Shown here: piece after piece, positions 1 through 60,677 of the stretch
Layout of the letters: each line of letters starts with the position of its first letter
How positions within the stretch are numbered: the first letter of the stretch is position 1
Translations under genes and position numbers: made by a program
The notes under the pieces: generated by a model
Databases searched by the model: none
What the model saw: the letters and a program-made list of their open reading frames with translations, nothing else
Told to the model about the DNA's origin: nothing
Origin: an uncultured euryarchaeote
GTDB taxonomy: Archaea; Thermoplasmatota; Poseidoniia; Poseidoniales; Poseidoniaceae
DNA length: 60,677 bases
Assembly (NCBI GenBank): GCA_963991835.1
Contig: CAXDRT010000001.1
Span: 1 to 60,677 of the forward strand
Reading direction: 5' to 3'

Positions 1-288
1 CTCTCCAAAAGAACCAGCCTCGCGAGTGATATCGCATACGAAGTTCGCAGAGGATGGGCTGAACCTTACGGTGAAGCGATTGCTTTGACTTCAACAGATG
101 GCCTTGAGTCAAGTCTTGATTGGACAATATACCCAGGTAGGCTTGATCTTTTATCAGATTATGTAGGATGGGTCCCTGATCCTGGTTTTGGTACATCTGA
201 ATCGATCTGGCATACCGCTGGTGAACCAATTCAATTTTCATTGCAAATTTCATCTCTTGATGCCTACGTTGCGGAGGTGATTGCTTGA
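1..288 (+). CDS. hypothetical protein, C-terminal fragment (5' end outside window)
   Basis: Frame 1 is open from nt 1 to the TGA at 286-288. The tracked 67-aa ORF simply starts at an internal TTG. No recognisable motif. The stop overlaps the TTG start of the next ORF (TTGA at 285-288). Confidence 0.4.
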   Translation, partial: LSKRTSLASDIAYEVRRGWAEPYGEAIALTSTDGLESSLDWTIYPGRLDLLSDYVGWVPDPGFGTSESIWHTAGEPIQFSLQISSLDAYVAEVIA

Positions 289-755
289 GACAATCGCAAC
301 TCCAACGTAGGACTGAGGCTGCTGCAACTGAACTTGGATACGTGTTCACATTCTTACTCGGAGTCTTACTCCTCACAATGTTCAGTCTTTGGATATATGA
401 TATCGAAACTGCAACTCGCGAACGTTGGAACGAAGAAGCAATTGATGCCAATATGAACGACCTTGCTTCTGCGATTGAACGAACAGATACTGCAAGTCGT
501 ATTGACAACACATCCTATGCGGAAAGGGTCTATTGGAGAGCAACAGAAGCAGATGAGTCTCAATTTACTCTTGAATTAACAGATACACAGTTGATTTTGT
601 ACGATGCAGGGGGGGAACTTGATACAGAACGATCATTGTCTGGAACAGGTGGATCACCCCATACAGGAACAGTCGAACTCGCAGGTGTGGAATACATCTG
701 GGTGGTTCACCATGAAGGCAAAATTTCTCTTGAATTGGACCGTCCGATGTTCTAA
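285..755 (+). CDS. small membrane-anchored protein with type IV pilin-like (class III signal peptide-like) N-terminus
   Basis: 156 aa. The N-terminus QRRTEAAATELGYVFTFLLGVLLLTMFSLWIY is a charged stretch followed by ~22 hydrophobic residues, and the rest is hydrophilic. The TTG start overlaps the upstream stop. Family assignment is pattern-based only. Confidence 0.45.
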   Translation: MRQSQLQRRTEAAATELGYVFTFLLGVLLLTMFSLWIYDIETATRERWNEEAIDANMNDLASAIERTDTASRIDNTSYAERVYWRATEADESQFTLELTDTQLILYDAGGELDTERSLSGTGGSPHTGTVELAGVEYIWVVHHEGKISLELDRPMF

Positions 756-3274
756 CGGCCCATAACTGCAGAATGAACCTGAGCTTGTACTTCTCGCATT
801 CGAGTTCGTGCACCTAATTCTCGAAACACTGCTAGGGCTCGTTGTAAGTATTCCATTCTACGTTGACGATCCGGAGCTACACCACCAAGTTTAGACAATA
901 ATTCACCTATTTGCATCCGCAAATCGTTTGCTTCTGCGATGATGAGTGCTTCTCGATACCGTTCCAGAGCTTCTTCACTGCGACCACTGTCTTCCAAAAC
1001 TTCTCCTAACAAGATTGTGATTTCAACCAAAGAAACAGGGTCTCCTGCATCAGACATCACATTGAGTGACTCCGAATAATGATGAAGAGATGTTTCTGAG
1101 TCATTCATTTTGGCATGATATCTTCCCAGGAGTGCTTGAGCGCGGGCATGGAGTAACAGGTCCTCACCTTCGTCTGTTCGTTCAAATGCCTCGAATGCAT
1201 GCTGTCTTGCTCGCTCCACTTCACCAAGATCAAGCAGTGCTCTCCCCAAAATAATCTGAGCACCCAGTAAGGAATGATCGTTTGAGAGAATCGATTCAAC
1301 TTCAGAATATGCTGCCAATGCCTTTGATTTGTCATTCTTTCTACGATACAAATACCCCATGTTGTTGTAGGTTCTAGCAGCCCCTTTTGAATCGCCTAAC
1401 TTCACCTGAACTTCAAGTGCCTGTTTGTGAGATTCAAGAGCAGAATCTGTTTTGCCTTGCTTCATGGCGATATCAGCCTGGGACCCAAGAATCTCAGAAA
1501 AAATTACTTCAGAACCTGCCGATTGTGATGCGGAACTTGCATGCTCGAAAGTTGTTGAAGCTTGCTCAAATCGACCTAACATGAGCAATATATCACCTTG
1601 AAGTTGAAGCATTGGAGCCAGTATCTTTGGCTTGAGGCCGTCCGTATTCACTTGCTCGATGAGACTAAGAAGTTCAAGGTGACCTTGTGAAACGATATCA
1701 CGACCAAATTCTACAATCTTAGAGATCGCTTCTTTTTGGTGGTCGGATGCAAGTTCATGGTAGATTTGTTCAAGTGTGGCTTCTGAACTCTTTGCCTGTT
1801 TTGCATAATATGCTGCACAACTGTTGTGAACTTCTTTCTTAGTTCGCTCGTCTAAACTTTGAAGTAAAAATTCACGAATCAAATCGTGCACGTCAAATAC
1901 ATCTGTGTCAACTTGCCTTGCTAGACCTTGCTCGACTAAACTATCCAAGACATCAACGTCAAGTTCGTGGGCAAGTAATGCTTCGAGCGTTACAGATTCC
2001 CTGAAGATTGAGAGTACAGTCAGTACTCGCTTTTGTTCTGCTGTAAGTTTCGAGAAAATTTCCTTCGTAACATAATGCTCGAGTGTGTCGTGAAATGCTC
2101 CCGCTGAAGCACCTCTGTTAATCAATTCCAACACAAGTGGATGGCCTCGAGATAACCCATGGATGTGAAGCCATTGCTCAGTGGAAAGATCATCAAAGCC
2201 TGAAAGTATATGCCGTGCAGATTCTGAATCCAATCCATCAAGTGGCAATACCAAACTGGTAATTCTTCCTTCTGCATCTTTTGTTGGAACAACAGGTTTG
2301 AATGAGCGTGAGAAGATAACGAGTCCAATTGACTCTTCACTACCCAACAAACCAAGCGTCATCGATTGAATGGTTTGGAATAAAATGGGATCTGAGACTT
2401 TATGAAAATCATCAATCACGATTAATGTAAGAGTATTTTCTAACGAGTCAACTAAAATTCGTGCTGCATCATCTGGTTTTGGAACTGGTGTTGCTGCAAG
2501 ATAATCTGAAAAAGATGAATCTCCAATGTTGAGTAACCAGTCTGCTATTGCCTCAAACATGGCACGAGACCCTTCCCAATCTTGGCAACGATGATACAAT
2601 AGATTTCTTCTATGCATAAACCGTTCAATCAATTTAGCAGCAATTGTTGTTTTACCAATACCAGCTATACCAGGAACGAGTAGAGTTGTAGCTCTTGCCT
2701 CAAGCAAATTGACCATGTTATCAAGTTCTTTTTCACGGCCATAGAAATGACGTAACCTCGGAAGGTCACCCAGAGAGGTTACCAACTGTTTCTCAACTTG
2801 CTTCGATAAATCACGTTCTATGAGATCTTCTGTAAGTGGGCGGACATCGAGAATTAAATTATCATCAAGATAACGAATAATATCAACGGGTCTCATTGCA
2901 AATGGTAGAACTTCATGAGCAGAACCCAGAGTGGTGGTCAACGCCTCACCATCAGAACCTATGCAGCGAAATTGGAATTGACGAAGTCGCTCCCAGGTAT
3001 CTTCTGCGGCTATAATTCCTGAGTCAGTCAAAAAATACGCTTTTCGTTTTCGACTAACACCATGTACGTGAGCTTGTCGTTCTACGAGTAGGCCTTGGTC
3101 TCTTAATCCAGATATTGCACGAGGTACATTTGAACGTGCAATCGCTACAGCGTTTGCAATTCCCATTTGTGAAAGTGAAAATGGAACCTCCACTTTTTCC
3201 TTGAAATCTGCATAATCAAGCAGATGCAACAGGATTTTTTCCTGTACCCCAGGTTTGGCAATCATCAGATCCAC
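752..3274 (-). CDS. wHTH - STAND/AAA-type NTPase - TPR repeat regulator
   Basis: 840 aa. The N-terminal winged-HTH-like segment is SQMGIANAVAIARSNVPRAISGLRDQGLLVER. Walker A is LLVPGIAGIGKTTIAAKL (nt 2645-2674) and Walker B-like is LTLIVIDDFHKV. The C-terminal ~280 aa are TPR-like repeats (AARTYNNMGYLYRRKNDKSKALAAYSE, LLGRYHAKMNDSETSLHHYSESL, ALERYREALIIAE). The start lies 7 nt downstream of the stop of the 1445-aa adhesin gene. Confidence 0.8.
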   Translation of the reverse strand: MDLMIAKPGVQEKILLHLLDYADFKEKVEVPFSLSQMGIANAVAIARSNVPRAISGLRDQGLLVERQAHVHGVSRKRKAYFLTDSGIIAAEDTWERLRQFQFRCIGSDGEALTTTLGSAHEVLPFAMRPVDIIRYLDDNLILDVRPLTEDLIERDLSKQVEKQLVTSLGDLPRLRHFYGREKELDNMVNLLEARATTLLVPGIAGIGKTTIAAKLIERFMHRRNLLYHRCQDWEGSRAMFEAIADWLLNIGDSSFSDYLAATPVPKPDDAARILVDSLENTLTLIVIDDFHKVSDPILFQTIQSMTLGLLGSEESIGLVIFSRSFKPVVPTKDAEGRITSLVLPLDGLDSESARHILSGFDDLSTEQWLHIHGLSRGHPLVLELINRGASAGAFHDTLEHYVTKEIFSKLTAEQKRVLTVLSIFRESVTLEALLAHELDVDVLDSLVEQGLARQVDTDVFDVHDLIREFLLQSLDERTKKEVHNSCAAYYAKQAKSSEATLEQIYHELASDHQKEAISKIVEFGRDIVSQGHLELLSLIEQVNTDGLKPKILAPMLQLQGDILLMLGRFEQASTTFEHASSASQSAGSEVIFSEILGSQADIAMKQGKTDSALESHKQALEVQVKLGDSKGAARTYNNMGYLYRRKNDKSKALAAYSEVESILSNDHSLLGAQIILGRALLDLGEVERARQHAFEAFERTDEGEDLLLHARAQALLGRYHAKMNDSETSLHHYSESLNVMSDAGDPVSLVEITILLGEVLEDSGRSEEALERYREALIIAEANDLRMQIGELLSKLGGVAPDRQRRMEYLQRALAVFRELGARTRMREVQAQVHSAVMGR

Positions 3275-3281
3275 TCACCGT

Positions 3282-6200
3282 TTATTGTGAAGGTTGTTGG
3301 TAATTTGGATCTGGGACCCATTGATTCGATTCTTGGTCCCATAGCCATCCAGGATGCTGACCAGAGGCTTCAGCCGCCTCAGGTTGAACTTGTTGTATAA
3401 CTACCTGTTGCGGTTGCTGTGGTGCAGAAGTTTCTACGACATCTTTGCGACCCCATGCATATGGATCTTCTTCGACAACTTGTTGATTTTCAGTTTCAAA
3501 TGCTTCCTCTTCAATGTCTTCAAGTTCAATGAAGAAGAACCCAATAGCCCCAAGTAGGACAAGAGCTGCAACAACCAACCCAATGATGAGCAATAAATTT
3601 CCACCATCATCTTCAGCACCAACTGCGACATTGAACCCTGTTGGATCGTTTGTGCCTCCGAATGTTTGGCCATCCATTTCAAACTTGATTTCATTTGAAG
3701 CATCATTCATGTCTTGCAAGGTAAGTTCCATCGACCAGATACCATTGTCACCAACAACAACAGATTTTACAAATGTTGAGCTTGAAACGGTACGTGCTTC
3801 AATTCTGCTTCCAGGCAATCCAGTTCCGTTAAAGACAGCAGGATCATCAGCAGTTACTGACTCACCAGCATCCATTCGCTGTGCATTGAATTCAATGGAT
3901 TGAACAAAGAATGTAACACCCTCTGAGTAAATCACTGAATCTTGAGTATCTCGAACAACGAATCGAACGTTTTCAAGAGTCCATTTGTCAATTTCCTCAT
4001 CTGTTCGCGATGTTGCTGGATCGTATCTGGCAACACCATTACTATCAATGACAACATAAACTGGATGCAAATTATCATCTGAAACTGTTGGGTCATCGAC
4101 GAAATCGATACTCAGTTCATCAAATCCACCATCAGGATCTGAGAAGAAATCCTTCAAATCGATAGAAGCGCCACCACCACATTGGTTTTCGGATGAGGAA
4201 TCTTTGACACAGAAAATTGGGATCGTATTCTTCCAGTTTGTTCTATCGAATTGTGGAGGGATATTGTTCTCATCTGTTGGCTTATCGATGGTGATTCGAA
4301 CTACATCAGAAACTGAATAATCTTCACCATCGTAAGCTTTGACACTTATTTCATACTGACCTTGGTGGTCGAGTTTACTCGTGTCCCACAAAGCAGTCCA
4401 TGTGTATCCAGGACCTGTCTTAATGAAATCAGTTACAGGTCCAGGGCCATTGTTGAGAATCAATCCACTTGCAAGGTCTGTGATGACGATTTCAACACGA
4501 GTAATCGTTCCATCAGCACCATCACTTGCAAATCCAATCAAGGTCGTGTTCGTGCTTGCACGAACTGTTTGTGTACCGTCTGGCTCAAGTAAATCAACGA
4601 TTGGAATGATGTTATCGTTCACGACAATGACTGTTCTTGTTTGAACAACACAGATATCTTGCTCATCATCACAGTAGTCACTGTCACTCGCCCAAACTTC
4701 GAAATGATATTCACCCGATTCAAGTTCATCGAAATTCCATTGATAAGCCCATGCGACTGTACCGTCAATTGCAAAGTGAGAACTGTATCCATTCGGTCCA
4801 GTTACATCAAACCAGACATCTTGGATATCGGATCCCCAAGTACCTGAATACGGGTCAGAAGCAGTTCCTGTGAAGAGGATTTTACCGTTCGTGTGTGTTG
4901 AACCATCAAGAGGTTCGTTGAGGTATAGTGTAGGAGGTACGAGGTTAAGTTTGAATTTTCGTACTTCAATTGGAGAGTAATCAAGACCATCGTATGAACG
5001 GATTCTGAATGTTACATCGCTTTCACCTTCAGGATGAGCTGATAGGTCCCATTCAAATGACCAGGACTTGAATGGATGATTTTCTTTTGTCAACTCTCCA
5101 TTAGCACCTGATGTATCAACCGCATAATACCAATCTGAACTGCCTGGTGGTTGAATCTCTACACGATCAACCAAGCCAAATTGAAGTTGATTAGCCAGAT
5201 AATCGGTCTGACCACCTAGTTGTCCATCCCAAGCAGATCCAGTAATAACGGCATTGATCGCAAACGAATCCCCATCGTATTGTTCAATTGTCACTCCTGG
5301 GCGGAGGTTATCAAGATTGATAATATCGTCAACAGGTCCACTCAAAACGAAGTTGAAATCCTTCTTTCCTTTGTTGAATTTGTATGCTTCGACGATATAG
5401 AATGGTAATTCTCTACCGTTTACACAGTCTGTATCTGCATCATCGACGTAGGTATCACCATCGTTGTCATAACCATCAGAACAGGTATCTTCTGTCACGA
5501 CAATTGGATTTCCATCATCATCGAGAGCACCAGGTATTGTGACATCAGACTCTCCCACGATGTGATTCCAATTTCGATCCAACAGGAAATCTGATGGAAG
5601 AGACACTTGTTGAGTAAATCCAAATTCATCGGTTGTGAGTTCATACATCGGCAGTCCTGTAGCATCTTTGATGATGACCGTTGCACCTGCAACGTTGCTG
5701 TTCTTAGCTTTCACTTGATAGCGAACAAGTTCACCTTCTCGAACTTGAGAACCCCAAGCAGAGTTCTGATTTTGAACGTGAACTTTCGTAGCATCAAAAT
5801 TCTGCAAATCAGCAAAAGAGAACACTGTCGAGTTGTTTACCAATTCAATTGCGAGCGGCATGTCTCGAGGAGGCATGATGCTCGTATCAGGAAGCAACAA
5901 ACACTCAGATTGTACAAAGGGGCACTCAGCACCTTGCCATGAGAGCATTACTGGGTGCGTGTATCCACCTTGTACATCTGGAATATATTCTGACTGAACG
6001 GTTACTCTTGACTCAGAGATGTTGTAAATTTGTGTGGCATTTGTCCAAGTGTTGCCTGAAAAGTAACCAATTGAACCAAATTTAGATCCATACTTGTTAT
6101 CAAAATGACTGATATTGGCTGCAAACTGTCCTGCTTCAATTGTATTGTCTTGGACGTTTACAATTGAACCCTTGATTCGAATTCCATCACCTGCGTTTCC

Positions 6201-7619
6201 AGTAACAGTGTTACCTACGATTGTAGCAGATGCCATAAAGATATGAATTGCAGGGCATTGGAAATCGCCGCCGTACATCCAAACGGAGTTACAAACTCCT
6301 GTGTTGTTGGCAACGATGTTGTTTGCGATGTATGCACGATTAGGTGAAGGGCTTGGGTAGTTACTTCCGCTATCCTGATAGAGGTATTCACCAATCTTAA
6401 TCGATTCCTTAGCGATATTAGTAATAGTATTGTTCTCGAGTTCTACATCAGAACTTCCAAACACCCAGAAGCCGTTGTAACCAGTGATTGGACCAATCGT
6501 GTTCTGATGAGCACTTACTGTCGAATCACGAATACCAAATCCGGAACCTTGTGCTGCTCCTGTAATCGTATTACCAGTTGCAGAGATAATTGAACCATCA
6601 TAAGCAGTAATTCCAGCACCATCACCAGTTGTGATTTGATTGTTATCGACATAGAGTGTGTGTGAATAATCACCGGTCATCTTGTGAGAATTGGTGTCAA
6701 TACCGTTGCATTTTACGTCAAGTGTTGAATTTCCAAAGGAACCTGATGAACCCCGAAGGAACACACCCTGTGCATTATCCTTGATATCGAGATTATCTAG
6801 TTCAATGAAGGAATCTTCGGAATAGATTAAACTTATTCCATCCTCACAAGAAGCATCAGCATCGCCTGTGAATTCTGAGCCAGTGATGCTGAATTTGGAC
6901 AAGATACCAGCACCTGCGCTGAATGCTTCGACACCAGGACCGTTGTACCCAAGTCCATCAACTCCAAGACTAAAGGTTGAGTCTCTTATCGATGGTGCGG
7001 CTAGATCTATTGCAATCAAGTTTGTCGTATTGATATCAGAAAAGCCGAGATTATCTGCTGTTGCGGATGAACCGTCAAAAATGAGTGCTGCATACTTCAC
7101 AACCTGCAATGAACTTACATAGACTGGTGTACCGTAAGCTTTGTCGAATTGGACGTGAGACAGACCTGTTGATGCTTGGTTGATTGTATTTCGAATCATA
7201 ACACCAGAACCGCATGCAGCATCTGGGTTGTTCAACAAATTATTCCCTTGAACACTGCATCGTCCGACTATAGATGTATCAGCAGGGGCATACCAACTCA
7301 AGCGGACTGGAGAGGAAGCGCTAGCCTGACTGGCACCACAAGAAGCCGAACCTGCACAGATCGCACCCTCGACTTCAATGAAAGCACCCGCTTTGATGTT
7401 AACAGTCGTACCAGCATTGATGACAAGTTTGGCACCTTCCGCTACAATGACGTCACCTGTAACGGTGTGAGTACCGCTCCAAGTCTCTGTTGTGGTGATC
7501 GTTCCGCTAGAAGTCTCGTTTACAGCACTTACCGCTGGTACGGTCATAAGACCCATCAATAACGATGTGAGTAGTAATCCTACTAAACCGACACTTTTTC
7601 CTGTATTTGTGAATCTCAT
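3282..7619 (-). CDS. giant secreted beta-helix (PbH1/NosD-like repeat) surface protein with C-terminal TM anchor
   Basis: 1445 aa. Signal peptide is GLVGLLLTSLLMGLMTVPAVSA. It has many parallel beta-helix type repeats (NNQITTGDGAGITAYDGSIISATGNTITGAAQGSGFGIRDSTVSAHQNTIG; GNTVTGNAGDGIRIKGSIVNVQDNTIE). A Cys-bounded acidic motif CSDGYDNDGDTYVDDADTDC sits at nt 5424-5483. Ig-like modules follow (LNEPLDGSTHTNGKILFTGTASD). The C-terminal TM is LLLIIGLVVAALVLLGAIGFFFI, followed by an acidic/W-rich tail. SD-like GAGGA lies ~8 nt upstream of the ATG. Confidence 0.8.
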   Translation of the reverse strand: MRFTNTGKSVGLVGLLLTSLLMGLMTVPAVSAVNETSSGTITTTETWSGTHTVTGDVIVAEGAKLVINAGTTVNIKAGAFIEVEGAICAGSASCGASQASASSPVRLSWYAPADTSIVGRCSVQGNNLLNNPDAACGSGVMIRNTINQASTGLSHVQFDKAYGTPVYVSSLQVVKYAALIFDGSSATADNLGFSDINTTNLIAIDLAAPSIRDSTFSLGVDGLGYNGPGVEAFSAGAGILSKFSITGSEFTGDADASCEDGISLIYSEDSFIELDNLDIKDNAQGVFLRGSSGSFGNSTLDVKCNGIDTNSHKMTGDYSHTLYVDNNQITTGDGAGITAYDGSIISATGNTITGAAQGSGFGIRDSTVSAHQNTIGPITGYNGFWVFGSSDVELENNTITNIAKESIKIGEYLYQDSGSNYPSPSPNRAYIANNIVANNTGVCNSVWMYGGDFQCPAIHIFMASATIVGNTVTGNAGDGIRIKGSIVNVQDNTIEAGQFAANISHFDNKYGSKFGSIGYFSGNTWTNATQIYNISESRVTVQSEYIPDVQGGYTHPVMLSWQGAECPFVQSECLLLPDTSIMPPRDMPLAIELVNNSTVFSFADLQNFDATKVHVQNQNSAWGSQVREGELVRYQVKAKNSNVAGATVIIKDATGLPMYELTTDEFGFTQQVSLPSDFLLDRNWNHIVGESDVTIPGALDDDGNPIVVTEDTCSDGYDNDGDTYVDDADTDCVNGRELPFYIVEAYKFNKGKKDFNFVLSGPVDDIINLDNLRPGVTIEQYDGDSFAINAVITGSAWDGQLGGQTDYLANQLQFGLVDRVEIQPPGSSDWYYAVDTSGANGELTKENHPFKSWSFEWDLSAHPEGESDVTFRIRSYDGLDYSPIEVRKFKLNLVPPTLYLNEPLDGSTHTNGKILFTGTASDPYSGTWGSDIQDVWFDVTGPNGYSSHFAIDGTVAWAYQWNFDELESGEYHFEVWASDSDYCDDEQDICVVQTRTVIVVNDNIIPIVDLLEPDGTQTVRASTNTTLIGFASDGADGTITRVEIVITDLASGLILNNGPGPVTDFIKTGPGYTWTALWDTSKLDHQGQYEISVKAYDGEDYSVSDVVRITIDKPTDENNIPPQFDRTNWKNTIPIFCVKDSSSENQCGGGASIDLKDFFSDPDGGFDELSIDFVDDPTVSDDNLHPVYVVIDSNGVARYDPATSRTDEEIDKWTLENVRFVVRDTQDSVIYSEGVTFFVQSIEFNAQRMDAGESVTADDPAVFNGTGLPGSRIEARTVSSSTFVKSVVVGDNGIWSMELTLQDMNDASNEIKFEMDGQTFGGTNDPTGFNVAVGAEDDGGNLLLIIGLVVAALVLLGAIGFFFIELEDIEEEAFETENQQVVEEDPYAWGRKDVVETSAPQQPQQVVIQQVQPEAAEASGQHPGWLWDQESNQWVPDPNYQQPSQ

Positions 7620-7688
7620 TTCAATTCCTCTAAACCTTCGGAGAACCTGAACGAATATAATACTGCGCCCATGCCGACTGTCATTAAA

Positions 7689-7756
7689 ATATCATAAATA
7701 CCTAAAAGTATCAATTATAAGCCTTCAATAATATCATTTTACTCCAATAATATCAT
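7689..7756 (-). promoter_or_regulatory. AT-rich upstream region of the adhesin gene with direct repeats (CAATAATATCAT x2, ATATCAT x3)
   Basis: CAATAATATCAT occurs at 7726-7737 and 7745-7756 (19-nt spacing), with a further ATATCAT at 7689-7695. The region lies 70-137 nt upstream of the ATG at 7619, and TATA-like AATATAATA is at 7654-7662. Function not established. Confidence 0.25.
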
Positions 7757-7799
7757 ACTAGAAACCAATATTGATCTGTTGATAGAGCGGTATATTTGC

Positions 7800-9005
7800 T
7801 CAGCAGTCTATTGTTGATGGAATAGAATCCATCCATGCTTTAGCATCGAGAACACCATATCCTTTGCGTGTATCATGCGTCATGTCGGGTGAAAGTGATG
7901 AGGCCAGAGATGATTTTACAAGTTCAATACAATCGGTTCCAGATTCATTTGTTCGCTTTAATTCAGGATGTTCTTCAAGAATCAATGCAAGAGCTCCTGC
8001 GACAAATACCGTAGCATCGGAGGTCCCACTAGAGGAATACCATTCATCGTTCATTCCAGTTGATACAATAGAAACACCTGGAGCGGTTAATTCTGGTTTC
8101 TGATTGGGGTACTCTCGTAGATTACCGTCTGAATCGACTTGCTCTCCAGCTGAAGATTTTGACCAAACTTCATTGAAGCGATCTGATGCACCAACTGTAA
8201 TAGCTAGATGGACGTTACCAGGAGCACTAACAAAACCATCATCTGATGAACCACCATCATTTCCTGCTGCTGCAACCACGTAGATTCCAAGATCGAGTGC
8301 TTGTCGAGTGGCGGAAACTGTTGCGCCTTCTCGTGAGGCTTCTTGATTTTGTTCACCTCCTAGGGAAAGCGAGATAATATCCGCTTCAAAATCAAAAATA
8401 CACCACCGGATGGCAGAGGCGACTCTTGATTCAGAACCTGTATTCTCGTCACCATCTGCACTTAGAGCAGCTGCCATTCCAAGAGTAATCCCCTGTGCGA
8501 TACCATCTTGATATCCTGAAGAAATGAGGAGACCAGCCATGAGCGTACCGTGCGAAATCGAACCGTAATCAACTGGAGACACTTCACTACCGACAAAGTC
8601 CTTGAACTCAATCGTTGTTCCTGCGAGAGCTGAATGAGTTAGAGAGATACCAGTATCGACCATGCAGAGTCTTACGTCATCACCTGTCAGACCGTCTTGT
8701 TGTAATTCTCGAATGTTAGTATCTTCGAAGGCCCACTCTGATGAAGGTGGAGGTAATTCCAAGATAAGAAGATCCGATTGCCAGAGAATCACGATAAGTG
8801 CCATCACCAAAGCAATGACTGCACCAGAAACAACTGATAACACTCTTCTCGGTCGAATTGATACTGGCTCTGGTATTACGGGCGCCCACCCAGTTACCTC
8901 CGCTCTCCATTGATCTTGGAAACCTCGTGTACTGGGGTCAATCGCGGAAAGAATTCTGGGCTCACCTGGCTCAGGGAGCAACTCTATTCCTTGAAGTTCC
9001 TCCAT
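7800..9005 (-). CDS. membrane-anchored subtilisin-like serine protease (peptidase S8)
   Basis: 401 aa. The catalytic triad contexts are CMVDTGIS (Asp), SISHGTLMAGLL (His) and SSSGTSDATVFVAGALALI (Ser), with the oxyanion Asn in AAAGNDGG. A single N-terminal TM is VLSVVSGAVIALVMALIVILW (signal anchor, N-in). Confidence 0.85.
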   Translation of the reverse strand: MEELQGIELLPEPGEPRILSAIDPSTRGFQDQWRAEVTGWAPVIPEPVSIRPRRVLSVVSGAVIALVMALIVILWQSDLLILELPPPSSEWAFEDTNIRELQQDGLTGDDVRLCMVDTGISLTHSALAGTTIEFKDFVGSEVSPVDYGSISHGTLMAGLLISSGYQDGIAQGITLGMAAALSADGDENTGSESRVASAIRWCIFDFEADIISLSLGGEQNQEASREGATVSATRQALDLGIYVVAAAGNDGGSSDDGFVSAPGNVHLAITVGASDRFNEVWSKSSAGEQVDSDGNLREYPNQKPELTAPGVSIVSTGMNDEWYSSSGTSDATVFVAGALALILEEHPELKRTNESGTDCIELVKSSLASSLSPDMTHDTRKGYGVLDAKAWMDSIPSTIDC

Positions 9006-9059
9006 CTTCCTCCCACAGAGGTGGGGCTCTTATGGTATCAAACCTTGTCTTCTTACGTA

Positions 9060-12000
9060 TCAGAATCGAGTACCTGAGCCGCCACGAGTTCGTGCCGCCT
9101 TGATACCGAAGTAAAGAATAATGATGATTAACGCTACAATTGCGACGAGAATCAATGAACTGTCTTCCTCATCCGACCCTTGTACAATGTATTCAATTCC
9201 GAAGTCCTCGTTTGGCAAATCACCAGTTGTAAAGTTTGCATCATCACCACTTACTTCGACTCGAACATCAAATCTCTCAATTCCTTGAGATGCTGCTGAC
9301 AAATTGAAGAGGAAGTCCTGTGAACCAAGAGCTGGAACAGAGAGAGTTTTGTTAAATTCCTGTCCGCTCGAAGGTGTTAGGAAGACGGTTACTTCGCTTG
9401 CTGAACGTAGGCCAGAGTTTTCAATAACAATCACGACATTGTTCGGATCTTTATCGGCGAAGGTATTACTTCTTGATTGAGTCTTATCTTCGTCGAATGA
9501 TAATGAAATTCTTGCGGATTCGATTGTAATTTCAACGTCTTGAGATTCACCATTTTCACTGCTAATTCGAACTGTCATGACTACTTCACCACTTTCGAAT
9601 GCTGTATCTGAGGAAACTGTAAATGCCAAATCTCGCATGTTACCCTTTGCAATGGTTGTAACATCGTTCATCGGACCAACAGTCCATCCTTCAGGAAGGT
9701 TGTCAAGTACTTCGTAGGTGAATGTATCATCACCGTTACCGTTGTTGTTTATCGTTAATCCTGCAGTAGTCACACCACCTGGCGATACACCCACAGTCTC
9801 GGTTACATCCGTAGTGTTGAACCCAAAGTATTGCGGAACTGCAACCTTGAGTGACACTTCAGTCATGTCTCCAGTATCTGCCATGAAGCGGACGTTCAAA
9901 GTGTGTCCATTATCGAGATGCCAAGCATCTTCAACCGACGGAAGATTGATTCTTGCTTGAACTGTTCCGTTCATTGTAGCATTTGCATCAACATCACCAA
10001 TACCGAGTGAGAGGTCAATTGAATCAACCCATGCACTGCCGTTGTAGAATTCAAGACTCCAATCAGCTTGGTCAGGTGAAACAGTCACTGTACCAGTAAC
10101 TGCGAAGGTATCCATAATTTCTGTTCCTTCGTATGTTGCAAGAACATCAAATTCAATGGTTGAGTAGTTCGCATCATCATCGGTCAAAATTGTGGCAGTC
10201 ATCTCTCTGTTTTCGTTTGTAAGGCCTGTAGCGTTTACGACATTGTTGACGCCGAGTGTAAGATCACTGTTGGTCTTTCTGTTGTATGAAAGCATAATTG
10301 AAGTTCGACCTTCATCTCCGTTCTCAATTGAGACTCCTGAACTGTAGTTCATTGTCAAGTCTCTTTGAACTGTTGTGAATTCGGAAGAGAACGAGGCTGA
10401 ACCTGATGGAAGTAAGACTTCAAGCGTACCATCTGAGTTGAGAGGCATGTTCCATACTTGTCCTTCACCAAGGTCGATTTCAACTTCCACAACAGATTGA
10501 ACTGGCGAAGAAGCGTTATCCGTACCTGCGTTGTATGGTTGCAAGTTGAATGCCGTGAATTGAGTATTGAGGTCAATCCAGCCACCCTTGCTCATAACAA
10601 GGTCAACTGTACCACCATCTTGTACTGCTGCATCGAGAATACCAATTGCAATTCCACCGCCGTTAAACGGAGCATCTGCTTCAGATACGACAACAACCCA
10701 TTGCCCTGGCTCGAGGGATTGAGTGAAGGTTAATTCATCTGCTGCATATGTACCTGTGACGTTAATCATTTCTTCTTGGTTTTCCGCAGTTCCGTAAAGA
10801 ACAATACTTGCACCATCAAGACGATCAGAATCGAGGATATCAGTGACACTTCCTGTAACGGATACTTGTGCAGCTGCCATTTCAATATCTTGTGACAGTG
10901 GCTCGCCTCCAACGACGTAGAATCCTGAATTGTTATCATCATAATTGACAACACCAAATCCATCCTTTGCTACAGAAACTGTGTAATTTTCAAGAATTGG
11001 TACATAGAGACTCCAAACACCGTTTTCATTGGTTTGGATGACTGTATCGAGACTTCCTCCTTGAATGGTTACGTTCGCACCTTCAACGCCTTCATTAGCA
11101 TCTCCTATGTCATCTTCGTTAACATCCCAGAATGCTTTCCCACCAATTTCGACTTCAAGATCGGCATAGACCATTCCTAGGCTTGTGTTTTCAGTAAGCG
11201 ATTGAGGGGAACTCGAAGTGTCGAGTGACCATACACGTTGTGCAGCAGTCTCGTTCATGAAGAGACTCCATGTACCAGGCATCAGCATTTGTGTAGCATT
11301 ACCATCAGCATCGGTTGGATTCATTGTAATGTTACCGAATCCGTCATGACTTACCAAGACAATTTCCTTTCCAATCAATGTTTGATTGGTACCAGATTCC
11401 ATGAGCGTGAGTGAGACCTCAACGGTTTCAATCATGCTCATATTGAGGTCGATTCGCTGCGAAGCATCAGAATCAACTGTGATTGGCATTCGCAATGATT
11501 CCATGATACCATCAGCGTTTAGCATAGGTGCTACGACAACAACATAGTCGCCTGTAGGGACATATTCAGCGAAGGTTCCGTTTGCATCAACATTCAATGG
11601 AACATATCCTGTTCCGTCAGCGGATGCAAGGAGAATGTTCTCGACCATTGCAGAGCCATTCATCCATGAAATAGTACCTGTAACTCTCCATTCATCAACG
11701 ATTGGAACAACGATGGCCTCTTCAGGTCCATTAAGTCCAATAGCGATAACATCGAGAACTCCATTGAATTCTAAGCTTGCATCCGATGCATTTTCATCAG
11801 CAGCATCGAGGTGATTGGTTTGAATTGCATAGATACCAGGACTTAGAACCGCTTCAACAATACCGTCTTCTGAATAATCAGAGGAGGTTAAGTTAACTTG
11901 CTCACCAATCTGTGATACTGGGATCAATTGAATATCTGGACGAATCGCAGTACCGTTCTCAAACACACTGTCGCCAAGGTCAGTGAAGACGTTGAGAACG

Positions 12001-15000
12001 ACTGTACTGTTGGCTGGATTGGTAATCAAATCAACTGGTTCTGGGTTCATTCCATCAGCGACAGTTACTGAATAATCAGTCACTATTCCTGCATTGTATG
12101 CTGCTTCAGGGATGCTGAAAGACCAAGTTCCATTCAACAATTGAATTTGGAACACACCAGAAGCGTCTGCAAGAGTCTTCCAGACAACACCGTCTTCAGA
12201 AGTCGCATAAATTTCTACAGGTTCGAATTCAGGGATATCTTGATTCCATGGGGTTTCATTATTGAAAAGGTATACATTTCCAATGACCTCAACCGTTGGT
12301 TTTAGGATCATTACGTCAAGTGGAGCCATGTCTTCAACAACTGTCACAAGACCGCCAGCAGAGAATGTAGAGACTGAACTCTCAGCGTTAATGTTGAACG
12401 TCAATCCTGATGGAAGTCGTTGACTGAATTCTCCAAATTGGTCAGTCACAGCAGTAAACTCAAGATTGTTTCCATGGAAACGGACAGGGACGGAACTTGC
12501 ATTCTCATACAATTTCTGTTCTTCTGGGAAAGCAAACCATTCCTCGTACGTCAATCCGGCTGTGTTTGGAGCATTGATTGAACCATTGACCCATACTGAA
12601 GTAGAGTATGTCAGGTCAAGAGTAACGTCTGCATCGACAACAGAGAATTCTTCGATTAGAATGTAATCTTCATCTGAATTATCGCTAATTTCCCATTCTC
12701 CAATAGGTAATTCGATCACAACGACTCCATTCTCGTCAGATACCATATCGAGTGGTAGTAATCCAAGAGGATCGGTCAAGTTGACAGTTCGATTAGATAC
12801 ATCGAATCCAGCAGGACCGTTGAGTGTTATTGTAACGTCATACATCTGAGGAACGCCAAGGTCGAATGTGATGTTCATTGGGTCGTCAAACACTTGAATC
12901 GTTTGATTCATTTCGTAGAAGCCATCTTCATCAAGGTCAACTCTCAGATAGTAGAATCCAGAAGTGATTGGACCATACGATACATTTCCATCTTCACCAG
13001 AAGTCAGGGAAATCAGAGATTCCTCGCCAAGTTCAACATCAATTAATTGAAGTTCTTGATTCGCAAGAACATCTCCATCCATGGTCAACAGGGTGTCTGA
13101 TATCTGTGATGCAGGTAATGTCATTGCAAGATCATATGTTGGTTCAAGACCGACAGTAACCGGATCAGGCAATAGGATTTCTCTGCCATTTGGCATAACT
13201 GCAATCATATTGTATATTCCTGGCAAAATCCCAGTCATGTAGAATGAACCAGGACTTACGAGATCTCCACTAAAGAATCCAGGTCCTATGAAGAGACCAG
13301 TTCCGTTGAGTGTACCAATACCATCGAATGATCCTGTTCCTTCAAATGTCTCACCCACAAGTTCCTTCTTGAGGCTGCTGACACCTTGCGATGTCAATCG
13401 TCCATTCGCCTCAACCTCTCCATCGAGGAGGTATGTTGAGAATTCTGTACCAGTTGAAAGAAGACATAAGGAGGCATTAGCAGGCATGGTTTCATTCTCA
13501 CCACAAGGCAGTGATGCATTGTCATGAGATAACCATGATGCTTCAAGCGTACCTATTCCAACCCATGTTCCGTTTCCTGAGTACACACGATTGTCACCAA
13601 TTTCACGAGTAAAGTTACCTGTGAAGTTGTAAGCAAGTGCAACACCATCGCTTGTGAAGCTACCAACATCGGAGAAGGTTACTTCCCCAGTTCCTTGGAG
13701 AACTCGTGATTCTTCGCTATCGAAGGAACCATTCGTTGTAGTCAATGTGTAGTTCTCTGTCATGGACCAAATGTTCCTTAGAATGAAATCTGTTTCAACA
13801 AGAGGCTCTCCAGCGAACTCACCGAAGCCAGACCAGTCTACAGTACCGGATACACCGCTACCTTCGACTTCGATGTTCATCTCTTCAGTAACATCCTCCA
13901 AACGATCAGCTTGTGCTCCAGTGACGTTGAGTGTGGATTCTCCTAGCCAAGTCATGTTTGCAACTTGACCGAGAATAGCGGTAATTGCATAGACATCACG
14001 TTCAGTGTTAACATCTGTCAACAAGTCGCCCAGACCACTTTGGTATTCACCGGTTTGAACTGTTTGAATCGCTTCAGTATCATCAAATATGCCCGCAAAA
14101 GCACTCACTCTAATTCGACCAGCAGGTGCAATAAAGCTCCAATCTCCGTTTTCATCAGTATCTGTGAATCCAATCGGGATCCAATACGTATCATCGTCAC
14201 CGTCAATTATATCCTCTCCAGAGAATGCATCTCTTTCGATTAGAATTCGAGTATTTGGCAAACCAATTTCTTCGTTCTCCATGTACACAGTTCCTTCTAT
14301 TTCAGCACCTGAATAGTACTTCATTATTTTAACATCAGCATTTGCATAAATATCGACACCTGTTCGTGCTTGATTCAACGTGATTGATGATTCGTTAGGA
14401 CTGTACCAGTTTGCAATAACAAAGTGATTCATCATTGCACCTGGAAGAGGGTATGCTTGTTGGAGGAAATTCGTCCCTACGTCATTGTGTAGAAGTTGTT
14501 GCTTCGGCTGTGGATTTGTAGACCCAGCATCGGCACCAAGAGTTGATGCTCCGTAACCAACATAGGAACGGGCAAGCATTGTGTCAAAGAATTCTGGTAG
14601 ATGGTCTACTCTGATATCGTCCACTTGAAGTGGATCAATGTCGGCACCAGACTGTTGGTCAAGTACATCCTTGAGCATTGCAGCATCAACTTCCTCTCGG
14701 GACAATTCACGAATTGGTTCGTCACCACGAACAGTTTCGTATACTTCGCTTGTGAATGTGTTGAAATCTTGTCCTGAAAGAATTGTAGGTGCGCCAAAGA
14801 TACCGAGAGGTCGACCACCATTGTAGCCAGCATCAGAATTGTATCGACCAGCACGTGGATACAGTTTATCGTCCACAGCAAAATATCGAATTTCGTGGTT
14901 ACGTGTGATTGTTTCACCAGGAGCGCCTTCGTAATCTTGTACTTCGTATCCATCCATCTTGATGATGGCGGTGTAGAGGTCAATGATTTGTTCTTCAGAT

Positions 15001-18000
15001 AATCCGTTTGTCAGGAGTTGAACTGTCATAGCAATGTGAGAGTTTGCACGGTGAAGACCTGTGGAAACGGAGGTGTACTCTTCGACTAAGTCAGAGGTGT
15101 ACCAGTATTCTCCAAAGGTATAGTGAGTGATCGAGTTAACAATCTCTTTGCTTACATCTGCATTGTTCGTGAATGTAGTGTTCGCAATTGTTTCATTTTC
15201 GAAGTCACCGTTGTAACAGTAGTCGCTAAAGGTGCTGTCACAAGGAATAATTTCGCCACCAGACCAAACACGGTAGTGAGGCTTTAGGTTTGTATCAGGA
15301 ATTCCGTTTGAGTCCAGAGGGAATCCTCGCGCCATGTATGTATCACCCTTGCTCTTGTAGACTTCATATGAGTGGTCAGCAACAACATCTGCCATTTGGT
15401 CCATATCCTTTCCAGATTGGGTCATGATAAGGTTGAGTTCATCGATTTGAGATTCGTTCAAGAATTCATCCAATATCAGTTCGAATCCAGGAGTAAAGGT
15501 TCGTTCTCCATCTCCGTGATTAATATTGTAGGCAAGATCTCCGCCAGCAAGGTGTTGAATAAACATAGCAACCAAATCGGTTTGGCTTCGTGCAAGAAGC
15601 ATGTTACCTGATGCTGGAATACCACTTTGGAAGTTATCGGAAACAGATGGGTGTTCTCCTGAATTCAAGGCTTGGAAACCATAATCCCACCAAGAGACAA
15701 AGGCAGGTTTATCTGAGAATTTCATACCGCAAGTACTCGAATTCGCATGCCAATTCCCGTCTAATTCACTGCATGAAGCTTCGTCAGAAACACCCATATG
15801 TGCTTGATCTTGTTCAGATAACCAATCGAATGCATCGTTCCAGTGAAGGCCGTTAAATCCACTTCCGAAGGAACCCAAGTAAGAGCGGCCACCGAAGGCT
15901 TCGTAGTCACGGCTATCAAGAAGAGATACACCAAGGTCATCCCAACGCAGGATATCAGGTATTGTGTAGTAGAAATCTTCGTCAAGGTCTCCCTCTGCAG
16001 GGGAGTTACTCGGTATAGCAGAATCCAATCCATAGGTCAATTGTTGACCTGTTAGCATAATCAGTACAAGAAGAACGGCAGAGAACGTAGGTGTTCTCCA
16101 AACTGCTTTTCTTGCCCCAGCAATACGGTCAGAAGGAGTTCGTATTCCAGCTCGTTTCCAAGTTCGAACAAGTCCATCCCAATTCGCCCACTTCCATAAT
16201 CCTGCAATTCCCGCTGCACCCATGATGGCGACAACAGGAGTTGCGTTGAAGAGGAAACGTGCAGCAGTCCATGACATGTAAGAAGCTGCAAAGATCCATA
16301 TTCCAAACACAAGTGAAATCTGACTTCGTTGGCTGAATGTCTTCCATAGACAAATGAGTCCAACAACCAATGCAAGTACGAATACAACAGGTCCGAAACT
16401 TGCAAACATGTATCCACGGTCAGGAGCATTTGCTTCTGCAACTGTTCCAAAAATCTTGGTCTTTGTGAAGTATCCACTTCCTGTGAAGAGAACATCCCAA
16501 GCGTTGCTTACGTCTGTGAGTTTCAAGACGTAAAGAATTGCAAAGAAGATGGTTGCACCTGTAGCAAGAGTACCTAGAACGAGAAGCCATGGCTTGTCTC
16601 TAAATCCAGTTGTGATGTACATGATGACAATTGTGAAGAACAGAATGTACAGGAATGGTTGCAATCCTGTGCCATCTAGAACCAAGTTCATTTGCGGATG
16701 AGCATAGAACGGTAGAGCCATCAGAAGATTCGTGAATAGCATAGTCAGGAAGAGTGTGCTGATTATTGTCGAATCTCTTCTGCGGAACATATTCAATGCA
16801 ACTTGTGCGGCATAAGCAAGGAAGAGAATTGAAGGTCCTACGACGAATCCTTTCCATCCAAGGCTGGCTGCTCCGAATGCAACACCTGCCAAAACTGCGT
16901 TTGACATGGCATACTTTCGCTGTTGAGCAACTGCACCCATTGCACGAATCATATCGAGAGGATGAATCGAAGTGGTTCGAACAAGTCTCTCAGAACCTGC
17001 ATATTTGACTGCTCTAAGATAGAACATAAATCCAATCGCAATAAAGAGCATTACGAACGAATCGTGGTCCGCCAATCCCCAAGTGGAGTGGGTTACGTGA
17101 GCAGGCATGAATGCAATTAACCAAGCTGCAATAACTCCGGTTAATTTTCCAAAGTGATCTTTCGCAATCGTTGCTACTGGAAGAATTGTAAGAGCACCGT
17201 AAACAGCAGGAAGAGCGAGCATACTCCACCATACAGCATTGGTTTCACCAACGAATGGTTGGAGAGCCATGGCACCAAGTGCTAGGCTCCACGAGAACAA
17301 CGGTGGTCGAGGATTGATTCCACCAATTGGATAAAATCGATCTGCGTCATAGACAAGGTGAGCGTTCTGTGCAAGAATATAATCGACAACACGCTTCATG
17401 TACCAAGGGTCAGAACCACCAGTCATATCGAAACTTTCAGTTCCTTGTGCGTACATTGAAGGTACGGCATACCATTGTATTCGAATCACAAGTCCAACAA
17501 TGAATGCTACTGCAGTAAGCAAAGAAGCCCAGTGTGCATTCCAGAATTCACGTGCTCCGCTAGGGCGATGCTCTTCTCGATTCGACCATCCACCATACTT
17601 GTCATGGTTACCAATTATCGAGATTGCCACGCCGATAAAGAACGTGATTGCAAGCCAAATTAGAGGAGACCAAGAGTCGTTGAAACTCTCATTTGTCCAG
17701 AACCCTGATTCATACCAGGAACCAACAAGATACAACATCCATAGAGAGGAGATTGTCATTGCACGAGTAAGCCAACGTTCTGCAACCATACCAGAAACGA
17801 TGATGGCTACAATACCTGTGAGAAGTGCTGGCCAGTATCCCGCATATCCGTTTGCTTCAACACCGCCAAGACCGCCAAGTTTGAGTCTGTCTGCGATAGA
17901 AACTTGGTCGAAATGCCAGATTGTGAGTAGGTGAGCAGCAGCCCAAATAACGAGTGCAATTTGAAGAGGAAGTGCATTTCTATTCCATGCACCTTCCTTG

Positions 18001-18644
18001 ACTGTTCCATAAGCAAACCACCCTTTATCGTTGGCAGGGCTCAATAATCCACGTCCTGCAACACCGATTGCAAGTCCAAGGATCGGGAATATTGTCAACC
18101 ATGTAAAGAAGACAAATCCAAGAGCTGTTTTTTGGAATGTGCCAACAGGATAGGCTTGCGTCGCATTCGGGAAGAGATATTCGCTTGGGAGATATTCCGT
18201 TACTCCAACTGCAGCAGTAATGTCCATTGCCGAATGTACACCGACACCTGCGAAGGTGAGCATCGTCATCCATTCATGTCGGCCTCGTGTATCGAGTAAA
18301 TACCCACCAAATGTCACGATAAAGAAGGTGAAACCTGTGAACGAATCGATGTTGCGCTCGACAAGTCCTGAACCAACAAGAGAAATGACAAACATAGCGA
18401 GGGAGATTCTTGTTTCTGTCATTGAATCTGGAAGGTTACCTAGTTCACGAAGTACACGTGGTGTTACAGCAAGTAATCCTGCTACACCAGTGGCGATGAT
18501 TGGCATCATCGCATCTTTGTTCAATTCAACGTCGATCGACATAAGTCCGTCGACGTAGTTTGCTAGTATTGCAATAAGCACTGCAAGTGGGGCGATGAGC
18601 CAACCAAAAACAGGCCTTTGCGAGGTCTTTGATACCTTTTCCAT
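9060..18644 (-). CDS. aglB: giant archaeal oligosaccharyltransferase AglB/STT3 fused to N-terminal polytopic module and C-terminal beta-sandwich repeat ectodomain
   Basis: 3194 aa. The STT3 motifs are present: EL1 GGSDPWYMKR (aa ~410-418), DxD-type WGLADHDSF, TIxE-type GTVAEAN, and WWDYG (FVSWWDYGFQ, aa 985-989). WWDYG is read as ccataatcccacca at nt 15679-15692. A possible DK motif AVDDKLYP lies at nt ~14853-14882. The C-terminal half holds CarboxypepD_reg/Ig-like repeats, NEW3/CARDB-like modules (LTINNNGNGDDTFTYEVLDNLPEGWTVG) and a terminal TM (LILVAIVALIIIILYFGI). SD-like GAGGG lies 7-11 nt upstream of the ATG. Confidence 0.85.
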   Translation of the reverse strand: MEKVSKTSQRPVFGWLIAPLAVLIAILANYVDGLMSIDVELNKDAMMPIIATGVAGLLAVTPRVLRELGNLPDSMTETRISLAMFVISLVGSGLVERNIDSFTGFTFFIVTFGGYLLDTRGRHEWMTMLTFAGVGVHSAMDITAAVGVTEYLPSEYLFPNATQAYPVGTFQKTALGFVFFTWLTIFPILGLAIGVAGRGLLSPANDKGWFAYGTVKEGAWNRNALPLQIALVIWAAAHLLTIWHFDQVSIADRLKLGGLGGVEANGYAGYWPALLTGIVAIIVSGMVAERWLTRAMTISSLWMLYLVGSWYESGFWTNESFNDSWSPLIWLAITFFIGVAISIIGNHDKYGGWSNREEHRPSGAREFWNAHWASLLTAVAFIVGLVIRIQWYAVPSMYAQGTESFDMTGGSDPWYMKRVVDYILAQNAHLVYDADRFYPIGGINPRPPLFSWSLALGAMALQPFVGETNAVWWSMLALPAVYGALTILPVATIAKDHFGKLTGVIAAWLIAFMPAHVTHSTWGLADHDSFVMLFIAIGFMFYLRAVKYAGSERLVRTTSIHPLDMIRAMGAVAQQRKYAMSNAVLAGVAFGAASLGWKGFVVGPSILFLAYAAQVALNMFRRRDSTIISTLFLTMLFTNLLMALPFYAHPQMNLVLDGTGLQPFLYILFFTIVIMYITTGFRDKPWLLVLGTLATGATIFFAILYVLKLTDVSNAWDVLFTGSGYFTKTKIFGTVAEANAPDRGYMFASFGPVVFVLALVVGLICLWKTFSQRSQISLVFGIWIFAASYMSWTAARFLFNATPVVAIMGAAGIAGLWKWANWDGLVRTWKRAGIRTPSDRIAGARKAVWRTPTFSAVLLVLIMLTGQQLTYGLDSAIPSNSPAEGDLDEDFYYTIPDILRWDDLGVSLLDSRDYEAFGGRSYLGSFGSGFNGLHWNDAFDWLSEQDQAHMGVSDEASCSELDGNWHANSSTCGMKFSDKPAFVSWWDYGFQALNSGEHPSVSDNFQSGIPASGNMLLARSQTDLVAMFIQHLAGGDLAYNINHGDGERTFTPGFELILDEFLNESQIDELNLIMTQSGKDMDQMADVVADHSYEVYKSKGDTYMARGFPLDSNGIPDTNLKPHYRVWSGGEIIPCDSTFSDYCYNGDFENETIANTTFTNNADVSKEIVNSITHYTFGEYWYTSDLVEEYTSVSTGLHRANSHIAMTVQLLTNGLSEEQIIDLYTAIIKMDGYEVQDYEGAPGETITRNHEIRYFAVDDKLYPRAGRYNSDAGYNGGRPLGIFGAPTILSGQDFNTFTSEVYETVRGDEPIRELSREEVDAAMLKDVLDQQSGADIDPLQVDDIRVDHLPEFFDTMLARSYVGYGASTLGADAGSTNPQPKQQLLHNDVGTNFLQQAYPLPGAMMNHFVIANWYSPNESSITLNQARTGVDIYANADVKIMKYYSGAEIEGTVYMENEEIGLPNTRILIERDAFSGEDIIDGDDDTYWIPIGFTDTDENGDWSFIAPAGRIRVSAFAGIFDDTEAIQTVQTGEYQSGLGDLLTDVNTERDVYAITAILGQVANMTWLGESTLNVTGAQADRLEDVTEEMNIEVEGSGVSGTVDWSGFGEFAGEPLVETDFILRNIWSMTENYTLTTTNGSFDSEESRVLQGTGEVTFSDVGSFTSDGVALAYNFTGNFTREIGDNRVYSGNGTWVGIGTLEASWLSHDNASLPCGENETMPANASLCLLSTGTEFSTYLLDGEVEANGRLTSQGVSSLKKELVGETFEGTGSFDGIGTLNGTGLFIGPGFFSGDLVSPGSFYMTGILPGIYNMIAVMPNGREILLPDPVTVGLEPTYDLAMTLPASQISDTLLTMDGDVLANQELQLIDVELGEESLISLTSGEDGNVSYGPITSGFYYLRVDLDEDGFYEMNQTIQVFDDPMNITFDLGVPQMYDVTITLNGPAGFDVSNRTVNLTDPLGLLPLDMVSDENGVVVIELPIGEWEISDNSDEDYILIEEFSVVDADVTLDLTYSTSVWVNGSINAPNTAGLTYEEWFAFPEEQKLYENASSVPVRFHGNNLEFTAVTDQFGEFSQRLPSGLTFNINAESSVSTFSAGGLVTVVEDMAPLDVMILKPTVEVIGNVYLFNNETPWNQDIPEFEPVEIYATSEDGVVWKTLADASGVFQIQLLNGTWSFSIPEAAYNAGIVTDYSVTVADGMNPEPVDLITNPANSTVVLNVFTDLGDSVFENGTAIRPDIQLIPVSQIGEQVNLTSSDYSEDGIVEAVLSPGIYAIQTNHLDAADENASDASLEFNGVLDVIAIGLNGPEEAIVVPIVDEWRVTGTISWMNGSAMVENILLASADGTGYVPLNVDANGTFAEYVPTGDYVVVVAPMLNADGIMESLRMPITVDSDASQRIDLNMSMIETVEVSLTLMESGTNQTLIGKEIVLVSHDGFGNITMNPTDADGNATQMLMPGTWSLFMNETAAQRVWSLDTSSSPQSLTENTSLGMVYADLEVEIGGKAFWDVNEDDIGDANEGVEGANVTIQGGSLDTVIQTNENGVWSLYVPILENYTVSVAKDGFGVVNYDDNNSGFYVVGGEPLSQDIEMAAAQVSVTGSVTDILDSDRLDGASIVLYGTAENQEEMINVTGTYAADELTFTQSLEPGQWVVVVSEADAPFNGGGIAIGILDAAVQDGGTVDLVMSKGGWIDLNTQFTAFNLQPYNAGTDNASSPVQSVVEVEIDLGEGQVWNMPLNSDGTLEVLLPSGSASFSSEFTTVQRDLTMNYSSGVSIENGDEGRTSIMLSYNRKTNSDLTLGVNNVVNATGLTNENREMTATILTDDDANYSTIEFDVLATYEGTEIMDTFAVTGTVTVSPDQADWSLEFYNGSAWVDSIDLSLGIGDVDANATMNGTVQARINLPSVEDAWHLDNGHTLNVRFMADTGDMTEVSLKVAVPQYFGFNTTDVTETVGVSPGGVTTAGLTINNNGNGDDTFTYEVLDNLPEGWTVGPMNDVTTIAKGNMRDLAFTVSSDTAFESGEVVMTVRISSENGESQDVEITIESARISLSFDEDKTQSRSNTFADKDPNNVVIVIENSGLRSASEVTVFLTPSSGQEFNKTLSVPALGSQDFLFNLSAASQGIERFDVRVEVSGDDANFTTGDLPNEDFGIEYIVQGSDEEDSSLILVAIVALIIIILYFGIKAARTRGGSGTRF

Positions 18645-18662
18645 TGTTTTCCCTCAGAGGAT

Positions 18663-18688
18663 TGCTCGACAGCAGCAATGCTGGAGCA
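18663..18688 (-). other. imperfect hairpin in the purD-aglB intergenic spacer just upstream of the aglB RBS
   Basis: In TGCTCGACAGCAGCAATGCTGGAGCA, the arms TGCTC/GAGCA and CAGCA/TGCTG pair around a GCAA loop with a 2-nt bulge. It lies 19-44 nt upstream of the aglB ATG. Role unknown. Confidence 0.2.
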
Positions 18689-18770
18689 CTTCGCCCACTT
18701 TCGACCCTCTTTTAATCCCTACTGTCAATGAGTCCTCAAAATCAAGCAACACAATGGGATTTTTTTTCTT

Positions 18771-20045
18771 TCATAAAGCACGATGTCCGATGTCCGATCT
18801 ATGATGAGAACCTTGGAGAGAAATCGCTTGCATTCGTTGATACGAACGGGCCCTTGCATCCCTCAAAGAGGAAGCGATTGCTGTCGTAGCAAGGACTCTT
18901 CCTCCGGTTGAAATGAGTTGATGAGAGTCATCTCTTTTCGTACCTGCATGACTAACCCATGCCTCATCAGTATCTTCGTTAATCTCTGCCCCTAGAATGA
19001 CCCGTCCTTTTATTGCAGATTGTGGGTATCCTTCTGAAGCGAGAACGACTGTTAGGCAGTGTTTATCATGGAATGAAATAGCGTACTCTTGCAAAGAATC
19101 TGTAGCAGCCGCAAACAGCAATTCTCCCACGTCAGATGCGATGAGCGGGAGTGTTACTTGACATTCTGGATCACCAAAGCGAACATTGAATTCAACAACA
19201 TATGGATCTCCATGTTCATCGATCATCAACCCAACGTAGAGAACGCCACGATAAGGAACGTCCATCACAGACAGACTTTCATGCATTGGCTTAACAATTT
19301 GTTCAAGGACTTTTTGATGGATTTTTTCAGTGACAACAGGTGCAGGACAATACGCGCCCATTCCACCTGTGTTCAATCCCTCATCGCCATCCCAGACTCT
19401 TTTGTGGTCCTGACTTGGAGGCAGACAAATAAATCCAGAGGCATCCATTACGACCAACATACTCGCTTCCTCACCAGGTAAAAATGACTCCAACAAAACA
19501 TGCCCATCGGATTCTATTGAATCGTTGATGAATTCAATCGCTTCTTGATAGTCGGTGGTGACAACAACTCCTTTCCCACCAGCGAGAACATCTCTCTTGA
19601 TTACCCACGGATTGTGAGAATACGAATCGAGAGCAGATTCAAGATCACTTGAAGAATCGAGGACTTGATAATCAGCTGTAGGAACATTTGCACGACGCAT
19701 TGCTTCCTTTGCAAAGAGCTTAGATCCTTCGAGTTCGGCATGAAGGGCTTGAGGTCCAAAACAAGGAATATCATGCTCGAGAAGAAGATCTGCTAACGAA
19801 TCGCACAGTGGTGCTTCAGGACCAACAACGACAAAATCAACACGTAAGTTTCGAGATAAATCGACGAGCCCTGCGATATCAGATGATGAGATCGAATGAT
19901 TCGTTGCGTAATTCATGGTCCCTGCGTTTCCTGGAGTAACATGAACATCATCGATGGATTTGGATTCAAAAAGCGACCTGCATAGAGCATGCTCTCTCCC
20001 ACCACCTCCTACGACAAGGACTGACCTACCCATAACCCGACGCAA
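18771..20045 (-). CDS. purD: phosphoribosylamine--glycine ligase (GAR synthetase)
   Basis: 424 aa. The N-terminal VLVVGGGGREHAL, an ATP-grasp core and the C-terminal HHRSDIGHRAL are all typical of PurD. Confidence 0.95.
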   Translation of the reverse strand: MRRVMGRSVLVVGGGGREHALCRSLFESKSIDDVHVTPGNAGTMNYATNHSISSSDIAGLVDLSRNLRVDFVVVGPEAPLCDSLADLLLEHDIPCFGPQALHAELEGSKLFAKEAMRRANVPTADYQVLDSSSDLESALDSYSHNPWVIKRDVLAGGKGVVVTTDYQEAIEFINDSIESDGHVLLESFLPGEEASMLVVMDASGFICLPPSQDHKRVWDGDEGLNTGGMGAYCPAPVVTEKIHQKVLEQIVKPMHESLSVMDVPYRGVLYVGLMIDEHGDPYVVEFNVRFGDPECQVTLPLIASDVGELLFAAATDSLQEYAISFHDKHCLTVVLASEGYPQSAIKGRVILGAEINEDTDEAWVSHAGTKRDDSHQLISTGGRVLATTAIASSLRDARARSYQRMQAISLQGSHHRSDIGHRAL

Positions 20046-20098
20046 CCTATCTAGGCTGATAATTCAACCGCAAAAGGGGGCTCACAACAAGAGGCTTC

Positions 20099-20788
20099 AT
20101 GTGCTTTATTGAAATCCAATCTTTCATGAGCAACGTTGATGCAGCCACTGAACTCGGTTTTCTTTCACTTGTCTTGATGACTCTCTGGCTTTATCTTCCA
20201 GGATTTATTGCAAATACCTTTGCGATGATGTGGGGTAAATGGCTTCCAAAAACAGGTTATGGCCCGTGGCCAATCGATGGTGGAAGGTCTCTAAAAGATG
20301 GCAATCGGATGCTTGGTGATGGAAAAACCTGGAACGGACTTATTGGTGGATCGCTCACTGCTGGTTTGCTATGCGTGCTTCAATTAGCCATCGTTGGAAC
20401 AGAATTCGATGGAGCCGCCATATTTGCAAGTCCAATTATTGGTTCAGAAGATGCTTGGTTTTCAATTGGAAACGATTGGGTTACGGCCTATATCTTGGGA
20501 TCATTTCTCGGCTTTGCTTGCTTATTTGGTGATTTGACAGGTTCATTTTTCAAGCGTCGTCAAGGCTTGAAACGAGAAGGGGATGTTTCTTCCAAAGCAC
20601 CACTACTCGACACATTACCGTTCGCAATCATGGTCTTCCTTTGGGGTCAACTCTTTTTGGGAGGTTCGCTCCTAGCCTCAAGTGAACTCATCTATCCAAT
20701 GCTCGCAATAATTGTCATCACACCAGTACTTCATCGTGGATTTAACCTGATAGGATACGCCATTGGATGGAAAGATGTTCCTTACTGA
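20099..20788 (+). CDS. carS: CDP-archaeol synthase (CDP-2,3-bis-O-geranylgeranyl-sn-glycerol synthase)
   Basis: The motifs PIDGGRSLKDGNRMLGDGKTWNGLIGG, FGDLTGSFFKRRQG and ITPVLHRGFNLIGYAIGWKDVPY match the conserved CarS (DUF46) blocks. The true start is probably the internal ATG at ~20126 (MSNVDAATEL). Confidence 0.85.
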   Translation: MCFIEIQSFMSNVDAATELGFLSLVLMTLWLYLPGFIANTFAMMWGKWLPKTGYGPWPIDGGRSLKDGNRMLGDGKTWNGLIGGSLTAGLLCVLQLAIVGTEFDGAAIFASPIIGSEDAWFSIGNDWVTAYILGSFLGFACLFGDLTGSFFKRRQGLKREGDVSSKAPLLDTLPFAIMVFLWGQLFLGGSLLASSELIYPMLAIIVITPVLHRGFNLIGYAIGWKDVPY

Positions 20789-20830
20789 TGCAGGCAAAGC
20801 ATTGATGATTCAATACATGGTGGCCAAACC

Positions 20831-22612
20831 ATGCGAACAGCAAGCGTATTGACAATTTTGATGATGATTCCCATCCTTTTTGCAGGTGTGGCACTGGCAT
20901 CACCACCTACAAACGGAACAACAACAACTGTCTCTGATTCTCAAACATGGAATGGTGGTAATTTCAATGGAGATGTTATTGTTGCAAGCGGAGGTGTCCT
21001 TACTTGGACCGGTGAATCTCAAATCGCAACAGATTCTACAATAACAGTCGAAGAAGGTGGAACACTCAATCTCGATCATGCAGAATTAACAGGACAATCT
21101 TCAGTCTCAACTCTTCTTATCTTTGACAATACCAACATCGTTATCGATGAAAGCATCACAGACACTGATGCAGTAATGACCATCCATTTCAATATTAACG
21201 TACCACAGGAAGCCTATTTGAATTTGACCATAAATGGGACAACAACCAATGAGATTACTGGAACGTCATTTGAGGCAACTGTGGACTTGAACCAAGAATT
21301 TTCGATCGTAGTCGATCACCATTATCCACTTCCATTTGGAATAACTCATATCGAACTATTCCATTCAAATGCTGAACTGATAACGATTTCTGCGGAAGAA
21401 TTTACGCAAAGTGGAGGAAGCCTTTCATGGAATCAACCATCCTTCCATATCTTCAATCATGGAACTCTAGTTTCAGAAGGCTCGACATTAATGGGTGCAA
21501 ACATTAGTTGTGAACATCTTTGTCAATTTAATGACTCAACACTGGTTGGCAGTGGCCCAATCAATGTTGCTGATCAAACCCATATCGGGGTCAACAATTC
21601 AATGATCCTAGGTTCGAGAACAGACGAAGACATCATCCTACATGACCAAGCCACAATTGACTACGAGGAGACGACTGGAACTGGAGGCTACACTGACGCA
21701 TGGATTCGACTTCTTTCCAAGAGAGAAATTCACGTCAACGCTCAAGTAGCAACAGTAGTAGCAACAGGAATTGGTTACAACAGCAACACAATCAATACAG
21801 TCATCAACGGCGAATCAGACCAAAGCACATGGTTTGTTGACCTCGGAACAAGCGAAAGCAAGAGAATCGTTGAATGGGTTGATGGGTCAGGTGAATACAA
21901 TCAAGAAACTGGAACGATCAAGATTACTGTTGAATCAAACTGGGGTGATTTTATGGCCGATGCAGCAGCACCAAAAACCTCAACTGGATTTGTCAACATT
22001 ACATACCCATCACTAAGTATCGATAAAATTGAACCAGATTCAGTGACTGCAGATACTGGGAAGAGTCACTATGCAATGATTACAATTTCAAATACAGGTT
22101 CTGTAACTGCAAATCCAAATGTTCGATGCTATACCAACGGAGAAGAGGCAGATACAACAGCAAATACAGGCAATTGGGAAGTTGCTCCTGGAGAATCCAA
22201 GGTCGTACCAATCACATGGTGGCATTACACTGATGAAGCGACAACATTGAATTGTAAATTCTTGTATCCGGATGTTCTAGAAGCTGTGAGTAATTTAATC
22301 GCAGATGAGGCAGGTCAAACATCAAGTGAAGTCTCTTGGACAACAGCTGAAGAAGTTGAAGAACTTCCTGTCCTTCTCTATGGACTTATTGTGGCCATTG
22401 TTGTGGGATTGGGAGTCTTTGTAGCACTGGGTTCACGTCGATTGCAGAAGAAAGAGTACTTCGAGTCTGAAGAAGTATACGATGGTGAAGAAGAGGAAAG
22501 TGTTGATGAAGAGCCAACAGAATCATCGGAGGAATCCAATGAAGAAGAGATTGAAGATCAGACTTGGACAGATGCTGATGGAAATCCTATCGTATCGGCT
22601 AAAGACGAATAA
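20831..22612 (+). CDS. secreted surface protein with CARDB-like domain, C-terminal TM anchor and acidic tail
   Basis: 593 aa. Signal peptide is VLTILMMIPILFAGVALASP. The N-terminal module resembles the start of the 1445-aa adhesin. A CARDB-like segment reads ITISNTGSVTANPNVRCYTNGEEADTTANTGNWEVAPGESKVVPITW. The TM is LLYGLIVAIVVGLGVFVALG, followed by an E/S-rich tail ending QTWTDADGNPIVSAKDE. Confidence 0.6.
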   Translation: MRTASVLTILMMIPILFAGVALASPPTNGTTTTVSDSQTWNGGNFNGDVIVASGGVLTWTGESQIATDSTITVEEGGTLNLDHAELTGQSSVSTLLIFDNTNIVIDESITDTDAVMTIHFNINVPQEAYLNLTINGTTTNEITGTSFEATVDLNQEFSIVVDHHYPLPFGITHIELFHSNAELITISAEEFTQSGGSLSWNQPSFHIFNHGTLVSEGSTLMGANISCEHLCQFNDSTLVGSGPINVADQTHIGVNNSMILGSRTDEDIILHDQATIDYEETTGTGGYTDAWIRLLSKREIHVNAQVATVVATGIGYNSNTINTVINGESDQSTWFVDLGTSESKRIVEWVDGSGEYNQETGTIKITVESNWGDFMADAAAPKTSTGFVNITYPSLSIDKIEPDSVTADTGKSHYAMITISNTGSVTANPNVRCYTNGEEADTTANTGNWEVAPGESKVVPITWWHYTDEATTLNCKFLYPDVLEAVSNLIADEAGQTSSEVSWTTAEEVEELPVLLYGLIVAIVVGLGVFVALGSRRLQKKEYFESEEVYDGEEEESVDEEPTESSEESNEEEIEDQTWTDADGNPIVSAKDE

Positions 22613-22619
22613 TGCCTCT

Positions 22620-23855
22620 TTATGATTGATATGGATTTGTCATATCAAATGTTCTGATAGCTTGTTCTTGATATTGAACATTCACCCTATAGTCGCATGG
22701 TTCTGCACATATCTGATTGTTTATCTGTTCAAAAACCAAAAAATCTCCTGCTGAAAGTTGCGGATACCATTCATCACCCTGTTCTACATCATACAGTACA
22801 ACTACACAGGCACCATCTTCATCACCTACAGTCACCCAACTTCCGTTACCTTCTGAATCGAGTGGGATGAACATTCTTGTAAGCAAGTTACATTCGAAAT
22901 TACCAGATTCTGATGAAATAAAGAATTGAACATCCGAATAGGGCACCGCGGATTCAGTTAACTCAACACTCAATCCAAACAGGGCATCTCCTACAGATCC
23001 CTCGGCAGTGGTTTCACTTGATTCGAATATTACGCGGGGAGCGGTCGATTCAAATTGAGGGAAAGTGCAATCTAAATCCTTCATTTCAGCGTAAATGTCT
23101 TCAGCAATACTAAGAAATTTATTTGTCCATGGATCATCGATACCAAATCGTATGTTACCGTTGATAATCAAACTTGGAATATGTGATTCATAACTCTCGG
23201 GAGTCACCAAAGATGACCCCATTCCATTAATCATAATTTCACATGAGACAAGGCTCTTGTAAACAATTCCGTCAGGTAAAACATACACTTCAGCACAGTA
23301 TTCTTCGTAGCCGGCATTTGAACATATTTCATACTCATTCCCATTCAAGTATTCTGTTTGATAATTCGAAACGGCCATTATTCTTGTGCAAAATCCATTC
23401 TCCTCAACGTATGTAAATTCCAAGAAATCATCGTACCATGCTGAACAATCATCATTTACTAATGGATATACTTCCTTCATTTTATCTTCTTCAAACATAT
23501 ACCCATGGCCAGAATCAACCCAATATACCTCACCATAGAAGTCCGGTTCAGTATAATAATCATAGACAAAATACCCTGCGATTCCTGCAACAAGTAGTCC
23601 TACGAGTGTAACTGCAATAAGAATAGGGCGTTTTTTTGATTTCTTATCATTGAAGGATTCTTTATCTCCGTTATTATTACCATCTGATTCCTCAATTGCT
23701 GAGGCATTCGATTCGACTTCCACCATGTGGTAAGCATCGTTCTCTGAATACCAACGATTACCTTCGTCATCGAGATACCAATGATTCCCATCTTCATCAT
23801 TCTCAAGCCACGTACCAGGTGGTAATTCTTCCCAACTACTCACAGTTGTGGCCAT
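22620..23855 (-). CDS. type II (N-in) single-pass membrane protein with WW-like cytoplasmic N-terminus
   Basis: 411 aa. The N-terminus is SSWEELPPGTWLENDEDGNHWYLDDEGNRWYSENDAY. The TM is ILIAVTLVGLLVAGIAGYFVY. The ectodomain is Cys-containing with no recognisable family. Confidence 0.55.
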   Translation of the reverse strand: MATTVSSWEELPPGTWLENDEDGNHWYLDDEGNRWYSENDAYHMVEVESNASAIEESDGNNNGDKESFNDKKSKKRPILIAVTLVGLLVAGIAGYFVYDYYTEPDFYGEVYWVDSGHGYMFEEDKMKEVYPLVNDDCSAWYDDFLEFTYVEENGFCTRIMAVSNYQTEYLNGNEYEICSNAGYEEYCAEVYVLPDGIVYKSLVSCEIMINGMGSSLVTPESYESHIPSLIINGNIRFGIDDPWTNKFLSIAEDIYAEMKDLDCTFPQFESTAPRVIFESSETTAEGSVGDALFGLSVELTESAVPYSDVQFFISSESGNFECNLLTRMFIPLDSEGNGSWVTVGDEDGACVVVLYDVEQGDEWYPQLSAGDFLVFEQINNQICAEPCDYRVNVQYQEQAIRTFDMTNPYQS

Positions 23856-23952
23856 GTTAAAGCGACAATTCGCTTATTGATAATGTATTCTAGAAAAATG
23901 CTTGATCAATCATCTGTGAATAATGAGTGCCATTGACAAAATGATTTTTCAT

Positions 23953-24366
23953 CTAATAGGTAAGCTGGACATCAGATTTTGTTGCAAGAGCAATTACTCC
24001 GGGAGGGCCGCTCCATTCGATTTTATCATCTGCAACAATGAGAGCGCCATCTCCTTCACTGTGTCCTAGAGTTGCTTTTACAGAAGCAAATGAACAAAAG
24101 AGCGTTGCCTTGGAAATAATCGCATCCATGAATCCAGAGACCATCTTTGAGTCAGCCCCTATTTCGTTATCCAATTCTTCGATGTATCCTCGATCCAATA
24201 ATCGAGTACCTGACGCAGCAAAAAACACACTCACATCATGCCCATCGTTGATGGCTTGTGCTACACAAGCAATACCAACAATTGTCTTTAATGTGTCATT
24301 CTTTGGCTCGGATACAAACTTAACAAAAACGCTCTTGCTCATAGTCTTACCATTGAAAGATATCAC
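23953..24366 (-). CDS. DsrE/DsrF-like family protein (tentative)
   Basis: ~129-137 aa, small alpha/beta-looking protein (VGIACVAQAINDGHDVSVFFAASGTRLL). The likely start is MSKSV at ~24342. The assignment is by overall resemblance only. Confidence 0.4.
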   Translation of the reverse strand: MISFNGKTMSKSVFVKFVSEPKNDTLKTIVGIACVAQAINDGHDVSVFFAASGTRLLDRGYIEELDNEIGADSKMVSGFMDAIISKATLFCSFASVKATLGHSEGDGALIVADDKIEWSGPPGVIALATKSDVQLTY

Positions 24367-24412
24367 TTAATTTCTTTCATCGAAGGTCCGAGTCAAACAA
24401 ATCGCAGTTTGT

Positions 24413-24658
24413 TTAGTATATTTCTGGGATATCGAGTTCCCGTAGTTTTCTCTCTTCGTTTCGGCGTACCCATCCGTGTAATACAACGTAAAGGATTAGA
24501 ATCGAAATTGATGCTAGGTTGATGACCAGGTGCAATGCACTGGATGCGTACCCCTTTTCCCACCAAAGATAATTGTTGTAACTCAATCCAACAACGATTG
24601 CTAAAGGAACATTACCCCCCAAGAGAAGCAGTAGCATCAACAGGTACATCAGTGCCAT
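24413..24658 (-). CDS. small two-TM membrane protein
   Basis: 81 aa with two hydrophobic helices and a basic C-terminus. It fills an otherwise empty gap. The palindromic TATA-like CTAAATATTTAG (24696-24707) lies 38-49 nt upstream. Confidence 0.45.
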   Translation of the reverse strand: MALMYLLMLLLLLGGNVPLAIVVGLSYNNYLWWEKGYASSALHLVINLASISILILYVVLHGWVRRNEERKLRELDIPEIY

Positions 24659-24728
24659 TAATTTCTAACTTCCAATCGCCGTAATTAATCCCTTCCTAAA
24701 TATTTAGTTATACGATTGCAAAAATAAA

Positions 24729-27700
24729 TCATGCATATTTTTGCCAATCTGTTCCATTCCACCAAAACGTGCTTCCATCATCCATCCTTCTGAAGGTATG
24801 TCCATTATCATCTGTCCATTGTTGAAGAGCAACTGGTTCTGCGACAACGGGTTGCACTGCTTGAGCTTGCTGTCCATATCCTGAATCATACGAGGGTGTT
24901 GCTGTTTGTTGTGACACATAGGAAGAGGGATCGATGGTTTGCAATTGGTTTATGATTCCCCCTTGAGCGTATTCTTTGGTTTCGTGTACTTCACCGTCTC
25001 CTTGCCTGCGTGTGTAGAGTAGACCAACCGCAACACCTACAATGACTACGGCTATGAAAAGCAGAACATATGTAAGCCAACCAGTTTCTTCGTCTTCTGA
25101 AGATTCAGTTGCGTCACCGTCTGTGTTTTCATTCTCTTCTACTGGAGGAATCAAGACCTGATCGATAACATGGATGATTCCATTGAATGTCGTAACGTCA
25201 GCAGAGGTAATGTTTGCACCATTAATTCCAGTGGTTAGTGACAATGTGGTGTTATCGCCATTCGCCATTTGGAGTGCCATTCCCTCGGTAATCTCTGTTG
25301 ATGAGAGGGAACCGATGTGAACGTGATAAAGCAGTATATCAGAAAGTATGGCTTTGCCTTCGACTGTATCGAGGGATGCCAAATCAATTCCTGCATTTGC
25401 AAAGGCTTGATCTGTTGGTGCGAACAGTGTGAACGGCCCTTCACCTTGTAAAGTTTCCAATAATTCTGCTTGGATAACTGCAGCCACTAATGAGTTGTGA
25501 ATGCCAGTACATTCCGCAGTTCGTGGAATGTTGTTAGGAGCATCTGTTGGTGAGAGTACCTTATCGATGACGTGAATAATTCCATTGCTTGTGTTCACAT
25601 CAGCAAGCGTAACACTTGCACCATTTACCATAACGCCATCTCCGACAGTGAAGGCCAATGTTTGTCCATTCACTGCAGTTGCGGACATACATTCTGTTAC
25701 TGCGCTTGATGGTACTTCTCCAGATACGACGTGGTAGAGTAAGATGTCTGTCAGATTTGCTTTTCCTTCGACTGTGTCGAGGGCTGCAAGATCAATTCCT
25801 GCATCTGCAAATGCCTGGTCCGTCGGCGCAAAGAGTGTGAATGGTCCTTCACCTTGCAACGTTTCCAATAATTCTGCTTGGACAACGGCAGCCACCAATG
25901 AATCGTGAATACCTGTACATTGGGCTGTTCTCGGGATGTTATTTGGAGAGTCGGTTGGCGAGAGTACCTTGTCGATGACATGGATGACACCGTTACTTGT
26001 TCCAACGTCTGCAAGCGTTACTGTTGCATCATTGACCATGACGCCGTTAGTTCCAACTGTGAAGGAGAGGGTGTTGCCATTCACTGCAGTTGCTGACATA
26101 CATTCTGTGACTGCGCTTGAGGGGACTTCTCCAGATACGACGTGATAGAGCAAGATGTCTGTCAGAGCCGCTTTTCCTTCAACTGTGTCAAGTGTAGCAA
26201 GATCAATTCCTGCATCAATGAATGCTTGGTCAGTTGGTGCGAAGAGTGTGAACGGGCCAGGCCCTTGCAGTGTTTCCAATAATTCTGCTTGAACCACAGC
26301 TGTTACCAGTGTATCATGTATTCCTGTGCATTGTGCAGTTCGTGGAATGTCATTCGGAGTGTCTGTTGGACTCAATACCTTATCGATGACGTGGATGATA
26401 CCATTACTTGTCGAAACGTCTGTTGCTGTGACATTAGCATCATTGACCATTACTCCGTTAGTTCCAACTGTGAAGGAAAGCGGATTTCCATTGACTGCTG
26501 TAGCAGACAAACATTCTGTTACGTTTGCTGCTGGTACTTCGCCTGCGATAACGTGGTAAAGAAGAATGTCAGTGAGTGCGGCTTTGCCTTCAACAGTATC
26601 GAGTGCGGCGAGATCAATACCAGCATCTGTAAATGCTTGATCTGTTGGCGCAAAGACTGTGAAAGGACCATCGCCTTGCAGTGTTGGCAATAATTCTGCT
26701 TGTATTACTCCAGCAACAAGAGAATTGTGCACACCAGTACATTGGGCTGTTCGAGGAATATCGTTCGGAGTATCAGTGGGTGTTAGCACTTTGTCAATAA
26801 CGTGGATGACTCCGTTGCTCGTATCTACATCTGCAAGCGTAACGTTTGCTCCGTTGACCATGACTCCACCGTTGACTGTGAAGGAGAGAGGTTGTCCGTT
26901 TACTGCATCAGCAGACATACATTCAGTCACTGCTGATGAAGGAACATTTCCTGCGACAACGTGGTAAAGGAGGATGTCTGAAAGAATGGCTTTTCCTTCT
27001 GGTGTGTCGAGTGATGCTAGGTCTATCCCTGCGTCTGTGAATGCTTGATCGGTAGGGGCAAAGACTGTGAATGGTCCATTGCCTTGAAGAGTTTCAAGGA
27101 GTTCTGCTTGAATTACACCAGCAACGAGTGAATTATGGATTCCTGTACATTGGGCAGTTCGTGGTATGTCATTTGGAGTGTCTGTAGGAGTAAGCACCTT
27201 ATCGATAACGTGGATGACGCCATTACTGGTACTAACGTCTGCAAGAGTGACGTTTGCATCATTGACCATTACGCCAGAGCCTACTGTGAAGGATAATGAT
27301 TGACCGTTGACTGCTGTAGCAGACAAGCATTCAGTCACTGCACTTGAAGGGACCTCACCAGAGACGACATGGTAGAGAAGGATGTCACTGAGAGTGGCTT
27401 TCCCCTCTGGAGTATCGAGTGCTGCAAGATCAATCCCTGCATCTGCGAATGCCTGGTCTGTTGGGGCGAATACAGTGAATGGGCCTGGACCTTGAAGTGT
27501 CGAGAGCAACTCTGCTTGGATTACACCAGCTACAAGTGAATCGTGAACACCTGTGCATTGTGCTGTTCGTGGGATGTCATTTGGTGTATCGCTTGGTGTG
27601 AGAACCTTATCAATAACATGAATCAGGCCGTTGCTAGCAACAACATCTGTTAGGGTCACATTCGCATCGTTTACCATCACCGTGTTTCCAACTGTGAAGG

Positions 27701-28478
27701 ATAGTGGTTGACCGTTTGCTGCATCTGCAGACATGCAGTCAGTGACATCCGAGGACTGAACTTCTGATGATACAACGTGATAGAGAAGAATATCTGAGAG
27801 TGTCTGCTTACCAGTTGGATTATCCAGTGCGGCTAAATCAATACCTGCATCTGTAAATGCCTGGTCTGTTGGTGCAAACACTGTAAATGGTCCTGTTCCT
27901 TGGAGTGTTGGGAGCAAATCTGCCTGTATGACTGCTGCGACTAATGAATTGTGTATTCCAGTCGTTTGAGCAGTTGTTGGTATGTCGACAGGTGGAAGCA
28001 AAACGGTATCTATGACGTGTATGATTCCATTCGAGGCTTGAACATCTGCAGTCGTGACCGTTGCAGCACCGACGGTGACTGTTCCAGAATTAACTCCAAA
28101 CTTTACCTTGTCTCCGTTCACCATAGTAGCGAGCATACCATCAGTTACTGCGCTGGAAGGCACAGCACCAGACACGACGTGATGCAGTAAGATGTCGGAA
28201 AGGGTGGCATTTTCTTCAGGTGTGTCGAAATCATTGAGATCTATCCCAGCATCAGTAAATGCTTGATCTGTTGGTGCAAATACGGTAAATGGTCCCGTTC
28301 CTTGGAGCGTGGTTACGAGATTTGCATGCGTCAAGGCAGCCACAAGGGAGTTGTGGACGCCAGTTGCTGCAGCGTTTGTAGGGATGTCATCATTCGCATC
28401 AGCGCTCACGGAAAGAGGCAAAGTAGAGGCAATCAGTAGAGTAAGCGTCAGATAAACGAGGAGTTTCTTCATACCCAT
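24729..28478 (-). CDS. surface protein with eight tandem fasciclin (FAS1) domains, C-terminal TM anchor and W-rich tail
   Basis: 1249 aa. Signal peptide is LLVYLTLTLLIASTLPLSVSA. There are eight copies of the FAS1 signatures GPFT(V/L)FAPTDQAF and NG(I/V)IHVID(K/Q/T)VL. The TM is WLTYVLLFIAVVIVGVAVGLLY. The tail ends QQWTDDNGHTFRRMDDGSTFWWNGTDWQKYA. Confidence 0.9.
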   Translation of the reverse strand: MGMKKLLVYLTLTLLIASTLPLSVSADANDDIPTNAAATGVHNSLVAALTHANLVTTLQGTGPFTVFAPTDQAFTDAGIDLNDFDTPEENATLSDILLHHVVSGAVPSSAVTDGMLATMVNGDKVKFGVNSGTVTVGAATVTTADVQASNGIIHVIDTVLLPPVDIPTTAQTTGIHNSLVAAVIQADLLPTLQGTGPFTVFAPTDQAFTDAGIDLAALDNPTGKQTLSDILLYHVVSSEVQSSDVTDCMSADAANGQPLSFTVGNTVMVNDANVTLTDVVASNGLIHVIDKVLTPSDTPNDIPRTAQCTGVHDSLVAGVIQAELLSTLQGPGPFTVFAPTDQAFADAGIDLAALDTPEGKATLSDILLYHVVSGEVPSSAVTECLSATAVNGQSLSFTVGSGVMVNDANVTLADVSTSNGVIHVIDKVLTPTDTPNDIPRTAQCTGIHNSLVAGVIQAELLETLQGNGPFTVFAPTDQAFTDAGIDLASLDTPEGKAILSDILLYHVVAGNVPSSAVTECMSADAVNGQPLSFTVNGGVMVNGANVTLADVDTSNGVIHVIDKVLTPTDTPNDIPRTAQCTGVHNSLVAGVIQAELLPTLQGDGPFTVFAPTDQAFTDAGIDLAALDTVEGKAALTDILLYHVIAGEVPAANVTECLSATAVNGNPLSFTVGTNGVMVNDANVTATDVSTSNGIIHVIDKVLSPTDTPNDIPRTAQCTGIHDTLVTAVVQAELLETLQGPGPFTLFAPTDQAFIDAGIDLATLDTVEGKAALTDILLYHVVSGEVPSSAVTECMSATAVNGNTLSFTVGTNGVMVNDATVTLADVGTSNGVIHVIDKVLSPTDSPNNIPRTAQCTGIHDSLVAAVVQAELLETLQGEGPFTLFAPTDQAFADAGIDLAALDTVEGKANLTDILLYHVVSGEVPSSAVTECMSATAVNGQTLAFTVGDGVMVNGASVTLADVNTSNGIIHVIDKVLSPTDAPNNIPRTAECTGIHNSLVAAVIQAELLETLQGEGPFTLFAPTDQAFANAGIDLASLDTVEGKAILSDILLYHVHIGSLSSTEITEGMALQMANGDNTTLSLTTGINGANITSADVTTFNGIIHVIDQVLIPPVEENENTDGDATESSEDEETGWLTYVLLFIAVVIVGVAVGLLYTRRQGDGEVHETKEYAQGGIINQLQTIDPSSYVSQQTATPSYDSGYGQQAQAVQPVVAEPVALQQWTDDNGHTFRRMDDGSTFWWNGTDWQKYA
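25113..28376 (-). repeat. in-frame tandem repeat array, 8 units of 408-411 nt (FAS1 domains)
   Basis: The landmark CATTG(G/T)GC(T/A)GTTCG (with variants) recurs at 25510, 25918, 26329, 26740, 27148 and 27556, giving spacings of 408, 411, 411, 408 and 408 nt. Units 3-8 share long near-identical protein blocks (TPTDTPNDIPRTAQCTG(I/V)H(N/D)SLVAGVIQAELL). Confidence 0.85.
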
Positions 28479-28563
28479 CCAAGAATCTGCTTAGGTTATA
28501 ACTGAATGTTTTTTTTCTCAAAATATAACATAAGGCAGCAATGCTTTGTTAAGGGCTCGAGAA

Positions 28564-29814
28564 TCAACATGTTTCGTATGTCCGAGCATCCTGTCCACCA
28601 TCATTATCGTTGTATTGATCAAAATTAAGTTCCCAAGACATTCGAGATTCAACGACCTGTGCAGCGTCTGTATAGTATGAATTTGTAATCTTAACTTCAA
28701 ATGTGTAACATCCATCCCCATCATAGAAGTCGTCTTCGTGAAGGAAAAGAATACCATTCTCATCCGTTGAGGTGCCGCCCATTCTTAGCCAAGTGGTCAT
28801 TTCTCCATTCTTGAATTCTCCACCAGAGTTGTATGAAGCATCATATCCATCGACTGCCATAGTTGGATGGCTCCATTTCTTAGTGGTTCCTTTCAGAACA
28901 GAGAGTTCGAGTGTGTAATCTCCTTGAACGATTCCAAGAGTACCAGCATCCTCTTGACCAGTGGACATACTGTGAAGGCCACCATCTAGAGGCTCGTGAT
29001 CATCTGGCATAATTCCTGCAAGAACGTCAATGATTAGGCCATCGATGACAGTCGTGGTGGTTCCGGAGGTACCTGTGCCTGAGTTTTCGCTTGTCATGTG
29101 GTCTTGAATTTGCACACCTGCGTGAAGAACTTCTCGAGTTGTAAATCCAGAGTTGAGGTCAATAGTTGAAGAAGTGCCTTCCCCATCATCAACTACGAGT
29201 TGGTAATCGACCAAAGCTGAATCTGAACAGTAAATGCATGTTTCGCTATTACCTTCAAAGAAATCGTCAATAGAAATCTTGAATCGAGCACCGTTATCAC
29301 CAAGGGACTCAGAACCTGACCATACTTCCGTAGTCACTCCGCTCAAAGCAACGGTATTGATGGTTGCCGTAGCTTCATCGATACCTCCTCGAACCATGAA
29401 AGAAATTCGGTTCTCTTCTTCATCGTACTCCAGATCAGTTACTGCAAATGTCTCTGGAGCCCCGACAAAGAGCCCGATAGCATAAGGCCCTGTGGTTAGA
29501 AGAATTGCTAATACTGCAGCGATTCCCATCTTAACAGGATTTACTCCTTCTTCCGATAGAGCTTGGCCCCCAAACAATGCGCCAATTCCTAAAACAAGAA
29601 CGACAAGGACCACGATAAGTCCCCAAGAACCGCCTTGGAGTGAAAGTAGACCACCGATGACGATGACAACCCAGCCACCTGTTTTCAGCATGGTTGGTAT
29701 ATCGGGTCCGCCCCCTTCATGAACAGCAGGTGTAATACTGACTGATTCAGGCGTTTTGACTTCAGTTTCGGCTTTTTCTTCAGTAGCGTTAGCCTTGCTT
29801 AGTAGTCCACTCAT
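28564..29814 (-). CDS. hypothetical membrane protein (cytoplasmic N-terminus, 2-3 TM, large ectodomain)
   Basis: 416 aa. The hydrophobic segments are GGWVVIVIGGLLSL, WGLIVVLVVLVLGIGALFGG and MGIAAVLAILLTTGPYAIGLFVG. No family motif recognised. Confidence 0.5.
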   Translation of the reverse strand: MSGLLSKANATEEKAETEVKTPESVSITPAVHEGGGPDIPTMLKTGGWVVIVIGGLLSLQGGSWGLIVVLVVLVLGIGALFGGQALSEEGVNPVKMGIAAVLAILLTTGPYAIGLFVGAPETFAVTDLEYDEEENRISFMVRGGIDEATATINTVALSGVTTEVWSGSESLGDNGARFKISIDDFFEGNSETCIYCSDSALVDYQLVVDDGEGTSSTIDLNSGFTTREVLHAGVQIQDHMTSENSGTGTSGTTTTVIDGLIIDVLAGIMPDDHEPLDGGLHSMSTGQEDAGTLGIVQGDYTLELSVLKGTTKKWSHPTMAVDGYDASYNSGGEFKNGEMTTWLRMGGTSTDENGILFLHEDDFYDGDGCYTFEVKITNSYYTDAAQVVESRMSWELNFDQYNDNDGGQDARTYETC

Positions 29815-29859
29815 TTGCTCATCTCATATATTCGTCGCATGGGGAGGTTAAGAACCCAA

Positions 29860-29876
29860 CCCCGATACGTGCGGGG
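29860..29876 (-). terminator. GC-rich hairpin between two minus-strand genes (possible terminator or processing site)
   Basis: CCCCG-ATACGTG-CGGGG has a 5-bp stem and 7-nt loop. It lies 20 nt downstream of the 29896 stop. On the coding strand it is followed by TTGGGTTCTT, which is only weakly T-rich. Confidence 0.2.
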
Positions 29877-29895
29877 ATACGATGGTTTTCGGCAA

Positions 29896-30834
29896 TTATA
29901 ATCCAGGAGCGGCTTCTCGCCATTCCTCTTCTTCATCTTCGGATCCTAAGAACCGACGACCTGCCACTGCAGCCGCTAATGCAACCATAGAGAGAGCAGG
30001 AATGATTTCGAAGCCTGGTAAATATACACCACGGACGTAGATTGTTATCATCTGTGATTCACGGTCACATCCACCGTTCTTACAGGAGAAATCAGATTCT
30101 GCGTAGAAGTCGAGGGTGTGATAAGCATCAGTCCATCCTTGTGTCTTAGGTGTTCGAATCTGAATTCGAACCTTGGCAGGAGCAACCATTGGCTCGACGT
30201 TAACCTTGCTGATTGGGATGTTGATGTTGAATCCTGCATCTTCGAGTTGTTCTCGGGAGTTCTCCGAGATACCGACCTTCATGAAATCGAATTGATTTCC
30301 GAGATTGTAAACCTTGAATTCAAAGTCTTTGTCAGTCTTTGGCATCAGTTGAACGAAAGGCTCAACTGCTTCAACTTGGAGAAGAGCGAATTGAGTGATT
30401 GAAACAATCATCGAAGCACCTGATGTAGCAACGTTTGCTGGAGGCAATCCGCTGATCTCTTGGACACTGCCTTGAACAACCAAACTTCGAGCCTGCATTG
30501 TCATGAACGGTTGTGCACGGACAACAACTTGGAAGTCTTCTTCGCTGTTCCCACCGACATATATGTCACCAGGAGCAGCGGCAGCAAGCCCATCTGAGGT
30601 TACTGAGAGAGCAATCTTTTCGATGTAAGCAGTCGGGTTTGATGCAGTACAAGTTGTGAATCCAACGAGTGTGGAACCAGGCTTAACGTCAACCTTAATT
30701 TCGGCAGGAGCACATGTGATTGAGACCGCAGCAGTTGGAATTTGGGCTTGTGCAGGAACGGCAACAAGCAATAACGATGCTAGATATAGGGTCAAAACGC
30801 AAAGTGTTCTCTTAACTCCAGACATTGTGCTCAC
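29896..30834 (-). CDS. secreted surface protein with PGF-CTERM-like archaeosortase sorting signal
   Basis: 312 aa. Signal peptide is LCVLTLYLASLLLVAVPAQAQ. The C-terminus is LPGFEIIPALSMVALAAAVAGRR (nt 29953-30018), that is PGF + TM + RR, followed by an extra 18-aa acidic tail FLGSEDEEEEWREAAPGL. Confidence 0.55.
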   Translation of the reverse strand: MSTMSGVKRTLCVLTLYLASLLLVAVPAQAQIPTAAVSITCAPAEIKVDVKPGSTLVGFTTCTASNPTAYIEKIALSVTSDGLAAAAPGDIYVGGNSEEDFQVVVRAQPFMTMQARSLVVQGSVQEISGLPPANVATSGASMIVSITQFALLQVEAVEPFVQLMPKTDKDFEFKVYNLGNQFDFMKVGISENSREQLEDAGFNINIPISKVNVEPMVAPAKVRIQIRTPKTQGWTDAYHTLDFYAESDFSCKNGGCDRESQMITIYVRGVYLPGFEIIPALSMVALAAAVAGRRFLGSEDEEEEWREAAPGL

Positions 30835-30915
30835 TAACTCAAGCCACTATACCGACCCTCATAACCATTTTGCCGGGAAGTGTATGTTTGTAAGCAGAAT
30901 TGGGAAGGGAAAAAG

Positions 30916-30989
30916 TGGGCCCGAAGGGATTTGAACCCTTGACCGCCCGGTTATGAGCCGGGTGCTCTAACCAACTAAGCTACAGGCCC
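30916..30989 (-). tRNA. tRNA with CAT anticodon (elongator Met, or Ile2 if C34 is agmatidinylated); no encoded CCA
   Basis: The reverse complement folds as GGGCCTG TA GCTT AGTTGGTTA GAGC A CCCGG CTCATAA CCGGG CGGTC AAGGG TTCAAAT CCCTT CGGGCCC A. The cloverleaf is complete. G1-C72 argues against an archaeal initiator. Confidence 0.9.
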
Positions 30990-31014
30990 GATAGTGCATG
31001 CTGGGACATGAAGT

Positions 31015-32322
31015 TCATGAGTCTGCCGAATCAAACATTGCCAAAGATGACTGCGAGGGCATTGTTTTTGAACGCACCAATGCTTCACACTCATCACGAA
31101 TCTCTTGAGGAACGAAAACTAAGATCTGCTCATAGGATTGGGAAAGAGAACGAATGAGTGGTGAGTGCTCTGCTGCATCTCTTCCATCTTCAAGAATAAT
31201 CCCTTGCTCATAAGGCATGTAACCTCTTTTCCGAATTGAGGCAGTAATGAGATCATGTTCTGGATCAAATCCCGCGGCTTCTATGAATGCAGCAACCTCG
31301 GATTGTATGACATGAAACATCTCGGAAGTGAGTGAAGCGATTCGTAGTGATTTATGATAATCTCTACGGGCCATTAATCGAGAGGCATAATTGGAAAGGA
31401 TTACATCTGAATTTCTTGAGAAACGGCTCATGGCTACCTTCACGTGCGAATCATGAAGTTCAGCATACTGTTCAGCAGTGAGCGCTTCATTGAGCAACAT
31501 GTTTTCCACCTCCACGCCTAGGCTAAGTTTGCCCTGAGAGGCAAGAGTCCTAGCACGAGATAACATCCGCACGAGATAGGCTTGTGTTAGCATGTTTACT
31601 TTGTGGAAGTATACTTGATTGTACATATGATAACGCGTAACGAGATAGGCTTCAATTGCAGGCAGGCCCCATGATTTGACATAGAGGCGCCCTTGATCGT
31701 TTACTCTCATCGCTCGGATAACTCTGGCACTGTCAAATCCACCAATTTGGGCGCCAGTATTAGCCTGATCACGTATCATGTAATCCATTCTATCAACGTC
31801 TAATTGACTGCTTATGATTTCTTTCAAGAACGGTGCAATTGGCACGCCATCACATTCGCTCGCTCCATCTAGTATCGAAAAGAGGCGTTTTTTTCTCTCC
31901 TTCCCAAGGACTTCATCCAGCACTTGGCCGATTTCAGAGGAGGTGTCCTCCAGCATGACTCTGCCCCAGTGTTCATGGGAATGATATGTAGCAAAGACAT
32001 CTGGGGTTTCTAAAAGATGAGAATATGGAGGGTGTCCAATGTCATGAAGGAGAGCTCCTAATCGAACCAATTCTGCGTCATCATTCGACAATAATCCTGG
32101 TTGAACTTCTTGTAGGGAATCAGTCAACGCCCCTGCAAGATGATAGGCGCCGAGAGAATGGGCGAATCGTGTGTGAGTAGCAGAAGGGAATACAAATTCA
32201 CATGTTGAGAGTTGTTGCACGTTACGTAATCTCTGAATTTCATGTGTATCGATGATTCTGGCATGATGTGCAGGCACCAAGATATCACGATGAATTTCAT
32301 CGCGGATAACTCTGTCTCGCAT
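31015..32322 (-). CDS. HD-domain phosphohydrolase (dNTP triphosphohydrolase / SAMHD1-like, COG1078-type)
   Basis: 435 aa. The motifs are RFAHSLGAYHLA, LLHDIGHPPYSH and DVDRMDYMIRD. Confidence 0.85.
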   Translation of the reverse strand: MRDRVIRDEIHRDILVPAHHARIIDTHEIQRLRNVQQLSTCEFVFPSATHTRFAHSLGAYHLAGALTDSLQEVQPGLLSNDDAELVRLGALLHDIGHPPYSHLLETPDVFATYHSHEHWGRVMLEDTSSEIGQVLDEVLGKERKKRLFSILDGASECDGVPIAPFLKEIISSQLDVDRMDYMIRDQANTGAQIGGFDSARVIRAMRVNDQGRLYVKSWGLPAIEAYLVTRYHMYNQVYFHKVNMLTQAYLVRMLSRARTLASQGKLSLGVEVENMLLNEALTAEQYAELHDSHVKVAMSRFSRNSDVILSNYASRLMARRDYHKSLRIASLTSEMFHVIQSEVAAFIEAAGFDPEHDLITASIRKRGYMPYEQGIILEDGRDAAEHSPLIRSLSQSYEQILVFVPQEIRDECEALVRSKTMPSQSSLAMFDSADS

Positions 32323-32413
32323 AGTATGTCCTGCTCATTCGTTGCATTTCAAGGCATCTCCTCTCAGAGAGCCGAGGGGCAACGGCTATCCCCTGTAGGC
32401 TAAACCACTGACC

Positions 32414-34156
32414 ATGGCGGATGGTCTGAAGTCCTTTCTCGCTCGATTATCGACAGATGACCCCGAAACGAACGGACCCCGATTATGGGTCATGTTCGCC
32501 ATATCCCTCTTCTTGGTAGCCACGCTTAATTGGTATGCAATGGTTCGTGAACCATCGGTAGTCGAAATCGATGACTTGACAGAATACATCAACGAAGTGG
32601 TTAAAGTTGAAGGTACATTGATTTCTTGGGTTGAAGACCCCTACAATTCAGGAGATGATCGTCTTGATGCAATCATTGACGATGGTACTGGTGTTGTTGA
32701 ATTACGATGGTACCGGCCAGGAGACACCCCCCCAATCGGAACCAATGTTACAATCATAGGGGATGTCATCAATTACGAAGGAAGAATGTGGATACAAGCA
32801 CTTGGAGCGGGAGCTATGAGTTGGAAATCCTCAGACATCCCAGATGTACCTTGGTTAGCAATCTCAGATGTCGCAATTGATCCAGAAAAATTTGATGGAG
32901 AAATCGTTCAACTCACTGGGTTCATCTCGAAATCCATCGCTCCTGATGTGGCTTTTGGAAGCGCTAAACTCGGAGACCACCCCAATTATGGAAACTCTGA
33001 GCATCAAATCAGTATGACGATTCACTCTTCAACAGGACAGTGGATTGAAGCGGGCTCCAAAGTCACTGTTCAAGGTGTATTGTCCTATCAACAACGTGAA
33101 TTAAGTTGGAATCTAGGGGTTCAAGGGCCTGAAATTATGGTAGATCGAAATCATCCAATTGAGATTCCTTTGCTCGATTGGTCATCGCAATCAACATGGA
33201 TGTATCAATCTGGAAGGACCGTTGATGTCGCAGGTATGCTATCCATCGAAAACAGCACATGGGAGTTAACTGGTTCAGCAGGTTCACCACTATGTGTCAT
33301 ACCAAGTGAAGATGATGTATCGATGGCTGAAACATGGGAAGGAAAAGCAATCAAAATGCGAGGCCGACTCGTTTGGAATACTGCAATCTCATCTTGGTGC
33401 CTCGACAAGGGTGGTGAAGACAGTGAGTCTCTTACAGCCACATCCACGATAAACGATCTGCTCTTGATGCTCAGTGCAAACCCAATTGCTGCACTTAGTG
33501 ACCCAGACACTCATTACACGGTTGCAGCCTACATGAAGTACGCTGTTGAACCAAGTGTTGAAGATGAATCTGGTTACTTTGCAGACTCCGCTGGCTACAC
33601 ACCTGGTTGGACCAGTATTGCAGTAACTATTCCTGGACCTCGATCCACTTGGCTCGAGGCAGGTCAGTCAGTGATTGCAGATGTTACTGTTTCTTGGGAC
33701 GATGAAAATATGCGTGCAGAATTATTAATTCATGACCTTACAGAAGGCGATAAAATGAATCCAACAACACTCCTCTGGTCTGATGGGGCAACACAGTGGG
33801 GCTATGATAAAAACAAAGTTGTCCGATTAAACGGTCTTGCTATTGAAGAAAACGGGACGTGGTTCCTTTCCGAACCAGGAAGTGAAAAGAAGGTACGACT
33901 GAATGCTCTTGGAAACTCAATTGGTCTCGATGAACTCCACCTTGGAACGGCAATGACATGGGAAGGTCGTTTGCTTCAAGTCGAAGACAGTAAATCGATG
34001 GCAGTCATTTATTCATTGGAAAGTGCAGATGTTGATGACAGAGATAACGATGGACTAAGTGACACTCTTGAAAATGCATTTGGAACGAGTTCTTATTCAG
34101 AAGATTCCAATGGTGACGGGACCAGCGATCGTCAAGAATACATTGACCAACAGTAA
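32414..34156 (+). CDS. N-terminally anchored surface protein with four beta-barrel (possibly OB-fold-like) repeats and C-terminal thrombospondin type 3-like Ca-binding repeats
   Basis: 580 aa. The TM is LWVMFAISLFLVATLNWYAMV. Four similar modules recur (VVKVEGTLISWVED..., IVQLTGFISKSI..., GRTVDVAGMLSIENSTWELTG..., VVRLNGLAIEENGTWFLSE...). The C-terminus is DVDDRDNDGLSDTLENAF...DSNGDGTSDRQEY. The OB-fold call is weak and pattern-based. Confidence 0.5.
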   Translation: MADGLKSFLARLSTDDPETNGPRLWVMFAISLFLVATLNWYAMVREPSVVEIDDLTEYINEVVKVEGTLISWVEDPYNSGDDRLDAIIDDGTGVVELRWYRPGDTPPIGTNVTIIGDVINYEGRMWIQALGAGAMSWKSSDIPDVPWLAISDVAIDPEKFDGEIVQLTGFISKSIAPDVAFGSAKLGDHPNYGNSEHQISMTIHSSTGQWIEAGSKVTVQGVLSYQQRELSWNLGVQGPEIMVDRNHPIEIPLLDWSSQSTWMYQSGRTVDVAGMLSIENSTWELTGSAGSPLCVIPSEDDVSMAETWEGKAIKMRGRLVWNTAISSWCLDKGGEDSESLTATSTINDLLLMLSANPIAALSDPDTHYTVAAYMKYAVEPSVEDESGYFADSAGYTPGWTSIAVTIPGPRSTWLEAGQSVIADVTVSWDDENMRAELLIHDLTEGDKMNPTTLLWSDGATQWGYDKNKVVRLNGLAIEENGTWFLSEPGSEKKVRLNALGNSIGLDELHLGTAMTWEGRLLQVEDSKSMAVIYSLESADVDDRDNDGLSDTLENAFGTSSYSEDSNGDGTSDRQEYIDQQ

Positions 34157-34168
34157 TGGGGTGAACAG

Positions 34169-35671
34169 ATGATTGAAGCGTATTTCACTGATTTATGGTG
34201 GCTCCTAGGAGCCCTGTTCTTCGGTGTTTTCATGGGTTCTTTGACAGGACTCATTCCAGGTTTTCACGTCAACAATGTTGCTTTAATTCTGCTCGCATTA
34301 TCCCCTGCTCTTCTCGATTTAGGAATTCCACTTTCGGCAGTTGCTGCAATTATCGTTTCGACAGGAACGGTCCATACCTTCCTCAATTACATCCCTTCCG
34401 CACTTATTGGCGCACCTGATGGTGATACTGCGTTATCGCTTTTGCCTGGGCATAGGATGTTGTTAGCAGGTAATGCTGCACGTGGTGTTGCATGGTCAGC
34501 AAGAGGATCCCAACTTGGCCTCTTTCTTTCATTACCCCTCATCATCGTTGCAAGAATCGCATTCGGGCCTGAACTCAATTGGTATGACGGTATGCGAAGT
34601 TGGTTACCAGTGATTTTACTAACGATTTCTCTTCTCCTTCTCGCAACTGAAACGACTCGCCTCGATTGGCCGAAATGGGTTCAGAAACTTACATGGAAGA
34701 AACTTGGGAAGGATAGTCGCTTGGCAGGATTTTTTGCAGCAACGATCTTTTTCCTGCTTGCGGGATTGTATGGATGGGCAGTATTCGAACTTCCAGTTGA
34801 CAGCCCTGTAGGAATGCCTTCTCCATCCCTGCTTCTACCCAGTCTTGCAGGATTGTTTGGAATAGCAAATTTACTGGATATTTATGCCACAACAAGTCAC
34901 TTACCACCTCAACGTGAGAATTGGGACTTACCGCCTGTAAAACCTCTCATCGCTCCATGCTTCTGGTCAGCAGTAGCTGGGGCAAGTATGGGTGTATTAC
35001 CTGGAATGACTGCATCACAAGCAACAGTTTTGGTGATGGGTGGAAGAAACGTTGCGGCAAAGGTCCAAGGAAAAGAGGGGTATGGAATGGACTGGGAAAC
35101 CCGTCGCTTAACTGAACTTTCTGATGATGAGTTACTCGAAATCGCAATCGCAGAAGCTGAAGGCGGTCATGAAGGACCTCAAACCAAACAAGATTTGGAA
35201 GTCATTGCGATTCTCTCTGCAGTCAATACAGCAGTCACGGTCATGGTTCTTGGTTTCCTTTACATCATTGGAAGATCTCGTTCAGGTGCAACACTTGCTC
35301 TGAAAATGATGTATCCTATCGAAACATGGAATTCTACTGAACCCACAGCAGATTTCATCCGGTTACTCGCTGTTTGTCTCGCTGCTGGAATCATGGCAAT
35401 GCCGATTATGAAAATTGTCGGTAAAGGTATGTTGCGACTGCACGCTGCAATTCCATTGCAATCAATGGTCATGGGCGTCATTATTTTCGTTGCTGCTCTG
35501 GTTTGGCTTTCGACAGGTTTCGTTGGGATAGGGGTTCTCATTGTTGGGACCATCCTCGGAATGATGCCTCCGAGAATAGGCATACGCAGAAGCCACGGAA
35601 TGGGAATTATTCTTGTCCCAATTATGATTTACACATTCGCACAAATGGCTGATAACTTTGGATTCATCTGA
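34169..35671 (+). CDS. polytopic membrane protein, DUF112/TctA-family-like permease
   Basis: 500 aa with ~11-12 TM segments. The N-terminal GSLTGLIPGFHVNNVALILLAL resembles the TctA/DUF112 signature. A central hydrophilic insert reads ELSDDELLEIAIAEAEGGHEG. Confidence 0.5.
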   Translation: MIEAYFTDLWWLLGALFFGVFMGSLTGLIPGFHVNNVALILLALSPALLDLGIPLSAVAAIIVSTGTVHTFLNYIPSALIGAPDGDTALSLLPGHRMLLAGNAARGVAWSARGSQLGLFLSLPLIIVARIAFGPELNWYDGMRSWLPVILLTISLLLLATETTRLDWPKWVQKLTWKKLGKDSRLAGFFAATIFFLLAGLYGWAVFELPVDSPVGMPSPSLLLPSLAGLFGIANLLDIYATTSHLPPQRENWDLPPVKPLIAPCFWSAVAGASMGVLPGMTASQATVLVMGGRNVAAKVQGKEGYGMDWETRRLTELSDDELLEIAIAEAEGGHEGPQTKQDLEVIAILSAVNTAVTVMVLGFLYIIGRSRSGATLALKMMYPIETWNSTEPTADFIRLLAVCLAAGIMAMPIMKIVGKGMLRLHAAIPLQSMVMGVIIFVAALVWLSTGFVGIGVLIVGTILGMMPPRIGIRRSHGMGIILVPIMIYTFAQMADNFGFI

Positions 35672-35701
35672 TTTAGAGGAAAATACACCTCGCCAAAAGA
35701 T

Positions 35702-38700
35702 ATGAGGGGGATGACGTTAGGTGGACTTGTAGGTGACACCATGCGCGGCCAATCATACCTTTTACTCGCACTTCTTTTACTCGTACCATTCACACCATTT
35801 GTTGAACCTGTAGAGTCCACATCTGCTCGCAGTCAACCATGCGCTGGTGCTGTTTGTATCAACGAAGCATTGCCCAATCCAAACGGTCTTGATGATGCAA
35901 CCTATCCTGGCGGAGAATGGCTTGAAATCTACAACTCTGGAACAACAAGTGTTGATGTTCGTAACTGGTATTTTTCCAACAAGGCCTCAAAGACACTCAC
36001 TTTCGATGTAAACAGCATTGTAGACTATGATGCAAATAATGCTTCGACATATACAATTGCTCCAGGAGAATATATGGTCATCGCTCGAAACGGATATACC
36101 AATTTCTATGTCGCTAATTCAAATGATTTCATGACCCTCTACGATGGATCTGGGAATTGGATTGATGAAGCAACATGGAACTCCAGTTCATCTGGAGTCA
36201 GCCTTGAACAAGACCCATCCGATCCCTATGCTGATTGGATACCGACTTCAAATCCGACTCCAGGTTCTTCGAATACTGGAGGAGGAAGCACAGGACCTAC
36301 GTTTTACCCTAGCGAATTACAAATTAATGAGGTTATGGCAGATTCATGGCCAAGTCGAGATAATGCCTCTTGGCCAGGTGGCGAATGGGTAGAGTTGTAC
36401 AATAACGGAACTTCAACCATCAACATGTCTGGCTGGTGGTTGCAGGACCAAGCAGGTAACATGATTGAAATGGATTCAACCCACCTTGTAGGGGCAACCT
36501 CAGATTATGCGACCCACCTGATTTATCCTGGTGAAACACGAATTGTAGCAGTAAATGCAACATCGAGCAGTGGCGTGTTAAACAACGGCCAAGAAACTTT
36601 ACGTCTTTACCTTCCAAATGGAAGTATTGGAGATGAAGTCAGTTGGACAAGCAATGAGCCTGGATTTTCCATTGAGGAAAACCCTCTTGGCGGAATGTGG
36701 GTGATCTCAACATATCCAACACCAAATTCGACAAATATACCTCCTCTTGACACAATTTCAGCCACTGGATCTGTCGGATTCAATGAAATTATGCCAGTTT
36801 CTAATCATGATGGGAACGCATCACCTGAAGGTGAATGGATTGAATTATTGAATACTGGTACAACTGATATCGACCTCAATGGGTGGTCGATTATTGATGG
36901 AATGGGCAACCAAACATTCCTCGATCCAGGTTCAATTGCGGTCAACAGTTCTCAAGGAAGTACGACCATTCTCTCTGGAGAACGCAGGCTGATTGAATTT
37001 ACCACAGACACTCGTCTCTGGGACAATTACAACCATCTTATCTTACTCGACGCTTCATCGATGATTGTTGATGTAGCTTGGTACGCCACCAACTACGGAC
37101 CAAACATCTCTCTTCTCCGAAGCACAAACTACAATGATGCATGGTCTCCATCACTGTATCCAACACCTGGACAACCAGAACCAATTCCGACTGCAACAAC
37201 AGGTGATATTCGTATCACAGAACTACTCGCAGATGCTGTTGGTTCTGACTCTGAATCATACCCTGGTGGCGAATGGATTGAAATCCACAACTTTGGTTCT
37301 TCTGAAGTTGACGTTGCTGGATGGAGATTCTCAGCAGCAAATCGAAATCTGATGTTGCATCAATACAACATGCCAATGAAATCAACCACTATTCTAGCGC
37401 CTGGTGAAACAACTCTTATCGCACTCAATGGCACATCTCAATTCTACCTAAAACACACCACGCCTGATCAGATAAATCTCATTGATGGAAATGGAGCAAT
37501 CGCTCACTCAGCTCAATGGACAAGCACTCTGGAAGGAGGTTCGCTTATCAACAATACAGAAACGCATGCAGGTGCTGGACAATCTGGCCTCAATGCCCCA
37601 TCAACATCCCTCACATGGGGAGTAGATGATTGGGTCAACAGTGCATGGGCAACACCAGGAACTGCTAATCCAATATGGCCTGAATATACCAATTCTGAGT
37701 CGATCGTAATTACAGAAATTGCTTCATCATGTGACGACTCAACTTTCTCACCGGGTGCTGATTGGATTGAACTCCACAACACAGGCATAGAAAACATCAA
37801 CCTAAGTCGTTGGAGAGTGAGCGTGGATTACACCTCGAACCCACTCATGGGCCGACAATTTATCGATTCAACCATGCTCTGGAATCACGGAGAAAACAAT
37901 ACCACAGTTGAATCAGGTCAGCGAATTGTTGTTGAATTGACCTACGATATCTTCGGAGGTTCTCTTGAAGACAGTGGTGTTCTTGAAATTCTCAATCCCG
38001 ATGGAGAACTTGTTACAAGCGCAGCACCATCATCTGAATTCCTTGCAAGTAATTGTGTGACGTATGGATACAATGAAACAAATTCAGAATGGGTTGAGTT
38101 TGCATGGCCTACTCCTGGAACTGAAGAACCGGATGCTACAATGATTGCATCTCAGGATTCGATCAAGTTTACATCTGTCATGTGGGATGGTATCTCATCG
38201 ATTTCCACGGAATTAGAATTCTTCGAACTTACCAATAACGGAGAAGAAGCAGCAACACTCAGTGGCTGGAAAATTAAACGAACGGCCGCTGATAATACAG
38301 AATACACTGCTGATATCACGAATCTACAGATTGATGCAGGGTCTTCAGTAAAACTAACCAATGACGTCTCCGCTCTTACCTTGTATGAGGATGGAACAAT
38401 TCTCGACATGAATACTGTCATGAGTTCACCAATTTACCTTCTTGATAGCGGTATGGCATTGCAACTCATCCACCCAACCGGAGCAGTCGCGGATACCATC
38501 GTCTACGGCAATGGTCCTGTGGATGCGATTGGATGGTCAGGAGTTGCTTTATCAGAGCCAGTAAGCGGAATTGATAATCTGATTCTGTACAGAGGCGATG
38601 GGTGTGGAACAATCACCGATACCAACCAATCTGTTGATTGGCATCAACGATGGGGACGCCTTGGAGCAAGCGATTTCTGCACAGACCTTACGTTTTCAGA

Positions 38701-40633
38701 TGCAACGATGATTCAACCTCTTCTTGGACCTCATGATGGTCTTGTGGATGTACTCGCATGGGTTGGCCAAGCGCAAACTTCTCTCCACCTTCATCTGTAC
38801 CAACTCCAATCAATGGATCTTACTCAGGCCCTTATTGATGCACACGAACGAGGCGTTGCAGTCGTTGTTGTTCTCAATGAAGTCGAATCATGGTGGAATA
38901 CCAATGATCGAGAATCTCAAGCATCTTATGCATACCTTCTCAAGGAAGCTGGAGTCGATGTATTTTGGTTTGGAGGAAGCGGCGATGACCCTTACCTCTA
39001 CCTTCACGCTAAAGTTGCAGTTCAAGATGAGGCGTCCGTTTGGATAGGCTCAGGAAATTGGAAGGATGCATCACTCCCTCCACCAGGCCAACGTGGCAAC
39101 AGGGATTGGAGTATGATCGTACAAAGCCAAGAACTTGCTCAGACTGTTTTGGAGCACATGGCCTTTGATGAAAATTCAATGTATGTTTTACCAGTATCAT
39201 CGACTCCTCCAACCAACAGTTATTCCGTACCTGATGTGCGAACAATCGTAGGAGATTCTGCTCCACAATACACTGGAACATACTCTGGCACCCTTCTCAC
39301 ATGCCCTGATGATTGTGTCGAAGGTTTAACCAGCATGATTGAAAGCGCTAACAGTGAAATTTTACTCTCATTGCAATATCTTGATCTTGATTGGCAATGG
39401 GGATGGGGTGAAAACCCAGTCGTAAGTGCACTCGAAGATGCTGCACAGCGAGATGTTTCAATACGTCTTATCATCAATGGAGCATATCTTGATGAAGATA
39501 TCCAAGACATTGTTGACAGAATGAATAACGATTGGAATCAAACCAATGGATGGGATGTTTCTGCAATCATCATGAGTGAAGATGACGATGTATCTAAACT
39601 ACACAACAAAGGAGCAATCGTCGATGGTACATCTGTCCTCATTTCAAGCATCAACTGGGGTGATTCAGCCATGGTTCGTAACCGAGAAATGGGATTGATT
39701 ATCGATTCTACTGAGATTGCTACACCATACATCAATTCATGGTATGCTGATTGGAATCGACTTGACAACGTAACCGATACCGACAACGATGGTTTACCTG
39801 ATATCTGGGAAGTTGGAAACGGACTAAACAGAACAATCGCAATGTTTGGCACCATTCTCGAGGCTGATATCGATGTCGATGGAGACACACTCTCAAATTA
39901 CGACGAATACATCTTGGGAGGAAATCCGCTCTCTGTAGACACGGATGGAGATTGTATTATGGATCAGATTGAAGTCGCTTGGGCACAAACAACTGCATTA
40001 GATTCTGAAGTTACTGACGTGTCTCCATACGATGCAATCAACATGGCTGATGCTAATGGAGATGGAATCAATGAAGCCGATGCATTAGGTTGCGATCTTG
40101 GTGGTATCACTCCAGAACCAACTGGTAACGAAACCAATGACACTGGAAATGACTCACCTGATGACGACAATGACGGTGTTTTGGATGTTGACGATGATTG
40201 TCCCGATACATTGCCAGACACACCAACAGACATTGATGGATGTTCACTCTCACAACTCAATCAAAACGCTGGTGATTCCAGTGGAGAGGCTGATGAAGGC
40301 ATGGGTGCAACGTTCATGTTATTGTTGATGCTTGGTGGAGCGCTCTTACTTATTGGTGCAGCGAACGGAATTATTCAATCGCGTAAGGAAAAATCCGAAG
40401 TTAAGGATTGGGTTGCGGAAGAAGAATTGAATGCAGTTATCGGTTCTTCTGAATCATGGGATCAACCTGTTCTTGATGGTCAAGCCTCTGATAATCAGAG
40501 TGGATTATCGACTCAAGACCTTGCACGCTTCCCCGGATGGGATAAAGCAATGATAGAGAAGTATTTGGAGATGGGATGGAGTCTTGACCAATTAGAAGAA
40601 TACTATCTAGAACAGAAGTCTGAACATGCTTGA
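35702..40633 (+). CDS. surface-anchored 6x lamin-tail-domain (LTD) + phospholipase D-superfamily (2x HKD) enzyme with TSP3 repeats and C-terminal TM
   Basis: 1643 aa. The signal peptide starts at the internal Met (MRGQSYLLLALLLLVPF, ~35741). Six LTD signatures are present (CINEALPNPNG..GEWLEIYNSGTTSVDVRNWYF; LQINEVMAD..GEWVELYNNGTSTINMSGWWL; GFNEIMP..GEWIELLNTGTTDIDLNGWSI; ITELLAD..GEWIEIHNFGSSEVDVAGWRF; ITEIASS..ADWIELHNTGIENINLSRWRV; FTSVMWD..EFFELTNNGEEAATLSGWKI). HKD motif 1 is LHAKVAVQDEASVWIGSGNW (His codon 39005-39007) and HKD motif 2 is LHNKGAIVDGTSVLISSINW (His codon 39602-39604). TSP3-like repeats include DTDNDGLPD, DVDGDTLSNYDE, DTDGDCIMD and DDDNDGVLDVDDDCPD. The TM lies at ~40301-40375. 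Confidence 0.85.
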   Translation: MRGMTLGGLVGDTMRGQSYLLLALLLLVPFTPFVEPVESTSARSQPCAGAVCINEALPNPNGLDDATYPGGEWLEIYNSGTTSVDVRNWYFSNKASKTLTFDVNSIVDYDANNASTYTIAPGEYMVIARNGYTNFYVANSNDFMTLYDGSGNWIDEATWNSSSSGVSLEQDPSDPYADWIPTSNPTPGSSNTGGGSTGPTFYPSELQINEVMADSWPSRDNASWPGGEWVELYNNGTSTINMSGWWLQDQAGNMIEMDSTHLVGATSDYATHLIYPGETRIVAVNATSSSGVLNNGQETLRLYLPNGSIGDEVSWTSNEPGFSIEENPLGGMWVISTYPTPNSTNIPPLDTISATGSVGFNEIMPVSNHDGNASPEGEWIELLNTGTTDIDLNGWSIIDGMGNQTFLDPGSIAVNSSQGSTTILSGERRLIEFTTDTRLWDNYNHLILLDASSMIVDVAWYATNYGPNISLLRSTNYNDAWSPSLYPTPGQPEPIPTATTGDIRITELLADAVGSDSESYPGGEWIEIHNFGSSEVDVAGWRFSAANRNLMLHQYNMPMKSTTILAPGETTLIALNGTSQFYLKHTTPDQINLIDGNGAIAHSAQWTSTLEGGSLINNTETHAGAGQSGLNAPSTSLTWGVDDWVNSAWATPGTANPIWPEYTNSESIVITEIASSCDDSTFSPGADWIELHNTGIENINLSRWRVSVDYTSNPLMGRQFIDSTMLWNHGENNTTVESGQRIVVELTYDIFGGSLEDSGVLEILNPDGELVTSAAPSSEFLASNCVTYGYNETNSEWVEFAWPTPGTEEPDATMIASQDSIKFTSVMWDGISSISTELEFFELTNNGEEAATLSGWKIKRTAADNTEYTADITNLQIDAGSSVKLTNDVSALTLYEDGTILDMNTVMSSPIYLLDSGMALQLIHPTGAVADTIVYGNGPVDAIGWSGVALSEPVSGIDNLILYRGDGCGTITDTNQSVDWHQRWGRLGASDFCTDLTFSDATMIQPLLGPHDGLVDVLAWVGQAQTSLHLHLYQLQSMDLTQALIDAHERGVAVVVVLNEVESWWNTNDRESQASYAYLLKEAGVDVFWFGGSGDDPYLYLHAKVAVQDEASVWIGSGNWKDASLPPPGQRGNRDWSMIVQSQELAQTVLEHMAFDENSMYVLPVSSTPPTNSYSVPDVRTIVGDSAPQYTGTYSGTLLTCPDDCVEGLTSMIESANSEILLSLQYLDLDWQWGWGENPVVSALEDAAQRDVSIRLIINGAYLDEDIQDIVDRMNNDWNQTNGWDVSAIIMSEDDDVSKLHNKGAIVDGTSVLISSINWGDSAMVRNREMGLIIDSTEIATPYINSWYADWNRLDNVTDTDNDGLPDIWEVGNGLNRTIAMFGTILEADIDVDGDTLSNYDEYILGGNPLSVDTDGDCIMDQIEVAWAQTTALDSEVTDVSPYDAINMADANGDGINEADALGCDLGGITPEPTGNETNDTGNDSPDDDNDGVLDVDDDCPDTLPDTPTDIDGCSLSQLNQNAGDSSGEADEGMGATFMLLLMLGGALLLIGAANGIIQSRKEKSEVKDWVAEEELNAVIGSSESWDQPVLDGQASDNQSGLSTQDLARFPGWDKAMIEKYLEMGWSLDQLEEYYLEQKSEHA

Positions 40634-41408
40634 GACACGTAACCTTGACAAAGGACCACACTCAGGCAAAGTCATGGCTTACACTTCAAGTAACCCCGTA
40701 TTCCAACCAAAATTTTGGAATACAATCTCTGGAAACGACCGAATGACATTCGAAGGAACATTACAAAAAATAGGTATTCTCTTCGCATTGATGACCATAT
40801 CTGCCCTTGGAACTGTTGCCCTTGGATTCGCTGTACCTGGACTGCTGTACCCAATGATGATATTTGGTATGGTCGGAACATTTGGAATGGGCCTTTGGCT
40901 CGTGTTTTCACGCCCATCCAACCCCCAAGTACCAGTCATGATCTATGCTTTTATGGAAGGATTCTTCATTGGACCACTCACCCTTGTGTTCGAGATAATG
41001 TATCCTGGAATTGCTATACAAGCAGGCCTTGCAACACTAGGAGTCATTGGTGCAATGTTGACAATTTATTCATTACGAATTATACGCCCTACGCCAACAT
41101 TCAACAAGATTGTATTCTCACTAACAATGTCGATTATGTTCGTTTACCTGATAAACGTCGTATTCATGTTTACACCTTATGAACTTCCATTCTTCCATTC
41201 AAGTGGGCCAATTGGAATCGGGATTAGTGTATTCATTATTGTTGTTGCATCCCTCATGCTGATCTCCAACTTTGGAATGATCGAGGCTGGTGTACGCATG
41301 GGTGCTCCGAAACAGCAGGAGTGGTGGGGCGCTTACGGAATTCTCATTACAGTCATCTGGTTGTACTTTGAAATGCTACGATTGCTCGCTAAACTACGTA
41401 GTGACTAG
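40626..41408 (+). CDS. Bax inhibitor-1/YccA family membrane protein
   Basis: 7-TM protein. The N-terminus MAYTSSNPVFQP is typical of the family, which makes ATG 40674 the likely true start. The tracked start at 40626 would overlap the upstream gene by 8 nt. Confidence 0.7.
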   Translation: MLETRNLDKGPHSGKVMAYTSSNPVFQPKFWNTISGNDRMTFEGTLQKIGILFALMTISALGTVALGFAVPGLLYPMMIFGMVGTFGMGLWLVFSRPSNPQVPVMIYAFMEGFFIGPLTLVFEIMYPGIAIQAGLATLGVIGAMLTIYSLRIIRPTPTFNKIVFSLTMSIMFVYLINVVFMFTPYELPFFHSSGPIGIGISVFIIVVASLMLISNFGMIEAGVRMGAPKQQEWWGAYGILITVIWLYFEMLRLLAKLRSD

Positions 41409-41410
41409 GG

Positions 41411-42373
41411 GTGAAACCTTTGTCAAGACCATTACCTGTAGCGGATTTACAAGATTTCCTATCAGGTGATGAAGACCGTCGTATGGCCTTTATCCAAGCG
41501 GTTGGAGAATCCCTCTCCGACATTGGATTCTTTGCACTGATTAATCACGGAATTGATCTCAACCATATTGAGGACACATACGAACAAGCAGAGTATTTCT
41601 TTGACCTTGATGAAGAAACAAAGCGAATGTATTTGCGTCCAGAAATTTCACATCAAAGAGGATATACCGCATTTGGGATTGAGCATGCAAAGAACAATCC
41701 TGCTCCTGATTTGAAAGAATTCTGGCAAACAGGAAGAGGTAATCAAGGCAGTAAAACAGACCTCACATATCCCGCAAACATTTGGCCAGGCAAGCATTTA
41801 CCTGATTTTGAAAAGAATGTTGATTCACTTTACAATAAGATGGAAGAAATATCAACCATGCTTCTCAGTGCATGCAGCACATATCTTGGTCATGATGAAA
41901 CATGGCTTCCAGAAATGGCAAGAGAAGGAAACACAATCATGAGAATCATCCATTATCCTCCTCTTGATGAATCTACACCTGAAGGAGCGGTGCGTTCTGC
42001 AGCTCACGAAGACATCAATCTGATTACCTTACTAATGACTGCAACTGCCGCAGGTTTACAGGTCATGGATCATGATGGGACATGGATTGATGTTGAAGGC
42101 AACCATGAGCAGATTATCGTCGATTCAGGCGATATGATTCAGAACCTGACAAATGGTCTTTTCAAATCAACAACACACAGAGTTGTCAATCCTGGTGATT
42201 CGACTCAGAGACGATTTTCTATGCCAATGTTCGTTCATCCAAGGAACGAAATTGACCTAACGCCCCTCGAAGAATTTGTTTCACAAACAGGGGGCGTCGT
42301 CTCTTATCCATCCATCAAAGCAGGAGAGTATCTTCATCAACGCCTCGTTGAGATCGGGTTAGCATCGAAGTGA
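41411..42373 (+). CDS. 2-oxoglutarate/Fe(II)-dependent oxygenase (isopenicillin N synthase-like family)
   Basis: 320 aa. It has a DIOX_N-like N-terminus (LPVADLQDF...GFFALINHGI), the HxD facial triad in AAHEDINLITLL, the distal His in TTHRV, and RxS in RRFSMPMF. Confidence 0.85.
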   Translation: MKPLSRPLPVADLQDFLSGDEDRRMAFIQAVGESLSDIGFFALINHGIDLNHIEDTYEQAEYFFDLDEETKRMYLRPEISHQRGYTAFGIEHAKNNPAPDLKEFWQTGRGNQGSKTDLTYPANIWPGKHLPDFEKNVDSLYNKMEEISTMLLSACSTYLGHDETWLPEMAREGNTIMRIIHYPPLDESTPEGAVRSAAHEDINLITLLMTATAAGLQVMDHDGTWIDVEGNHEQIIVDSGDMIQNLTNGLFKSTTHRVVNPGDSTQRRFSMPMFVHPRNEIDLTPLEEFVSQTGGVVSYPSIKAGEYLHQRLVEIGLASK

Positions 42374-42382
42374 GTTGATCTC

Positions 42383-43648
42383 ATGCACATCCCTACATTA
42401 CTCGCTAAGAAAAGAGATGGGGACATTCTCTCTCAACAAGAACTCTCTTGGTTTATTGCCAATCTTTCAGAAATTCCCAATGAGCAAATAGGAGCCTTCT
42501 TAATGGCATGTCAAATCAACGGACTGAATTCTGATGAGACATACCATTTGACTACATCCATGCTTGAAAGTGGTGAATCACTCCCCCTTAATCCAACATC
42601 TGTTGACAAACATTCAACAGGAGGAGTGGGTGATAAGATGAGCATTATTCTAGCCCCAGCACTTCGAGCATGTGGAGCGACAGTACCGATGCTTGCGGGT
42701 AGAGGATTAGCCCACACTGGCGGAACCATCGATAAACTCGAATCAATACCTGGCTTCGATACTGGATTGAGTATCGAAGTGATGAAAGAAAATCCCTGCT
42801 TTATTTCAAGGCAGACAAATGAAATTGCACCAGCAGATTCCATTCTTTATGCCATTCGGGACGTAACTGCTACTGTCCCATGTATTGGTTTAATCACAGC
42901 TTCAATATTATCAAAGAAGGCCGCAGAAGGAATTCATTCGCTTGTACTTGATGTCAAATACGGAAGAGCTGCATTTATGCAGCATTCTGAAAAAGCAAGA
43001 GAATTAGCTGTATCTATGGTTCAAGTTGGTACACAACTCGGCATTCAAGTCACTGCACAATTAACTCAAATGGACCACCCACTAGGCAATTGGCTAGGGA
43101 ATAGTCACGAAATCTACGAATCAATTCAGTGCTTGAAAGGAATCGGTCCAGAAGATACAATGGAATTGGTTGCTGCTCAAGCAAATGCACTTGGGTTTGA
43201 TATTGACGAAGTTATTCGTAACGGTTCTGCATTGACTGAATTTAAGGATATGATGATTCGACAAGGTGTTGATCCTGATGTCGCAGATACGCTCCTCCAT
43301 GATCCTTGGAGCGTTTTGCCAAGAGCCCCTCAACAGTATGTCCTCATGGCTGAACAAAATGGTAACATCGCTGATATTGACGCACTGGTCATAGGCCAAG
43401 TTCTCTGTGAAGCAGGTGCTGGCCGTTCCCAACAGGGTCAAGAAATTGATCATGGAATCGGAATTCAATTGCATAAAAAAGTCTCTGATAATGTAGAAGA
43501 AGGAGATCCAATAATGACACTTGATGCAGACTATGGCTTCGACATGCACCTTTTACAGCGATTAAAGGATTCGATTAAAATCAGCGAATATCAAGTAAAA
43601 GACGGTTTACGAGTCCTCGAAACCATCACGATTGAGAACTGTTCGTAG
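42383..43648 (+). CDS. deoA: thymidine/pyrimidine-nucleoside phosphorylase
   Basis: 421 aa. It carries the DKHSTGGVGDK signature, and the length and layout fit the bacterial-type DeoA/Pdp rather than the longer AMP phosphorylase. Confidence 0.9.
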   Translation: MHIPTLLAKKRDGDILSQQELSWFIANLSEIPNEQIGAFLMACQINGLNSDETYHLTTSMLESGESLPLNPTSVDKHSTGGVGDKMSIILAPALRACGATVPMLAGRGLAHTGGTIDKLESIPGFDTGLSIEVMKENPCFISRQTNEIAPADSILYAIRDVTATVPCIGLITASILSKKAAEGIHSLVLDVKYGRAAFMQHSEKARELAVSMVQVGTQLGIQVTAQLTQMDHPLGNWLGNSHEIYESIQCLKGIGPEDTMELVAAQANALGFDIDEVIRNGSALTEFKDMMIRQGVDPDVADTLLHDPWSVLPRAPQQYVLMAEQNGNIADIDALVIGQVLCEAGAGRSQQGQEIDHGIGIQLHKKVSDNVEEGDPIMTLDADYGFDMHLLQRLKDSIKISEYQVKDGLRVLETITIENCS

Positions 43649-43671
43649 TTCTCGATTCAATGGAAGCCGTC

Positions 43672-43678
43672 ATAAAGG
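43672..43678 (+). promoter_or_regulatory. TATA-like box upstream of tRNA-Asn
   Basis: ATAAAGG lies 21-27 nt upstream of the tRNA 5' end, which is the expected archaeal TATA position. This is a weak single-motif call. Confidence 0.25.
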
Positions 43679-43698
43679 AGATGTTGTTGGGAAAAATC

Positions 43699-43774
43699 GC
43701 CGATTTAGCTTAGCTGGTGGAGCGTGGGACTGTTAATCCCAAGGTCGTGGGTTCGAGCCCCACAATCGGCGCCA
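43699..43774 (+). tRNA. tRNA-Asn (GTT), CCA encoded
   Basis: Folds as GCCGATT TA GCTT AGCTGGTG GAGC G TGGGA CTGTTAA TCCCA AGGTC GTGGG TTCGAGC CCCAC AATCGGC G CCA. The cloverleaf is complete. The encoded CCA abuts the guaA-B stop codon. Confidence 0.92.
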
Positions 43775-44746
43775 TTATTCCCACTCGATTGTACCGGGTG
43801 GTTTGTGCGTAATATCGTAGACGACACGATTTACTGCGCCTTTGACTGCATTGGTAATACGTGTGCTAATCTTTTGCAAGATTGCATGAGGGATTTCAGA
43901 ATATCGAGCAGACATTCCGTCCATGCTTTTTACAGCGCGAACGACTACGGTTTCACCATACGCCCGTACATCACCATGAACACCTACAGATCTAACGGGG
44001 AGGAGCGCTGCGAAGTATTGCCATGGGAGTTCCATTTCACCAGCTTCGGCCGCTGACTCAAATTCTTCCTCGACAATAGCGCATGCTTCTCTTACAACTG
44101 CAACACGTTCAGGAGTGAGTTCTCCAAGAGTCCGTACGGCAAGTCCAGGTCCAGGGAAGGGTTGACGTTCTGCAACGATGATTTCGAGTTCTCTTGCGAG
44201 TTCACGAACTTCATCCTTGTACAGATCTCGCAGAGGTTCAACAACTTCAAGCGTCATGTCCTCTGGTAATCCTCCAACATTGTGATGGGATTTTATCGTA
44301 TCACGAACACCACCACCAGATTCAATCCAATCTGGAGCAATGGTTCCTTGAACTAGATATTTAGCACCACATTTCTTTTGCTCATCTTCGAAGATTCTGA
44401 TAAAGAGTTCTCCAATGACCTTACGCTTTTCTTCAGGCTCTGTGACTCCTTGAAGAGCCTCAAAATATCTGTCTGCAGCTTTTACGGTGACTAAATTGAT
44501 TCCCTGATCTGCAAGCATTTTTTCAATTTCTTCAGTCTCATTCTTGCGCATAAATCCAGTATCGACGTAGACGCAATGGAGAAGATCTCCTACTGCTTTG
44601 CTTGCAATAACAGCAGCAACGGTTGAATCAACACCACCCGAACAAGCAATGATTGCAATGTCATCAATTGTAGCCTTCATTTGTTCAATCGATTCCTCGA
44701 TGAATTCAGGCGCATCAAACATCTCAATCCCTGCCGTTAACTTCAC
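43775..44746 (-). CDS. guaA: GMP synthase (glutamine-hydrolysing) subunit B, ATP pyrophosphatase
   Basis: It has the PP-loop ACSGGVDSTVAA and the C-terminal KPPGTIEWE. The likely true start is MFDAPEFIEESI (ATG 44722), 1 nt after the purE stop. A stand-alone B subunit is the archaeal arrangement. Confidence 0.9.
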   Translation of the reverse strand: MKLTAGIEMFDAPEFIEESIEQMKATIDDIAIIACSGGVDSTVAAVIASKAVGDLLHCVYVDTGFMRKNETEEIEKMLADQGINLVTVKAADRYFEALQGVTEPEEKRKVIGELFIRIFEDEQKKCGAKYLVQGTIAPDWIESGGGVRDTIKSHHNVGGLPEDMTLEVVEPLRDLYKDEVRELARELEIIVAERQPFPGPGLAVRTLGELTPERVAVVREACAIVEEEFESAAEAGEMELPWQYFAALLPVRSVGVHGDVRAYGETVVVRAVKSMDGMSARYSEIPHAILQKISTRITNAVKGAVNRVVYDITHKPPGTIEWE

Positions 44747-45203
44747 GATCCATCTTTAGAACTCGTTCAATTTGGTCTAGTTTGTCTTGGACTAGTTTTT
44801 GAGCCATGTCATCATTAACAAGGGCAAGCATTTGCACTGCAAGATGACCAGCGTTGTCTCCACGATCAACACCGACAGTAGCAGCTGGAACACCAGGCGG
44901 AAGTTGGACAATTGAGAGAAGGGAATCAAATGGAACCTTTCCACCACAAGGAACTCCAATGACTGGCTTTGTTGTTAGAGCAGCAACTGCACCTGGTAAT
45001 GCAGCAGCAAGACCAGCCATTGCGATGAAGACTTTACATCCATCTTCTTCGGCTTTGTGTATAATTTCTTCAACGAATTTAGGAGAGCGGTGAGCAGAAG
45101 CCACACGTAGTTGATAATCGACGCCAAAATGGTCGAGAATTTTTGTACACTTTTCAGCAATAGGCATGTCCGATTTAGAACCGAGTAAAATGGTTACATC
45201 CAT
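44724..45203 (-). CDS. purE: N5-carboxyaminoimidazole ribonucleotide mutase
   Basis: 159 aa. ILLGSKSDMPIAEK and VASAHRSP are typical PurE blocks. Confidence 0.92.
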   Translation of the reverse strand: MDVTILLGSKSDMPIAEKCTKILDHFGVDYQLRVASAHRSPKFVEEIIHKAEEDGCKVFIAMAGLAAALPGAVAALTTKPVIGVPCGGKVPFDSLLSIVQLPPGVPAATVGVDRGDNAGHLAVQMLALVNDDMAQKLVQDKLDQIERVLKMDREVNGRD

Positions 45204-45264
45204 GTATCTCTCCCGGCGCGTATAGTTCTTTTAGATGACCCTCGGCCATCCTACAGAAAAACCA

Positions 45265-45900
45265 TCACTCTTCTTCGATTAGAATGCCATTTAGATCGAA
45301 AAAATCTTTGCTGAAAACATCGAGATGTAACCAACATCCGTCTTCTTCGAATGTGCAATACAATGCTCCAATTGTGCCTTTCTTTCTCAAGATAGCCATC
45401 AGCCCATTTGAAGCTCTAGCGTTGAGTATGTGCCATTGATTTCTCTGAACTGGTGAAATCTCGAGGAGTGTTTTTGGATTCCATTCATGCCGAAACTGAA
45501 CGCCAAAACCTGCAGAGGTCCGATTAGCGATGTGATAGGTCAGAGAAAATTGAATCCATACAATTCCCAGCGGAATCCATGAGGATACTGAATCAATAAA
45601 CGTGAGAATGAGGCCTGCAATTAGTAGAAGACCAATCAAGTGAACACCTCGATGGAGGATCAGAACTCTTCGGTGTGACATCGTGGAGAACAGAGCAAAA
45701 CCAAGCAAAAGGATTGAGGCTAACAAGAACCATGACACAAGATGTGTGTATTTCCCAGAGATTAACAGTAATATTGGGCAGACAAGAGTGAACAGTGACC
45801 ATGCCATTGTAAAGAGCGGAATCATCATGACGGGACGTTCCTCTGAAGGGAACCAACCATCAACAAACAATCCAACCATACCATTGCCAAGAACTCCCAC
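45265..45900 (-). CDS. hypothetical membrane protein (4 TM + soluble C-terminal domain)
   Basis: 211 aa with four N-terminal hydrophobic helices. No motif recognised. Confidence 0.45.
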   Translation of the reverse strand: MGVLGNGMVGLFVDGWFPSEERPVMMIPLFTMAWSLFTLVCPILLLISGKYTHLVSWFLLASILLLGFALFSTMSHRRVLILHRGVHLIGLLLIAGLILTFIDSVSSWIPLGIVWIQFSLTYHIANRTSAGFGVQFRHEWNPKTLLEISPVQRNQWHILNARASNGLMAILRKKGTIGALYCTFEEDGCWLHLDVFSKDFFDLNGILIEEE

Positions 45901-45925
45901 TTCATTTGATTGTTGTATATAGGCG

Positions 45926-46333
45926 ATGAGATTAAATCGTATCAGTGAGACAAGTCATAGAATGGAACAAGTTTATTCATGCTCAAGGGAAGGATTTCTC
46001 GACCAGTTGAAAAAACATCCTTACCTTCGTATTCAAGACAAAGAAAACACACTCATCCTCCGAAAGGGTTGGTTGCAGATGATTTCTTTGAGCATTATCA
46101 AAATGGATGAGCAGATTTCCGTCCGTTTTCGACCAAAGATAAGCCCTGTGGGTTTGATGATCCTCGCAACAGCCATTGTCATCTCAATCGCATCGATTTC
46201 ATGGTTTTGGACCCTTCTGCAAGCGGTACTGATTGGATTCGGTTTACTTGTCCATTCATCCCAACTGACTTGGGAGATGTTGCAGTTTACTCAAGAACCA
46301 GTGGAATTTAGTCATCATTCATCAAATGGATGA
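45926..46333 (+). CDS. hypothetical small membrane protein
   Basis: 135 aa with a soluble N-terminal half and two C-terminal hydrophobic helices. Its 3' end overlaps gcvPB convergently by 19 nt. Confidence 0.4.
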   Translation: MRLNRISETSHRMEQVYSCSREGFLDQLKKHPYLRIQDKENTLILRKGWLQMISLSIIKMDEQISVRFRPKISPVGLMILATAIVISIASISWFWTLLQAVLIGFGLLVHSSQLTWEMLQFTQEPVEFSHHSSNG

Positions 46334-47832
46334 TGAAGACAAAGATTCCGTGCTGCATAGACTTCATCTACACGACGAACAGGTGTGGTTATTGGAGCAT
46401 TATGCAACGTTTCTGCATCGACTTGAAGGACTTTAGCAAAATCTTCTGCAAATGTATCGAGTGTATCTTTCGATTCCGTTTCAGTTGGTTCAATCATCAT
46501 GCATTCTGGGACGACCAGTGGGAAATAGACTGTTGGAGCCATGTAGCCCATATCGAGCAACCCTTTGGCCACATCCATTGCTGAAATCCCCAATGATTCT
46601 TTTGCTGGTGCAAGAGAGAGTGTGAATTCGTGTTTTGCCACGACAGTTTCAGCTCCATCAACAAACATGTGATCGACCCCAGCAGCCTTTGCTTCTCTGT
46701 GAATTGCATGGCGAAGATAATTTGCATTCAAAACCGCATGTTCAGACATGGTTCGAAGTTCCTTACCGTATCGTCGATAATATGCCCAGCAACGAATGAT
46801 TGCACCTGCATTACCATGCCACTGCTGAACCTTACCAATCGTATGTTCTGGCTCATGCCATGTGTACCAGAAATCATCTACGGCTTGCTCCTGTTCTGAT
46901 TCATTTGCTTCTCTCCGAGAGACAATAGGTGTTGGTAGGAATGGCGCAAGATGTTGCTTTACACCAATCGGTCCAGATCCAGGACCTCCTCCTCCATGTG
47001 GCTGACTGAAGGTTTTGTGAAGATTGTAATGAACTGCATCAAAGCCCATCAGACCAGGGCTTGTCCTTCCTAGAATAGCGTTGAAGTTGGCCCCATCATA
47101 GTACATCAATCCACCAACGCCGTGGACGACTTCGGATGCTTCTGCAATATCATGTTCAAACAAACCAAGTGTATTGGGGTTCGTAATCATCATTGCTGCT
47201 GTGTCTTCACCAACGACTGCACGTAGTGCATCAAGGTCGATGCGGCCATCGACTTTACTTGGAATCTCAATGATCTCGAAGCCAGCCATAGCAGCGCTCG
47301 CAGGATTCGTTCCATGTGCCGAATCAGGAACAATGACCTTGGTTCTTTGGTGTTCACCACGATGTCTAAAGTATTCTTGGAAACATCGAACTGCAGTAAA
47401 TTCACCTTGTGCTCCAGCAACTGGTTGCAATGTGACTGCATCCATACCTGCACAGATGGAAAGCATCTCTTGCATTTCAAAGTAAATTGAAAGCAAGCCT
47501 TGGATTTGATGTTCAGGCTGATGAGGATGGATATCGGCGATACCTGGAAGTTGAGCAATAACTTCGTTCACACGTGGATTATGCTTCATTGTACAAGAGC
47601 CAAGTGGGTAAAATCCAGTATCAATTCCAAAGTTTCTCTTTGAAAGCCAAGTGTAATGGCGAACCATTTCTGGTTCAGAGAGTCTTGGCCATCGGGGAAG
47701 GCTCTTGCGAGCGAGATTATTTGGAAGTGATAGTTTGGAAGCCTCGAGAAGTGGTTTCGGTTGAGCATACCCTTTACCAGGAGCGCCGTGATGATCAAAA
47801 AGGTGGCTCATGCAGTCACCTCCTTTACCCAT
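46315..47832 (-). CDS. gcvPB: glycine dehydrogenase (decarboxylating) subunit 2
   Basis: The PLP-lysine context is NLHKTFSQPHGGGGPGSGP. The likely true start is MSHLFDH at 47811, forming an ATGA overlap with the gcvPA stop (plus strand tcat at 47808-47811). Confidence 0.93.
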   Translation of the reverse strand: MGKGGDCMSHLFDHHGAPGKGYAQPKPLLEASKLSLPNNLARKSLPRWPRLSEPEMVRHYTWLSKRNFGIDTGFYPLGSCTMKHNPRVNEVIAQLPGIADIHPHQPEHQIQGLLSIYFEMQEMLSICAGMDAVTLQPVAGAQGEFTAVRCFQEYFRHRGEHQRTKVIVPDSAHGTNPASAAMAGFEIIEIPSKVDGRIDLDALRAVVGEDTAAMMITNPNTLGLFEHDIAEASEVVHGVGGLMYYDGANFNAILGRTSPGLMGFDAVHYNLHKTFSQPHGGGGPGSGPIGVKQHLAPFLPTPIVSRREANESEQEQAVDDFWYTWHEPEHTIGKVQQWHGNAGAIIRCWAYYRRYGKELRTMSEHAVLNANYLRHAIHREAKAAGVDHMFVDGAETVVAKHEFTLSLAPAKESLGISAMDVAKGLLDMGYMAPTVYFPLVVPECMMIEPTETESKDTLDTFAEDFAKVLQVDAETLHNAPITTPVRRVDEVYAARNLCLHHPFDE

Positions 47833-49178
47833 GATTCAAGACTTATCGAAAGTCGTTCGATGTCGTCACCAGAGGTCTGGTCAGTAAACGTCAGTAACAA
47901 ACGATTTGATTGGTCAGGATACCACCACGAAAGATCAAACCCACCAATTATTCCCTTTTCCTCGAGATATGTCAAGCAGTTCTTACCAGTATCAGGAACT
48001 TCGATTGCAAATTCATTGAAGTGGGATTGGTGCTCATGAACAAGAGATAGCCCTGGAATAGAAGCTATTTTTTGTTTAGCATACGTGCATGCAGCCATGT
48101 TTCGTATTGCCAATTCTTCAAGGCCTTCTGGTCCAAGAAGAGACATATGCATCGCGCCCATTAAAGCGATTAGTGTCTCGTTTGTACAGATGTTCGAGGT
48201 TGCGCGATGTCGTCTGATATGTTGCTCACGAGTTGATAGAGTCAGACAGTATGCTTCTTTTCCATCAACATCGATGCTTCTTCCAACAATTCGACCTGGC
48301 ATGAGACGTAGGTATGGTTTGGTGCATCCAAAGATTCCGTAAATTGGCCCTCCTGCTGTAATTGGACTTCCGAGAGGTTGTCCTTCTCCAACAACAATAT
48401 CAGCGCCATAGTTTCCTGGCGCTTCAACAAGTCCCAGTGAGATTGGTTGTATGGCAACAATGAGAGCCGTATGCTCGCCTATCATCTCTTTCAATTCTGG
48501 ATAGCCGCCATCGATGATACCGAGTGGATTTGGTTGTTCTACATACACAGCACAAGATCCAGCAGCATGAGCAACATCATCGAGATCGATAAGACCGTTT
48601 TCATGATGCCTTAATTTCTTAATTTCAATTCCAGCACCTTGGCAGTAATTGTAGATGACTGAACATCGGTCAGGAGGTGTTAGTTCGGAAATGTAAACTG
48701 TGTTCTTTTGCTCAGCCTTTCTATTGTGAACACGGACTGCACATGTAATCGCTTCAGCTGCTGCGGTGGACCCATCATAGAGAGAGAGATTTGTCACAGG
48801 CATAGCAATTAATTCGGAGATAAGCGACTGGAACTCCCACATTGCCTGCAGCATTCCTTGAGACACTTCAGGCTGATATGGCGTGTAAGAGGTGAGAAAT
48901 TCACCGCGAGTAATCAACTGGAAAACGCTGGATGGAACGAAGTTACGATACAAACCTGCACCAAGAAAAGATACCTTTTCACCAAGAGCTACATTTGATC
49001 CAAGAAGGCGCTTTGCATCAGCAAGTAGTTCTTCTTCACTTTGAGCATCAGGGAGAGGGAGGTCTTCGTTCATACGAACACCAGAAGGAACATCTGCAAA
49101 CAGCGCATCAATCGAGTCGAAACCCATTTCTTGAAGCATTTCTTTTTCTCTTCCTAGATTCGGGAGTTGGTCAACCAT
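47808..49178 (-). CDS. gcvPA: glycine dehydrogenase (decarboxylating) subunit 1
   Basis: 456 aa. The N-terminus (EKEMLQEMGFDSIDALFADVP) and the overall layout are typical of GcvPA. It lies directly upstream of gcvPB. Confidence 0.9.
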   Translation of the reverse strand: MVDQLPNLGREKEMLQEMGFDSIDALFADVPSGVRMNEDLPLPDAQSEEELLADAKRLLGSNVALGEKVSFLGAGLYRNFVPSSVFQLITRGEFLTSYTPYQPEVSQGMLQAMWEFQSLISELIAMPVTNLSLYDGSTAAAEAITCAVRVHNRKAEQKNTVYISELTPPDRCSVIYNYCQGAGIEIKKLRHHENGLIDLDDVAHAAGSCAVYVEQPNPLGIIDGGYPELKEMIGEHTALIVAIQPISLGLVEAPGNYGADIVVGEGQPLGSPITAGGPIYGIFGCTKPYLRLMPGRIVGRSIDVDGKEAYCLTLSTREQHIRRHRATSNICTNETLIALMGAMHMSLLGPEGLEELAIRNMAACTYAKQKIASIPGLSLVHEHQSHFNEFAIEVPDTGKNCLTYLEEKGIIGGFDLSWWYPDQSNRLLLTFTDQTSGDDIERLSISLESWVKEVTA

Positions 49179-49263
49179 TCAAAAGCACCTCCGCAGGTGT
49201 GCTGAACCAATCGCGTAGCCCTCATAATATTCGTCATTGAGCCATCAGGAGTTGGAACCTGTT

Positions 49264-50379
49264 TCAGACGAATGGTGGCCGCACAATTACGGCCTTAACA
49301 GACGACCTTGGACTTGCGGCAATCAAGACTTCATCGCCCTCTTTAACACCTGAAATATAGCCAATTCCAATGCCTGTGTTGCCAAGTGAAGGCGAAGGTG
49401 CCCCTGAGGTGAGTTCACCAATCACTGAACCATCCAATGTCGTGACACCTTTACCTGGTCGCGGCAATGGACCTCGTTCGAGATACTTGATTCCCCACCA
49501 ACGTGCGTCGGTATCAGAATGGGAGACAACTCGAGATTTACCTGTAAACTCGTGACCAAGATCTAGGCCAAACGGTACGTTTGTTTCCCAAGAATCTCTT
49601 GCGAGAAATGTGTGTGAACCATCATCTAGGCCAGGCCATAGGAAGTCAACTCCTGAGAGTAGGTACCCCTTTTCCAGTCGTAGCGTATCTCTTGCACCTA
49701 ATCCGATGGGGGTTGCTCCAGCTTCTGCGAGAGCTCTCCAAACAGCCACAACATCTTCGTTTGGAACAAATATCTCATATCCTGCTTCACCAGTATAACC
49801 TGTTCCTTGAATCCATCCAGTAACGCCAAGGTTATTTTCAGATAATGCACTCCATTTGAAACGACCAACATGTTGGCCCTCACCAAATGCAGCGTCCAAC
49901 ATATCTTTGCTTGTTGGACCTTGAAGGGCAATGATCGACATCGAAGGCGAGAGATTCTCTAGAGTGACACCCATCCGTTCTGGATTGAGTTGATGGAACC
50001 ATTTCCACATCACATCAATCATCGATGCGTTTGGAACTCCAAGGATCTCAGTCTCCGAAACAACTGCAAAAATCATGTCGTCAATGATGAATCCATCATG
50101 GTCAAGAAAATGTGTGTAAGCACATCTACCAGGTGAAACCGCAGTCACGTTCTGTGTTGCACATGATTGAAGCCACTCAAGTACACGTTCACCAGAGAAA
50201 CGAAATGTACCCATGTGAGATACATCGAAGATTCCCGCACCTTCACGTGTTGCGATATGTTCTGACTTGATGTTTGAATACCATATTGGCAATTCAAACC
50301 CATGGAAATCTACAAGATTCCCGCCCATCGTTTTATGCTCTTCAAAAAGAGCGGTCCTTACTGGTTCATCATTGCTCAT
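49264..50379 (-). CDS. gcvT: aminomethyltransferase (glycine cleavage T protein)
   Basis: 371 aa with the GIFDVSHMG motif. The N-terminus (RTALFEEHKTMGGNLVDFHGFELPIWY) is typical of GcvT. Confidence 0.92.
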   Translation of the reverse strand: MSNDEPVRTALFEEHKTMGGNLVDFHGFELPIWYSNIKSEHIATREGAGIFDVSHMGTFRFSGERVLEWLQSCATQNVTAVSPGRCAYTHFLDHDGFIIDDMIFAVVSETEILGVPNASMIDVMWKWFHQLNPERMGVTLENLSPSMSIIALQGPTSKDMLDAAFGEGQHVGRFKWSALSENNLGVTGWIQGTGYTGEAGYEIFVPNEDVVAVWRALAEAGATPIGLGARDTLRLEKGYLLSGVDFLWPGLDDGSHTFLARDSWETNVPFGLDLGHEFTGKSRVVSHSDTDARWWGIKYLERGPLPRPGKGVTTLDGSVIGELTSGAPSPSLGNTGIGIGYISGVKEGDEVLIAASPRSSVKAVIVRPPFV

Positions 50380-50423
50380 ACCTACACTATCCCGTTTTAG
50401 TTCTCAAAGTTTCGTTTACTTGA

Positions 50424-51839
50424 CTACTGAGAGGGAAGACCTCTCTCGATATCTCGCCCGAGTTCCACAACCCGATCGATATAGGAATCAAGACTCGATT
50501 CTGTAATCTGATTGTTTGAAATAACCGAACGAAGGATAATTTGTTCGTCAATAGTGCTCTTACTAACCATAAATCGTCCATCTTGCAATAATCTGTGACG
50601 TAATTCAACATTCAGTTCATTGAGTTCTTCCAAAGCAGTACTCCCAACATAACGGAAACAAACATTTGTCCACATTCGAGAAGAGGACATTTCCAATTCT
50701 GGTGTTGCCTCTACTTTGAGTTCAAGATAGGTTGCAAGTTCCATAAATCGATCGACCATCGATGCCCAACCAGCATCTCCAATCTCTCTCCAAGCCAGCC
50801 ATAACTTCAGGGCATCATTTCTTCGACCGCATTGCAGGGAGTAACGTCCAAGATCCACATCTTCTGCTTCACCATGATACAGATAATGGGCTTCAGTACC
50901 AGTCGAGCAAACTTGGCGTAGAATGTTTCCATCTTTTACAATAAATGCGGAGCAAATTAATGGTATACCCATCATTTTATGCGCATCCCAACAAAAGCTG
51001 TCTGCGAGTTCAATTCCATCCATCAAAGAACGATATTGATTTGAAAACAGACAAGCGCCGCCCCAAGCAGCATCGACATGCAGCCAAAGATTGTGTCTGT
51101 GGGATATTTCAGCGAGTGGACGAAGAGGATCAAACGAACCTCTTACTGTTGTGCCACTTGTTGCTAACACTGCAAATGGTCGTTGTCCAGAATGTAGTGC
51201 TCTTTGTATCTCCTCTTCCAGAGAATCGGGTCGCATTCTTCCATCTTCATCACATCGCACTTTGATTAAATTCATGAAACCTATGCCTATTACATTGGCT
51301 GCTATGCTATACGAATAATGAGCCTCCTCGGATACAAAAACAACTGCATTCCTACCATCAAATCCTAAGGATGACGATTTCTGATCCATTGATTGCCTTG
51401 CACAAAGTAAACCAAGCATATTCCCGTTCGAGCCACCAGTTGTCAATGTCCCTTTGGATGTTGAAAATCCTGCAAGTTCACCCATTCGTGTTATGATAGT
51501 AGATTCGATTAACGTAGCAATTGGGGCAATTTCGTAAGTATACATTGCTGTATTTGTCGCAGCAGTAACCAATTCTCCAGCAATCGAGGCAACTGATAAC
51601 CCACCCCATAACGGATTCATGAATCCAGGAGCTGTTGTGTGGACTGAATGACGAAGTACTGAATCAATATCATCGAGAGCAGCGTCAATTCCATGTCCTT
51701 CGATCGGGAGTTTCAAATCTATTGTTTTCCCAAGTGAATCACGAGGTAAACTACTTCGGATAATATCTTCTTTTTGAGAGCGTTTCAAGAAATCTTTGAC
51801 ACGAAATAAGACTTCATCCAGAAATTCCTCTGCCCCCAT
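50424..51839 (-). CDS. PLP-dependent group II amino-acid decarboxylase (GAD/CSAD-like)
   Basis: 471 aa. The PLP lysine lies in SFCWDAHKMMGIPLICS. SGTTVRGSFDPLRPLAEISHRHNLWLHVDAAWGGA closely resembles glutamate/cysteine-sulfinate decarboxylases. The substrate cannot be determined from sequence. Confidence 0.85.
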   Translation of the reverse strand: MGAEEFLDEVLFRVKDFLKRSQKEDIIRSSLPRDSLGKTIDLKLPIEGHGIDAALDDIDSVLRHSVHTTAPGFMNPLWGGLSVASIAGELVTAATNTAMYTYEIAPIATLIESTIITRMGELAGFSTSKGTLTTGGSNGNMLGLLCARQSMDQKSSSLGFDGRNAVVFVSEEAHYSYSIAANVIGIGFMNLIKVRCDEDGRMRPDSLEEEIQRALHSGQRPFAVLATSGTTVRGSFDPLRPLAEISHRHNLWLHVDAAWGGACLFSNQYRSLMDGIELADSFCWDAHKMMGIPLICSAFIVKDGNILRQVCSTGTEAHYLYHGEAEDVDLGRYSLQCGRRNDALKLWLAWREIGDAGWASMVDRFMELATYLELKVEATPELEMSSSRMWTNVCFRYVGSTALEELNELNVELRHRLLQDGRFMVSKSTIDEQIILRSVISNNQITESSLDSYIDRVVELGRDIERGLPSQ

Positions 51840-51902
51840 GAATCTTAGGCTGTCCTATGAGGTCTTTGAACGTCCCTGTTGAATCACGGAGGTTGCTAAT
51901 TT

Positions 51903-51928
51903 ATGCATAACGCATGAGAGGATAAATA
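51903..51928 (+). promoter_or_regulatory. candidate promoter/operator of the ThiR-like gene: short inverted repeat ATGC-ATAAC-GCAT followed by TATA-like ATAAATA
   Basis: The inverted repeat is at 51903-51915. ATAAATA at 51922-51928 lies 32-38 nt upstream of the ATG at 51960, consistent with a leaderless or very short-leader archaeal transcript. The arms are only 4 bp, so this is weak. Confidence 0.25.
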
Positions 51929-51959
51929 CATTGAATAACCTAACCCCTTTCGTAACATC

Positions 51960-52823
51960 ATGCTGGGAGAGAATGGAGATAAATGGCTCACACGATTACA
52001 TATGCAATTATCAAGAGAATTACGCTCACAAGGCTGGTCTCAAATGGACATAGCATCAATGTTAGGCACAACCCAAAGTACTATTTCTCGCCAGTACCAA
52101 AAACCGATTCTTGACCTCCCTGGTTCTGCTGATTCGCTTACTGTCGATGGATGGGCAAAGGAAATTGCATCAGGCTTGATTTCGATTGGCCCAGAAGAAC
52201 CACTACTGCGTCAGCGATTTGTTATTGAATTCCAATTTGGCAACAATCAAGTTCTTCGATATGACAAAACATTCACTGGGATGGATTTAGAAGCGAACCA
52301 AAAGGAACAAGCTATGATTCGTAGACTTGAATGGGCCATAAGTCGACTTGATTCGAAGTTGATTTTGCCAGTTATACCACAAGTCGGACTGAATATTGCA
52401 TCCTGTATGGAGACTGCAACAACAACGCAAGAGGTTGCTTCAATTCCAGGTAAGGTCACAGCAGTTGGTGATGTATTACGAACCCACAGCCGACCTGAAT
52501 TTGGTTCATCAAAGACACTTGCTGGAATATTACTGGACGTTCGTAAGATGGATGAAAGTAAGAATTCAATCATTAATATTCGACCTCCTGGTGACCATGA
52601 TGGGACAGATATTGATGCTGTCCGGGACGCTTGTGATCAACTTGGATGGACCCTTGCAGACGGTGATAGAGATGGTATTGAACAAATGAAAGGCAACATC
52701 GATGCGATCCTAGACATCGGCGATTTTGGCTGGGAACCTTCACTCTATGTTCTTGCAACCAACCCGCTCGAAGTCGTTGACAGATGTCACAATCTCATCC
52801 ATGCATTGGAGGGATCAAACTGA
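51960..52823 (+). CDS. HTH + ThiN-domain protein (ThiR-like thiamine-responsive regulator)
   Basis: 287 aa. The N-terminal HTH is WSQMDIASMLGTTQSTISRQ. The C-terminal ~170 aa resemble the ThiN (thiamine-phosphate synthase-like) fold (IPQVGLNIA..., IPGKVTAVG...). It sits directly upstream of a thiamine-type ABC importer and overlaps it. Confidence 0.55.
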   Translation: MLGENGDKWLTRLHMQLSRELRSQGWSQMDIASMLGTTQSTISRQYQKPILDLPGSADSLTVDGWAKEIASGLISIGPEEPLLRQRFVIEFQFGNNQVLRYDKTFTGMDLEANQKEQAMIRRLEWAISRLDSKLILPVIPQVGLNIASCMETATTTQEVASIPGKVTAVGDVLRTHSRPEFGSSKTLAGILLDVRKMDESKNSIINIRPPGDHDGTDIDAVRDACDQLGWTLADGDRDGIEQMKGNIDAILDIGDFGWEPSLYVLATNPLEVVDRCHNLIHALEGSN

Positions 52824-53956
52824 AGTTACACCTTCTTGTAGTATTATTGATGCTAAGCCTCCCACTTAGTGGATGTACGGAGAATCCAGCAGTCAAGCTC
52901 CTTGGTACAGAAAACGAGGATCTTGAATGTAATGATGGTAAAGATACTGGGGATGATTGCGTCCTTACAATTGTCACATACGATATTATTGCAATTACAG
53001 ATGATGTCCTTAATGAATTTACGAATCAGACTGGCGTTCAAGTTGAGATGATTCGAACAGATGATGCAGGAGGTATTCTCGAACACCTTTTACTCACACA
53101 AGACAACCCACAGGCTGATTTAGCACTCGGACTCGACAACACATATCTCCAGACTGCCTTGCAATTTGATTTACTGGCAGAACATAATGCAGAGATTCCA
53201 AACCTCGACTCTAAGGCAACAGCACCGTACAGTGGTAACAAAGCAGTTCCCTTTGATCAAGGGTACATCTGTCTTAATGCAGATACACAAGCATTGAGTG
53301 AAAATAACATCTCCTTCCCATCTACACTCGAAGAACTAACATCGCCTGACTGGAAGGGAAGAACTGCATTTCCTAGCCCAGTTACATCATCCCCTGGAAG
53401 AGCGTTCATGGTTGCAACCATTGACTATTTTGACCAACAAACAAGCAACATGACTGCATTTGATTGGTGGGCTGAGATGGCAGAAAATGATGCCATTTTC
53501 ACAAGCGGATGGACTGAAGCATACGAAACCCACTACACTGGAGGCTATGGAATATGGAATGAGGGTCACATAGGTGATGCATGGCTTACAGTATCATACT
53601 GCCACTCTCCCGGTGTCGAAGCATATTATGGTGGAAATTCAACGATTTCAGCTGCTGTCGATATCGACTACGCTTCATTTTCCCAAGTTGAATATGCAGC
53701 ATCTGTCAATGGAGGAGGTTCAAAGAATGCCGTCAATGCCTTCATTGAATACTTACTCAGCGATGAAGTGAATACAAACATGCCTGAAAACAATTTGATG
53801 TATTCAGTTTTGGAGGGCAAGGACCTCCCTGAGACAGACGGTTACAGATATCACAGCCCTGTTCCAACTCAACCATCAACGATTGAAATGGATCTCATTG
53901 GTCAGGAAATGGAGAATTGGCTTAAGGAATGGCGAGATTCGACAGACTCAATCTGA
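52784..53956 (+). CDS. thiB: ABC transporter substrate-binding lipoprotein (thiamine/TbpA-like)
   Basis: 390 aa. The lipoprotein signal is KLKLHLLVVLLMLSLPLSGC (lipobox LSGC). It has a periplasmic-binding-protein layout. It overlaps the preceding gene by 40 nt if ATG 52784 is used, and no better start is evident. The substrate is inferred from context. Confidence 0.65.
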   Translation: MSQSHPCIGGIKLKLHLLVVLLMLSLPLSGCTENPAVKLLGTENEDLECNDGKDTGDDCVLTIVTYDIIAITDDVLNEFTNQTGVQVEMIRTDDAGGILEHLLLTQDNPQADLALGLDNTYLQTALQFDLLAEHNAEIPNLDSKATAPYSGNKAVPFDQGYICLNADTQALSENNISFPSTLEELTSPDWKGRTAFPSPVTSSPGRAFMVATIDYFDQQTSNMTAFDWWAEMAENDAIFTSGWTEAYETHYTGGYGIWNEGHIGDAWLTVSYCHSPGVEAYYGGNSTISAAVDIDYASFSQVEYAASVNGGGSKNAVNAFIEYLLSDEVNTNMPENNLMYSVLEGKDLPETDGYRYHSPVPTQPSTIEMDLIGQEMENWLKEWRDSTDSI

Positions 53957-53965
53957 GTTGAAGGC

Positions 53966-55693
53966 ATGACATTGCGTAGTATTCGAAGTGTACCAATTTT
54001 CGTATACTTGGGATTGATTCTCATTCCGATATATCTTGCAGTTCAACGGTTGATAGATGTAACTGGAAAAGACCCTTTCACTGCAATCTATCTATTACCA
54101 GACCATCCATTAGGAAGTGAAGCACTCTATTTCTCATTCATTCAAGCATTACTTTCTGCCACGCTTACTCTTGTGATTGGCTTGCCTATTGCATGGTGGC
54201 TAGGCAGACATCAGTGGAAGCATCTGAACATTATCAGAGCAGCACTAACCCTTCCCTTTGTGACTCCAACTATCATTGCAGCGATGGGTTTTCTTGCTCT
54301 TTTCAAAACAGGAGGGGCGATTGAATCTATTGGAATAGATCTCAGATTTGAAACTGGATTTATTGGTTGGCTATCCGATGCAACTGGAATCGAAAACTCT
54401 GGCCATATTATTGCCTTATTACTTGCCCATGCTTGGTTTAATATCGCCCTAGTCATTCGTTTTGTTGAACCAAAAATCGCAACAATACCCCCACGATATG
54501 AGGAGGCCATTCGCTTACTGCCTATCGGAAAAACTCGATTCGGCCGAGCGAGATATTTTTGGTGGCCAATGTTGAGAACGTCTATTGGTTCAGCTTTTCT
54601 TTTCGCATTCATATTTTCATTCACATCATTTGCTTTGGTTCGATGGCTTGCTCCAGATATGTGGACTCTCGAAGCATTGATGGCTGTAGAAGGTGGTGCA
54701 GCAGGCATCTATAATTACAGAACAGAAACAAGTCTACTGGTTCTTGGTGGAGCAACATTACAAGGCATAATTCTTCTTTTTGCTCTTGGTTTAGCGGGTT
54801 ATTGGCAACAAAAGCAATCGATATCAAATGATGTTGTCTCCGAGTCTTTTGCAAGAAAGACAGCAGGAAGACCATCACTGCTTGCACGAATAGGCGTCTC
54901 TTTCGCTCTTTTGTTCGCACTTGCCCCATTGGCTTCTATGTTGATCTCTTCCGTTCGAATCAGAGATCGAGCCAATGAATCGTATCGATGGAGTACCGAA
55001 GCGTGGGACATTGCTCTTACTGGTGATTTGACGTATGTCTCAGCTGCAGATGCTTTAGCAAACTCAATTGTTTATGCAATTGCTTGTATGGTTGTATCAA
55101 TCCTCCTCGGTTATGCTGTTGCTTCATCAATACATGCATTCGAATCAAGAGGGAAAAAGAAAACGGCAATGGCTATTGATTTACTCTCCATGCTCCCATT
55201 GGCACTTTCAGGAGTCATGGTCGGATTGGGTGTATTACTCGGCGTACTCAAGGTGTGGCCAGAGCTCTTCCAATGGTACGGCCTTCCTATAATTCCGCAT
55301 GCAATGCTTACAACACCATTTGTAATTCGAATCCTCTTACCAGCCCTGAGGAGTTTGGATTCAAATTACGATGAAACTGCTGCTATGCTTGGTTATTCAC
55401 AATACCAACGATTCATAAGAGTGAGAATTCCTTTGATGAAAAGTTCACTTGTGGTTGCTGCAACTCTTTCCATCGCCTTTTCATTGGGTGAATTCGGAGC
55501 ATCTTGGATTCTTTTGCGTTCAGGTTCTTGGGACACCTTACCCATACTGGTTGACCAATTGATGGCCAGACCAAAATATTTCCAACTTGTTGAACCAGTA
55601 GCTATGGCTACTGCTTCTCTTTTGATGATCGTAACGTTTGTTCTCTTTGTCATCACAGAACGTTTTAGAGAACATCAAGGAGGAGGATTCTAA
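53966..55693 (+). CDS. thiP: ABC transporter permease, duplicated (two-domain) ThiP-like
   Basis: 575 aa with ~12 TM segments, consisting of two tandem permease domains as in ThiP/FbpB-type importers. Confidence 0.75.
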   Translation: MTLRSIRSVPIFVYLGLILIPIYLAVQRLIDVTGKDPFTAIYLLPDHPLGSEALYFSFIQALLSATLTLVIGLPIAWWLGRHQWKHLNIIRAALTLPFVTPTIIAAMGFLALFKTGGAIESIGIDLRFETGFIGWLSDATGIENSGHIIALLLAHAWFNIALVIRFVEPKIATIPPRYEEAIRLLPIGKTRFGRARYFWWPMLRTSIGSAFLFAFIFSFTSFALVRWLAPDMWTLEALMAVEGGAAGIYNYRTETSLLVLGGATLQGIILLFALGLAGYWQQKQSISNDVVSESFARKTAGRPSLLARIGVSFALLFALAPLASMLISSVRIRDRANESYRWSTEAWDIALTGDLTYVSAADALANSIVYAIACMVVSILLGYAVASSIHAFESRGKKKTAMAIDLLSMLPLALSGVMVGLGVLLGVLKVWPELFQWYGLPIIPHAMLTTPFVIRILLPALRSLDSNYDETAAMLGYSQYQRFIRVRIPLMKSSLVVAATLSIAFSLGEFGASWILLRSGSWDTLPILVDQLMARPKYFQLVEPVAMATASLLMIVTFVLFVITERFREHQGGGF

Positions 55694-56367
55694 TGACAAT
55701 CAAAATTCAATCACTAACACTATCCTATGATGAAAACATCATCGTCCAAGGATGCAATCTTACCTTAGCTGAAGGCGAGATTCTTGTGATATTGGGCCCA
55801 AGTGGATGTGGAAAGACAACATTGCTAAGAGCGATTGCTGGTTTTGTAAAACCAGATGAAGGGACAATTCACCTCAATGGAAGAATCTTGAATCAAATCA
55901 AACCCGAGGACCGAAATATTGGCATGCTATTCCAACGACCTGTTCTATTTCCTCACAAAGATGTACTCGGAAACATACTCTTCGCATACAGAAAGAAGAA
56001 AGATCGTAATATGGAAGAAGTGGATGAAATTATGAAAGACATGGGGATCTATACGATGAAAAATCAATCAATAGAAACGCTTTCTGGTGGAGAATCTCAA
56101 CGCGTTGTTCTCGCAAGAGCGTTGCTTACAAACCCTGAACTATTACTTCTTGATGAACCATTATCATCTCTTGATTTAAGCGTGAGACGACAATTAGCAG
56201 CAGAGATACGAGCGACATTGAAATCCAAAAATATCCCAGCAATACATGTAACACACGATCATGAAGAGGCCGCAATTATTGGTGATCGAATCATCGAATG
56301 GGATGAACTTCATCTACTCGAAAGTGTATTGATTCAAGCAAATACAGATGAAACGACCTCTGGCTGA
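55693..56367 (+). CDS. thiQ: ABC transporter ATP-binding protein, short ThiQ-like form
   Basis: Walker A is GPSGCGKTT, the signature is LSGGESQRV and Walker B is LLLLDEPLSSLD. At 224 aa it lacks a C-terminal TOBE-type domain, which favours ThiQ over the iron-type FbpC. The start overlaps the thiP stop (ATG at 55693). Confidence 0.85.
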   Translation: MTIKIQSLTLSYDENIIVQGCNLTLAEGEILVILGPSGCGKTTLLRAIAGFVKPDEGTIHLNGRILNQIKPEDRNIGMLFQRPVLFPHKDVLGNILFAYRKKKDRNMEEVDEIMKDMGIYTMKNQSIETLSGGESQRVVLARALLTNPELLLLDEPLSSLDLSVRRQLAAEIRATLKSKNIPAIHVTHDHEEAAIIGDRIIEWDELHLLESVLIQANTDETTSG

Positions 56368-57800
56368 GTCAGATAGATTGTCAAGCCAATACCTGCCATG
56401 ATCATCATCCATGAGCCAACAAGTTTGATCATTCCAGTCATTCTTCGTAGGAAATTAATCATTACTTGACGGCCGAGACCAACAAGTACTGTAACGAGAA
56501 TCATCAAAATCAATAAACCAATCATCAATCCACTGAGGCCAGATATAACTGCGGATGTGCCAAGAGTGCCAAGGAAAATCACGAATGGAAGAACTGCAGC
56601 AGCAGTGCAATCGATGGATGCAGCAGCATAACCAATACCGTAGAGGTACATGTTTCTACGAGGCGTGAAGGTTTCATCCATTTCTGTCGTTGACCATCTA
56701 TCAACCAGTTTTTGAACGAATCCAAGTAAATGGGAAGTGATACCAAGGAGCATAATTGTGCCTAAAATCACAAGAAGTAATGCAATCCCAATAGCAATGA
56801 TATGGATTAAACCAGACTTGGCAAATGCTTCACCCATTGCAAATGCAAGGATTCCAATGAGGATAAAGAACGTCCACATTCCCAATCCTGCAAGTGTACC
56901 AATAACCCATGAAGATGGCATTTTAGTTTTCAGTTTCCCCTCTTCAATCAGTTCATCCTCTCGAGCACCGAGACTGAGATAATACGAAATGAACCCTGGT
57001 AAAACAGGGAATGCACATGGTGAGAAGTAAACCAGAATGGACAGAATCATTCCAAGTACAAAGACTGCAACAAAGGATGTTGAGGGTTCTTCCCAAGCAA
57101 TTCTGTCGGACATTGTAACCGAAACATTTCCAGTCAATGCAGATTCAAGTGATGAATCGAATTCACCCCATCCTCCGACAGGAGTACCTGTTGTCTGTTT
57201 CTCAATAATGTAACCTTCAACATCAATAATCATAACGACTGGGATTTGTCCAGCACCAGCTGTTGTGAACAGTCGAACAGGATCTGCAGTACTCCCATCC
57301 TCAAGAGTTGCAGCCTGTTCAGAGCCAAGACCTGTAGGATACAATGGAACAGTATATTCTCCGCCGGGAGTGTTCAGATAGTCAACCGTTTCAATATACC
57401 AAGAGCCATAACCCAGAATGTGTAATCCAACACCATTCTCTTCAGCTAATGCCTCCCATGCATCCATGTTTTCCTCAATGTGTTCCTGGACATAATGACA
57501 ATTTGAGCAATCGTGAGCCATCATGTCAAAAATAATCACATCACCACGGAGAGAGGACGTACTAATCTGACCGTTTCCATCAGCGATCTCGGATTCAATT
57601 CCAGACCGATTAAGAGAATCCATCAGAATATCTGGAATTGGAGCAGGATCGGCATCGGATTCGAAAATATCATCAATACTATCGAATAATGTCAATCCTG
57701 CAAATGCGATTGTGCCGAACATAATCACGGCTATACCGAAAGCCTTCCACGTTTCGGAACGCTTGAAAACGTCCCAATCGGCTTGGCCAAGTAGCCCCAT
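56334..57800 (-). CDS. thiol:disulfide interchange protein, thioredoxin-like ectodomain fused to CcdA/DsbD-type membrane domain
   Basis: 488 aa with an N-terminal TM. The CxxC motif is in MAHDCSNCHY (nt ~57498-57515). The CcdA-type motifs FSPCAFPVLPGF and SIDCTAAAVLPF lie in the TM domain. The 3' end overlaps thiQ convergently by 34 nt. Confidence 0.75.
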   Translation of the reverse strand: MGLLGQADWDVFKRSETWKAFGIAVIMFGTIAFAGLTLFDSIDDIFESDADPAPIPDILMDSLNRSGIESEIADGNGQISTSSLRGDVIIFDMMAHDCSNCHYVQEHIEENMDAWEALAEENGVGLHILGYGSWYIETVDYLNTPGGEYTVPLYPTGLGSEQAATLEDGSTADPVRLFTTAGAGQIPVVMIIDVEGYIIEKQTTGTPVGGWGEFDSSLESALTGNVSVTMSDRIAWEEPSTSFVAVFVLGMILSILVYFSPCAFPVLPGFISYYLSLGAREDELIEEGKLKTKMPSSWVIGTLAGLGMWTFFILIGILAFAMGEAFAKSGLIHIIAIGIALLLVILGTIMLLGITSHLLGFVQKLVDRWSTTEMDETFTPRRNMYLYGIGYAAASIDCTAAAVLPFVIFLGTLGTSAVISGLSGLMIGLLILMILVTVLVGLGRQVMINFLRRMTGMIKLVGSWMMIMAGIGLTIYLTQPEVVSSVFA

Positions 57801-57843
57801 ACCTCACCCACTTGATGATTGCAAATGAAACTAATGTACAAAA

Positions 57844-59130
57844 TCATTCAACATAAATTGCGTTTGATTCATAGATGAGACGACTTTCATCGGGGTTATA
57901 GATTCGTACTTGCACCTCACAAGACCCAGCGCATAAGTCGTCTGATCCTTCACTGATTGTGACATCTTCGCCAAATGCCCACATGCCATCATCGTTATCG
58001 GAAACTGCACATCCCGTATCTGAGGCTTGATCCGGGTTCGTGCAGGTAAAGTAAGCGCCAGCATCCACGGACATCTGAATTATGACGTCCGACCAACTCA
58101 GATCATTTCCTTGTTCCATGGAAACGTAAACAAGTGAATCACCTGCAGATGAAGTAGGCACTCCAGACGCATCGGAAAAATTGAAACTGTAAATGATCAA
58201 ACCACCGTCAGTACTACTTTCAGCGAGAGACCCCACCCAAATATACATCCAATCCATGAGTATTGATTCAAAATCACCACAGTCCGCAGAGGAGAGGCTC
58301 GATGCTGCACTTGCAGCATAATTTTGATCAAAAATAGTGAACATGTCGGTAATGAGGGAAGGGTACGTGCTGAAATCTTCTGGATCGAAGTCCTCAAGTT
58401 CTTCCTCTGATACATTCTCCATTGCGCTCATTGCCTGATAGAATGTGAACATGGTCTCAGAGGGACCCATTGACATACAGTAGGTTTCTTCATCATCCAA
58501 TGTGCCTTCTGGGTAGATGATTGTCCCATAACCATCTGCAGAAAGGTAGGCTCGAAGTTCCATTGTTTCTGATTCAACGGAATCAGCTGCATCCTCGGCC
58601 TCATCCTCTCCACCGGAACAATCGTCCTCACCATCGTTGACCCAATCTGCAGGAATTTCTTCCCCATCATCACATACAAAGTCGCCTATGTATGATTCCT
58701 CTGTAGCGATCATTTCGATGTAAGGAGTGCCTGCGTGGGATTTTAATGTGAAATTGAAGGATATGTCGTCCTCTTCTTCAGCAGGTACCTGAACGTAGAG
58801 ACAGTTGTTTACGACCACAAGTGTTGCATCTGAACCATACACATCTTCGAAGTACCCATCCGAATTCAATTCTGCCATCTCGCTGTTTGCTTCTTCTTCC
58901 GTATCGAAACAATCATCGATTTGAAGGGAGTAAACGACAAATGTATCATCATCGTTCATGTCCACATACAGTCCAAATCCAGCAGACATGTAGATGCCAT
59001 CTAAATCTTGATTTGTATATGTTGTCGCTTCTGTCGAGTCATCCAATAATTCTGTACATCCAGCAAGCATCATTGTGCAGGCAAGGAGAATGGCAATCTT
59101 CTTCATGGCGATTCTTCTATTCGCAATCAT
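57844..59130 (-). CDS. highly acidic, Cys-containing secreted lipoprotein with LDL-receptor class A-like Ca-binding motif
   Basis: 428 aa. The lipobox is ILLACTMMLAGC. The protein is D/E-rich. The motif FVCDDGEEIPADWVNDGEDDCSGGEDE lies at nt ~58600-58680. Confidence 0.55.
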   Translation of the reverse strand: MIANRRIAMKKIAILLACTMMLAGCTELLDDSTEATTYTNQDLDGIYMSAGFGLYVDMNDDDTFVVYSLQIDDCFDTEEEANSEMAELNSDGYFEDVYGSDATLVVVNNCLYVQVPAEEEDDISFNFTLKSHAGTPYIEMIATEESYIGDFVCDDGEEIPADWVNDGEDDCSGGEDEAEDAADSVESETMELRAYLSADGYGTIIYPEGTLDDEETYCMSMGPSETMFTFYQAMSAMENVSEEELEDFDPEDFSTYPSLITDMFTIFDQNYAASAASSLSSADCGDFESILMDWMYIWVGSLAESSTDGGLIIYSFNFSDASGVPTSSAGDSLVYVSMEQGNDLSWSDVIIQMSVDAGAYFTCTNPDQASDTGCAVSDNDDGMWAFGEDVTISEGSDDLCAGSCEVQVRIYNPDESRLIYESNAIYVE

Positions 59131-59145
59131 ATAGTTGTTCCTAAA

Positions 59146-60231
59146 TCAACGATGCTCATTCAAATGAACAACCGAAACCTCAAGACGTTCATGAGTAGGA
59201 TGAACTTCAACCATAAGGACAGGAACTGAAAGCAGATCCGAAAGTTCTTCTGCAACACTCACTGGCATCTCGATGCGTTGTGTTTGAGCATCATAACGAA
59301 GCCATGCAGAATCAATTGCAAGGGTTTCTCGTAGTTCTTCTACATCATCCCGAGCATCTGATGGTTCTGTTGGAATTGCACCAAACAGAATCGTATCATC
59401 TTCAGACAATTGCTCATAGGGCCGAAGTGTGGCCTTACCTCGTCGACGGAAACGTGCCCTTAGTTGCCCAGCATCTTTGTATGAAGCAGTACAGAATTTG
59501 AGATGGTAGGGTTTGTCTTTTGATGCCTCTTTCAAACGGAGACCAAGTTCAAGAGAACCTTCTGCTGCAGCAGATAGTCCACTCGAAAGATTAAATCCAC
59601 GCACATCCATGTTCTCTTGATTTCCAGTTGTAATCTCAAGTTCATTGAGATTAATGAACTGGATTGGTAGTTCAGCGAGTTGATCTAGAAGAGAAAACAT
59701 CGAGGCTTCCTTATCAGGCTCACATGGCAATTCGATTCCAACATTGATACCTGCTTGATGTGCCGAGCGAATGACATCTTCGTAAAGGCGAGTTGTTCCA
59801 TCAAGTAAGTGGAAACGAAGTTCATCCAAACCAGCCTCAGCAAGTTTACCAACCCACTCATCCTTGAATGGAATTGACGTGTAGAGGTGAATATGATGTT
59901 CAGAGCCAAAGGCCTTTTTGAGTTCAGCAACTGCTTCTACTGAGCGGCGTGGATCAAGCATTGGATCGCCTCCAGTGATACCAGTCCCGGTTGCCTTCAT
60001 GGCTTTGGCTTCTTCAATAACCTCCTCCCAAGTACTGCATCGACGTTCGTTAGCAAACATATCAGGAGACTCTCTGCGATTTTCAGAAAGTGGACAATAA
60101 TCGCAACCCCAATGACATTTACCAGTTACAAAAAGGACGAGCTTACGCCCTTGCTGGCATTGTATGCAACCTTCTGCTTCACCTTCTTCAGCAGGTAAAA
60201 CCTCTGAAATCATGGGAAGTTGAACGACCAT
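59146..60231 (-). CDS. radical SAM protein (COG2108-like, PFL-activase related)
   Basis: 361 aa. The CxxxCxxC cluster is in LFVTGKCHWGCDYCPLSENRR, preceded by CIQC. No accessory domain recognised. Confidence 0.85.
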   Translation of the reverse strand: MVVQLPMISEVLPAEEGEAEGCIQCQQGRKLVLFVTGKCHWGCDYCPLSENRRESPDMFANERRCSTWEEVIEEAKAMKATGTGITGGDPMLDPRRSVEAVAELKKAFGSEHHIHLYTSIPFKDEWVGKLAEAGLDELRFHLLDGTTRLYEDVIRSAHQAGINVGIELPCEPDKEASMFSLLDQLAELPIQFINLNELEITTGNQENMDVRGFNLSSGLSAAAEGSLELGLRLKEASKDKPYHLKFCTASYKDAGQLRARFRRRGKATLRPYEQLSEDDTILFGAIPTEPSDARDDVEELRETLAIDSAWLRYDAQTQRIEMPVSVAEELSDLLSVPVLMVEVHPTHERLEVSVVHLNEHR

Positions 60232-60272
60232 GTGTTATCCTCCAAGCCTCTTATTGTTCAATACGTCGGTCG

Positions 60273-60677
60273 TTAATTCACTATTTGTTGCAAAAGCCAA
60301 GTGTGGAAGCGCCGATCACCGGTAAGTTCTGGATGGAAGGTTACAGCACATTTTGAACCGTCAATAACACCAACGATCTCATCACCAAATCGAGCGACGA
60401 TATCGCAAGTTACCGATTCGGATTCGAACCGAGGCGCTCGGATAAACACACCGGGGAACAATGCAGAGCCATCATTATCGCTTTGACCATCCACTGCTAA
60501 AGGCGTGTGCCCAAATTCATCCGCAGTTCGAGCCACCTTCACATTTGATGACTCATGAAGAGGTAAATCGACGACTACTGCTGCTTCGAAGGATTGGCGT
60601 TGACGACCCCATGCATTTCGTGAAATTCCTGCTTGAATGAATGGTGAGCGGTCACCGTCAGGCATAGCCAATAGAAT
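60273..60677 (-). CDS. pdxT: pyridoxal 5'-phosphate synthase glutaminase subunit PdxT, C-terminal part (N-terminus outside window)
   Basis: The frame stays open to the window edge. The motifs SRNAWGRQ, GVFIRAP and VTFHPELTGDRRFHTWLL match the conserved C-terminal half of PdxT. Confidence 0.85.
   Translation of the reverse strand: MLLAMPDGDRSPFIQAGISRNAWGRQRQSFEAAVVVDLPLHESSNVKVARTADEFGHTPLAVDGQSDNDGSALFPGVFIRAPRFESESVTCDIVARFGDEIVGVIDGSKCAVTFHPELTGDRRFHTWLLQQIVN

What the first reader, a model, noticed from the sequence alone, without database searches (positions are those of the whole stretch)
3306..24818. Recurrent W-rich, WW-like motif on the predicted cytoplasmic tails of unrelated surface proteins
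Seen in five proteins. (a) Adhesin C-tail: HPGWLWDQESNQWVPDP (3306-3350). (b) S8 protease N-tail: QDQWRAEVTGWAPVIPEP (~8880-8910). (c) CARDB protein C-tail: QTWTDADGNPI (22565-22591). (d) Type II protein N-tail: LPPGTWLENDEDGNHWYLDDEGNRWYSENDAY (23727-23834). (e) FAS1x8 C-tail: QQWTDDNGHTFRRMDDGSTFWWNGTDWQKY (24744-24818). A core W-x-[DE]-[DE]-x-G-x-x-[WFY] recurs. In each case it sits on the side of the single TM that signal-peptide or signal-anchor logic places in the cytoplasm, usually after an acidic linker. Example (d) resembles the WW-domain consensus LPxGW...D..G..YY.N......W. Inference: this is a shared cytoplasmic docking, sorting or clustering module that links diverse ectodomains to one intracellular partner such as a cytoskeletal, secretion-targeting or turnover component. 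I know of no described function for it in archaea.
Basis: partly seen in the sequence, partly recalled or inferred. Interest (0 to 1): 0.7.

Follow-up and report, generated by a model that had tools for sequence, protein, structure and literature searches.

The report
Trp-rich mini-domains on archaeal cytoplasmic tails
Marine Group II archaea (Poseidoniales) attach small, highly conserved, tryptophan-rich beta-sheet modules to the far end of the intracellular tails of many unrelated surface proteins; two of the five motifs reported are undescribed shared mini-domains, a third is related to them, and two are private to single gene families.

Summary
All five peptides exist at roughly the stated coordinates, each on the side of a single TM that signal-peptide, signal-anchor and positive-inside logic place in the cytoplasm. 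The stated core regex matches only once (protein E), and raw pairwise tail similarity is not above shuffles.

Wider data changes the picture.
- **E tail:** it belongs to a fixed-length, indel-free block, QWTDxxGxTWRxMxDGxxxWWNGTDW. The block ended 0-3 residues from the C-terminus in 77 of 77 genome carriers. It was found at 308 loci in species-representative genomes, the listed ones almost all Poseidoniales, on at least six unrelated architectures. AlphaFold2 predicts a four-stranded beta-meander (pLDDT about 90). There is no qualifying Pfam or PDB match.
- **D tail:** SWEELPxGxWLxxDExGxxWYLDxxGxxWYS is a second module. It is N-terminal on a type II protein and C-terminal on type I proteins, so always on the predicted cytoplasmic side. 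It is weakly WW-like.
- **C, D and E** share significant profile similarity. A is marginal. B is unrelated.
- **A and B blocks** occur only in their own orthologues, but they are the best-conserved parts of those proteins.

My best reading is that these are tethered cytoplasmic docking modules. That function is inferred, not shown. I class it as a new variant of a known kind.

The parts
24732..24833 (-). E-type module (ALQQWTDDNGHTFRRMDDGSTFWWNGTDWQKYA), residues 1216-1249 of the 8x fasciclin protein E (gene 24729-28478). It is the extreme C-terminus of a 96-aa tail.
   Evidence: The E-type HMM hits it at 4.5e-26. 53 of 62 exhaustive-search hits carry the same fixed 26-aa block. AF2 with an MSA gives pLDDT 88-94 and four strands. 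All 5 Trp of the 1249-aa protein lie in its last 116 residues, and 4 of them lie inside this module (W1221, W1239, W1240, W1245).
24834..25019 (-). E tail linker, residues 1154-1215. A basic RRQ stretch follows the TM, then a Q/P/A/V/S-rich low-complexity tether.
   Evidence: Sequence. Family-wide linker composition is Q 17%, A 14%, V 11.5%, P 11%, with 0 W in 5082 residues.
25020..25076 (-). E transmembrane helix, residues 1135-1153.
   Evidence: Hydropathy 2.79. The flanks are acidic before and RRQ after.
23730..23843 (-). D-type module (VSSWEELPPGTWLENDEDGNHWYLDDEGNRWYSENDAY), residues 5-42 of type II protein D (gene 22620-23855). It is the extreme N-terminus of a 77-aa tail.
   Evidence: It is nearly invariant in 96% and 80% identical orthologues while the linker carries an indel. 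The D-type HMM scores 2e-31. The same module is C-terminal in L077, L037 and P0057. AF2 on the single sequence gives three strands at pLDDT about 70.
23568..23624 (-). D signal-anchor TM, residues 78-96, preceded by KKSKKR.
22559..22609 (+). C-type block (QTWTDADGNPIVSAKDE), residues 577-593 of protein C (gene 20831-22612). It is the extreme C-terminus, after a very acidic linker.
   Evidence: WTDADGNPIVS is conserved in the L001, L005 and L008 orthologues and in P0058 while the linker is rewritten. Profile similarity to the first hairpin of the E-type block is z about 4.7, with 0 of 60 shuffles reaching it. It was found only in C orthologues.
22370..22426 (+). C transmembrane helix, residues 514-532, followed by RRLQKK.
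3297..3359 (-). A-type block (QHPGWLWDQESNQWVPDPNYQ), residues 1421-1441 of the beta-helix/Big_7 adhesin A (gene 3282-7619), 4 residues from the C-terminus.
   Evidence: Mean identity to the window sequence across 16 orthologues is 0.92, against 0.80 for the ectodomain and 0.43 for the linker. It persists at 54% overall identity. It was found only in A orthologues. Profile similarity to D's second hairpin is marginal.
3444..3467 (-). Second conserved W block in the A tail (DPYAWGRK), residues 1385-1392.
   Evidence: Conservation is 0.92 for residues 1384-1392. It was found only in A orthologues.
3540..3596 (-). A transmembrane helix, residues 1342-1360.
   Evidence: Hydropathy 2.99. There is no K/R directly after it, so the topology rests on the N-terminal signal peptide.
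8880..8912 (-). B-type block (QWRAEVTGWAP), residues 32-42 of the S8 protease B (gene 7800-9005), in its 54-aa N-terminal tail.
   Evidence: Conservation is 0.975 across 22 orthologues (52-96% identical overall), against 0.755 for the catalytic ectodomain. It shows no profile similarity to the other blocks and was found only in B orthologues.
8928..8984 (-). Second conserved block in the B tail (ELLPEPGEPRILSAIDPST), residues 8-26.
   Evidence: Conservation 0.89.
8787..8843 (-). B signal-anchor TM, residues 55-73, preceded by RPRR.

Best explanation
The finding lumps together several related things.

**1. Two mobile mini-domains of Poseidoniales (Marine Group II archaea), not previously described.**
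- The E-type module is about 30 aa with five near-invariant Trp. It is predicted to fold as a four-stranded antiparallel beta-meander and always sits at the extreme C-terminus.
- The D-type module is about 38 aa, strongly acidic, opens with LPxGxW, and is predicted to fold as a WW-like three-stranded sheet. It sits at whichever terminus is cytoplasmic.
- The C block is a short relative of the first hairpin of these modules.

**2. Two lineage-specific W-centred blocks, in A and B.** They are private to their gene families but are the most conserved parts of those proteins.

**3. A common layout (shown).** Each block sits at the membrane-distal end of a predicted cytoplasmic tail. In the E-type family it is tethered to a single TM by a 30-140-residue linker that evolves fast and contains no Trp.

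**4. Most likely mechanism (inferred).** The tether presents a small sheet with exposed aromatic residues as a protein-protein docking module beneath the membrane. Many different ectodomains, and a few proteins without a TM, would thereby be coupled to the same intracellular partner, or to each other or to the proline-rich tethers of neighbours. The purpose would be positioning, clustering or inside-out/outside-in coupling. For A and B the candidate partner is the adjacent, syntenically conserved wHTH-STAND-TPR protein F.
For: **Family reality.**
- An exhaustive HMMER search over 1.84e9 proteins gave 62 hits at E <= 1e-3. 53 of them carry the fixed 26-aa E-type block, 3-4 residues from the C-terminus in all but one (13 in P0052).
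- 308 loci in species-representative genomes encode it, and the best 80 are nearly all Poseidoniales.
- The module ends 0-3 residues from the C-terminus in 77 of 77 carriers.

**Modularity.**
- E-type: six unrelated N-terminal architectures, namely fasciclin x3-9, TSP3-repeat proteins, CARDB/NPCBM_assoc, a 5-TM protein, a multi-pass protein and an HNH protein.
- D-type: N-terminal in D, P0004, P0051 and P0061; C-terminal in L077 (signal peptide + WD40 + TSP3-like repeats), L037 and P0057.

**Cytoplasmic side.**
- K+R rises from 0.22 to 2.03 per 12 residues across the TM (n = 77).
- 46 of 50 database carriers of at least 150 aa have the TM 28-140 aa upstream.
- Carriers have signal peptides and extracellular-type Pfam domains.
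- The D module switches terminus with topology.
- Some carriers have no TM: the HNH protein, and proteins with a TerB-like sequence pattern that Pfam did not confirm.

**Fold.**
- E tail with MSA: pLDDT 88-94, strands at 13-18, 24-28, 33-36 and 41-44.
- D tail: three strands at pLDDT about 70.

**Constraint.**
- The W blocks are islands of conservation.
- Paralogous modules in one genome keep the same W/T/D/G positions.

**Relatedness.** D-E, C-E and C-D profile scores exceed all column shuffles.

**Candidate partner for A and B.** The G-B-A-F order is conserved down to about 50% identity, and F contains TPR repeats.
Against: - No binding partner was identified and no interaction was tested, so docking is inferred only from anatomy.
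- No dedicated topology predictor (DeepTMHMM, SignalP) was available. The topology rests on hydropathy, charge bias and domain logic, and A lacks a positive patch after its TM.
- The five blocks are not demonstrably one family. B is unrelated, A is marginal, and raw pairwise similarity is not above shuffles.
- The D-x-x-G turn flanked by aromatics is a generic beta-hairpin signature. The search profile also picked up P0017, a 3385-aa protein with 8 internal matches, probably unrelated.
- Foldseek found no significant structural neighbour.
- The HNH carrier is a single sequence on a 4.3 kb contig and could be chimeric.
- Many database 'carriers' are gene fragments.
Confidence: 0.55

Rival explanations
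1. The five-way resemblance is largely compositional or generic. Aromatic-x-D-x-x-G-x-x-aromatic is simply what a tight beta-hairpin looks like in an acidic proteome. On this reading the five tails are independent inventions or unrelated motifs, not one module.
For: - The core regex matches only once.
- Pairwise tails are no better than shuffles.
- B has no profile similarity to any other block, and A is only marginal.
- The A, B and C blocks occur only in their own orthologues.
- Bulk W is not enriched in tails.
- The profile also picked up P0017, a 3385-aa protein with internal repeats such as YVDENGNPLVKGDDGKYY, which is probably unrelated.
Against: - The C-D-E profile similarity is above all column shuffles.
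- The E-type and D-type blocks are each shared by unrelated proteins with strict terminal placement.
- All five blocks are more conserved than their own ectodomains or linkers.

This rival is therefore right about A and B as members of 'one motif', but wrong about D, E and C, and wrong that the blocks are unconstrained.
Confidence: 0.3
2. The terminal blocks are sorting, processing or turnover signals rather than docking domains. Examples would be recognition tags for a membrane-protein insertion, vesicle-loading, sortase-like or C-terminal protease system.
For: - The E-type block is strictly at the extreme C-terminus in 77 of 77 carriers.
- The D-type block is at the extreme N- or C-terminus.
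- The carriers are surface proteins that need sorting.
- The S8 protease B lies in the same cluster.
Against: - The layout is acidic stretch, TM, basic stretch, long linker, then module. From my own knowledge, the known archaeosortase/exosortase signals run motif, TM, then a short basic tail.
- A folded 30-40-aa beta-module is more than a linear tag.
- The D module works at either terminus.
- The E module also occurs on multi-pass proteins and on proteins without a TM.
Confidence: 0.15
3. The Trp-rich sheets are membrane-interface or lipid-binding elements that fold back onto the inner leaflet, for example to sense curvature or to stabilise a wall-less envelope. On this reading they are not protein-binding modules.
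For: - The E-type block has five Trp in 26 residues.
- From general knowledge, Trp prefers the membrane interface, and Thermoplasmatota often lack a rigid wall.
Against: - The modules are tethered 30-140 residues away from the TM.
- The D-type module is strongly acidic, with about 12 acidic and 1 basic residue in residues 5-42 (sequence), which is unfavourable for anionic membranes.
- The predicted fold is a compact sheet rather than an amphipathic element.
- Some carriers have no TM.
Confidence: 0.1
4. The topology is the other way round, and the modules are extracellular cell-surface beta-hairpin repeats, similar to choline- or cell-wall-binding repeats.
For: - Foldseek and sequence hints to choline-binding and glucan-binding hairpin repeats at non-significant scores.
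- No dedicated topology predictor was run.
Against: - The charge bias across the TM is strong: K+R 0.22 before and 2.03 after, n = 77.
- Carriers have signal peptides plus fasciclin, S8, CARDB or TSP3 ectodomains on the other side of the TM.
- The D module switches terminus exactly as the topology requires.
Confidence: 0.03

Closest known systems
WW domain (Pfam PF00397)
   Same: - The D-type module opens with LPPG-x-W, followed by D..G and an aromatic pair, as in LPxGW...D..G..YY.
- It is predicted as a three-stranded antiparallel sheet.
- 5 of the 9 weak PDB hits of the D-type profile are WW-domain entries: NEDD4, WWOX, SAV1 x2 and ITCH.
- WW domains are small, aromatic-rich and act as docking modules.
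   Different: - There is no Pfam WW hit even at E <= 10.
- The PDB hits have E = 0.3-5.
- The Trp spacing is 19 rather than the 20-22 I recall for WW domains, and there is no Pro after the second Trp.
- Foldseek is not significant, with Pin1 WW only at rank 49.
- The E-type model has four strands and did not retrieve WW domains.
- The context is archaeal, on tails of membrane proteins.
DUF2510 (Pfam PF10708)
   Same: 12 of 48 E-type tails hit it weakly through the last hairpin (RWWNGTDW against profile positions 11-22). It is the commonest Pfam family among the weak hits.
   Different: - Scores are 13-15 bits against a gathering cutoff of 24, covering only about a third of the profile.
- E itself gives no hit.
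- The function of DUF2510 is unknown in any case, and no paper mentioning it was found in the library.
Single blades of WD40/beta-propellers, Polo-box and SAS-4 TCP (G-box) sheets
   Same: These are the best Foldseek shape matches for the E-type model (TM-score normalised to the query 0.5-0.66, rmsd 1.4-3.5 A): four-stranded antiparallel meanders with D-G turns. One top hit is a TCP domain solved in complex with a proline-rich motif.
   Different: All E-values are >= 0.5 and there is no sequence relationship. Those are parts of larger folds, whereas this is a free-standing 30-aa unit at a chain terminus.
Cytoplasmic tails of eukaryotic adhesion receptors, and the intracellular Trp-rich domain of Plasmodium SURFIN (functional analogues)
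   Same: Diverse ectodomains are joined through one TM to a conserved intracellular element. The SURFIN paper's title (PMC5359885, listed) reports that its Trp-rich domains interact with the membrane skeleton.
   Different: There is no sequence or structural relationship. A partner is unknown here. This is a functional analogy only.
C-terminal sorting signals such as PGF-CTERM/archaeosortase and PEP-CTERM/exosortase
   Same: A conserved element at the extreme C-terminus of many unrelated surface proteins within one lineage.
   Different: From my own knowledge, those signals run motif, TM, then a short basic tail, and are cleaved. Here the order is TM, basic stretch, long linker, then a folded module. 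The D-type module can also be N-terminal.

Membership tests
WW domain (PF00397) | Scores above the Pfam gathering threshold with the WW HMM | tested here: not met
   No WW hit for any of the five tails or for 6 D-type tails, even at E <= 10.
WW domain (PF00397) | Two signature Trp about 20-22 residues apart, with a conserved Pro shortly after the second Trp (definition from my own knowledge) | tested here: not met
   In D, W16 and W35 are 19 residues apart, and the sequence after W35 (YSENDAY) has no Pro. The E-type block has five Trp with different spacing.
WW domain (PF00397) | Three-stranded antiparallel beta-sheet | tested here: inconclusive
   The D tail gives three strands at pLDDT about 70 from a single sequence. 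The E tail gives four strands at pLDDT about 90. Foldseek is not significant for either.
WW domain (PF00397) | Detectable sequence relationship to solved WW domains | tested here: inconclusive
   D-type profile against PDB: NEDD4 at E = 0.33, WWOX at 0.57, SAV1 at 3.9 and 4.2, ITCH at 5.1. These are 5 of 9 weak hits, none significant. The single-sequence search gave no WW hit.
WW domain (PF00397) | Binds proline-rich or phospho-Ser/Thr-Pro ligands | not testable with these tools
   The E-type linkers are proline-rich (P 11%, with an ..EPxV.. stretch just before the module). That is suggestive only.
DUF2510 (PF10708) | Scores above the Pfam gathering threshold (24 bits) over most of the 35-position profile | tested here: not met
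   Scores are 12.9-14.9 bits over profile positions 11-22 or 16-25 only. 12 of 48 members hit at E <= 10.
Archaeosortase/exosortase-type C-terminal sorting signal (PGF-CTERM and similar) | Signature motif immediately N-terminal to the TM helix, with a short basic cluster ending the protein (definition from my own knowledge) | tested here: not met
   The carriers have an acidic stretch, the TM, R/K, then a 30-140 aa linker (191 in one multi-pass carrier) and a 30-aa module.
New E-type module family (defined here) | Fixed 26-aa block QWTDxxGxTW..M.DG...WWxGxxW, 0-4 residues from the C-terminus, downstream of a TM and a basic stretch | tested here: met
   E scores 4.5e-26 with the family HMM and its block ends 4 residues from the C-terminus. 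The only deviation is F in place of the second W.
New D-type module family (defined here) | SWEELPxGxWLxxDExGxxWYLDxxGxxWYS at the cytoplasmic terminus | tested here: met
   D scores 2e-31 with the family HMM. The invariant columns are listed.

The most novel reading that the evidence does not exclude
Poseidoniales may run a eukaryote-style system in which many different surface adhesins, enzymes and some cytoplasmic proteins are plugged into one intracellular hub through interchangeable WW-like or blade-like Trp modules on flexible proline/glutamine-rich leashes.

The modules would bind either a common cytoplasmic scaffold or the proline-rich leashes of neighbouring tails. Alternatively, several single-blade modules could co-assemble into a propeller-like ring. 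Either way they would cluster and position surface proteins in a cell that has no rigid wall.

A parallel private circuit would couple the tails of adhesin A and protease B to the adjacent STAND-TPR transcription-type regulator F, giving transmembrane signalling without a histidine kinase.
Probability: 0.2. Interest if true: 0.85.

Novelty: new variant of a known kind. Interest (0 to 1): 0.62.

Why it matters
Marine Group II archaea are, to my knowledge, among the most abundant planktonic archaea and have no cultured representative, so how they organise their cell surface is unknown.

A shared intracellular module on many different surface proteins suggests an undescribed layer of organisation beneath the membrane, such as a scaffold, a sorting station or a clustering mechanism. 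It also gives a concrete handle for studying it: 30-40-residue peptides that can be synthesised, folded and used as bait.

The work further defines two or three new domain families that current databases miss. It turns dozens of 'hypothetical' C-terminal fragments in metagenomes into recognisable tails. It also gives a sequence marker that, in the genomes listed here, was almost exclusive to Poseidoniales.

Tried and rejected
- **Genome scan with D alone.** 65 pattern matches, none confirmed. D has only two homologues among 5.8e9 proteins.
- **Indexed search with the E tail alone.** No candidate shared three 5-mers, so one search was wasted. Searches were parameter errors.
- **Pfam on the raw tails.** Nothing except WXXGXW at E = 0.74.
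- **PDB by single sequence.** Only noise.
- **Foldseek on both models.** Nothing at E <= 0.001.
- **Bulk Trp enrichment in tails.** Not significant against ectodomains. I rejected it as the wrong statistic, because the linkers have no Trp and the signal is W clustering in short blocks. My crude family clustering in that call also merged carriers through their shared tails, and it dropped A because of its missing positive patch.
- **Short 31-74-aa 'stand-alone' module proteins.** I rejected these as real mini-proteins. L002 shows a chain of overlapping frameshifted ORFs downstream of a 517-aa ORF.
- **First hhalign null.** Timed out. It was rerun with fewer shuffles in parallel.
- **EF-hand-like calcium-binding reading of the DxDG turns.** Considered by eye and dropped, because the spacing does not fit.
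- **Literature searches.** No description found.

Full report
**1. What is in the window**

The region holds five membrane-anchored proteins.

| Protein | Gene (strand) | Size | Organisation |
|---|---|---|---|
| A | 3282-7619 (-) | 1445 aa | signal peptide, Beta_helix + Big_7, TM 1342-1360, 85-aa tail |
| B | 7800-9005 (-) | 401 aa | 54-aa N-tail, TM 55-73, Peptidase_S8 |
| C | 20831-22612 (+) | 593 aa | signal peptide, no Pfam domain, TM 514-532, 61-aa tail |
| D | 22620-23855 (-) | 411 aa | 77-aa N-tail, TM 78-96, no Pfam domain |
| E | 24729-28478 (-) | 1249 aa | signal peptide, 8 fasciclin domains, TM 1135-1153, 96-aa tail |

Basic residues flank the TM on the tail side in B (RPRR), C (RRLQKK), D (KKSKKR) and E (RRQ). 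A has none, so its topology rests on its signal peptide. The closest named relative of D is from a Candidatus Poseidoniaceae archaeon, so the window comes from a Marine Group II archaeon.

**2. Is the five-way motif real within the window alone? No.**

- The stated core W-x-[DE]-[DE]-x-G-x-x-[WFY] matches once, in E.
- Local alignments between the tails are no better than composition-matched shuffles. The best W-block pair, A-D, has p = 0.02 uncorrected for 10 pairs.
- Pfam and PDB sequence searches on the tails found nothing.
- Across about 1100 Poseidoniales proteins gathered later, Trp is not globally enriched in predicted cytoplasmic tails: 2.2% against 1.9% in ectodomains.

Judged on the window alone, the finding would have looked like pattern-matching on generic beta-turns.

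**3. The E-type module**

A profile of the five tails, searched exhaustively against 1.84 billion representative proteins, returned 62 hits at E <= 1e-3.

- 53 of them carry one fixed-length, indel-free block, QWTDxxGxTW(R)xMxDGxxxWWNGTDW, which ends 3-4 residues from the C-terminus in all but one.
- In a 48-sequence alignment, W14, T15, D16, G19, W32, W33, G35 and W38 are invariant.
- A scan of one genome per GTDB species found 308 loci. The best 80 are almost all Poseidoniales or Poseidoniaceae MAGs, including CM001443.1. Several genomes contribute two or three loci.
- In those loci the module ends 0-3 residues from the C-terminus in 77 of 77 carrier ORFs.
- The carriers fall into at least six unrelated N-terminal architectures: fasciclin x3-9, TSP3-repeat proteins of 700-900 aa, a 1161-aa CARDB/NPCBM_assoc protein, a 5-TM 333-aa protein, a multi-pass protein of about 500 aa, and an HNH endonuclease with no TM.
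- Every membrane carrier has the same layout: acidic stretch, TM, R/K, linker, module. K+R per 12 residues rises from 0.22 before the TM to 2.03 after it (n = 77). The linkers are Q/A/V/P/T-rich and contain no Trp in 5082 residues.
- Within one genome, module variants follow the carrier type (fasciclin carriers end ...QKYA, TSP3 carriers ...QQV or ...QKV). The modules were therefore inherited with their carriers after old shuffling, yet they keep the same invariant positions.
- AlphaFold2 with a 37-sequence alignment predicts a four-stranded antiparallel meander with pLDDT 88-94.
- Foldseek finds no significant neighbour. The nearest shapes are single WD40 blades, Polo-box sheets and the SAS-4 TCP sheet.
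- Twelve of 48 tails weakly hit Pfam DUF2510, but only through the last hairpin and at 13-15 bits against a cutoff of 24.
- The many 31-74-aa 'proteins' that contain only a linker plus the module are gene-call fragments. In L002 the 73-aa ORF is one of a chain of overlapping frameshifted ORFs following a 517-aa ORF.

**4. The D-type module**

- Residues 5-42 of D are almost invariant in orthologues that are 96% and 80% identical overall, while the linker has an indel and substitutions.
- The same block, SWEELPxGxWLxxDExGxxWYLDxxGxHWYSxxDGY, is N-terminal in P0004, P0051 and P0061.
- It is at the extreme C-terminus, after TM + KKKK or RKKPK, in P0057, in L077 (1293 aa: signal peptide, WD40 propeller, TSP3-like repeats) and in L037 (a TSP3-repeat protein).
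- A module that switches terminus so as to stay on the predicted cytoplasmic side is the strongest single argument for both its modularity and its compartment.
- AF2 from a single sequence gives three strands at pLDDT about 70.
- The D-type profile's weak PDB hits are enriched in WW domains (NEDD4, WWOX, SAV1, ITCH; E = 0.3-5), but Pfam WW does not hit.
- D-type and E-type carriers lie close together in three different loci with different carrier pairs: the window, L037 and L077.

**5. Relationships among the five blocks**

I used orthologue- or family-derived profiles and a null of 60 column shuffles per pair.

| Pair | Score | Null (mean +/- sd) | Shuffles reaching it |
|---|---|---|---|
| D-E | 20.4 | 9.0 +/- 2.2 | 0 of 60 |
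| C-E | 17.9 | 8.5 +/- 2.0 | 0 of 60 |
| C-D | 15.9 | 8.3 +/- 2.2 | 0 of 60 |
| A-D | 13.6 | null maximum 13.5 | 0 of 60 (marginal) |
| B with any block | 8.6-9.7 | means 7.0-8.9 | 3-32 of 60 (not significant) |

The tool's own hhalign run gave P = 1.7e-4 and 49% probability for D-E. C, D and E therefore plausibly share an ancestral W-[TL]-D-x-x-G first hairpin. The C block looks like a truncated version. It is conserved in C orthologues (L001, L005, L008, P0058) while the acidic linker is rewritten.

**6. A and B**

A metagenome scan with B returned 28 syntenic loci spanning 52-96% identity.

- The B block QWRAEVTGWAP has conservation 0.975, against 0.755 for the catalytic ectodomain. A second N-tail block, ELLPEPGEPRILSAIDPST, has 0.89.
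- The A block QHPGWLWDQESNQWVPDPNYQ has 0.92, and a second block, DPYAWGRK, also 0.92. The A ectodomain has 0.80 and the intervening linker 0.43.
- In about 1.3 Mb of Poseidoniales sequence these blocks occur only in their own orthologues.

They are real, strongly constrained cytoplasmic elements, but they are private ones.

The gene order G (a 3194-aa AglB/STT3 fusion), B, A, F is conserved in every locus long enough to show it. F is a wHTH-STAND NTPase-TPR protein. It is the best conserved of the four, and its gene abuts or slightly overlaps A. That makes F a candidate reader of the A and B tails. This is an inference only.

**7. Interpretation**

*Shown:*
- conserved Trp-rich blocks at the membrane-distal end of predicted cytoplasmic tails
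- two blocks (E-type and D-type) shared by unrelated proteins
- a confident small beta-sheet prediction for the E-type module
- distribution essentially confined to Poseidoniales among the genomes listed

*Inferred:* a single-layer sheet of 30-40 residues cannot bury five Trp, so its aromatic face is probably a binding surface. The long, Trp-free, proline/glutamine-rich tether would present it beneath the membrane. The same module on surface proteins, multi-pass proteins and a few proteins without a TM suggests recruitment to a common partner or mutual clustering.

*Alternatives weighed in the report:* a sorting or turnover signal, lipid binding, generic hairpin coincidence, and inverted topology.

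**8. Novelty**

- No Pfam family reaches threshold.
- No solved structure matches.
- No paper in the searchable library describes such tails.

The kind of element is familiar: small aromatic beta-modules such as WW, and DUF2510-like blocks. These families, their archaeal membrane-tail context and their strict terminal placement are new. I therefore rate it a new variant of a known kind.

Noticed in passing
window 752-18644 (genes G 9060-18644, B 7800-9005, A 3282-7619, F 752-3274, all on the - strand): The four-gene order is conserved in all orthologous loci long enough to show it, down to about 50% identity. It runs from a giant AglB/STT3 fusion, through the S8 protease and the beta-helix adhesin, to a wHTH-STAND NTPase-TPR protein. 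F is the best conserved (69% identity where A is 54%), and its gene abuts or slightly overlaps A. F is a candidate cytoplasmic reader of the A and B tails.
   Followed up: partly
window 9060-18644 (-): A 3194-aa protein combines about 13 N-terminal TMs and an STT3/AglB oligosaccharyltransferase core with a roughly 2000-aa extension (CarboxypepD_reg and SpaA-like domains) and a final TM with a short basic tail and no W block. This is an unusually large fusion for an AglB.
   Followed up: no
window 35702-40633 (+), tail residues 1555-1643; also L070 12756-13880 (-) and L080 912-3668 (+): A sixth surface protein (6x lamin-tail domain + 2x PLD) has a different W-bearing tail, ARFPGWDKAMIEKYLEMGWSLDQLEEYY. 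Two unrelated Poseidoniales proteins end, after a TM, with GLPxGW[DT]xEQWxWYGxDYL. This looks like a third shared terminal tail module. Several of these blocks open with [LF]PxGW.
   Followed up: partly
L032 3155-6493 (+), C-terminus: An 1112-aa protein with a P/Q-rich tail ends in GLPPGGTYDQSTGQTVYIQADGVRWQMMGDGSFNRL. This is another hairpin-rich terminal block that opens with LPPG. It has no Pfam hit.
   Followed up: no
window 24729-28478 compared with L001 1-1500: The 8x fasciclin gene E is absent from the syntenic position in a relative whose D protein is 80% identical. There the order is J, an 81-aa ORF, a 129-aa ORF, then D. Fasciclin copy number among E-type carriers ranges from 3 to 9, so this surface-protein locus is structurally plastic.
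   Followed up: partly
window 22620-28478; L037 3-3467; L077 2575-10126: A D-type carrier and an E-type carrier lie close together in three loci, although the carrier proteins differ in each: type II protein with 8x FAS1; TSP3 protein with a multi-pass protein; WD40/TSP3 protein with a TSP3 protein.
   Followed up: no
L002 8338-10419: On a 1.59 Mb polished long-read contig, a 517-aa ORF is followed by overlapping ORFs of 49, 73 and 76 aa, and the 73-aa one holds the E-type module. This is most likely a frameshift-fragmented gene. It explains why databases contain dozens of 30-75-aa 'proteins' made only of linker plus module.
   Followed up: partly
L020, L049 (CALDQY01) and L047, L064 (CAXQWT01): Contigs carrying typical E-type carriers are filed under MAGs named Rhodobiaceae bacterium and Salipiger bermudensis. 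These are probably mis-binned Poseidoniales contigs rather than bacterial occurrences.
   Followed up: no
L030 11279-11464 (+): A 61-aa ORF contains a D-type-like hairpin, KGYEWVNDDSGIDWYRVKDSGDEWEAF (local E = 0.002). It may be a small stand-alone relative or a fragment.
   Followed up: no
P0017 (3385 aa), residues about 1660-1677 and seven other stretches: The tail profile also matched internal repeats such as YVDENGNPLVKGDDGKYY in a very large protein, probably unrelated to the tail modules. This is a reminder that the D-x-N-G turn flanked by aromatics is a generic hairpin signature.
   Followed up: no

What the first reader, a model, noticed from the sequence alone, without database searches (positions are those of the whole stretch)
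9060..18644. 3,194-aa AglB: an oligosaccharyltransferase embedded in a giant surface protein
Seen: one uninterrupted ORF contains all STT3/AglB catalytic signatures (SDPWY EL1 motif, ADHD, TVAE, WWDYG at 15679-15693, possible DDK). On both sides there is large extra sequence, and the ORF ends in a second TM anchor (nt ~9063-9160). Established: characterised AglB/STT3/PglB catalytic subunits are roughly 500-1000 aa, with 13 TM segments plus one C-terminal globular domain. Inference: the OST is physically built into a cell-surface scaffold, so N-glycosylation and envelope architecture would be coupled in one polypeptide. Being anchored at both ends would hold the ~1,750-aa ectodomain as a loop or arch over the membrane. 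I am not aware of a characterised OST with this layout.
Basis: partly seen in the sequence, partly recalled or inferred. Interest (0 to 1): 0.8.

Follow-up and report, generated by a model that had tools for sequence, protein, structure and literature searches.

The report
Giant oligosaccharyltransferase with built-in surface stalk
The 3,194-residue gene is real: it fuses the archaeal N-glycosylation enzyme AglB to ten extra membrane helices and a roughly 2,300-residue extracellular region rich in glycosylation sites, mostly a chain of Ig-like domains, that is tied back into the membrane, and this giant form is standard in marine group II archaea and widespread in their phylum yet apparently never studied.

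Summary
ORF 9060-18644(-) encodes 3,194 aa with an intact STT3/AglB core (aa 366-876 plus a globular WWDYG domain). D412, D526-H527-D528, E737 and WWDYG are invariant across 57 homologues. It is not a chimera: 80 Poseidoniales species genomes carry the same gene, and 55 of 57 ORFs not cut by a contig end are 3,160-3,238 aa.

The layout is not unique to this window. Homologues of 2,000-2,800 aa occur across Thermoplasmatota, including Aciduliprofundum and Methanomassiliicoccales. Those lack the 10-helix N-terminal module, which is specific to marine group II (MGII).

The C-terminal roughly 1,700 aa form a collinear chain of about 15 diverged β-sandwich domains resembling NOMO, BaTIE and pilin domains. 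The chain is acidic, carries 47 sequons against 19.5 expected (16 kept in ≥90% of orthologues), and ends in a conserved TM helix. In 27 of 183 non-MGII relatives that end looks like a PGF-CTERM signal.

A membrane-anchored S8 subtilase follows the gene in 59 of 59 MGII loci. I found no paper describing this architecture, although one dataset already labels a 9.5-kb orthologue aglB and shows it transcribed.

Most likely this is an active OST that also serves as a glycosylated, doubly tethered envelope stalk. Cleavage into two proteins is not excluded.

The parts
9060..18644 (-). Whole gene: giant AglB, 3,194 aa (stop codon at 9060-9062)
   Evidence: More than 120 orthologue clusters of 3,150-3,230 aa cover it at 100%. 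55 of 57 untruncated ORFs in species genomes are 3,160-3,238 aa.
17550..18644 (-). N-terminal module, aa 1-365: 10 predicted TM helices with the N-terminus in the cytoplasm. Specific to MGII; no known family.
   Evidence: Hydropathy of the alignment. AF2 helices at 14-31, 43-67, 77-98, 101-119, 123-148, 168-197, 222-247, 270-287, 293-312 and 326-346. No Pfam hit, no PDB hit, no similarity to the STT3 core. Absent from the 2,000-2,800-aa relatives.
16017..17549 (-). STT3/AglB GT-C membrane domain, aa 366-876, 13 TM helices
   Evidence: Pfam STT3 at E 2.8e-12. TIGR04154 matches aa 378-1021. Profile against AfAglB-L 3waj gives E 6e-26. Foldseek top hits are 7e9s, 3wak and 5gmy, then human and yeast STT3 and PglB.
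17400..17414 (-). EL1 motif SDPWY; D412 is the first catalytic Asp
   Evidence: Aligns with GGNDPWY of AfAglB-L. D412 is invariant in 57 sequences.
17061..17072 (-). ADHD: second acidic/His metal-binding motif (D526, H527, D528)
   Evidence: Aligns with NDHH of AfAglB-L. Invariant.
16434..16445 (-). TVAE: the TIXE-type motif of EL5 (E737)
   Evidence: T734 and E737 are invariant. Aligns with TIAE of AfAglB-L.
15678..15692 (-). WWDYG motif, aa 985-989
   Evidence: Invariant. Aligns with WWDYG of 3vu0, 3vgp and 3waj.
14340..16016 (-). Extracytoplasmic α/β globular domain of AglB, aa 877-1435, with an MGII insertion at about aa 1100-1209
   Evidence: AF2 model B shows mixed α/β with pLDDT mostly 70-90. 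BLASTP against P0141 shows collinear blocks 355-1103 and 1209-1515.
14085..14339 (-). First CarboxypepD_reg-like β-sandwich, aa 1436-1520. Probably equivalent to the terminal β-sandwich of AglB-L.
   Evidence: AF2 β-sandwich. Conserved in all giants. Weak match to AfAglB-L residues 735-826 (domain 3, not significant on its own).
9159..14084 (-). Chain of about 15 diverged β-sandwich (Ig-like / CarboxypepD_reg / NOMO-like / CARDB-like) domains, aa 1521-3162. Acidic and rich in sequons.
   Evidence: Pfam CarboxypepD_reg and SpaA. Foldseek finds BaTIE 6fwv at E 2e-11, SdrD, pilins, SlaB and NOMO 9c7u_B. The family profile matches human NOMO2 at E 1e-22. 47 sequons against 19.5 expected; D+E 16%, K+R 3%.
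13257..13769 (-). aa 1626-1796: conserved G/T/S-rich insertion with 6 invariant sequons and 2 invariant Cys; fold unknown
   Evidence: Column identity 0.74-0.80. Invariant sequons at 1631, 1691, 1717, 1723 and others. AF2 pLDDT 23-40.
9537..9872 (-). choice-of-anchor-T-like pre-anchor domain, aa 2925-3036
   Evidence: NCBIfam NF041740 at E 3.9e-9, 36 bits, below the cutoff of 70.
9102..9158 (-). C-terminal TM helix, aa 3163-3181
   Evidence: Kyte-Doolittle mean of 3.11. Present in all 141 MGII giants and in 97 of 111 other giants examined.
9063..9101 (-). Basic cytoplasmic tail KAARTRGGSGTRF, with an invariant C-terminal Phe
   Evidence: 141 of 141 end in F.
7800..9005 (-). Linked gene: S8 subtilase with an N-terminal signal-anchor TM (aa 55-75) and an extracellular catalytic domain
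   Evidence: Pfam Peptidase_S8 at E 4.5e-32. Sequence. Weak similarity to mycosin. Lies directly downstream on the same strand in 59 of 59 Poseidoniales loci.

Best explanation
This is the Poseidoniales (marine group II) version of AglB, the archaeal oligosaccharyltransferase. It is very probably catalytically active and probably the cell's only one. It belongs to a large, undescribed class of giant AglBs that is widespread in Thermoplasmatota.

**Topology (inferred from hydropathy, the positive-inside rule and the AF2 models).** The N-terminus is cytoplasmic. Ten MGII-specific TM helices come first, followed by the 13-TM STT3 fold, which ends outside the cell. Next is the normal α/β WWDYG domain with its terminal β-sandwich (to about aa 1520). 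A further roughly 1,640 aa form a rod-like, non-repetitive chain of Ig-like β-sandwich domains of the NOMO / BaTIE / pilin-stalk type. One C-terminal TM helix returns a short basic tail to the cytoplasm.

**Proposed function (inferred).** The membrane part transfers dolichol-linked glycans to Asn-X-Ser/Thr of exported proteins, as in any AglB. The ectodomain chain is itself heavily N-glycosylated, most simply by its own or a neighbouring active site. It stays attached, so the enzyme doubles as a glycosylated stalk or arch of fixed length, tethered at both ends, that contributes to or spaces the cell envelope.

**Shown:** gene integrity, conservation, the catalytic motifs, the fold classes, sequon enrichment and conservation, the conserved anchor, and transcription of an orthologue.

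**Inferred:** enzymatic activity, actual glycosylation, that the protein remains in one piece, and the structural role.
For: **Gene integrity**
- More than 120 orthologue clusters at 48-95% identity cover the protein at 100%.
- 80 species genomes carry it. 55 of 57 untruncated ORFs are 3,160-3,238 aa. The two exceptions are one frameshift and one run of N.

**OST identity**
- Pfam STT3 scores above its gathering threshold.
- The family profile matches AfAglB-L at E 6e-26.
- Foldseek's best 19 hits are all AglB, STT3 or PglB.
- D412, D526/H527/D528, E737 and WWDYG are invariant over 57 sequences spanning MGII and other Thermoplasmatota.

**Surface-stalk nature of the extension**
- The AF2 model shows β-sandwiches.
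- Foldseek finds BaTIE, SdrD B domains, pilins, adhesin extenders, SlaB and NOMO.
- The family profile matches human NOMO2 at E 1e-22 and BaTIE at 3e-13.
- NOMO is a rod of Ig-like domains about 27 nm long, with a C-terminal TM, whose length sets membrane spacing (PMC8327139).

**Glycosylation target**
- The chain has 47 sequons against 19.5 expected. The TM core has 1 against 1.4.
- 16 of the 47 are kept in ≥90% of 59 orthologues. Sequon Asn is conserved more often than other Asn (34% against 17%, p = 0.046).

**Fixed architecture**
- Length varies by only about 1% at 50% identity. There is no domain gain or loss.
- The chain evolves at 42-50% identity where PurD shows 61% and the TM core 69%.

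**Anchor**
- The C-terminal TM is present in 141 of 141 MGII giants and 97 of 111 others.
- The other big surface proteins in the window are also held by a single C-terminal TM.

**Expression and copy number**
- An orthologue (9.5 kb, between purD and an S8 protease) is transcribed in coastal metatranscriptomes.
- It is the only gene annotated aglB, COG1287 or significant GT66 among the 1,251 genes of that MAG.
Against: - There is no protein-level evidence that the polypeptide stays intact. A membrane-anchored extracellular subtilase is encoded 54 nt downstream in every MGII locus.
- The DK/MI motif of the Ser/Thr pocket could not be located.
- The AF2 models are of moderate quality (mean pLDDT 64 and 68). 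They say nothing about the overall shape of the chain.
- An OST is normally a low-abundance enzyme, which fits poorly with a bulk structural role.
- The envelope of MGII has never been imaged, to my knowledge.
- A second, divergent AglB elsewhere in the genome was excluded only for one annotated MAG.
Confidence: 0.55

Rival explanations
1. Precursor model. The giant protein is a polyprotein. After export and cis-glycosylation, the co-encoded membrane-anchored S8 subtilase (or another protease) cuts between the AglB globular domain and the β-sandwich chain. That would yield a normal-sized OST and a separate, C-terminally anchored surface glycoprotein. The fusion would serve only to couple synthesis and glycosylation of a major envelope protein.
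For: - An S8 subtilase lies on the same strand directly downstream in 59 of 59 Poseidoniales loci, and also in a published MGIIb MAG.
- Its topology puts the catalytic domain outside, next to the membrane. It resembles mycosin-type processing proteases weakly.
- 27 of 183 non-MGII giants end in PGF-CTERM-like signals, which are typical of S-layer and surface glycoproteins.
- A variable, low-confidence loop at aa 1535-1546 follows the last canonical AglB domain.
Against: - S8 adjacency is not conserved outside MGII. Only 1 of 5 loci has an S8 gene nearby, and that one is on the opposite strand. Yet the fusion is conserved there.
- If the parts worked separately, gene fission should appear somewhere. 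The short relatives examined were mostly fragments of giants, or had no full-length cluster member to judge by.
- The S8 gene could equally serve the 1,445-aa β-helix protein that follows it.
Confidence: 0.2
2. Accessory-module model. The extra parts are functional equivalents of the non-catalytic subunits of the eukaryotic OST or translocon-associated proteins, fused into one chain. The 10-TM module and the C-terminal TM would pack against STT3. The β-sandwich chain would capture, hold or chaperone nascent exported substrates, or bind glycans, and so improve glycosylation efficiency rather than build the envelope.
For: - Total TM count is 24 (10 + 13 + 1).
- The ectodomain is β-sandwich-rich and ends in a single TM, as in ribophorin I, OST48 and NOMO (from established knowledge of the structures 6ezn and 6s7o).
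- The family-level sequence match to NOMO2, a translocon-associated protein, has E 1e-22.
- The region aa 1200-1900 next to the catalytic domain is about as conserved as the TM core (column identity 0.71-0.80 against 0.79-0.85).
- In Methanomassiliicoccales-like genomes a thioredoxin with a weak OST3_OST6 hit lies two genes downstream.
Against: - The N-terminal module profile finds none of the OST accessory chains present in the PDB. None of them is among the top 50 Foldseek hits.
- CarboxypepD_reg-type chains are generic stalk modules of surface proteins, so the match to NOMO is not specific.
- About 15 domains is far more than is needed to reach a substrate at the membrane surface.
Confidence: 0.15
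3. Dead-enzyme anchor. The STT3 domain has lost activity and merely anchors an adhesin-like surface protein.
For: - The protein scores far below the TIGR04154 cutoff (163 against 450 bits).
- The DK/MI motif was not identified.
Against: - All metal-binding and catalytic residues and WWDYG are invariant over a phylum-wide set.
- The TM core is the slowest-evolving part.
- It is the only AglB annotated in a published MGII MAG.
Confidence: 0.03
4. Artefact: an assembly chimera, or two or more genes fused by a sequencing error.
For: None found.
Against: Hundreds of independent assemblies, on contigs up to 618 kb and from several pipelines, give the same collinear ORF with the same neighbours.
Confidence: 0.01

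Closest known systems
AglB-L of Archaeoglobus fulgidus (PDB 3WAJ/3WAK/5GMY/7E9S, 875-residue chain) and other characterised AglB, STT3 and PglB catalytic subunits
   Same: - GT-C fold with 13 TM helices.
- EL1 Asp, the D-H-D/H motif, TIXE and WWDYG all align.
- It is the best structural match.
- An extracytoplasmic α/β domain follows, and then probably the same terminal β-sandwich (weak).
   Different: - 3.7 times longer. Characterised chains in the PDB are 640-935 residues.
- Ten extra N-terminal TM helices.
- About 1,640 extra residues of β-sandwich chain.
- A second membrane anchor.
- No recognisable DK/MI motif.
Uncharacterised giant AglB homologues of other Thermoplasmatota, for example Aciduliprofundum sp. 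MAR08-339 'putative membrane protein, required for N-linked glycosylation' (2,081 aa, P0445) and MAG proteins from Methanomassiliicoccales and Thermoplasmata (2,000-2,800 aa)
   Same: - Same core and same invariant residues.
- Collinear proximal ectodomain (aa 1209-1515 aligns with P0141 723-994).
- β-sandwich chain and C-terminal anchor.
   Different: - They lack the 10-TM N-terminal module.
- They are about 400-1,100 aa shorter and fall into several length classes.
- Some end in PGF-CTERM-like signals.
- They have no conserved S8 neighbour.
NOMO (BOS complex subunit, PDB 9C7V/9C7U) and Bacillus anthracis TIE (6FWV): rods of CarboxypepD_reg-type Ig domains
   Same: - A chain of about 12 or more prealbumin-like β-sandwiches ending in one TM (NOMO).
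- Profile-level sequence similarity for the family (E 1e-22 and 3e-13).
- Structural similarity for the window protein's own model.
- NOMO acts as a length-defined spacer (PMC8327139).
   Different: - NOMO and TIE are stand-alone proteins with signal peptides, not fused to an enzyme.
- The MGII-only profile does not reach NOMO at E ≤ 1.
- The direction of any evolutionary relationship is unknown.
Eukaryotic multi-subunit OST (STT3 plus ribophorins/Ost1, OST48/Wbp1, Swp1, Ost3/6 and others)
   Same: A catalytic STT3 surrounded by additional TM helices and by lumenal β-rich domains held by single TM anchors.
   Different: - In eukaryotes these are separate polypeptides.
- No sequence similarity was found between the extra parts here and any OST accessory chain.
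- This is an analogy only.
C-terminally anchored archaeal surface glycoproteins (PGF-CTERM/ArtA substrates such as the Haloferax S-layer glycoprotein; the SlaB stalk of Sulfolobus)
   Same: - Large, acidic, heavily N-glycosylated ectodomain with a C-terminal TM or lipid anchor.
- SlaB is among the Foldseek hits.
- Relatives carry PGF-CTERM-like ends.
   Different: - Those proteins have a cleaved signal peptide at the N-terminus. Here a 23-TM enzyme takes that place.
- The MGII proteins have no PGF motif (0 of 141).

Membership tests
STT3/AglB/PglB oligosaccharyltransferases (CAZy GT66, Pfam PF02516) | Match to the STT3 membrane-domain model above the curated threshold | tested here: met
   PF02516 matches aa 383-806 at 47.3 bits against a gathering score of 24.5. 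The profile matches AfAglB-L at E 6e-26.
STT3/AglB/PglB oligosaccharyltransferases (CAZy GT66, Pfam PF02516) | GT-C fold with 13 TM helices followed by an extracytoplasmic domain | tested here: met
   In the AF2 model the TM core has pLDDT 70-95. The Foldseek top 19 hits are all AglB, STT3 or PglB at probability 1.00.
STT3/AglB/PglB oligosaccharyltransferases (CAZy GT66, Pfam PF02516) | Acidic catalytic and metal-binding residues: the EL1 Asp, the second DxD/DxH-type motif, and the TIXE/SVSE Glu in EL5 | tested here: met
   D412, D526-H527-D528 and E737 align with the AfAglB-L motifs. They are invariant in 57 sequences.
STT3/AglB/PglB oligosaccharyltransferases (CAZy GT66, Pfam PF02516) | WWDxG motif in the extracytoplasmic domain | tested here: met
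   WWDYG at aa 985-989. Invariant. Aligned with 3vu0, 3vgp and 3waj.
STT3/AglB/PglB oligosaccharyltransferases (CAZy GT66, Pfam PF02516) | DK or MI motif forming the Ser/Thr pocket | tested here: inconclusive
No DxxK or MxxI could be placed by alignment. It lies 270 residues after WWDYG and is not of the DxxK form.
STT3/AglB/PglB oligosaccharyltransferases (CAZy GT66, Pfam PF02516) | Glycan transfer from a dolichol-linked donor to Asn-X-Ser/Thr | not testable with these tools
   This needs a biochemical or genetic assay.
NCBIfam TIGR04154 (archaeo_STT3, archaeosortase A system-associated subfamily) | Score above the curated cutoff | tested here: not met
   163 bits against a cutoff of 450. It is related to this subfamily but is not a member of it.
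PGF-CTERM / archaeosortase A substrates | A PGF tripeptide immediately before a C-terminal TM helix and a basic tail | tested here: not met
   The window protein ends ...SSLILVAIVALIIIILYFGIKAARTRGGSGTRF. 0 of 141 MGII orthologues have PG[FMYL] in the last 45 residues, against 27 of 183 non-MGII giants.
NOMO / CarboxypepD_reg-type Ig-domain rods | Tandem prealbumin-like β-sandwich domains recognised by the family models | tested here: met
   - PF13620 scores 51.4 bits against 32.3, with a second copy.
- Foldseek finds BaTIE at E 2e-11 and NOMO 9c7u_B at E 1.5e-5.
- The family profile matches NOMO2 at E 1e-22.
- The recurrent D-x-x-G...G-x-[YW] signature appears about every 85-110 aa between aa 1883 and 2737 (read directly).
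NOMO / CarboxypepD_reg-type Ig-domain rods | Orthology to eukaryotic NOMO (stand-alone type I protein, partner of NCLN and TMEM147) | tested here: not met
   - The chain is fused to AglB.
- The MGII-only profile does not reach NOMO.
- No nicalin-like (NCLN) or TMEM147-like gene was seen in the window.
Eukaryotic-type OST accessory subunits | Sequence similarity of the extra TM module to Ost1/2/3/4/5, Swp1 or Wbp1 chains | tested here: not met
   The profile of aa 1-368 against all PDB chains finds nothing relevant at E ≤ 10. Pfam finds nothing.

The most novel reading that the evidence does not exclude
In marine group II archaea, and perhaps in many S-layer-less Thermoplasmatota, the oligosaccharyltransferase is itself a principal structural glycoprotein of the cell envelope. 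Arrays of self-glycosylating NOMO-like arches of fixed length, tethered at both ends, would set the thickness of a glycocalyx or pseudo-periplasm. The enzyme that makes the sugar coat would then also be its scaffold. A corollary is that pairing an STT3 enzyme with a NOMO-type Ig rod and extra TM helices, which eukaryotes achieve with separate ER proteins at the translocon, has a single-chain archaeal precedent.
Probability: 0.15. Interest if true: 0.85.

Novelty: new variant of a known kind. Interest (0 to 1): 0.6.

Why it matters
AglB, STT3 and PglB have been studied as enzymes of about 600-1,000 residues. Here an entire archaeal phylum, including some of the most abundant planktonic archaea in the surface ocean, carries a version two to four times larger, under strong constraint on length and domain order.

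If the protein stays intact, N-glycosylation and envelope construction are physically joined in one molecule. The envelope of uncultured MGII could then be approached through a single conserved gene.

If it is cleaved, it is a new way of coupling a major glycoprotein to its glycosylating enzyme.

Either way it offers a natural single-chain comparison for the multi-subunit eukaryotic OST. It also shows that NOMO-type rods occur fused to an OST. The question is testable in cultivated relatives such as Aciduliprofundum and Methanomassiliicoccales.

Tried and rejected
- **Single-sequence PDB search.** phmmer of aa 1-1400 against the PDB found nothing. Profiles were needed.
- **Internal repeats.** BLASTP of the extension against itself and hhalign of four single domains against the whole chain found none. 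A regular expression for the domain signature was too crude, so I read the signature by eye.
- **N-terminal module as a partial duplication of STT3.** hhalign gives probability 0.3%. Rejected.
- **N-terminal module against known families.** Pfam finds nothing. The only PDB hit is a chance match to a phage coat helix.
- **S8 protease as a universal partner.** It is conserved only within MGII and not in five other Thermoplasmatota loci.
- **Short relatives as evidence of gene fission.** Most of the ten checked were fragments of giants (partial records, or clustered with 2,100-2,200-aa members). The rest had no full-length cluster member to judge by.
- **Oversized alignment.** The 57-sequence alignment was too large for structure prediction, so a 29-sequence one was used.
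- **Literature.** Searches combining AglB, STT3 or oligosaccharyltransferase with Marine Group II, Poseidoniales, Thermoplasmata, Thermoplasma, Methanomassiliicoccales, PGF-CTERM or 'giant protein' found no description of the architecture. Nikolayev et al. 2020 is not held.
- **Glycosylation genes in the window.** No agl glycosyltransferase cluster or archaeosortase was found.


Full report
**1. The observation.** The window holds an uninterrupted minus-strand ORF, 9060-18644, of 3,194 codons starting with ATG.
- Pfam STT3 matches aa 383-806 above its gathering score. NCBIfam TIGR04154 (archaeal STT3) matches aa 378-1021, far below its cutoff.
- The window is archaeal: CDP-archaeol synthase is at 20099-20788. 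The closest genomes are Candidatus Poseidoniales / Poseidoniaceae, that is, marine group II (MGII).

**2. Not an artefact.**
- A search of 5.8 billion proteins returned more than 120 clusters at 48-95% identity. Nearly all are 3,150-3,230 aa with 99-100% coverage. They come from ENA, JGI, NCBI, TARA and Logan assemblies, on contigs up to 618 kb.
- In one-genome-per-species GTDB contigs, at least 570 stretches encode a relative. The best 80 are 80 different Poseidoniales assemblies.
- Of 57 ORFs not cut by a contig end, 55 are 3,160-3,238 aa. The other two are one frameshift and one run of N, and both are still collinear to the last residue.

**3. Anatomy.** Alignment-averaged hydropathy and the AF2 model of aa 1-1200 agree on the layout.
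- Ten TM helices lie in aa 1-346.
- A conserved basic linker spans aa 347-370.
- The STT3 helices run from about aa 363 to 876.
- An even number of extra helices keeps the STT3 N-terminus inside and EL1 (with D412) outside, as the fold requires.
- After TM13 the chain is extracytoplasmic until a very hydrophobic helix at aa 3163-3181, followed by KAARTRGGSGTRF.
- The total is 24 TM helices and an ectodomain of about 2,290 aa.

**4. The catalytic core.**
- A profile of MGII plus other Thermoplasmatota homologues hits A. fulgidus AglB-L at E 6e-26. GGsDPyY aligns with GGNDPWY, laDHD with NDHH, TiAEA with TIAEV, and WWDYG with WWDYG.
- The AF2 model's best structural matches are AfAglB-L (E 2e-15), then human STT3A/B, yeast Stt3 and PglB.
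- Across 57 sequences that are only 27-33% identical between the two groups, D412, D526, H527, D528, E737 and W985-G989 are invariant.
- The TM core is the slowest-evolving part of the protein. It shows 69% identity where PurD shows 61% in the same genome pair.
- I conclude this is a bona fide, very probably active AglB. It falls outside the curated TIGR04154 subfamily.

**5. The C-terminal 2,300 residues.** The AF2 model of aa 930-2100 has mean pLDDT 68. It shows:
- a mixed α/β domain to about aa 1410, which is the usual AglB globular domain, with an MGII insertion near aa 1100-1209;
- a β-sandwich at aa 1439-1519;
- further β-sandwiches after that.

The first β-sandwich aligns weakly with the last domain of AfAglB-L. 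The canonical AglB-L equivalent therefore probably ends near aa 1520, and about 1,640 residues before the anchor are truly additional.

Evidence on what those additional residues are:
- Pfam sees CarboxypepD_reg and SpaA-type domains. NCBIfam sees a choice-of-anchor-T-like domain before the anchor.
- Foldseek places the chain next to B. anthracis TIE, SdrD B domains, Gram-positive pilins, adhesin extender regions, Sulfolobus SlaB and human NOMO.
- The family profile matches human NOMO2 at E 1e-22. NOMO is a 'beads on a string' rod of about 27 nm with a C-terminal TM, and its length sets ER membrane spacing (PMC8327139).
- A D-x-x-G...G-x-[YW] signature recurs every 85-110 aa from aa 1883 to 2737 (read directly). 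This indicates about ten consecutive domains there and roughly 15 in all.
- The domains share no detectable similarity with each other. Each is conserved in place across orthologues, and length varies by only about 1%.

**6. Signs that the chain is glycosylated.**
- The chain carries 47 N-X-S/T sequons against 19.5 expected from its composition. The TM core has 1 against 1.4.
- 16 of the 47 are kept in ≥90% of 59 orthologues that share about 50% identity. About 20 were invariant in a 16-sequence set.
- Sequon Asn is conserved twice as often as other Asn (p = 0.046, weak).
- The chain is very acidic: D+E 16%, K+R 3%.
- The non-MGII giants have a median of 2.0 sequons per 100 aa in their chains.

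**7. The second anchor.**
- All 141 MGII giants retrieved end in a TM helix plus a short basic tail, and all end in Phe.
- Among non-MGII giants, 97 of 111 examined have a C-terminal TM. Of the 183 non-MGII giants scanned for the motif, 27 have a PG[FMYL] motif just before that position, the form of a PGF-CTERM archaeosortase signal.
- By established knowledge of ArtA substrates, such a signal would be cleaved and replaced by a lipid anchor. The end of the protein is thus a 'choice of anchor' position, and tethering of the distal end is the conserved feature.
- The other large surface proteins of this window (β-helix, fasciclin, LTD/PLD and CARDB-like) are also held by a single C-terminal TM, but with long Trp-rich cytoplasmic tails.

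**8. The N-terminal module.** It is conserved within MGII (42-45% identity between distant species, with many invariant Trp, Gly and Pro). It has no match in Pfam or the PDB and no similarity to the STT3 core. The 2,000-2,800-aa relatives start at the equivalent of aa 365-380, so the module is an MGII addition of unknown function.

**9. Context.**
- PurD lies upstream in 65 of 65 Poseidoniales loci. An S8 subtilase lies directly downstream on the same strand in 59 of 59. The 1,445-aa β-helix protein and the STAND/TPR gene follow, as in the window.
- The subtilase has a cytoplasmic N-terminus, one TM (aa 55-75) and an external catalytic domain.
- Outside MGII the S8 link is absent. In Methanomassiliicoccales-like genomes a CARDB protein and a thioredoxin follow instead.

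**10. Distribution and prior knowledge.**
- An exhaustive HMMER scan with aa 1-1200 found 793 relatives. After the MGII set, almost all of the best 150 are 2,000-2,800 aa.
- Named members come from Thermoplasmata, Methanomassiliicoccales, Thermoplasmatales and Thermoplasmatota MAGs, including complete genomes, and from Aciduliprofundum sp. MAR08-339.
- The shorter hits that I checked were mostly fragments of giants.
- I found no paper that describes this architecture.
- One paper's supplementary table lists a 9.5-kb 'aglB' between purD and an S8 'halolysin' in an MGIIb MAG. It reports the gene enriched in metatranscriptomes (log2 fold change 2.05, adjusted p = 0.062). It is the only gene annotated aglB, COG1287 or significant GT66 among the 1,251 genes of that MAG (PMC9723583). 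The size is not commented on in the passages I read.

**11. How it most likely works.**
- Shown: an intact, conserved, transcribed gene whose product has an AglB core with all catalytic residues, a surface-stalk-type chain rich in conserved sequons, and a conserved distal anchor.
- Inferred: the enzyme glycosylates exported proteins, including its own chain. The chain remains attached and acts as a glycosylated stalk or arch of fixed length in the envelope (confidence 0.55).
- Rivals: cleavage into an OST plus a surface glycoprotein, possibly by the linked subtilase (0.2); an accessory, substrate-handling role analogous to eukaryotic OST subunits (0.15); a dead enzyme (0.03); an artefact (0.01).

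**12. Verdict.** The main correction concerns scope. This is not an oddity of one contig but the standard AglB of MGII and, minus the N-terminal module, of much of Thermoplasmatota. It is a new variant of a known kind, of moderate to high interest. It is surprising to a glycobiologist, widespread, ecologically prominent and testable, but its function beyond catalysis is not yet established.

Noticed in passing
window 7800-9005 (-): A type II membrane-anchored S8 subtilase (TM at aa 55-75, catalytic domain outside, weakly mycosin-like) lies 54 nt downstream of the giant AglB. It is in that position in 59 of 59 Poseidoniales loci, but not in other Thermoplasmatota.
   Followed up: partly
window 9063-9101 (-), and 141 orthologues: The short cytoplasmic tail of the giant AglB ends in Phe in all 141 MGII homologues (mostly -SRF, -TRF or -TKF). 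An invariant C-terminal residue suggests a recognition motif.
   Followed up: no
window 3282-7619 (-), 20831-22612 (+), 24729-28478 (-), 35702-40633 (+): Four other large surface proteins (β-helix/Big_7, CARDB-like, 8x fasciclin, 5x lamin-tail plus 2x PLD) share one layout: a signal peptide, one C-terminal TM, and a 60-110-aa acidic or Q-rich cytoplasmic tail ending in a Trp-rich motif (for example GWLWDQESNQW, QQWTDDNGH...WWNGTDW, QTWTDADGN). This looks like a common cytoplasmic docking or sorting tail.
   Followed up: no
window 13257-13769 (-), aa 1626-1796 of the giant protein: A G/T/S-rich stretch of about 130-170 aa with six invariant sequons and two invariant Cys is as conserved as the catalytic core, yet AF2 cannot model it (pLDDT 23-40). 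It appears to be inserted into the second CarboxypepD_reg-like domain.
   Followed up: partly
L085 12519-13771, L087 12570-13789, L003 17263-18195: In Methanomassiliicoccales-like genomes the giant AglB is followed by a 256-310-aa CARDB protein. In L085 and L087 its start overlaps the AglB stop, and a thioredoxin comes next, with a weak OST3_OST6 (PF04756) hit in L085. In L003 a small gap precedes the CARDB gene. PurD is nearby in L085 and L087 too, so the PurD-AglB linkage is old.
   Followed up: no
non-MGII homologues, for example P0156, P0300-P0303, P0306: 27 of 183 giant AglBs outside MGII end in PGF-CTERM-like signals (PGF/PGY plus TM plus an Arg-rich tail). That implies a polytopic enzyme whose far end would be processed and lipid-anchored by archaeosortase A.
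   Followed up: partly
window 752-3274 (-): An 840-aa protein with an HTH, a STAND-type AAA ATPase and TPR repeats is conserved in the same block (PurD-AglB-S8-β-helix-STAND) in a 50%-identity relative (L001). It is a possible regulator of the surface-protein cluster.
   Followed up: no
non-MGII homologues: Giant AglB lengths fall into discrete classes (about 2,080, 2,150-2,190, 2,350, 2,450-2,500, 2,740-2,820 and 3,160-3,240 aa). This is as expected if whole β-sandwich domains were added or lost between lineages and then frozen within each one.
   Followed up: no

Follow-up and report, generated by a model that had tools for sequence, protein, structure and literature searches.

Two linked gene modules are conserved across the archaeal order Poseidoniales: module A, which pairs an OB-barrel protein (g1) with a TctA-family membrane protein (g2), and module B, the core, which pairs a giant predicted surface phosphodiesterase (g3) with a thymidine/pyrimidine-nucleoside phosphorylase (g6, deoA). 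We put at about even the chance that the cluster serves to break down extracellular nucleic acid at the cell surface, as a source of phosphorus and deoxynucleosides. Given that a nuclease-like giant surface enzyme has been kept beside a thymidine-breakdown gene, Marine Group II (MGII) archaea probably feed on dissolved DNA. MGII are abundant, uncultured archaea of the ocean, and the host of the cluster is a Poseidoniaceae (Marine Group IIa, MGIIa) archaeon. The window analysed is the whole stretch of 60,677 nucleotides, and positions 32414-43648 hold six tightly packed plus-strand genes (Table 1), with successive gaps of 12, 30, -8, 2 and 9 nt in the ORF listing, the third becoming 40 nt with a g4 start at 40674. 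The six co-directional, closely spaced genes of the first-pass annotation are real, as the ORF coordinates and gaps agree, and its domain calls for g2 to g6 and the HD gene were each upheld by Pfam and NCBIfam searches. Its broader reading, a single unit leading from surface DNA capture through degradation to pyrimidine salvage, survives in part: the class of g3, the g3-deoA link and the OB-like barrels of g1 stand, and the single six-gene unit does not.

Table 1. Coordinates of the six genes, their neighbours and conserved spacer motifs
Feature	Position	Strand	Description
HD gene	31015..32322	-	HD-domain dNTP-triphosphohydrolase-like gene, divergent from g1
g1	32414..34156	+	Membrane-anchored ectoprotein, five OB-like barrels
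g2	34169..35671	+	TctA-family (COG1784/arCOG04469) polytopic membrane protein
CCAAAAGATATGAGGGGGA	35693..35711	+	Conserved non-coding element, g2-g3 spacer
g3	35702..40633	+	1643-aa type-I surface protein, six lamin-tail domains and two-HKD PLD module
g4	40626..41408	+	BI-1-like (BaxI_1) membrane protein
AACCTTGACAAAGGACC	40641..40657	+	Conserved non-coding motif, g3-g4 spacer, about 25 nt upstream of g4 ATG
g5	41411..42373	+	IPNS-type Fe(II)/2OG oxygenase
g6	42383..43648	+	Thymidine/pyrimidine-nucleoside phosphorylase (DeoA), cytoplasmic
tRNA-Asn	43699..43774	+	ARAGORN and Rfam; bounds the co-directional block downstream

Architecture of the predicted surface enzyme and its neighbours

The g3 protein is predicted to be a surface-anchored PLD-superfamily phosphodiesterase, a reading based on its signal peptide, its C-terminal transmembrane helix and two invariant HKD motifs. 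Behind the signal peptide come six lamin-tail domains (LTDs) and then, at aa about 985-1357, the PLD module with its two HKD motifs; TSP3-like repeats for Ca binding separate this module from the transmembrane helix (aa about 1536-1562), and the cytoplasmic tail of 80 aa is conserved. The whole ectodomain is extremely acidic (pI about 4, net charge -185). Pfam assigns LTD to six stretches (1.7e-75) and PLDc_2 to two (3.3e-38), which, with the signal peptide and transmembrane helix, bears out the earlier description of g3 as an LTD and PLD surface enzyme. The PLD superfamily is defined by two HxK(x4)D(x6)G[S/G]xN motifs making one active site, and g3 possesses both: LHAKVAVQD...GSGN (H1102, K1104, D1109, N1119) and LHNKGAIVD...SSIN (H1301, K1303, D1308, N1318), each invariant in 14 orthologues. 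LTDs are also present on 37 of 46 distant PLD homologues, suggesting that LTD-PLD is an old and widespread archaeal surface-enzyme architecture.

As to whether the PLD domain groups with nucleases or with lipid synthases and phospholipases, profile searches place it nearest the former and fold searches do not discriminate. A g3-family profile finds significant matches in the PDB only to Nuc (3.6e-13), NucT (7.5e-9) and Zucchini (2e-8), and neither phmmer nor this profile gives a significant PDB match to cardiolipin synthase (Cls), PssA, PLD1/2 or Streptomyces PLD. The best NCBIfam models are DrmC (82 bits, cut-off 133) and NucT (30-56 bits, cut-offs 211-351), all under cut-off, which leaves g3 outside the curated Nuc/NucT families, though these are its nearest relatives by profile; it likewise falls outside the Cls, Pss and classical PLD families (ClsB, 27 bits against a cut-off of 281). 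On the evidence of these searches, the HKD domains appear nearest to the Nuc, NucT and Zucchini nucleases and not to cardiolipin or phosphatidylserine synthases. Zucchini was itself first described as a cardiolipin hydrolase. Foldseek with an AlphaFold (AF2) model of the PLD module (pTM 0.87) returns PLD3/PLD4 (ssDNA exonucleases), PLD1/2, PssA and Streptomyces PLD near-equally (1e-19 to 5e-17); its top match is the bacterial phospholipase D 7e0m, from which PLD1/2, PssA and Streptomyces PLD differ by no more than two orders of magnitude. The modelled likeness to Cls, PssA, PLD1/2 and Streptomyces PLD is at the level of fold only, and a comparison of predicted folds does not tell nuclease from phospholipase.

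In the g1 protein, an N-terminal transmembrane helix (about aa 22-44) leads into five OB-like barrels, each of five strands, and an acidic, TSP3-like Ca-binding motif lies at the C-terminal end. Only four barrels had been counted at first; the barrels themselves are confirmed, and the AF2 model (pLDDT 82) places five at about aa 58-135, 160-240, 265-335, 365-450 and 465-541. No Pfam family matches g1, and its homologues are confined to Poseidoniales and all named 'hypothetical'. Model and Foldseek agree on the closed five-stranded beta-barrel of the OB fold, and the PDB matches (HIN-200/dsDNA at 2e-10, RPA70, RADX, POT1, CST and LEF-3; probability 1.0) indicate that the best structural matches of the modelled protein are tandem-OB DNA binders, suggesting that g1 could bind DNA. 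All barrels are acidic (pI 4.1-5.1), so that binding of DNA or oligonucleotides would need cation bridging. The g1 ectodomain as a whole is extremely acidic (pI about 4, net charge -56), and with both the g1 and g3 ectodomains so acidic, the binding of polyanions would be unfavourable unless Mg or Ca ions bridge.

The g2 protein is a TctA large subunit (PF01970, 1.5e-44, 152.8 bits against a cut-off of 28.9) and the most conserved product of the cluster, with 73-99% identity across Poseidoniaceae. Among the window's ORFs of 120 aa or more, none was identified as the TctB or TctC that would complete a tripartite transporter. Members of the TctA family are secondary carriers that move small anions, and we know of none that passes polymers; g2 may import DNA breakdown products. 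The g1-g2 spacer has a median of 9 nt and a GAGGTGA-type Shine-Dalgarno site in 109 of 114 unique junctions, features that mark g1 and g2 as a predicted translationally coupled pair.

The g6 protein scores 412.3 bits with the NCBIfam thymidine phosphorylase model NF004490 (cut-off 269) and exhibits the three-domain DeoA architecture of Glycos_trans_3N, Glycos_transf_3 and PYNP_C. It is named thymidine/pyrimidine-nucleoside phosphorylase, with no narrower specificity, because TIGR02644 (PyNP) scores 406.4 bits, just under its cut-off of 409.05; the archaeal AMP phosphorylase model is not reached (188 against 535).

Conservation of gene order across Poseidoniales

The proposed link of the surface enzyme to thymidine phosphorylase is supported, since g6 lies downstream of g3 in all 133 assessable loci, rearranged contexts included: g4-g5 intervene in 120 and g5 alone in three, and in ten g6 follows g3 directly. 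Thalassarchaeaceae (MGIIb) are among these loci, as is a third lineage whose flanking genes are unrelated. The distance between g3 and deoA is only 2-31 nt in loci that lack g4 and g5, and in SIMO Bin 19-2 the two genes share 5 nt. In locus L087 the flanks are unrelated on both sides, genes for an Lrp regulator and glutamate synthase preceding g3-deoA, and in L084 a phosphate cluster lies upstream and other genes downstream. The g3-deoA pair is thus the conserved core across the order. The presence of g4 and g5 between g3 and deoA in MGIIa but not elsewhere implies that the adjacency was interrupted or restored at least once.

The g1-g2 pair lies upstream of g3 in 115 of 118 loci and is separated from it by insertions or rearrangements in L084, L087 and L102, the last of which carries phosphate-uptake genes between g2 and g3. 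In six contigs of one sub-clade, PHO4-PhoU or PstS genes lie directly upstream of g3, which we count in favour of a phosphorus-linked breakdown of nucleic acid.

The full set of six genes occurs in 86 loci that could be assessed completely; those with taxonomic names all belong to Poseidoniaceae or Poseidoniales. In ten divergent loci, some of them MGIIb, g4 and g5 are missing and deoA comes straight after g3, and three loci lack g4 only. Given these loci and the detachment of g1-g2, the six-gene order is not conserved beyond the source family; of the conserved unit first proposed, the g3-g6 and g1-g2 pairs hold, and the whole does not, as g4 and g5 are limited to MGIIa and g1-g2 is separable. 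Gene order within Poseidoniaceae proves little, because in every Poseidoniaceae locus the flanking housekeeping genes (two unknown genes, tRNA-Met, HD, guaA-C, purE) are as conserved in order as the six. HD, guaA-C and purE are still close by in MGIIb, and this loose synteny of the wider region (HD to guaA and purE) between MGIIa and MGIIb means that some of the adjacency is inherited. The divergent HD gene was correctly identified (Pfam HD and HD_assoc_2; solved relatives 2o6i, an HD-domain protein, at 2.1e-45 and SAMHD1 at 1e-25). It adjoins the cluster in MGIIa loci and lies about 5 kb off in the MGIIb locus L157, and is a local syntenic neighbour only, not a demonstrated part of the system.

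The g4 protein matches Pfam BaxI_1 (PF12811, 1.3e-59), and its gene is missing in L101, L104, L156 and all MGIIb-type loci. The g5 protein matches DIOX_N and 2OG-FeII_Oxy, and its gene is present in MGIIa lineages only and missing from MGIIb-type loci. Their confinement to MGIIa lineages excludes g4 and g5 from the core.

Known systems and competing explanations

By profile, no solved structures lie closer to each HKD domain of g3 than those of Nuc (Salmonella pKM101), NucT (Helicobacter) and Zucchini, proteins that, judging by their motifs, share its HxK(x4)D...GSxN chemistry. They have 155-204 residues in solved chains, carry one HKD motif each and act as homodimers, whereas g3 fuses two HKD domains within 1643 aa, a pseudo-dimer like PLD3/PLD4. 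PLD3 and PLD4 are lysosomal 5' exonucleases, type-II membrane-anchored and luminal, that degrade ssDNA; they share the modelled fold of g3, with two HKD domains in one chain, and rank near the top of its Foldseek matches (1e-19, TM about 0.65), but a profile search detects no sequence-level relation, and classical phospholipases fit the fold nearly as well. The g2 protein belongs to the TctA family of TctABC but lacks TctB and TctC, and its coupled extracytoplasmic partner, unlike in TctABC, is the membrane-anchored penta-OB protein g1.

The best reading of the cluster is a system analogous to ExeM and Hvo_1477 but with a predicted PLD-family catalytic domain. LTDs accompany surface phosphoesterases and nucleases, as in ExeM, which combines an LTD with an OB module, an EEP nuclease and a C-terminal anchor, and a membrane-targeting role has been suggested for them as well (PMC6085458). 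The ExeM/Xds-type systems of Shewanella and Vibrio (PMC6085458) share with the present one a signal peptide, LTD, OB modules, phosphodiesterase domain and C-terminal transmembrane anchor, and g3 would, like them, be a tethered enzyme outside the cytoplasmic membrane. It differs in possessing six LTDs rather than one and a two-HKD PLD module rather than EEP; Pfam finds neither an EEP nor an SNase domain in g3, which sets it apart from the ExeM/NucH-type LTD-nucleases. Unlike ExeM, the OB folds are on the separate g1, the host is archaeal, and deoA and the gene of a TctA-family permease are genetically linked to the system. Hvo_1477 of Haloferax volcanii (PMC3929857) is likewise an archaeal, membrane-bound, LTD-containing putative nuclease, but this small lipoprotein carries a single LTD together with a staphylococcal-nuclease domain, and has no PLD module, OB partner or reported deoA linkage.

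In the mechanism that we propose, the six LTDs would hold out the Nuc-like two-HKD phosphodiesterase of g3, anchored by its C-terminal helix, which would act at the cell surface and cut extracellular nucleic acid, DNA being the likeliest substrate. The g1 protein may help to hold polymer or oligonucleotide products, which would be dephosphorylated by enzymes encoded elsewhere and then taken up, possibly via g2, and g6 would split thymidine into thymine and deoxyribose-1-phosphate. The gain would be phosphorus plus carbon, nitrogen and pyrimidines; in MGIIa, g4 and g5 would have been inserted between g3 and g6. A search of the window for 5'-nucleotidase, nucleoside transporter, deoB and deoC genes found none of them.

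The genes could instead be functionally uncoupled and held together by strong Poseidoniales synteny and short, rearrangement-resistant spacing. The equally conserved housekeeping flanks, the persistence of HD, guaA-C and purE nearby in MGIIb and the gain or loss of g4 and g5 among loci agree with such an arrangement, as do other Thermoplasmata, where LTD-PLD genes sit in a different but equally conserved context between TIM and a Cas4-like (PDDEXK) nuclease gene, with no deoA near them in the neighbourhoods inspected. We nevertheless consider it rather unlikely, as g3 and deoA remain together in the two independently rearranged contexts of L087 and L084, are closely spaced or overlapping in MGIIb-type lineages, and have phosphate-uptake genes beside g3 in several contigs of one sub-clade. 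Somewhat less likely still is a g3 that works as a true phospholipase D, or as a phosphodiesterase of lipid head groups, on the phospholipids of algal or bacterial debris, with deoA incidental. The Foldseek matches headed by 7e0m, public annotations of the family as 'cardiolipin synthase B' or 'PLD-like', the proposed membrane-directing role of LTDs (PMC6085458) and a proposed lipid- and protein-degrading MGII lifestyle, with lipid use by MGII suggested in PMC9723583, fit this view; sequence and profile searches, however, give only the Nuc, NucT and Zucchini type, and the tightly coupled deoA and tandem-OB partner are left unexplained. Adjacency to phosphate genes gains nothing from it either, as PLD cleavage of phospholipids releases no phosphate.

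A competence-like uptake of DNA, with g1 as receptor, g2 as conduit and g3 as dsDNA-processing nuclease by analogy with ComEA, ComEC and EndA, would account for the resemblance of g1 to tandem-OB ssDNA/dsDNA binders, for the coupled g1-g2 pair ahead of g3 and for the strong conservation of g2. It is very improbable: the TctA family carries small anions, the g1 barrels are acidic, deoA suggests catabolism over recombination, and nothing in the window matches an ATPase, pilus or ComEC-like domain. An MGIIa-only addition to the preferred nucleic-acid breakdown, in which a T7H-like g5 with deoA would carry thymidine through thymine and 5-carboxyuracil towards uracil, as in the fungal thymidine salvage pathway, is improbable. 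Among solved relatives of g5 with a characterised function, thymine dioxygenase (1.9e-28) is the nearest. The g5 gene stands 9 nt ahead of deoA, many lineages having a Shine-Dalgarno-like site there, and its product conserves the Fe and 2OG ligands, but g5 is far closer to the uncharacterised bacterial 3oox (9e-54) and 3on7. T7H contacts its substrate through Phe292, Tyr217, Arg190, Asn87, Glu122 and Asn294 (PMC4787775). Only two of the six, the equivalents of Arg190 and Phe292, are kept in g5, the others being replaced (Tyr217 by Ile202, Asn87 by Gln, Glu122 by Gln and Asn294 by His), which falls short of a T7H. The conserved Arg and Phe are, moreover, as far as is known, common to the IPNS/DOXC family generally, g5 is missing from MGIIb, and no iso-orotate decarboxylase was found in the window.

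Translation starts and spacer motifs

The genes of the cluster may be co-expressed; their transcript coverage is near zero, too little to be informative, in the one published MGII metatranscriptome table. The junctions g1-g2, g4-g5 and g5-g6 span -2 to 9 nt, with a Shine-Dalgarno-like site at 57 of 104 unique g5-g6 junctions and 3 of 115 g4-g5 junctions. An AGGTGA Shine-Dalgarno-like site common to related lineages precedes M14 of g3 (35741), which is most likely the start and gives a g2-g3 spacer of 69 nt; g4 most likely starts at 40674, after a spacer of 40 nt. The g2/g3 and g3/g4 spacers (medians 69 and 40 nt) are longer than the other junctions and contain conserved non-coding motifs that may be internal promoters. 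The element CCAAAAGATATGAGGGGGA is kept in lineages whose g2 is 92-99% identical to that of the window, a different conserved element, GATATGCCCCTTGAC, occupying its position in other lineages, and may be an internal promoter or regulatory site. Of 125 unique g3-g4 spacers, 80 contain a degenerate form of AACCTTGACAAAGGACC, a candidate promoter for g4-g5-g6, whereas 63-nt windows drawn at random from these loci contain it in 0.6% of cases.

Gene content of the locus and the g1 and g2 proteins

ORF calling returned the six plus-strand genes of the first-pass annotation, g1-g6, at exactly the coordinates claimed for them (32414-43648), and each of the domains named there was recovered with Pfam and NCBIfam. 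Homologues of g1 and g3 that carry names assign the window to an archaeon of the Poseidoniaceae (Marine Group IIa). A stand-alone GuaA C-terminal subunit (NCBIfam) is encoded downstream of the block, consistent with an archaeal host. A sequence search of the PDB found no relatives of g2 or g4, and Pfam at E<=10 returned nothing for g1 or the cytoplasmic tail of g3 except a weak TSP3 repeat.

Features of the window locus, and phosphate-uptake genes upstream of g3 at related loci (L-numbers)
Feature	Position	Strand	Basis or remark
tRNA-Met	30915-30989	-	one border of region
HD-domain gene, divergent	31015-32322	-	resembles HD-domain protein 2o6i and SAMHD1
g1	32414-34156	+	ORF call
g2	34169-35671	+	TctA, Pfam 1.5e-44
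g3	35702-40633	+	Pfam LTD, six stretches, 1.7e-75; PLDc_2, two stretches, 3.3e-38
g4	40626-41408	+	BaxI_1, 1.3e-59
g5	41411-42373	+	DIOX_N and 2OG-FeII_Oxy
g6, DeoA-type thymidine phosphorylase	42383-43648	+	NF004490, 412 bits (cut-off 269)
tRNA-Asn	43699-43774	+	other border of region
Phosphate-uptake genes	L084:4682-9905	same direction as g3
Phosphate-uptake genes	L102:1224-4499	same direction as g3
Phosphate-uptake genes	L098:2-1684	same direction as g3
Phosphate-uptake genes	L108:2-1123	same direction as g3
Phosphate-uptake genes	L155:3-620	same direction as g3
Phosphate-uptake genes	L083:408-1508	same direction as g3

Homologues of g1 are all annotated as 'hypothetical' and are confined to Poseidoniales. 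An AlphaFold model of g1 built from 25 homologues (pLDDT 82) begins with a TM helix, continues with five beta-barrels of five strands each, rather than the four repeats counted previously, and ends in an acidic TSP3-like tail. A Foldseek search of the PDB with this model returned tandem-OB nucleic-acid binders at a probability of 1.0, headed by HIN-200 with dsDNA (2e-10) and followed by RPA70, RADX, POT1, CST and LEF-3. Each of the five barrels has an acidic pI (4.1-5.1) and, if it binds DNA, would require Mg or Ca bridging. The adjacent g2, a putative transporter, belongs to the TctA family and is not accompanied by TctB or TctC in the window.

Conservation of gene order and junctions

A total of 164 related loci were gathered from GTDB genomes and metagenomes, and the window proteins were mapped onto them by tblastn; in GTDB, 389 genomes gave a match. 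The g1-g6 block is intact, with its order kept, in 86 fully assessable loci, all named ones being Poseidoniaceae or Poseidoniales. The Poseidoniaceae flanks (two unknown genes, HD, guaA-C and purE) are conserved equally with g1-g6, and because these housekeeping neighbours are just as syntenic, synteny inside the family says little about a unit and was rejected as proof of one. The divergent lineages are the informative ones for this question. Seven loci of the MGIIb (Thalassarchaeaceae) type carry g1-g2-g3-g6 without g4 or g5, with g3 35-37% identical; locus L157 is attributed to Thalassarchaeaceae through the cluster members MDG1541807.1 and MDG1541809.1 (at least 90% identical). A third lineage (L085-L087) carries g3-g6 among wholly different neighbours, with thiolase, glutamate synthase and an Lrp regulator upstream and g2 about 9 kb off, and three further loci (L101, L104, L156) are without g4. 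Thymidine phosphorylase (deoA, g6) comes after g3 in all 133 assessable loci, via g4-g5 in 120, via g5 alone in three and directly in 10, and g1-g2 lie ahead of g3 in 115 of 118. The robust pairings are g3 with deoA and g1 with g2, the latter mostly adjoining g3, and g4 and g5 are limited to MGIIa (Poseidoniaceae) lineages. The six-gene operon proposed in the first-pass annotation is not supported as a unit: among loci with a taxon name, its full order is seen only in Poseidoniaceae/Poseidoniales, whereas the g3-deoA succession, usually with g1-g2, is kept in divergent lineages.

Spacing at the junctions differs along the block. In loci without g4 and g5, 2-31 nt separate the g3 stop from the deoA start, and a GAGG or GGAGGT site is often present; the two genes overlap by 5 nt in the MGIIb MAG SIMO Bin 19-2 (Damashek et al. 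Table S3), for which the same table lists the cluster genes with a transcript coverage of about zero. Over unique junctions, the median distance is 9 nt for g1-g2, with a Shine-Dalgarno-like site in 109/114, -2 nt for g4-g5 and 9 nt for g5-g6. The g2-g3 and g3-g4 spacers are longer (medians of 69 and 40 nt) and both hold conserved non-coding motifs. The g3-g4 motif AACCTTGACAAAGGACC (window 40641-40657) precedes the probable g4 start by about 25 nt; a comparison of junctions between lineages suggests 40674 for that start. Across lineages whose g3 proteins are only 44-94% identical, 80 of the 125 unique spacers between g3 and g4 contain a degenerate form of the motif, compared with 0.6% of random windows. 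The motif may be a promoter or regulator site, and the block may be served by more than one promoter. The conserved g2-g3 element CCAAAAGATATGAGGGGGA (window 35693-35711) encloses the annotated g3 ATG at 35702; the true start is probably M14, at the ATG at 35741, which follows AGGTGA as in other lineages. Scans for sigma-70 promoters and intrinsic terminators, which are ill-suited to an archaeon, gave counts equal to the shuffle expectation.

In one Poseidoniaceae sub-clade, whose g3 is 44-46% identical to that of the window, a gene for a PHO4-PhoU_div phosphate transporter immediately precedes g3 and runs in the same direction. L084, L098, L102, L108 and L155 show this arrangement (PHO4 identities 76-100%), and a PstS gene takes the same position in L083. 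In L102 inserted PhoU and PHO4 genes part g2 from g3, and L084 keeps g3-g6 with a phosphate-uptake cluster upstream instead of g1-g2. The gene types next to the LTD-PLD gene comprise the PHO4-PhoU_div fusion, PhoU, PstS and PstC/A-like genes, and their position upstream of g3 ties the surface enzyme to phosphorus acquisition.

Two further observations concern the collected loci. The contig L049 (CAXQWT010000029.1), filed under a MAG of the alphaproteobacterium 'Salipiger bermudensis', carries an archaeal g3-g4-g5-g6-guaA-purE block 70-95% identical to the window proteins; it probably belongs to a Poseidoniaceae genome and was mis-binned. Between deoA and guaA there is an insertion hotspot, with inserts of 1.5-4 kb (L003:18424-20895; L053, L059, L077 and others), one of the inserted genes, in L003 and L004, encoding a collagen-repeat protein.

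The LTD-PLD surface enzyme g3

The g3 product has the layout of a type-I surface protein, with a signal peptide, six lamin-tail domains (LTDs), a two-HKD module, TSP3-like Ca-binding repeats, a TM helix and an 80-residue cytoplasmic tail. Both HxK(x4)D...GSxN motifs are invariant in 14 orthologues at 45-88% identity. The tail (aa 1563-1643, window 40388-40630) retains invariant P-V-L, G-W, Y, G-W, L, Y-Y and Q positions, which suggests that the enzyme has a partner inside the cell or acts in signalling.

A single-sequence phmmer search of the PDB with the PLD module matched only Zucchini/MitoPLD, Nuc and NucT. A family profile gave Nuc (3.6e-13), NucT (7.5e-9) and Zucchini (2e-8), with a bacterial phospholipase no better than 5.5e-3 and with cardiolipin synthase, PssA and classical PLD absent from its PDB matches. 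Among NCBIfam models DrmC and NucT scored best, all well under their cut-offs, and ClsB was far weaker; on the criteria applied, the protein is a member of the PLD superfamily and not of the ExeM family, the NucT equivalogs or Cls/Pss. A defence-system reading was rejected, since the DrmC-like match stays below its cut-off (82 against 133 bits) and the protein is secreted and held at the cell surface by an anchor. By sequence the PLD domain does not group with cardiolipin or phosphatidylserine synthases or true phospholipases, a grouping that would have spoken against the first-pass annotation, and g3 is predicted to be a nuclease-type PLD phosphodiesterase with Nuc, NucT and Zucchini as its nearest relatives.

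In an all-against-library search the PLD module had 3151 relatives. A scan of 46 distant ones, at about 30% identity, showed LTDs in 37, frequently alongside PKD or CARDB domains, and members carrying a name are from Thermoplasmata, Syntrophoarchaeia and Asgard archaea; a search from a Thermoplasmata LTD-PLD seed also reached Halobacteria proteins. This distribution across several archaeal groups indicates that LTD-PLD is a widespread archaeal surface-enzyme architecture. Short LTD-PLD proteins of other Thermoplasmata (647-868 aa, encoded from position 6001 of L165-L168, 38-66% identical to the query P0275) follow a gene for triosephosphate isomerase (TIM) and are followed directly by one for a Cas4-like PD-(D/E)XK nuclease in four of four loci, with no deoA beside them.

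Candidate function and other large genes of the window

With middling confidence, the locus is read as a system for extracellular nucleic-acid breakdown at the cell surface, with the LTD-PLD enzyme at its centre and a link to phosphorolysis of thymidine or pyrimidine nucleosides in the cytoplasm. Nucleic acid would be broken down outside the cell by g3, g1 and g2 would be the probable capture and uptake partners, and g6 would act in the cytoplasm, the gain being phosphorus and nucleosides. Directly observed are the domain architecture, signals of topology and of coupling, intact catalytic motifs, the nearest relatives by sequence, adjacency across the order and the association with phosphate genes; the reading presumes that DNA is the substrate and is bound by g1, that g2 is a transporter, that the genes are co-expressed and that the missing dephosphorylation and transport steps take place. 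For the g3-deoA core, no available reading is better than the proposed route from extracellular DNA to pyrimidine catabolism; a six-gene operon is not supported.

An inherited neighbourhood without functional coupling would account for the equally conserved flanks, but is rather unlikely given the g3-deoA pairing in divergent lineages. That g3 is a true phospholipase is quite unlikely from its sequence relatives, and the fold does not discriminate: in Foldseek the module's AF2 model (pTM 0.87) matches the PLD3/PLD4 ssDNA exonucleases at about 1e-19 and PLD1/2, PssA and Streptomyces PLD at about 1e-17, all within 1e-19 to 5e-17. For g5, an MGIIa-only add-on, a role as a thymine-7-hydroxylase (T7H) analogue is improbable; T7H is its nearest characterised solved relative (1.9e-28), but two uncharacterised bacterial proteins are far closer, and only Arg190 and Phe292 of six T7H substrate contacts (PMC4787775) are kept, a residue mapping that led to rejection of g5 as a T7H member. 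Competence-like DNA uptake is very improbable. It is likewise improbable that g1 and g2 form a new type of uptake system, in which a five-OB membrane-anchored receptor replaces TctC and passes oligonucleotides, nucleotides or even ssDNA from the LTD-PLD nuclease to the TctA-family permease; this would be an archaeal nucleic-acid uptake route without ComEC or pili.

The functionally closest known systems are Hvo_1477 and ExeM/Xds, the latter combining LTD and OB with an EEP nuclease and a C-terminal anchor (PMC6085458). The system described here differs in the Nuc-like two-HKD catalytic module and six LTDs of g3, in the placement of OB folds on a separate protein, and in its genetic linkage to deoA, a TctA-family permease and, in one sub-clade, phosphate transporters, and would belong among surface nuclease scavenging systems as a new variant. 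A literature search found no description of this cluster and no paper joining MGII/Poseidoniales with lamin-tail domains or thymidine phosphorylase, and the main MGII genomics and transcriptomics papers make no mention of nucleases, phospholipases, TctA or nucleosides. MGII genome studies indicate mostly proteins and lipids as diet.

Dissolved DNA is a large organic-phosphorus pool. A predicted nuclease-type surface phosphodiesterase is conserved in both Poseidoniales families and tied to nucleoside catabolism and, in one sub-clade, phosphate uptake; if the reading of g3 is true, dissolved DNA would be added to the MGII diet, and the ecological weight of MGII lends the cluster importance. The gene set offers concrete, testable markers for metatranscriptomic and SIP studies, and the proposed function would give a first functional context to the archaeal LTD-PLD architecture and to stand-alone archaeal TctA (COG1784) proteins.

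Other large genes lie on the minus strand of the window. A 3194-aa ORF (9060-18644) has an STT3/AglB oligosaccharyltransferase domain at about aa 383-1021 and a very large additional region including CarboxypepD_reg and SpaA-like domains, a size unusual for AglB. A 1249-aa protein (24729-28478) consists of eight fasciclin domains (Pfam 3.6e-230) and presumably serves surface adhesion. An 840-aa STAND-type NTPase (752-3274; AAA_16/nSTAND) has an HTH at its N terminus and TPR repeats at its C terminus; it adjoins a beta-helix/Big_7 surface protein of 1445 aa and an S8 subtilase.
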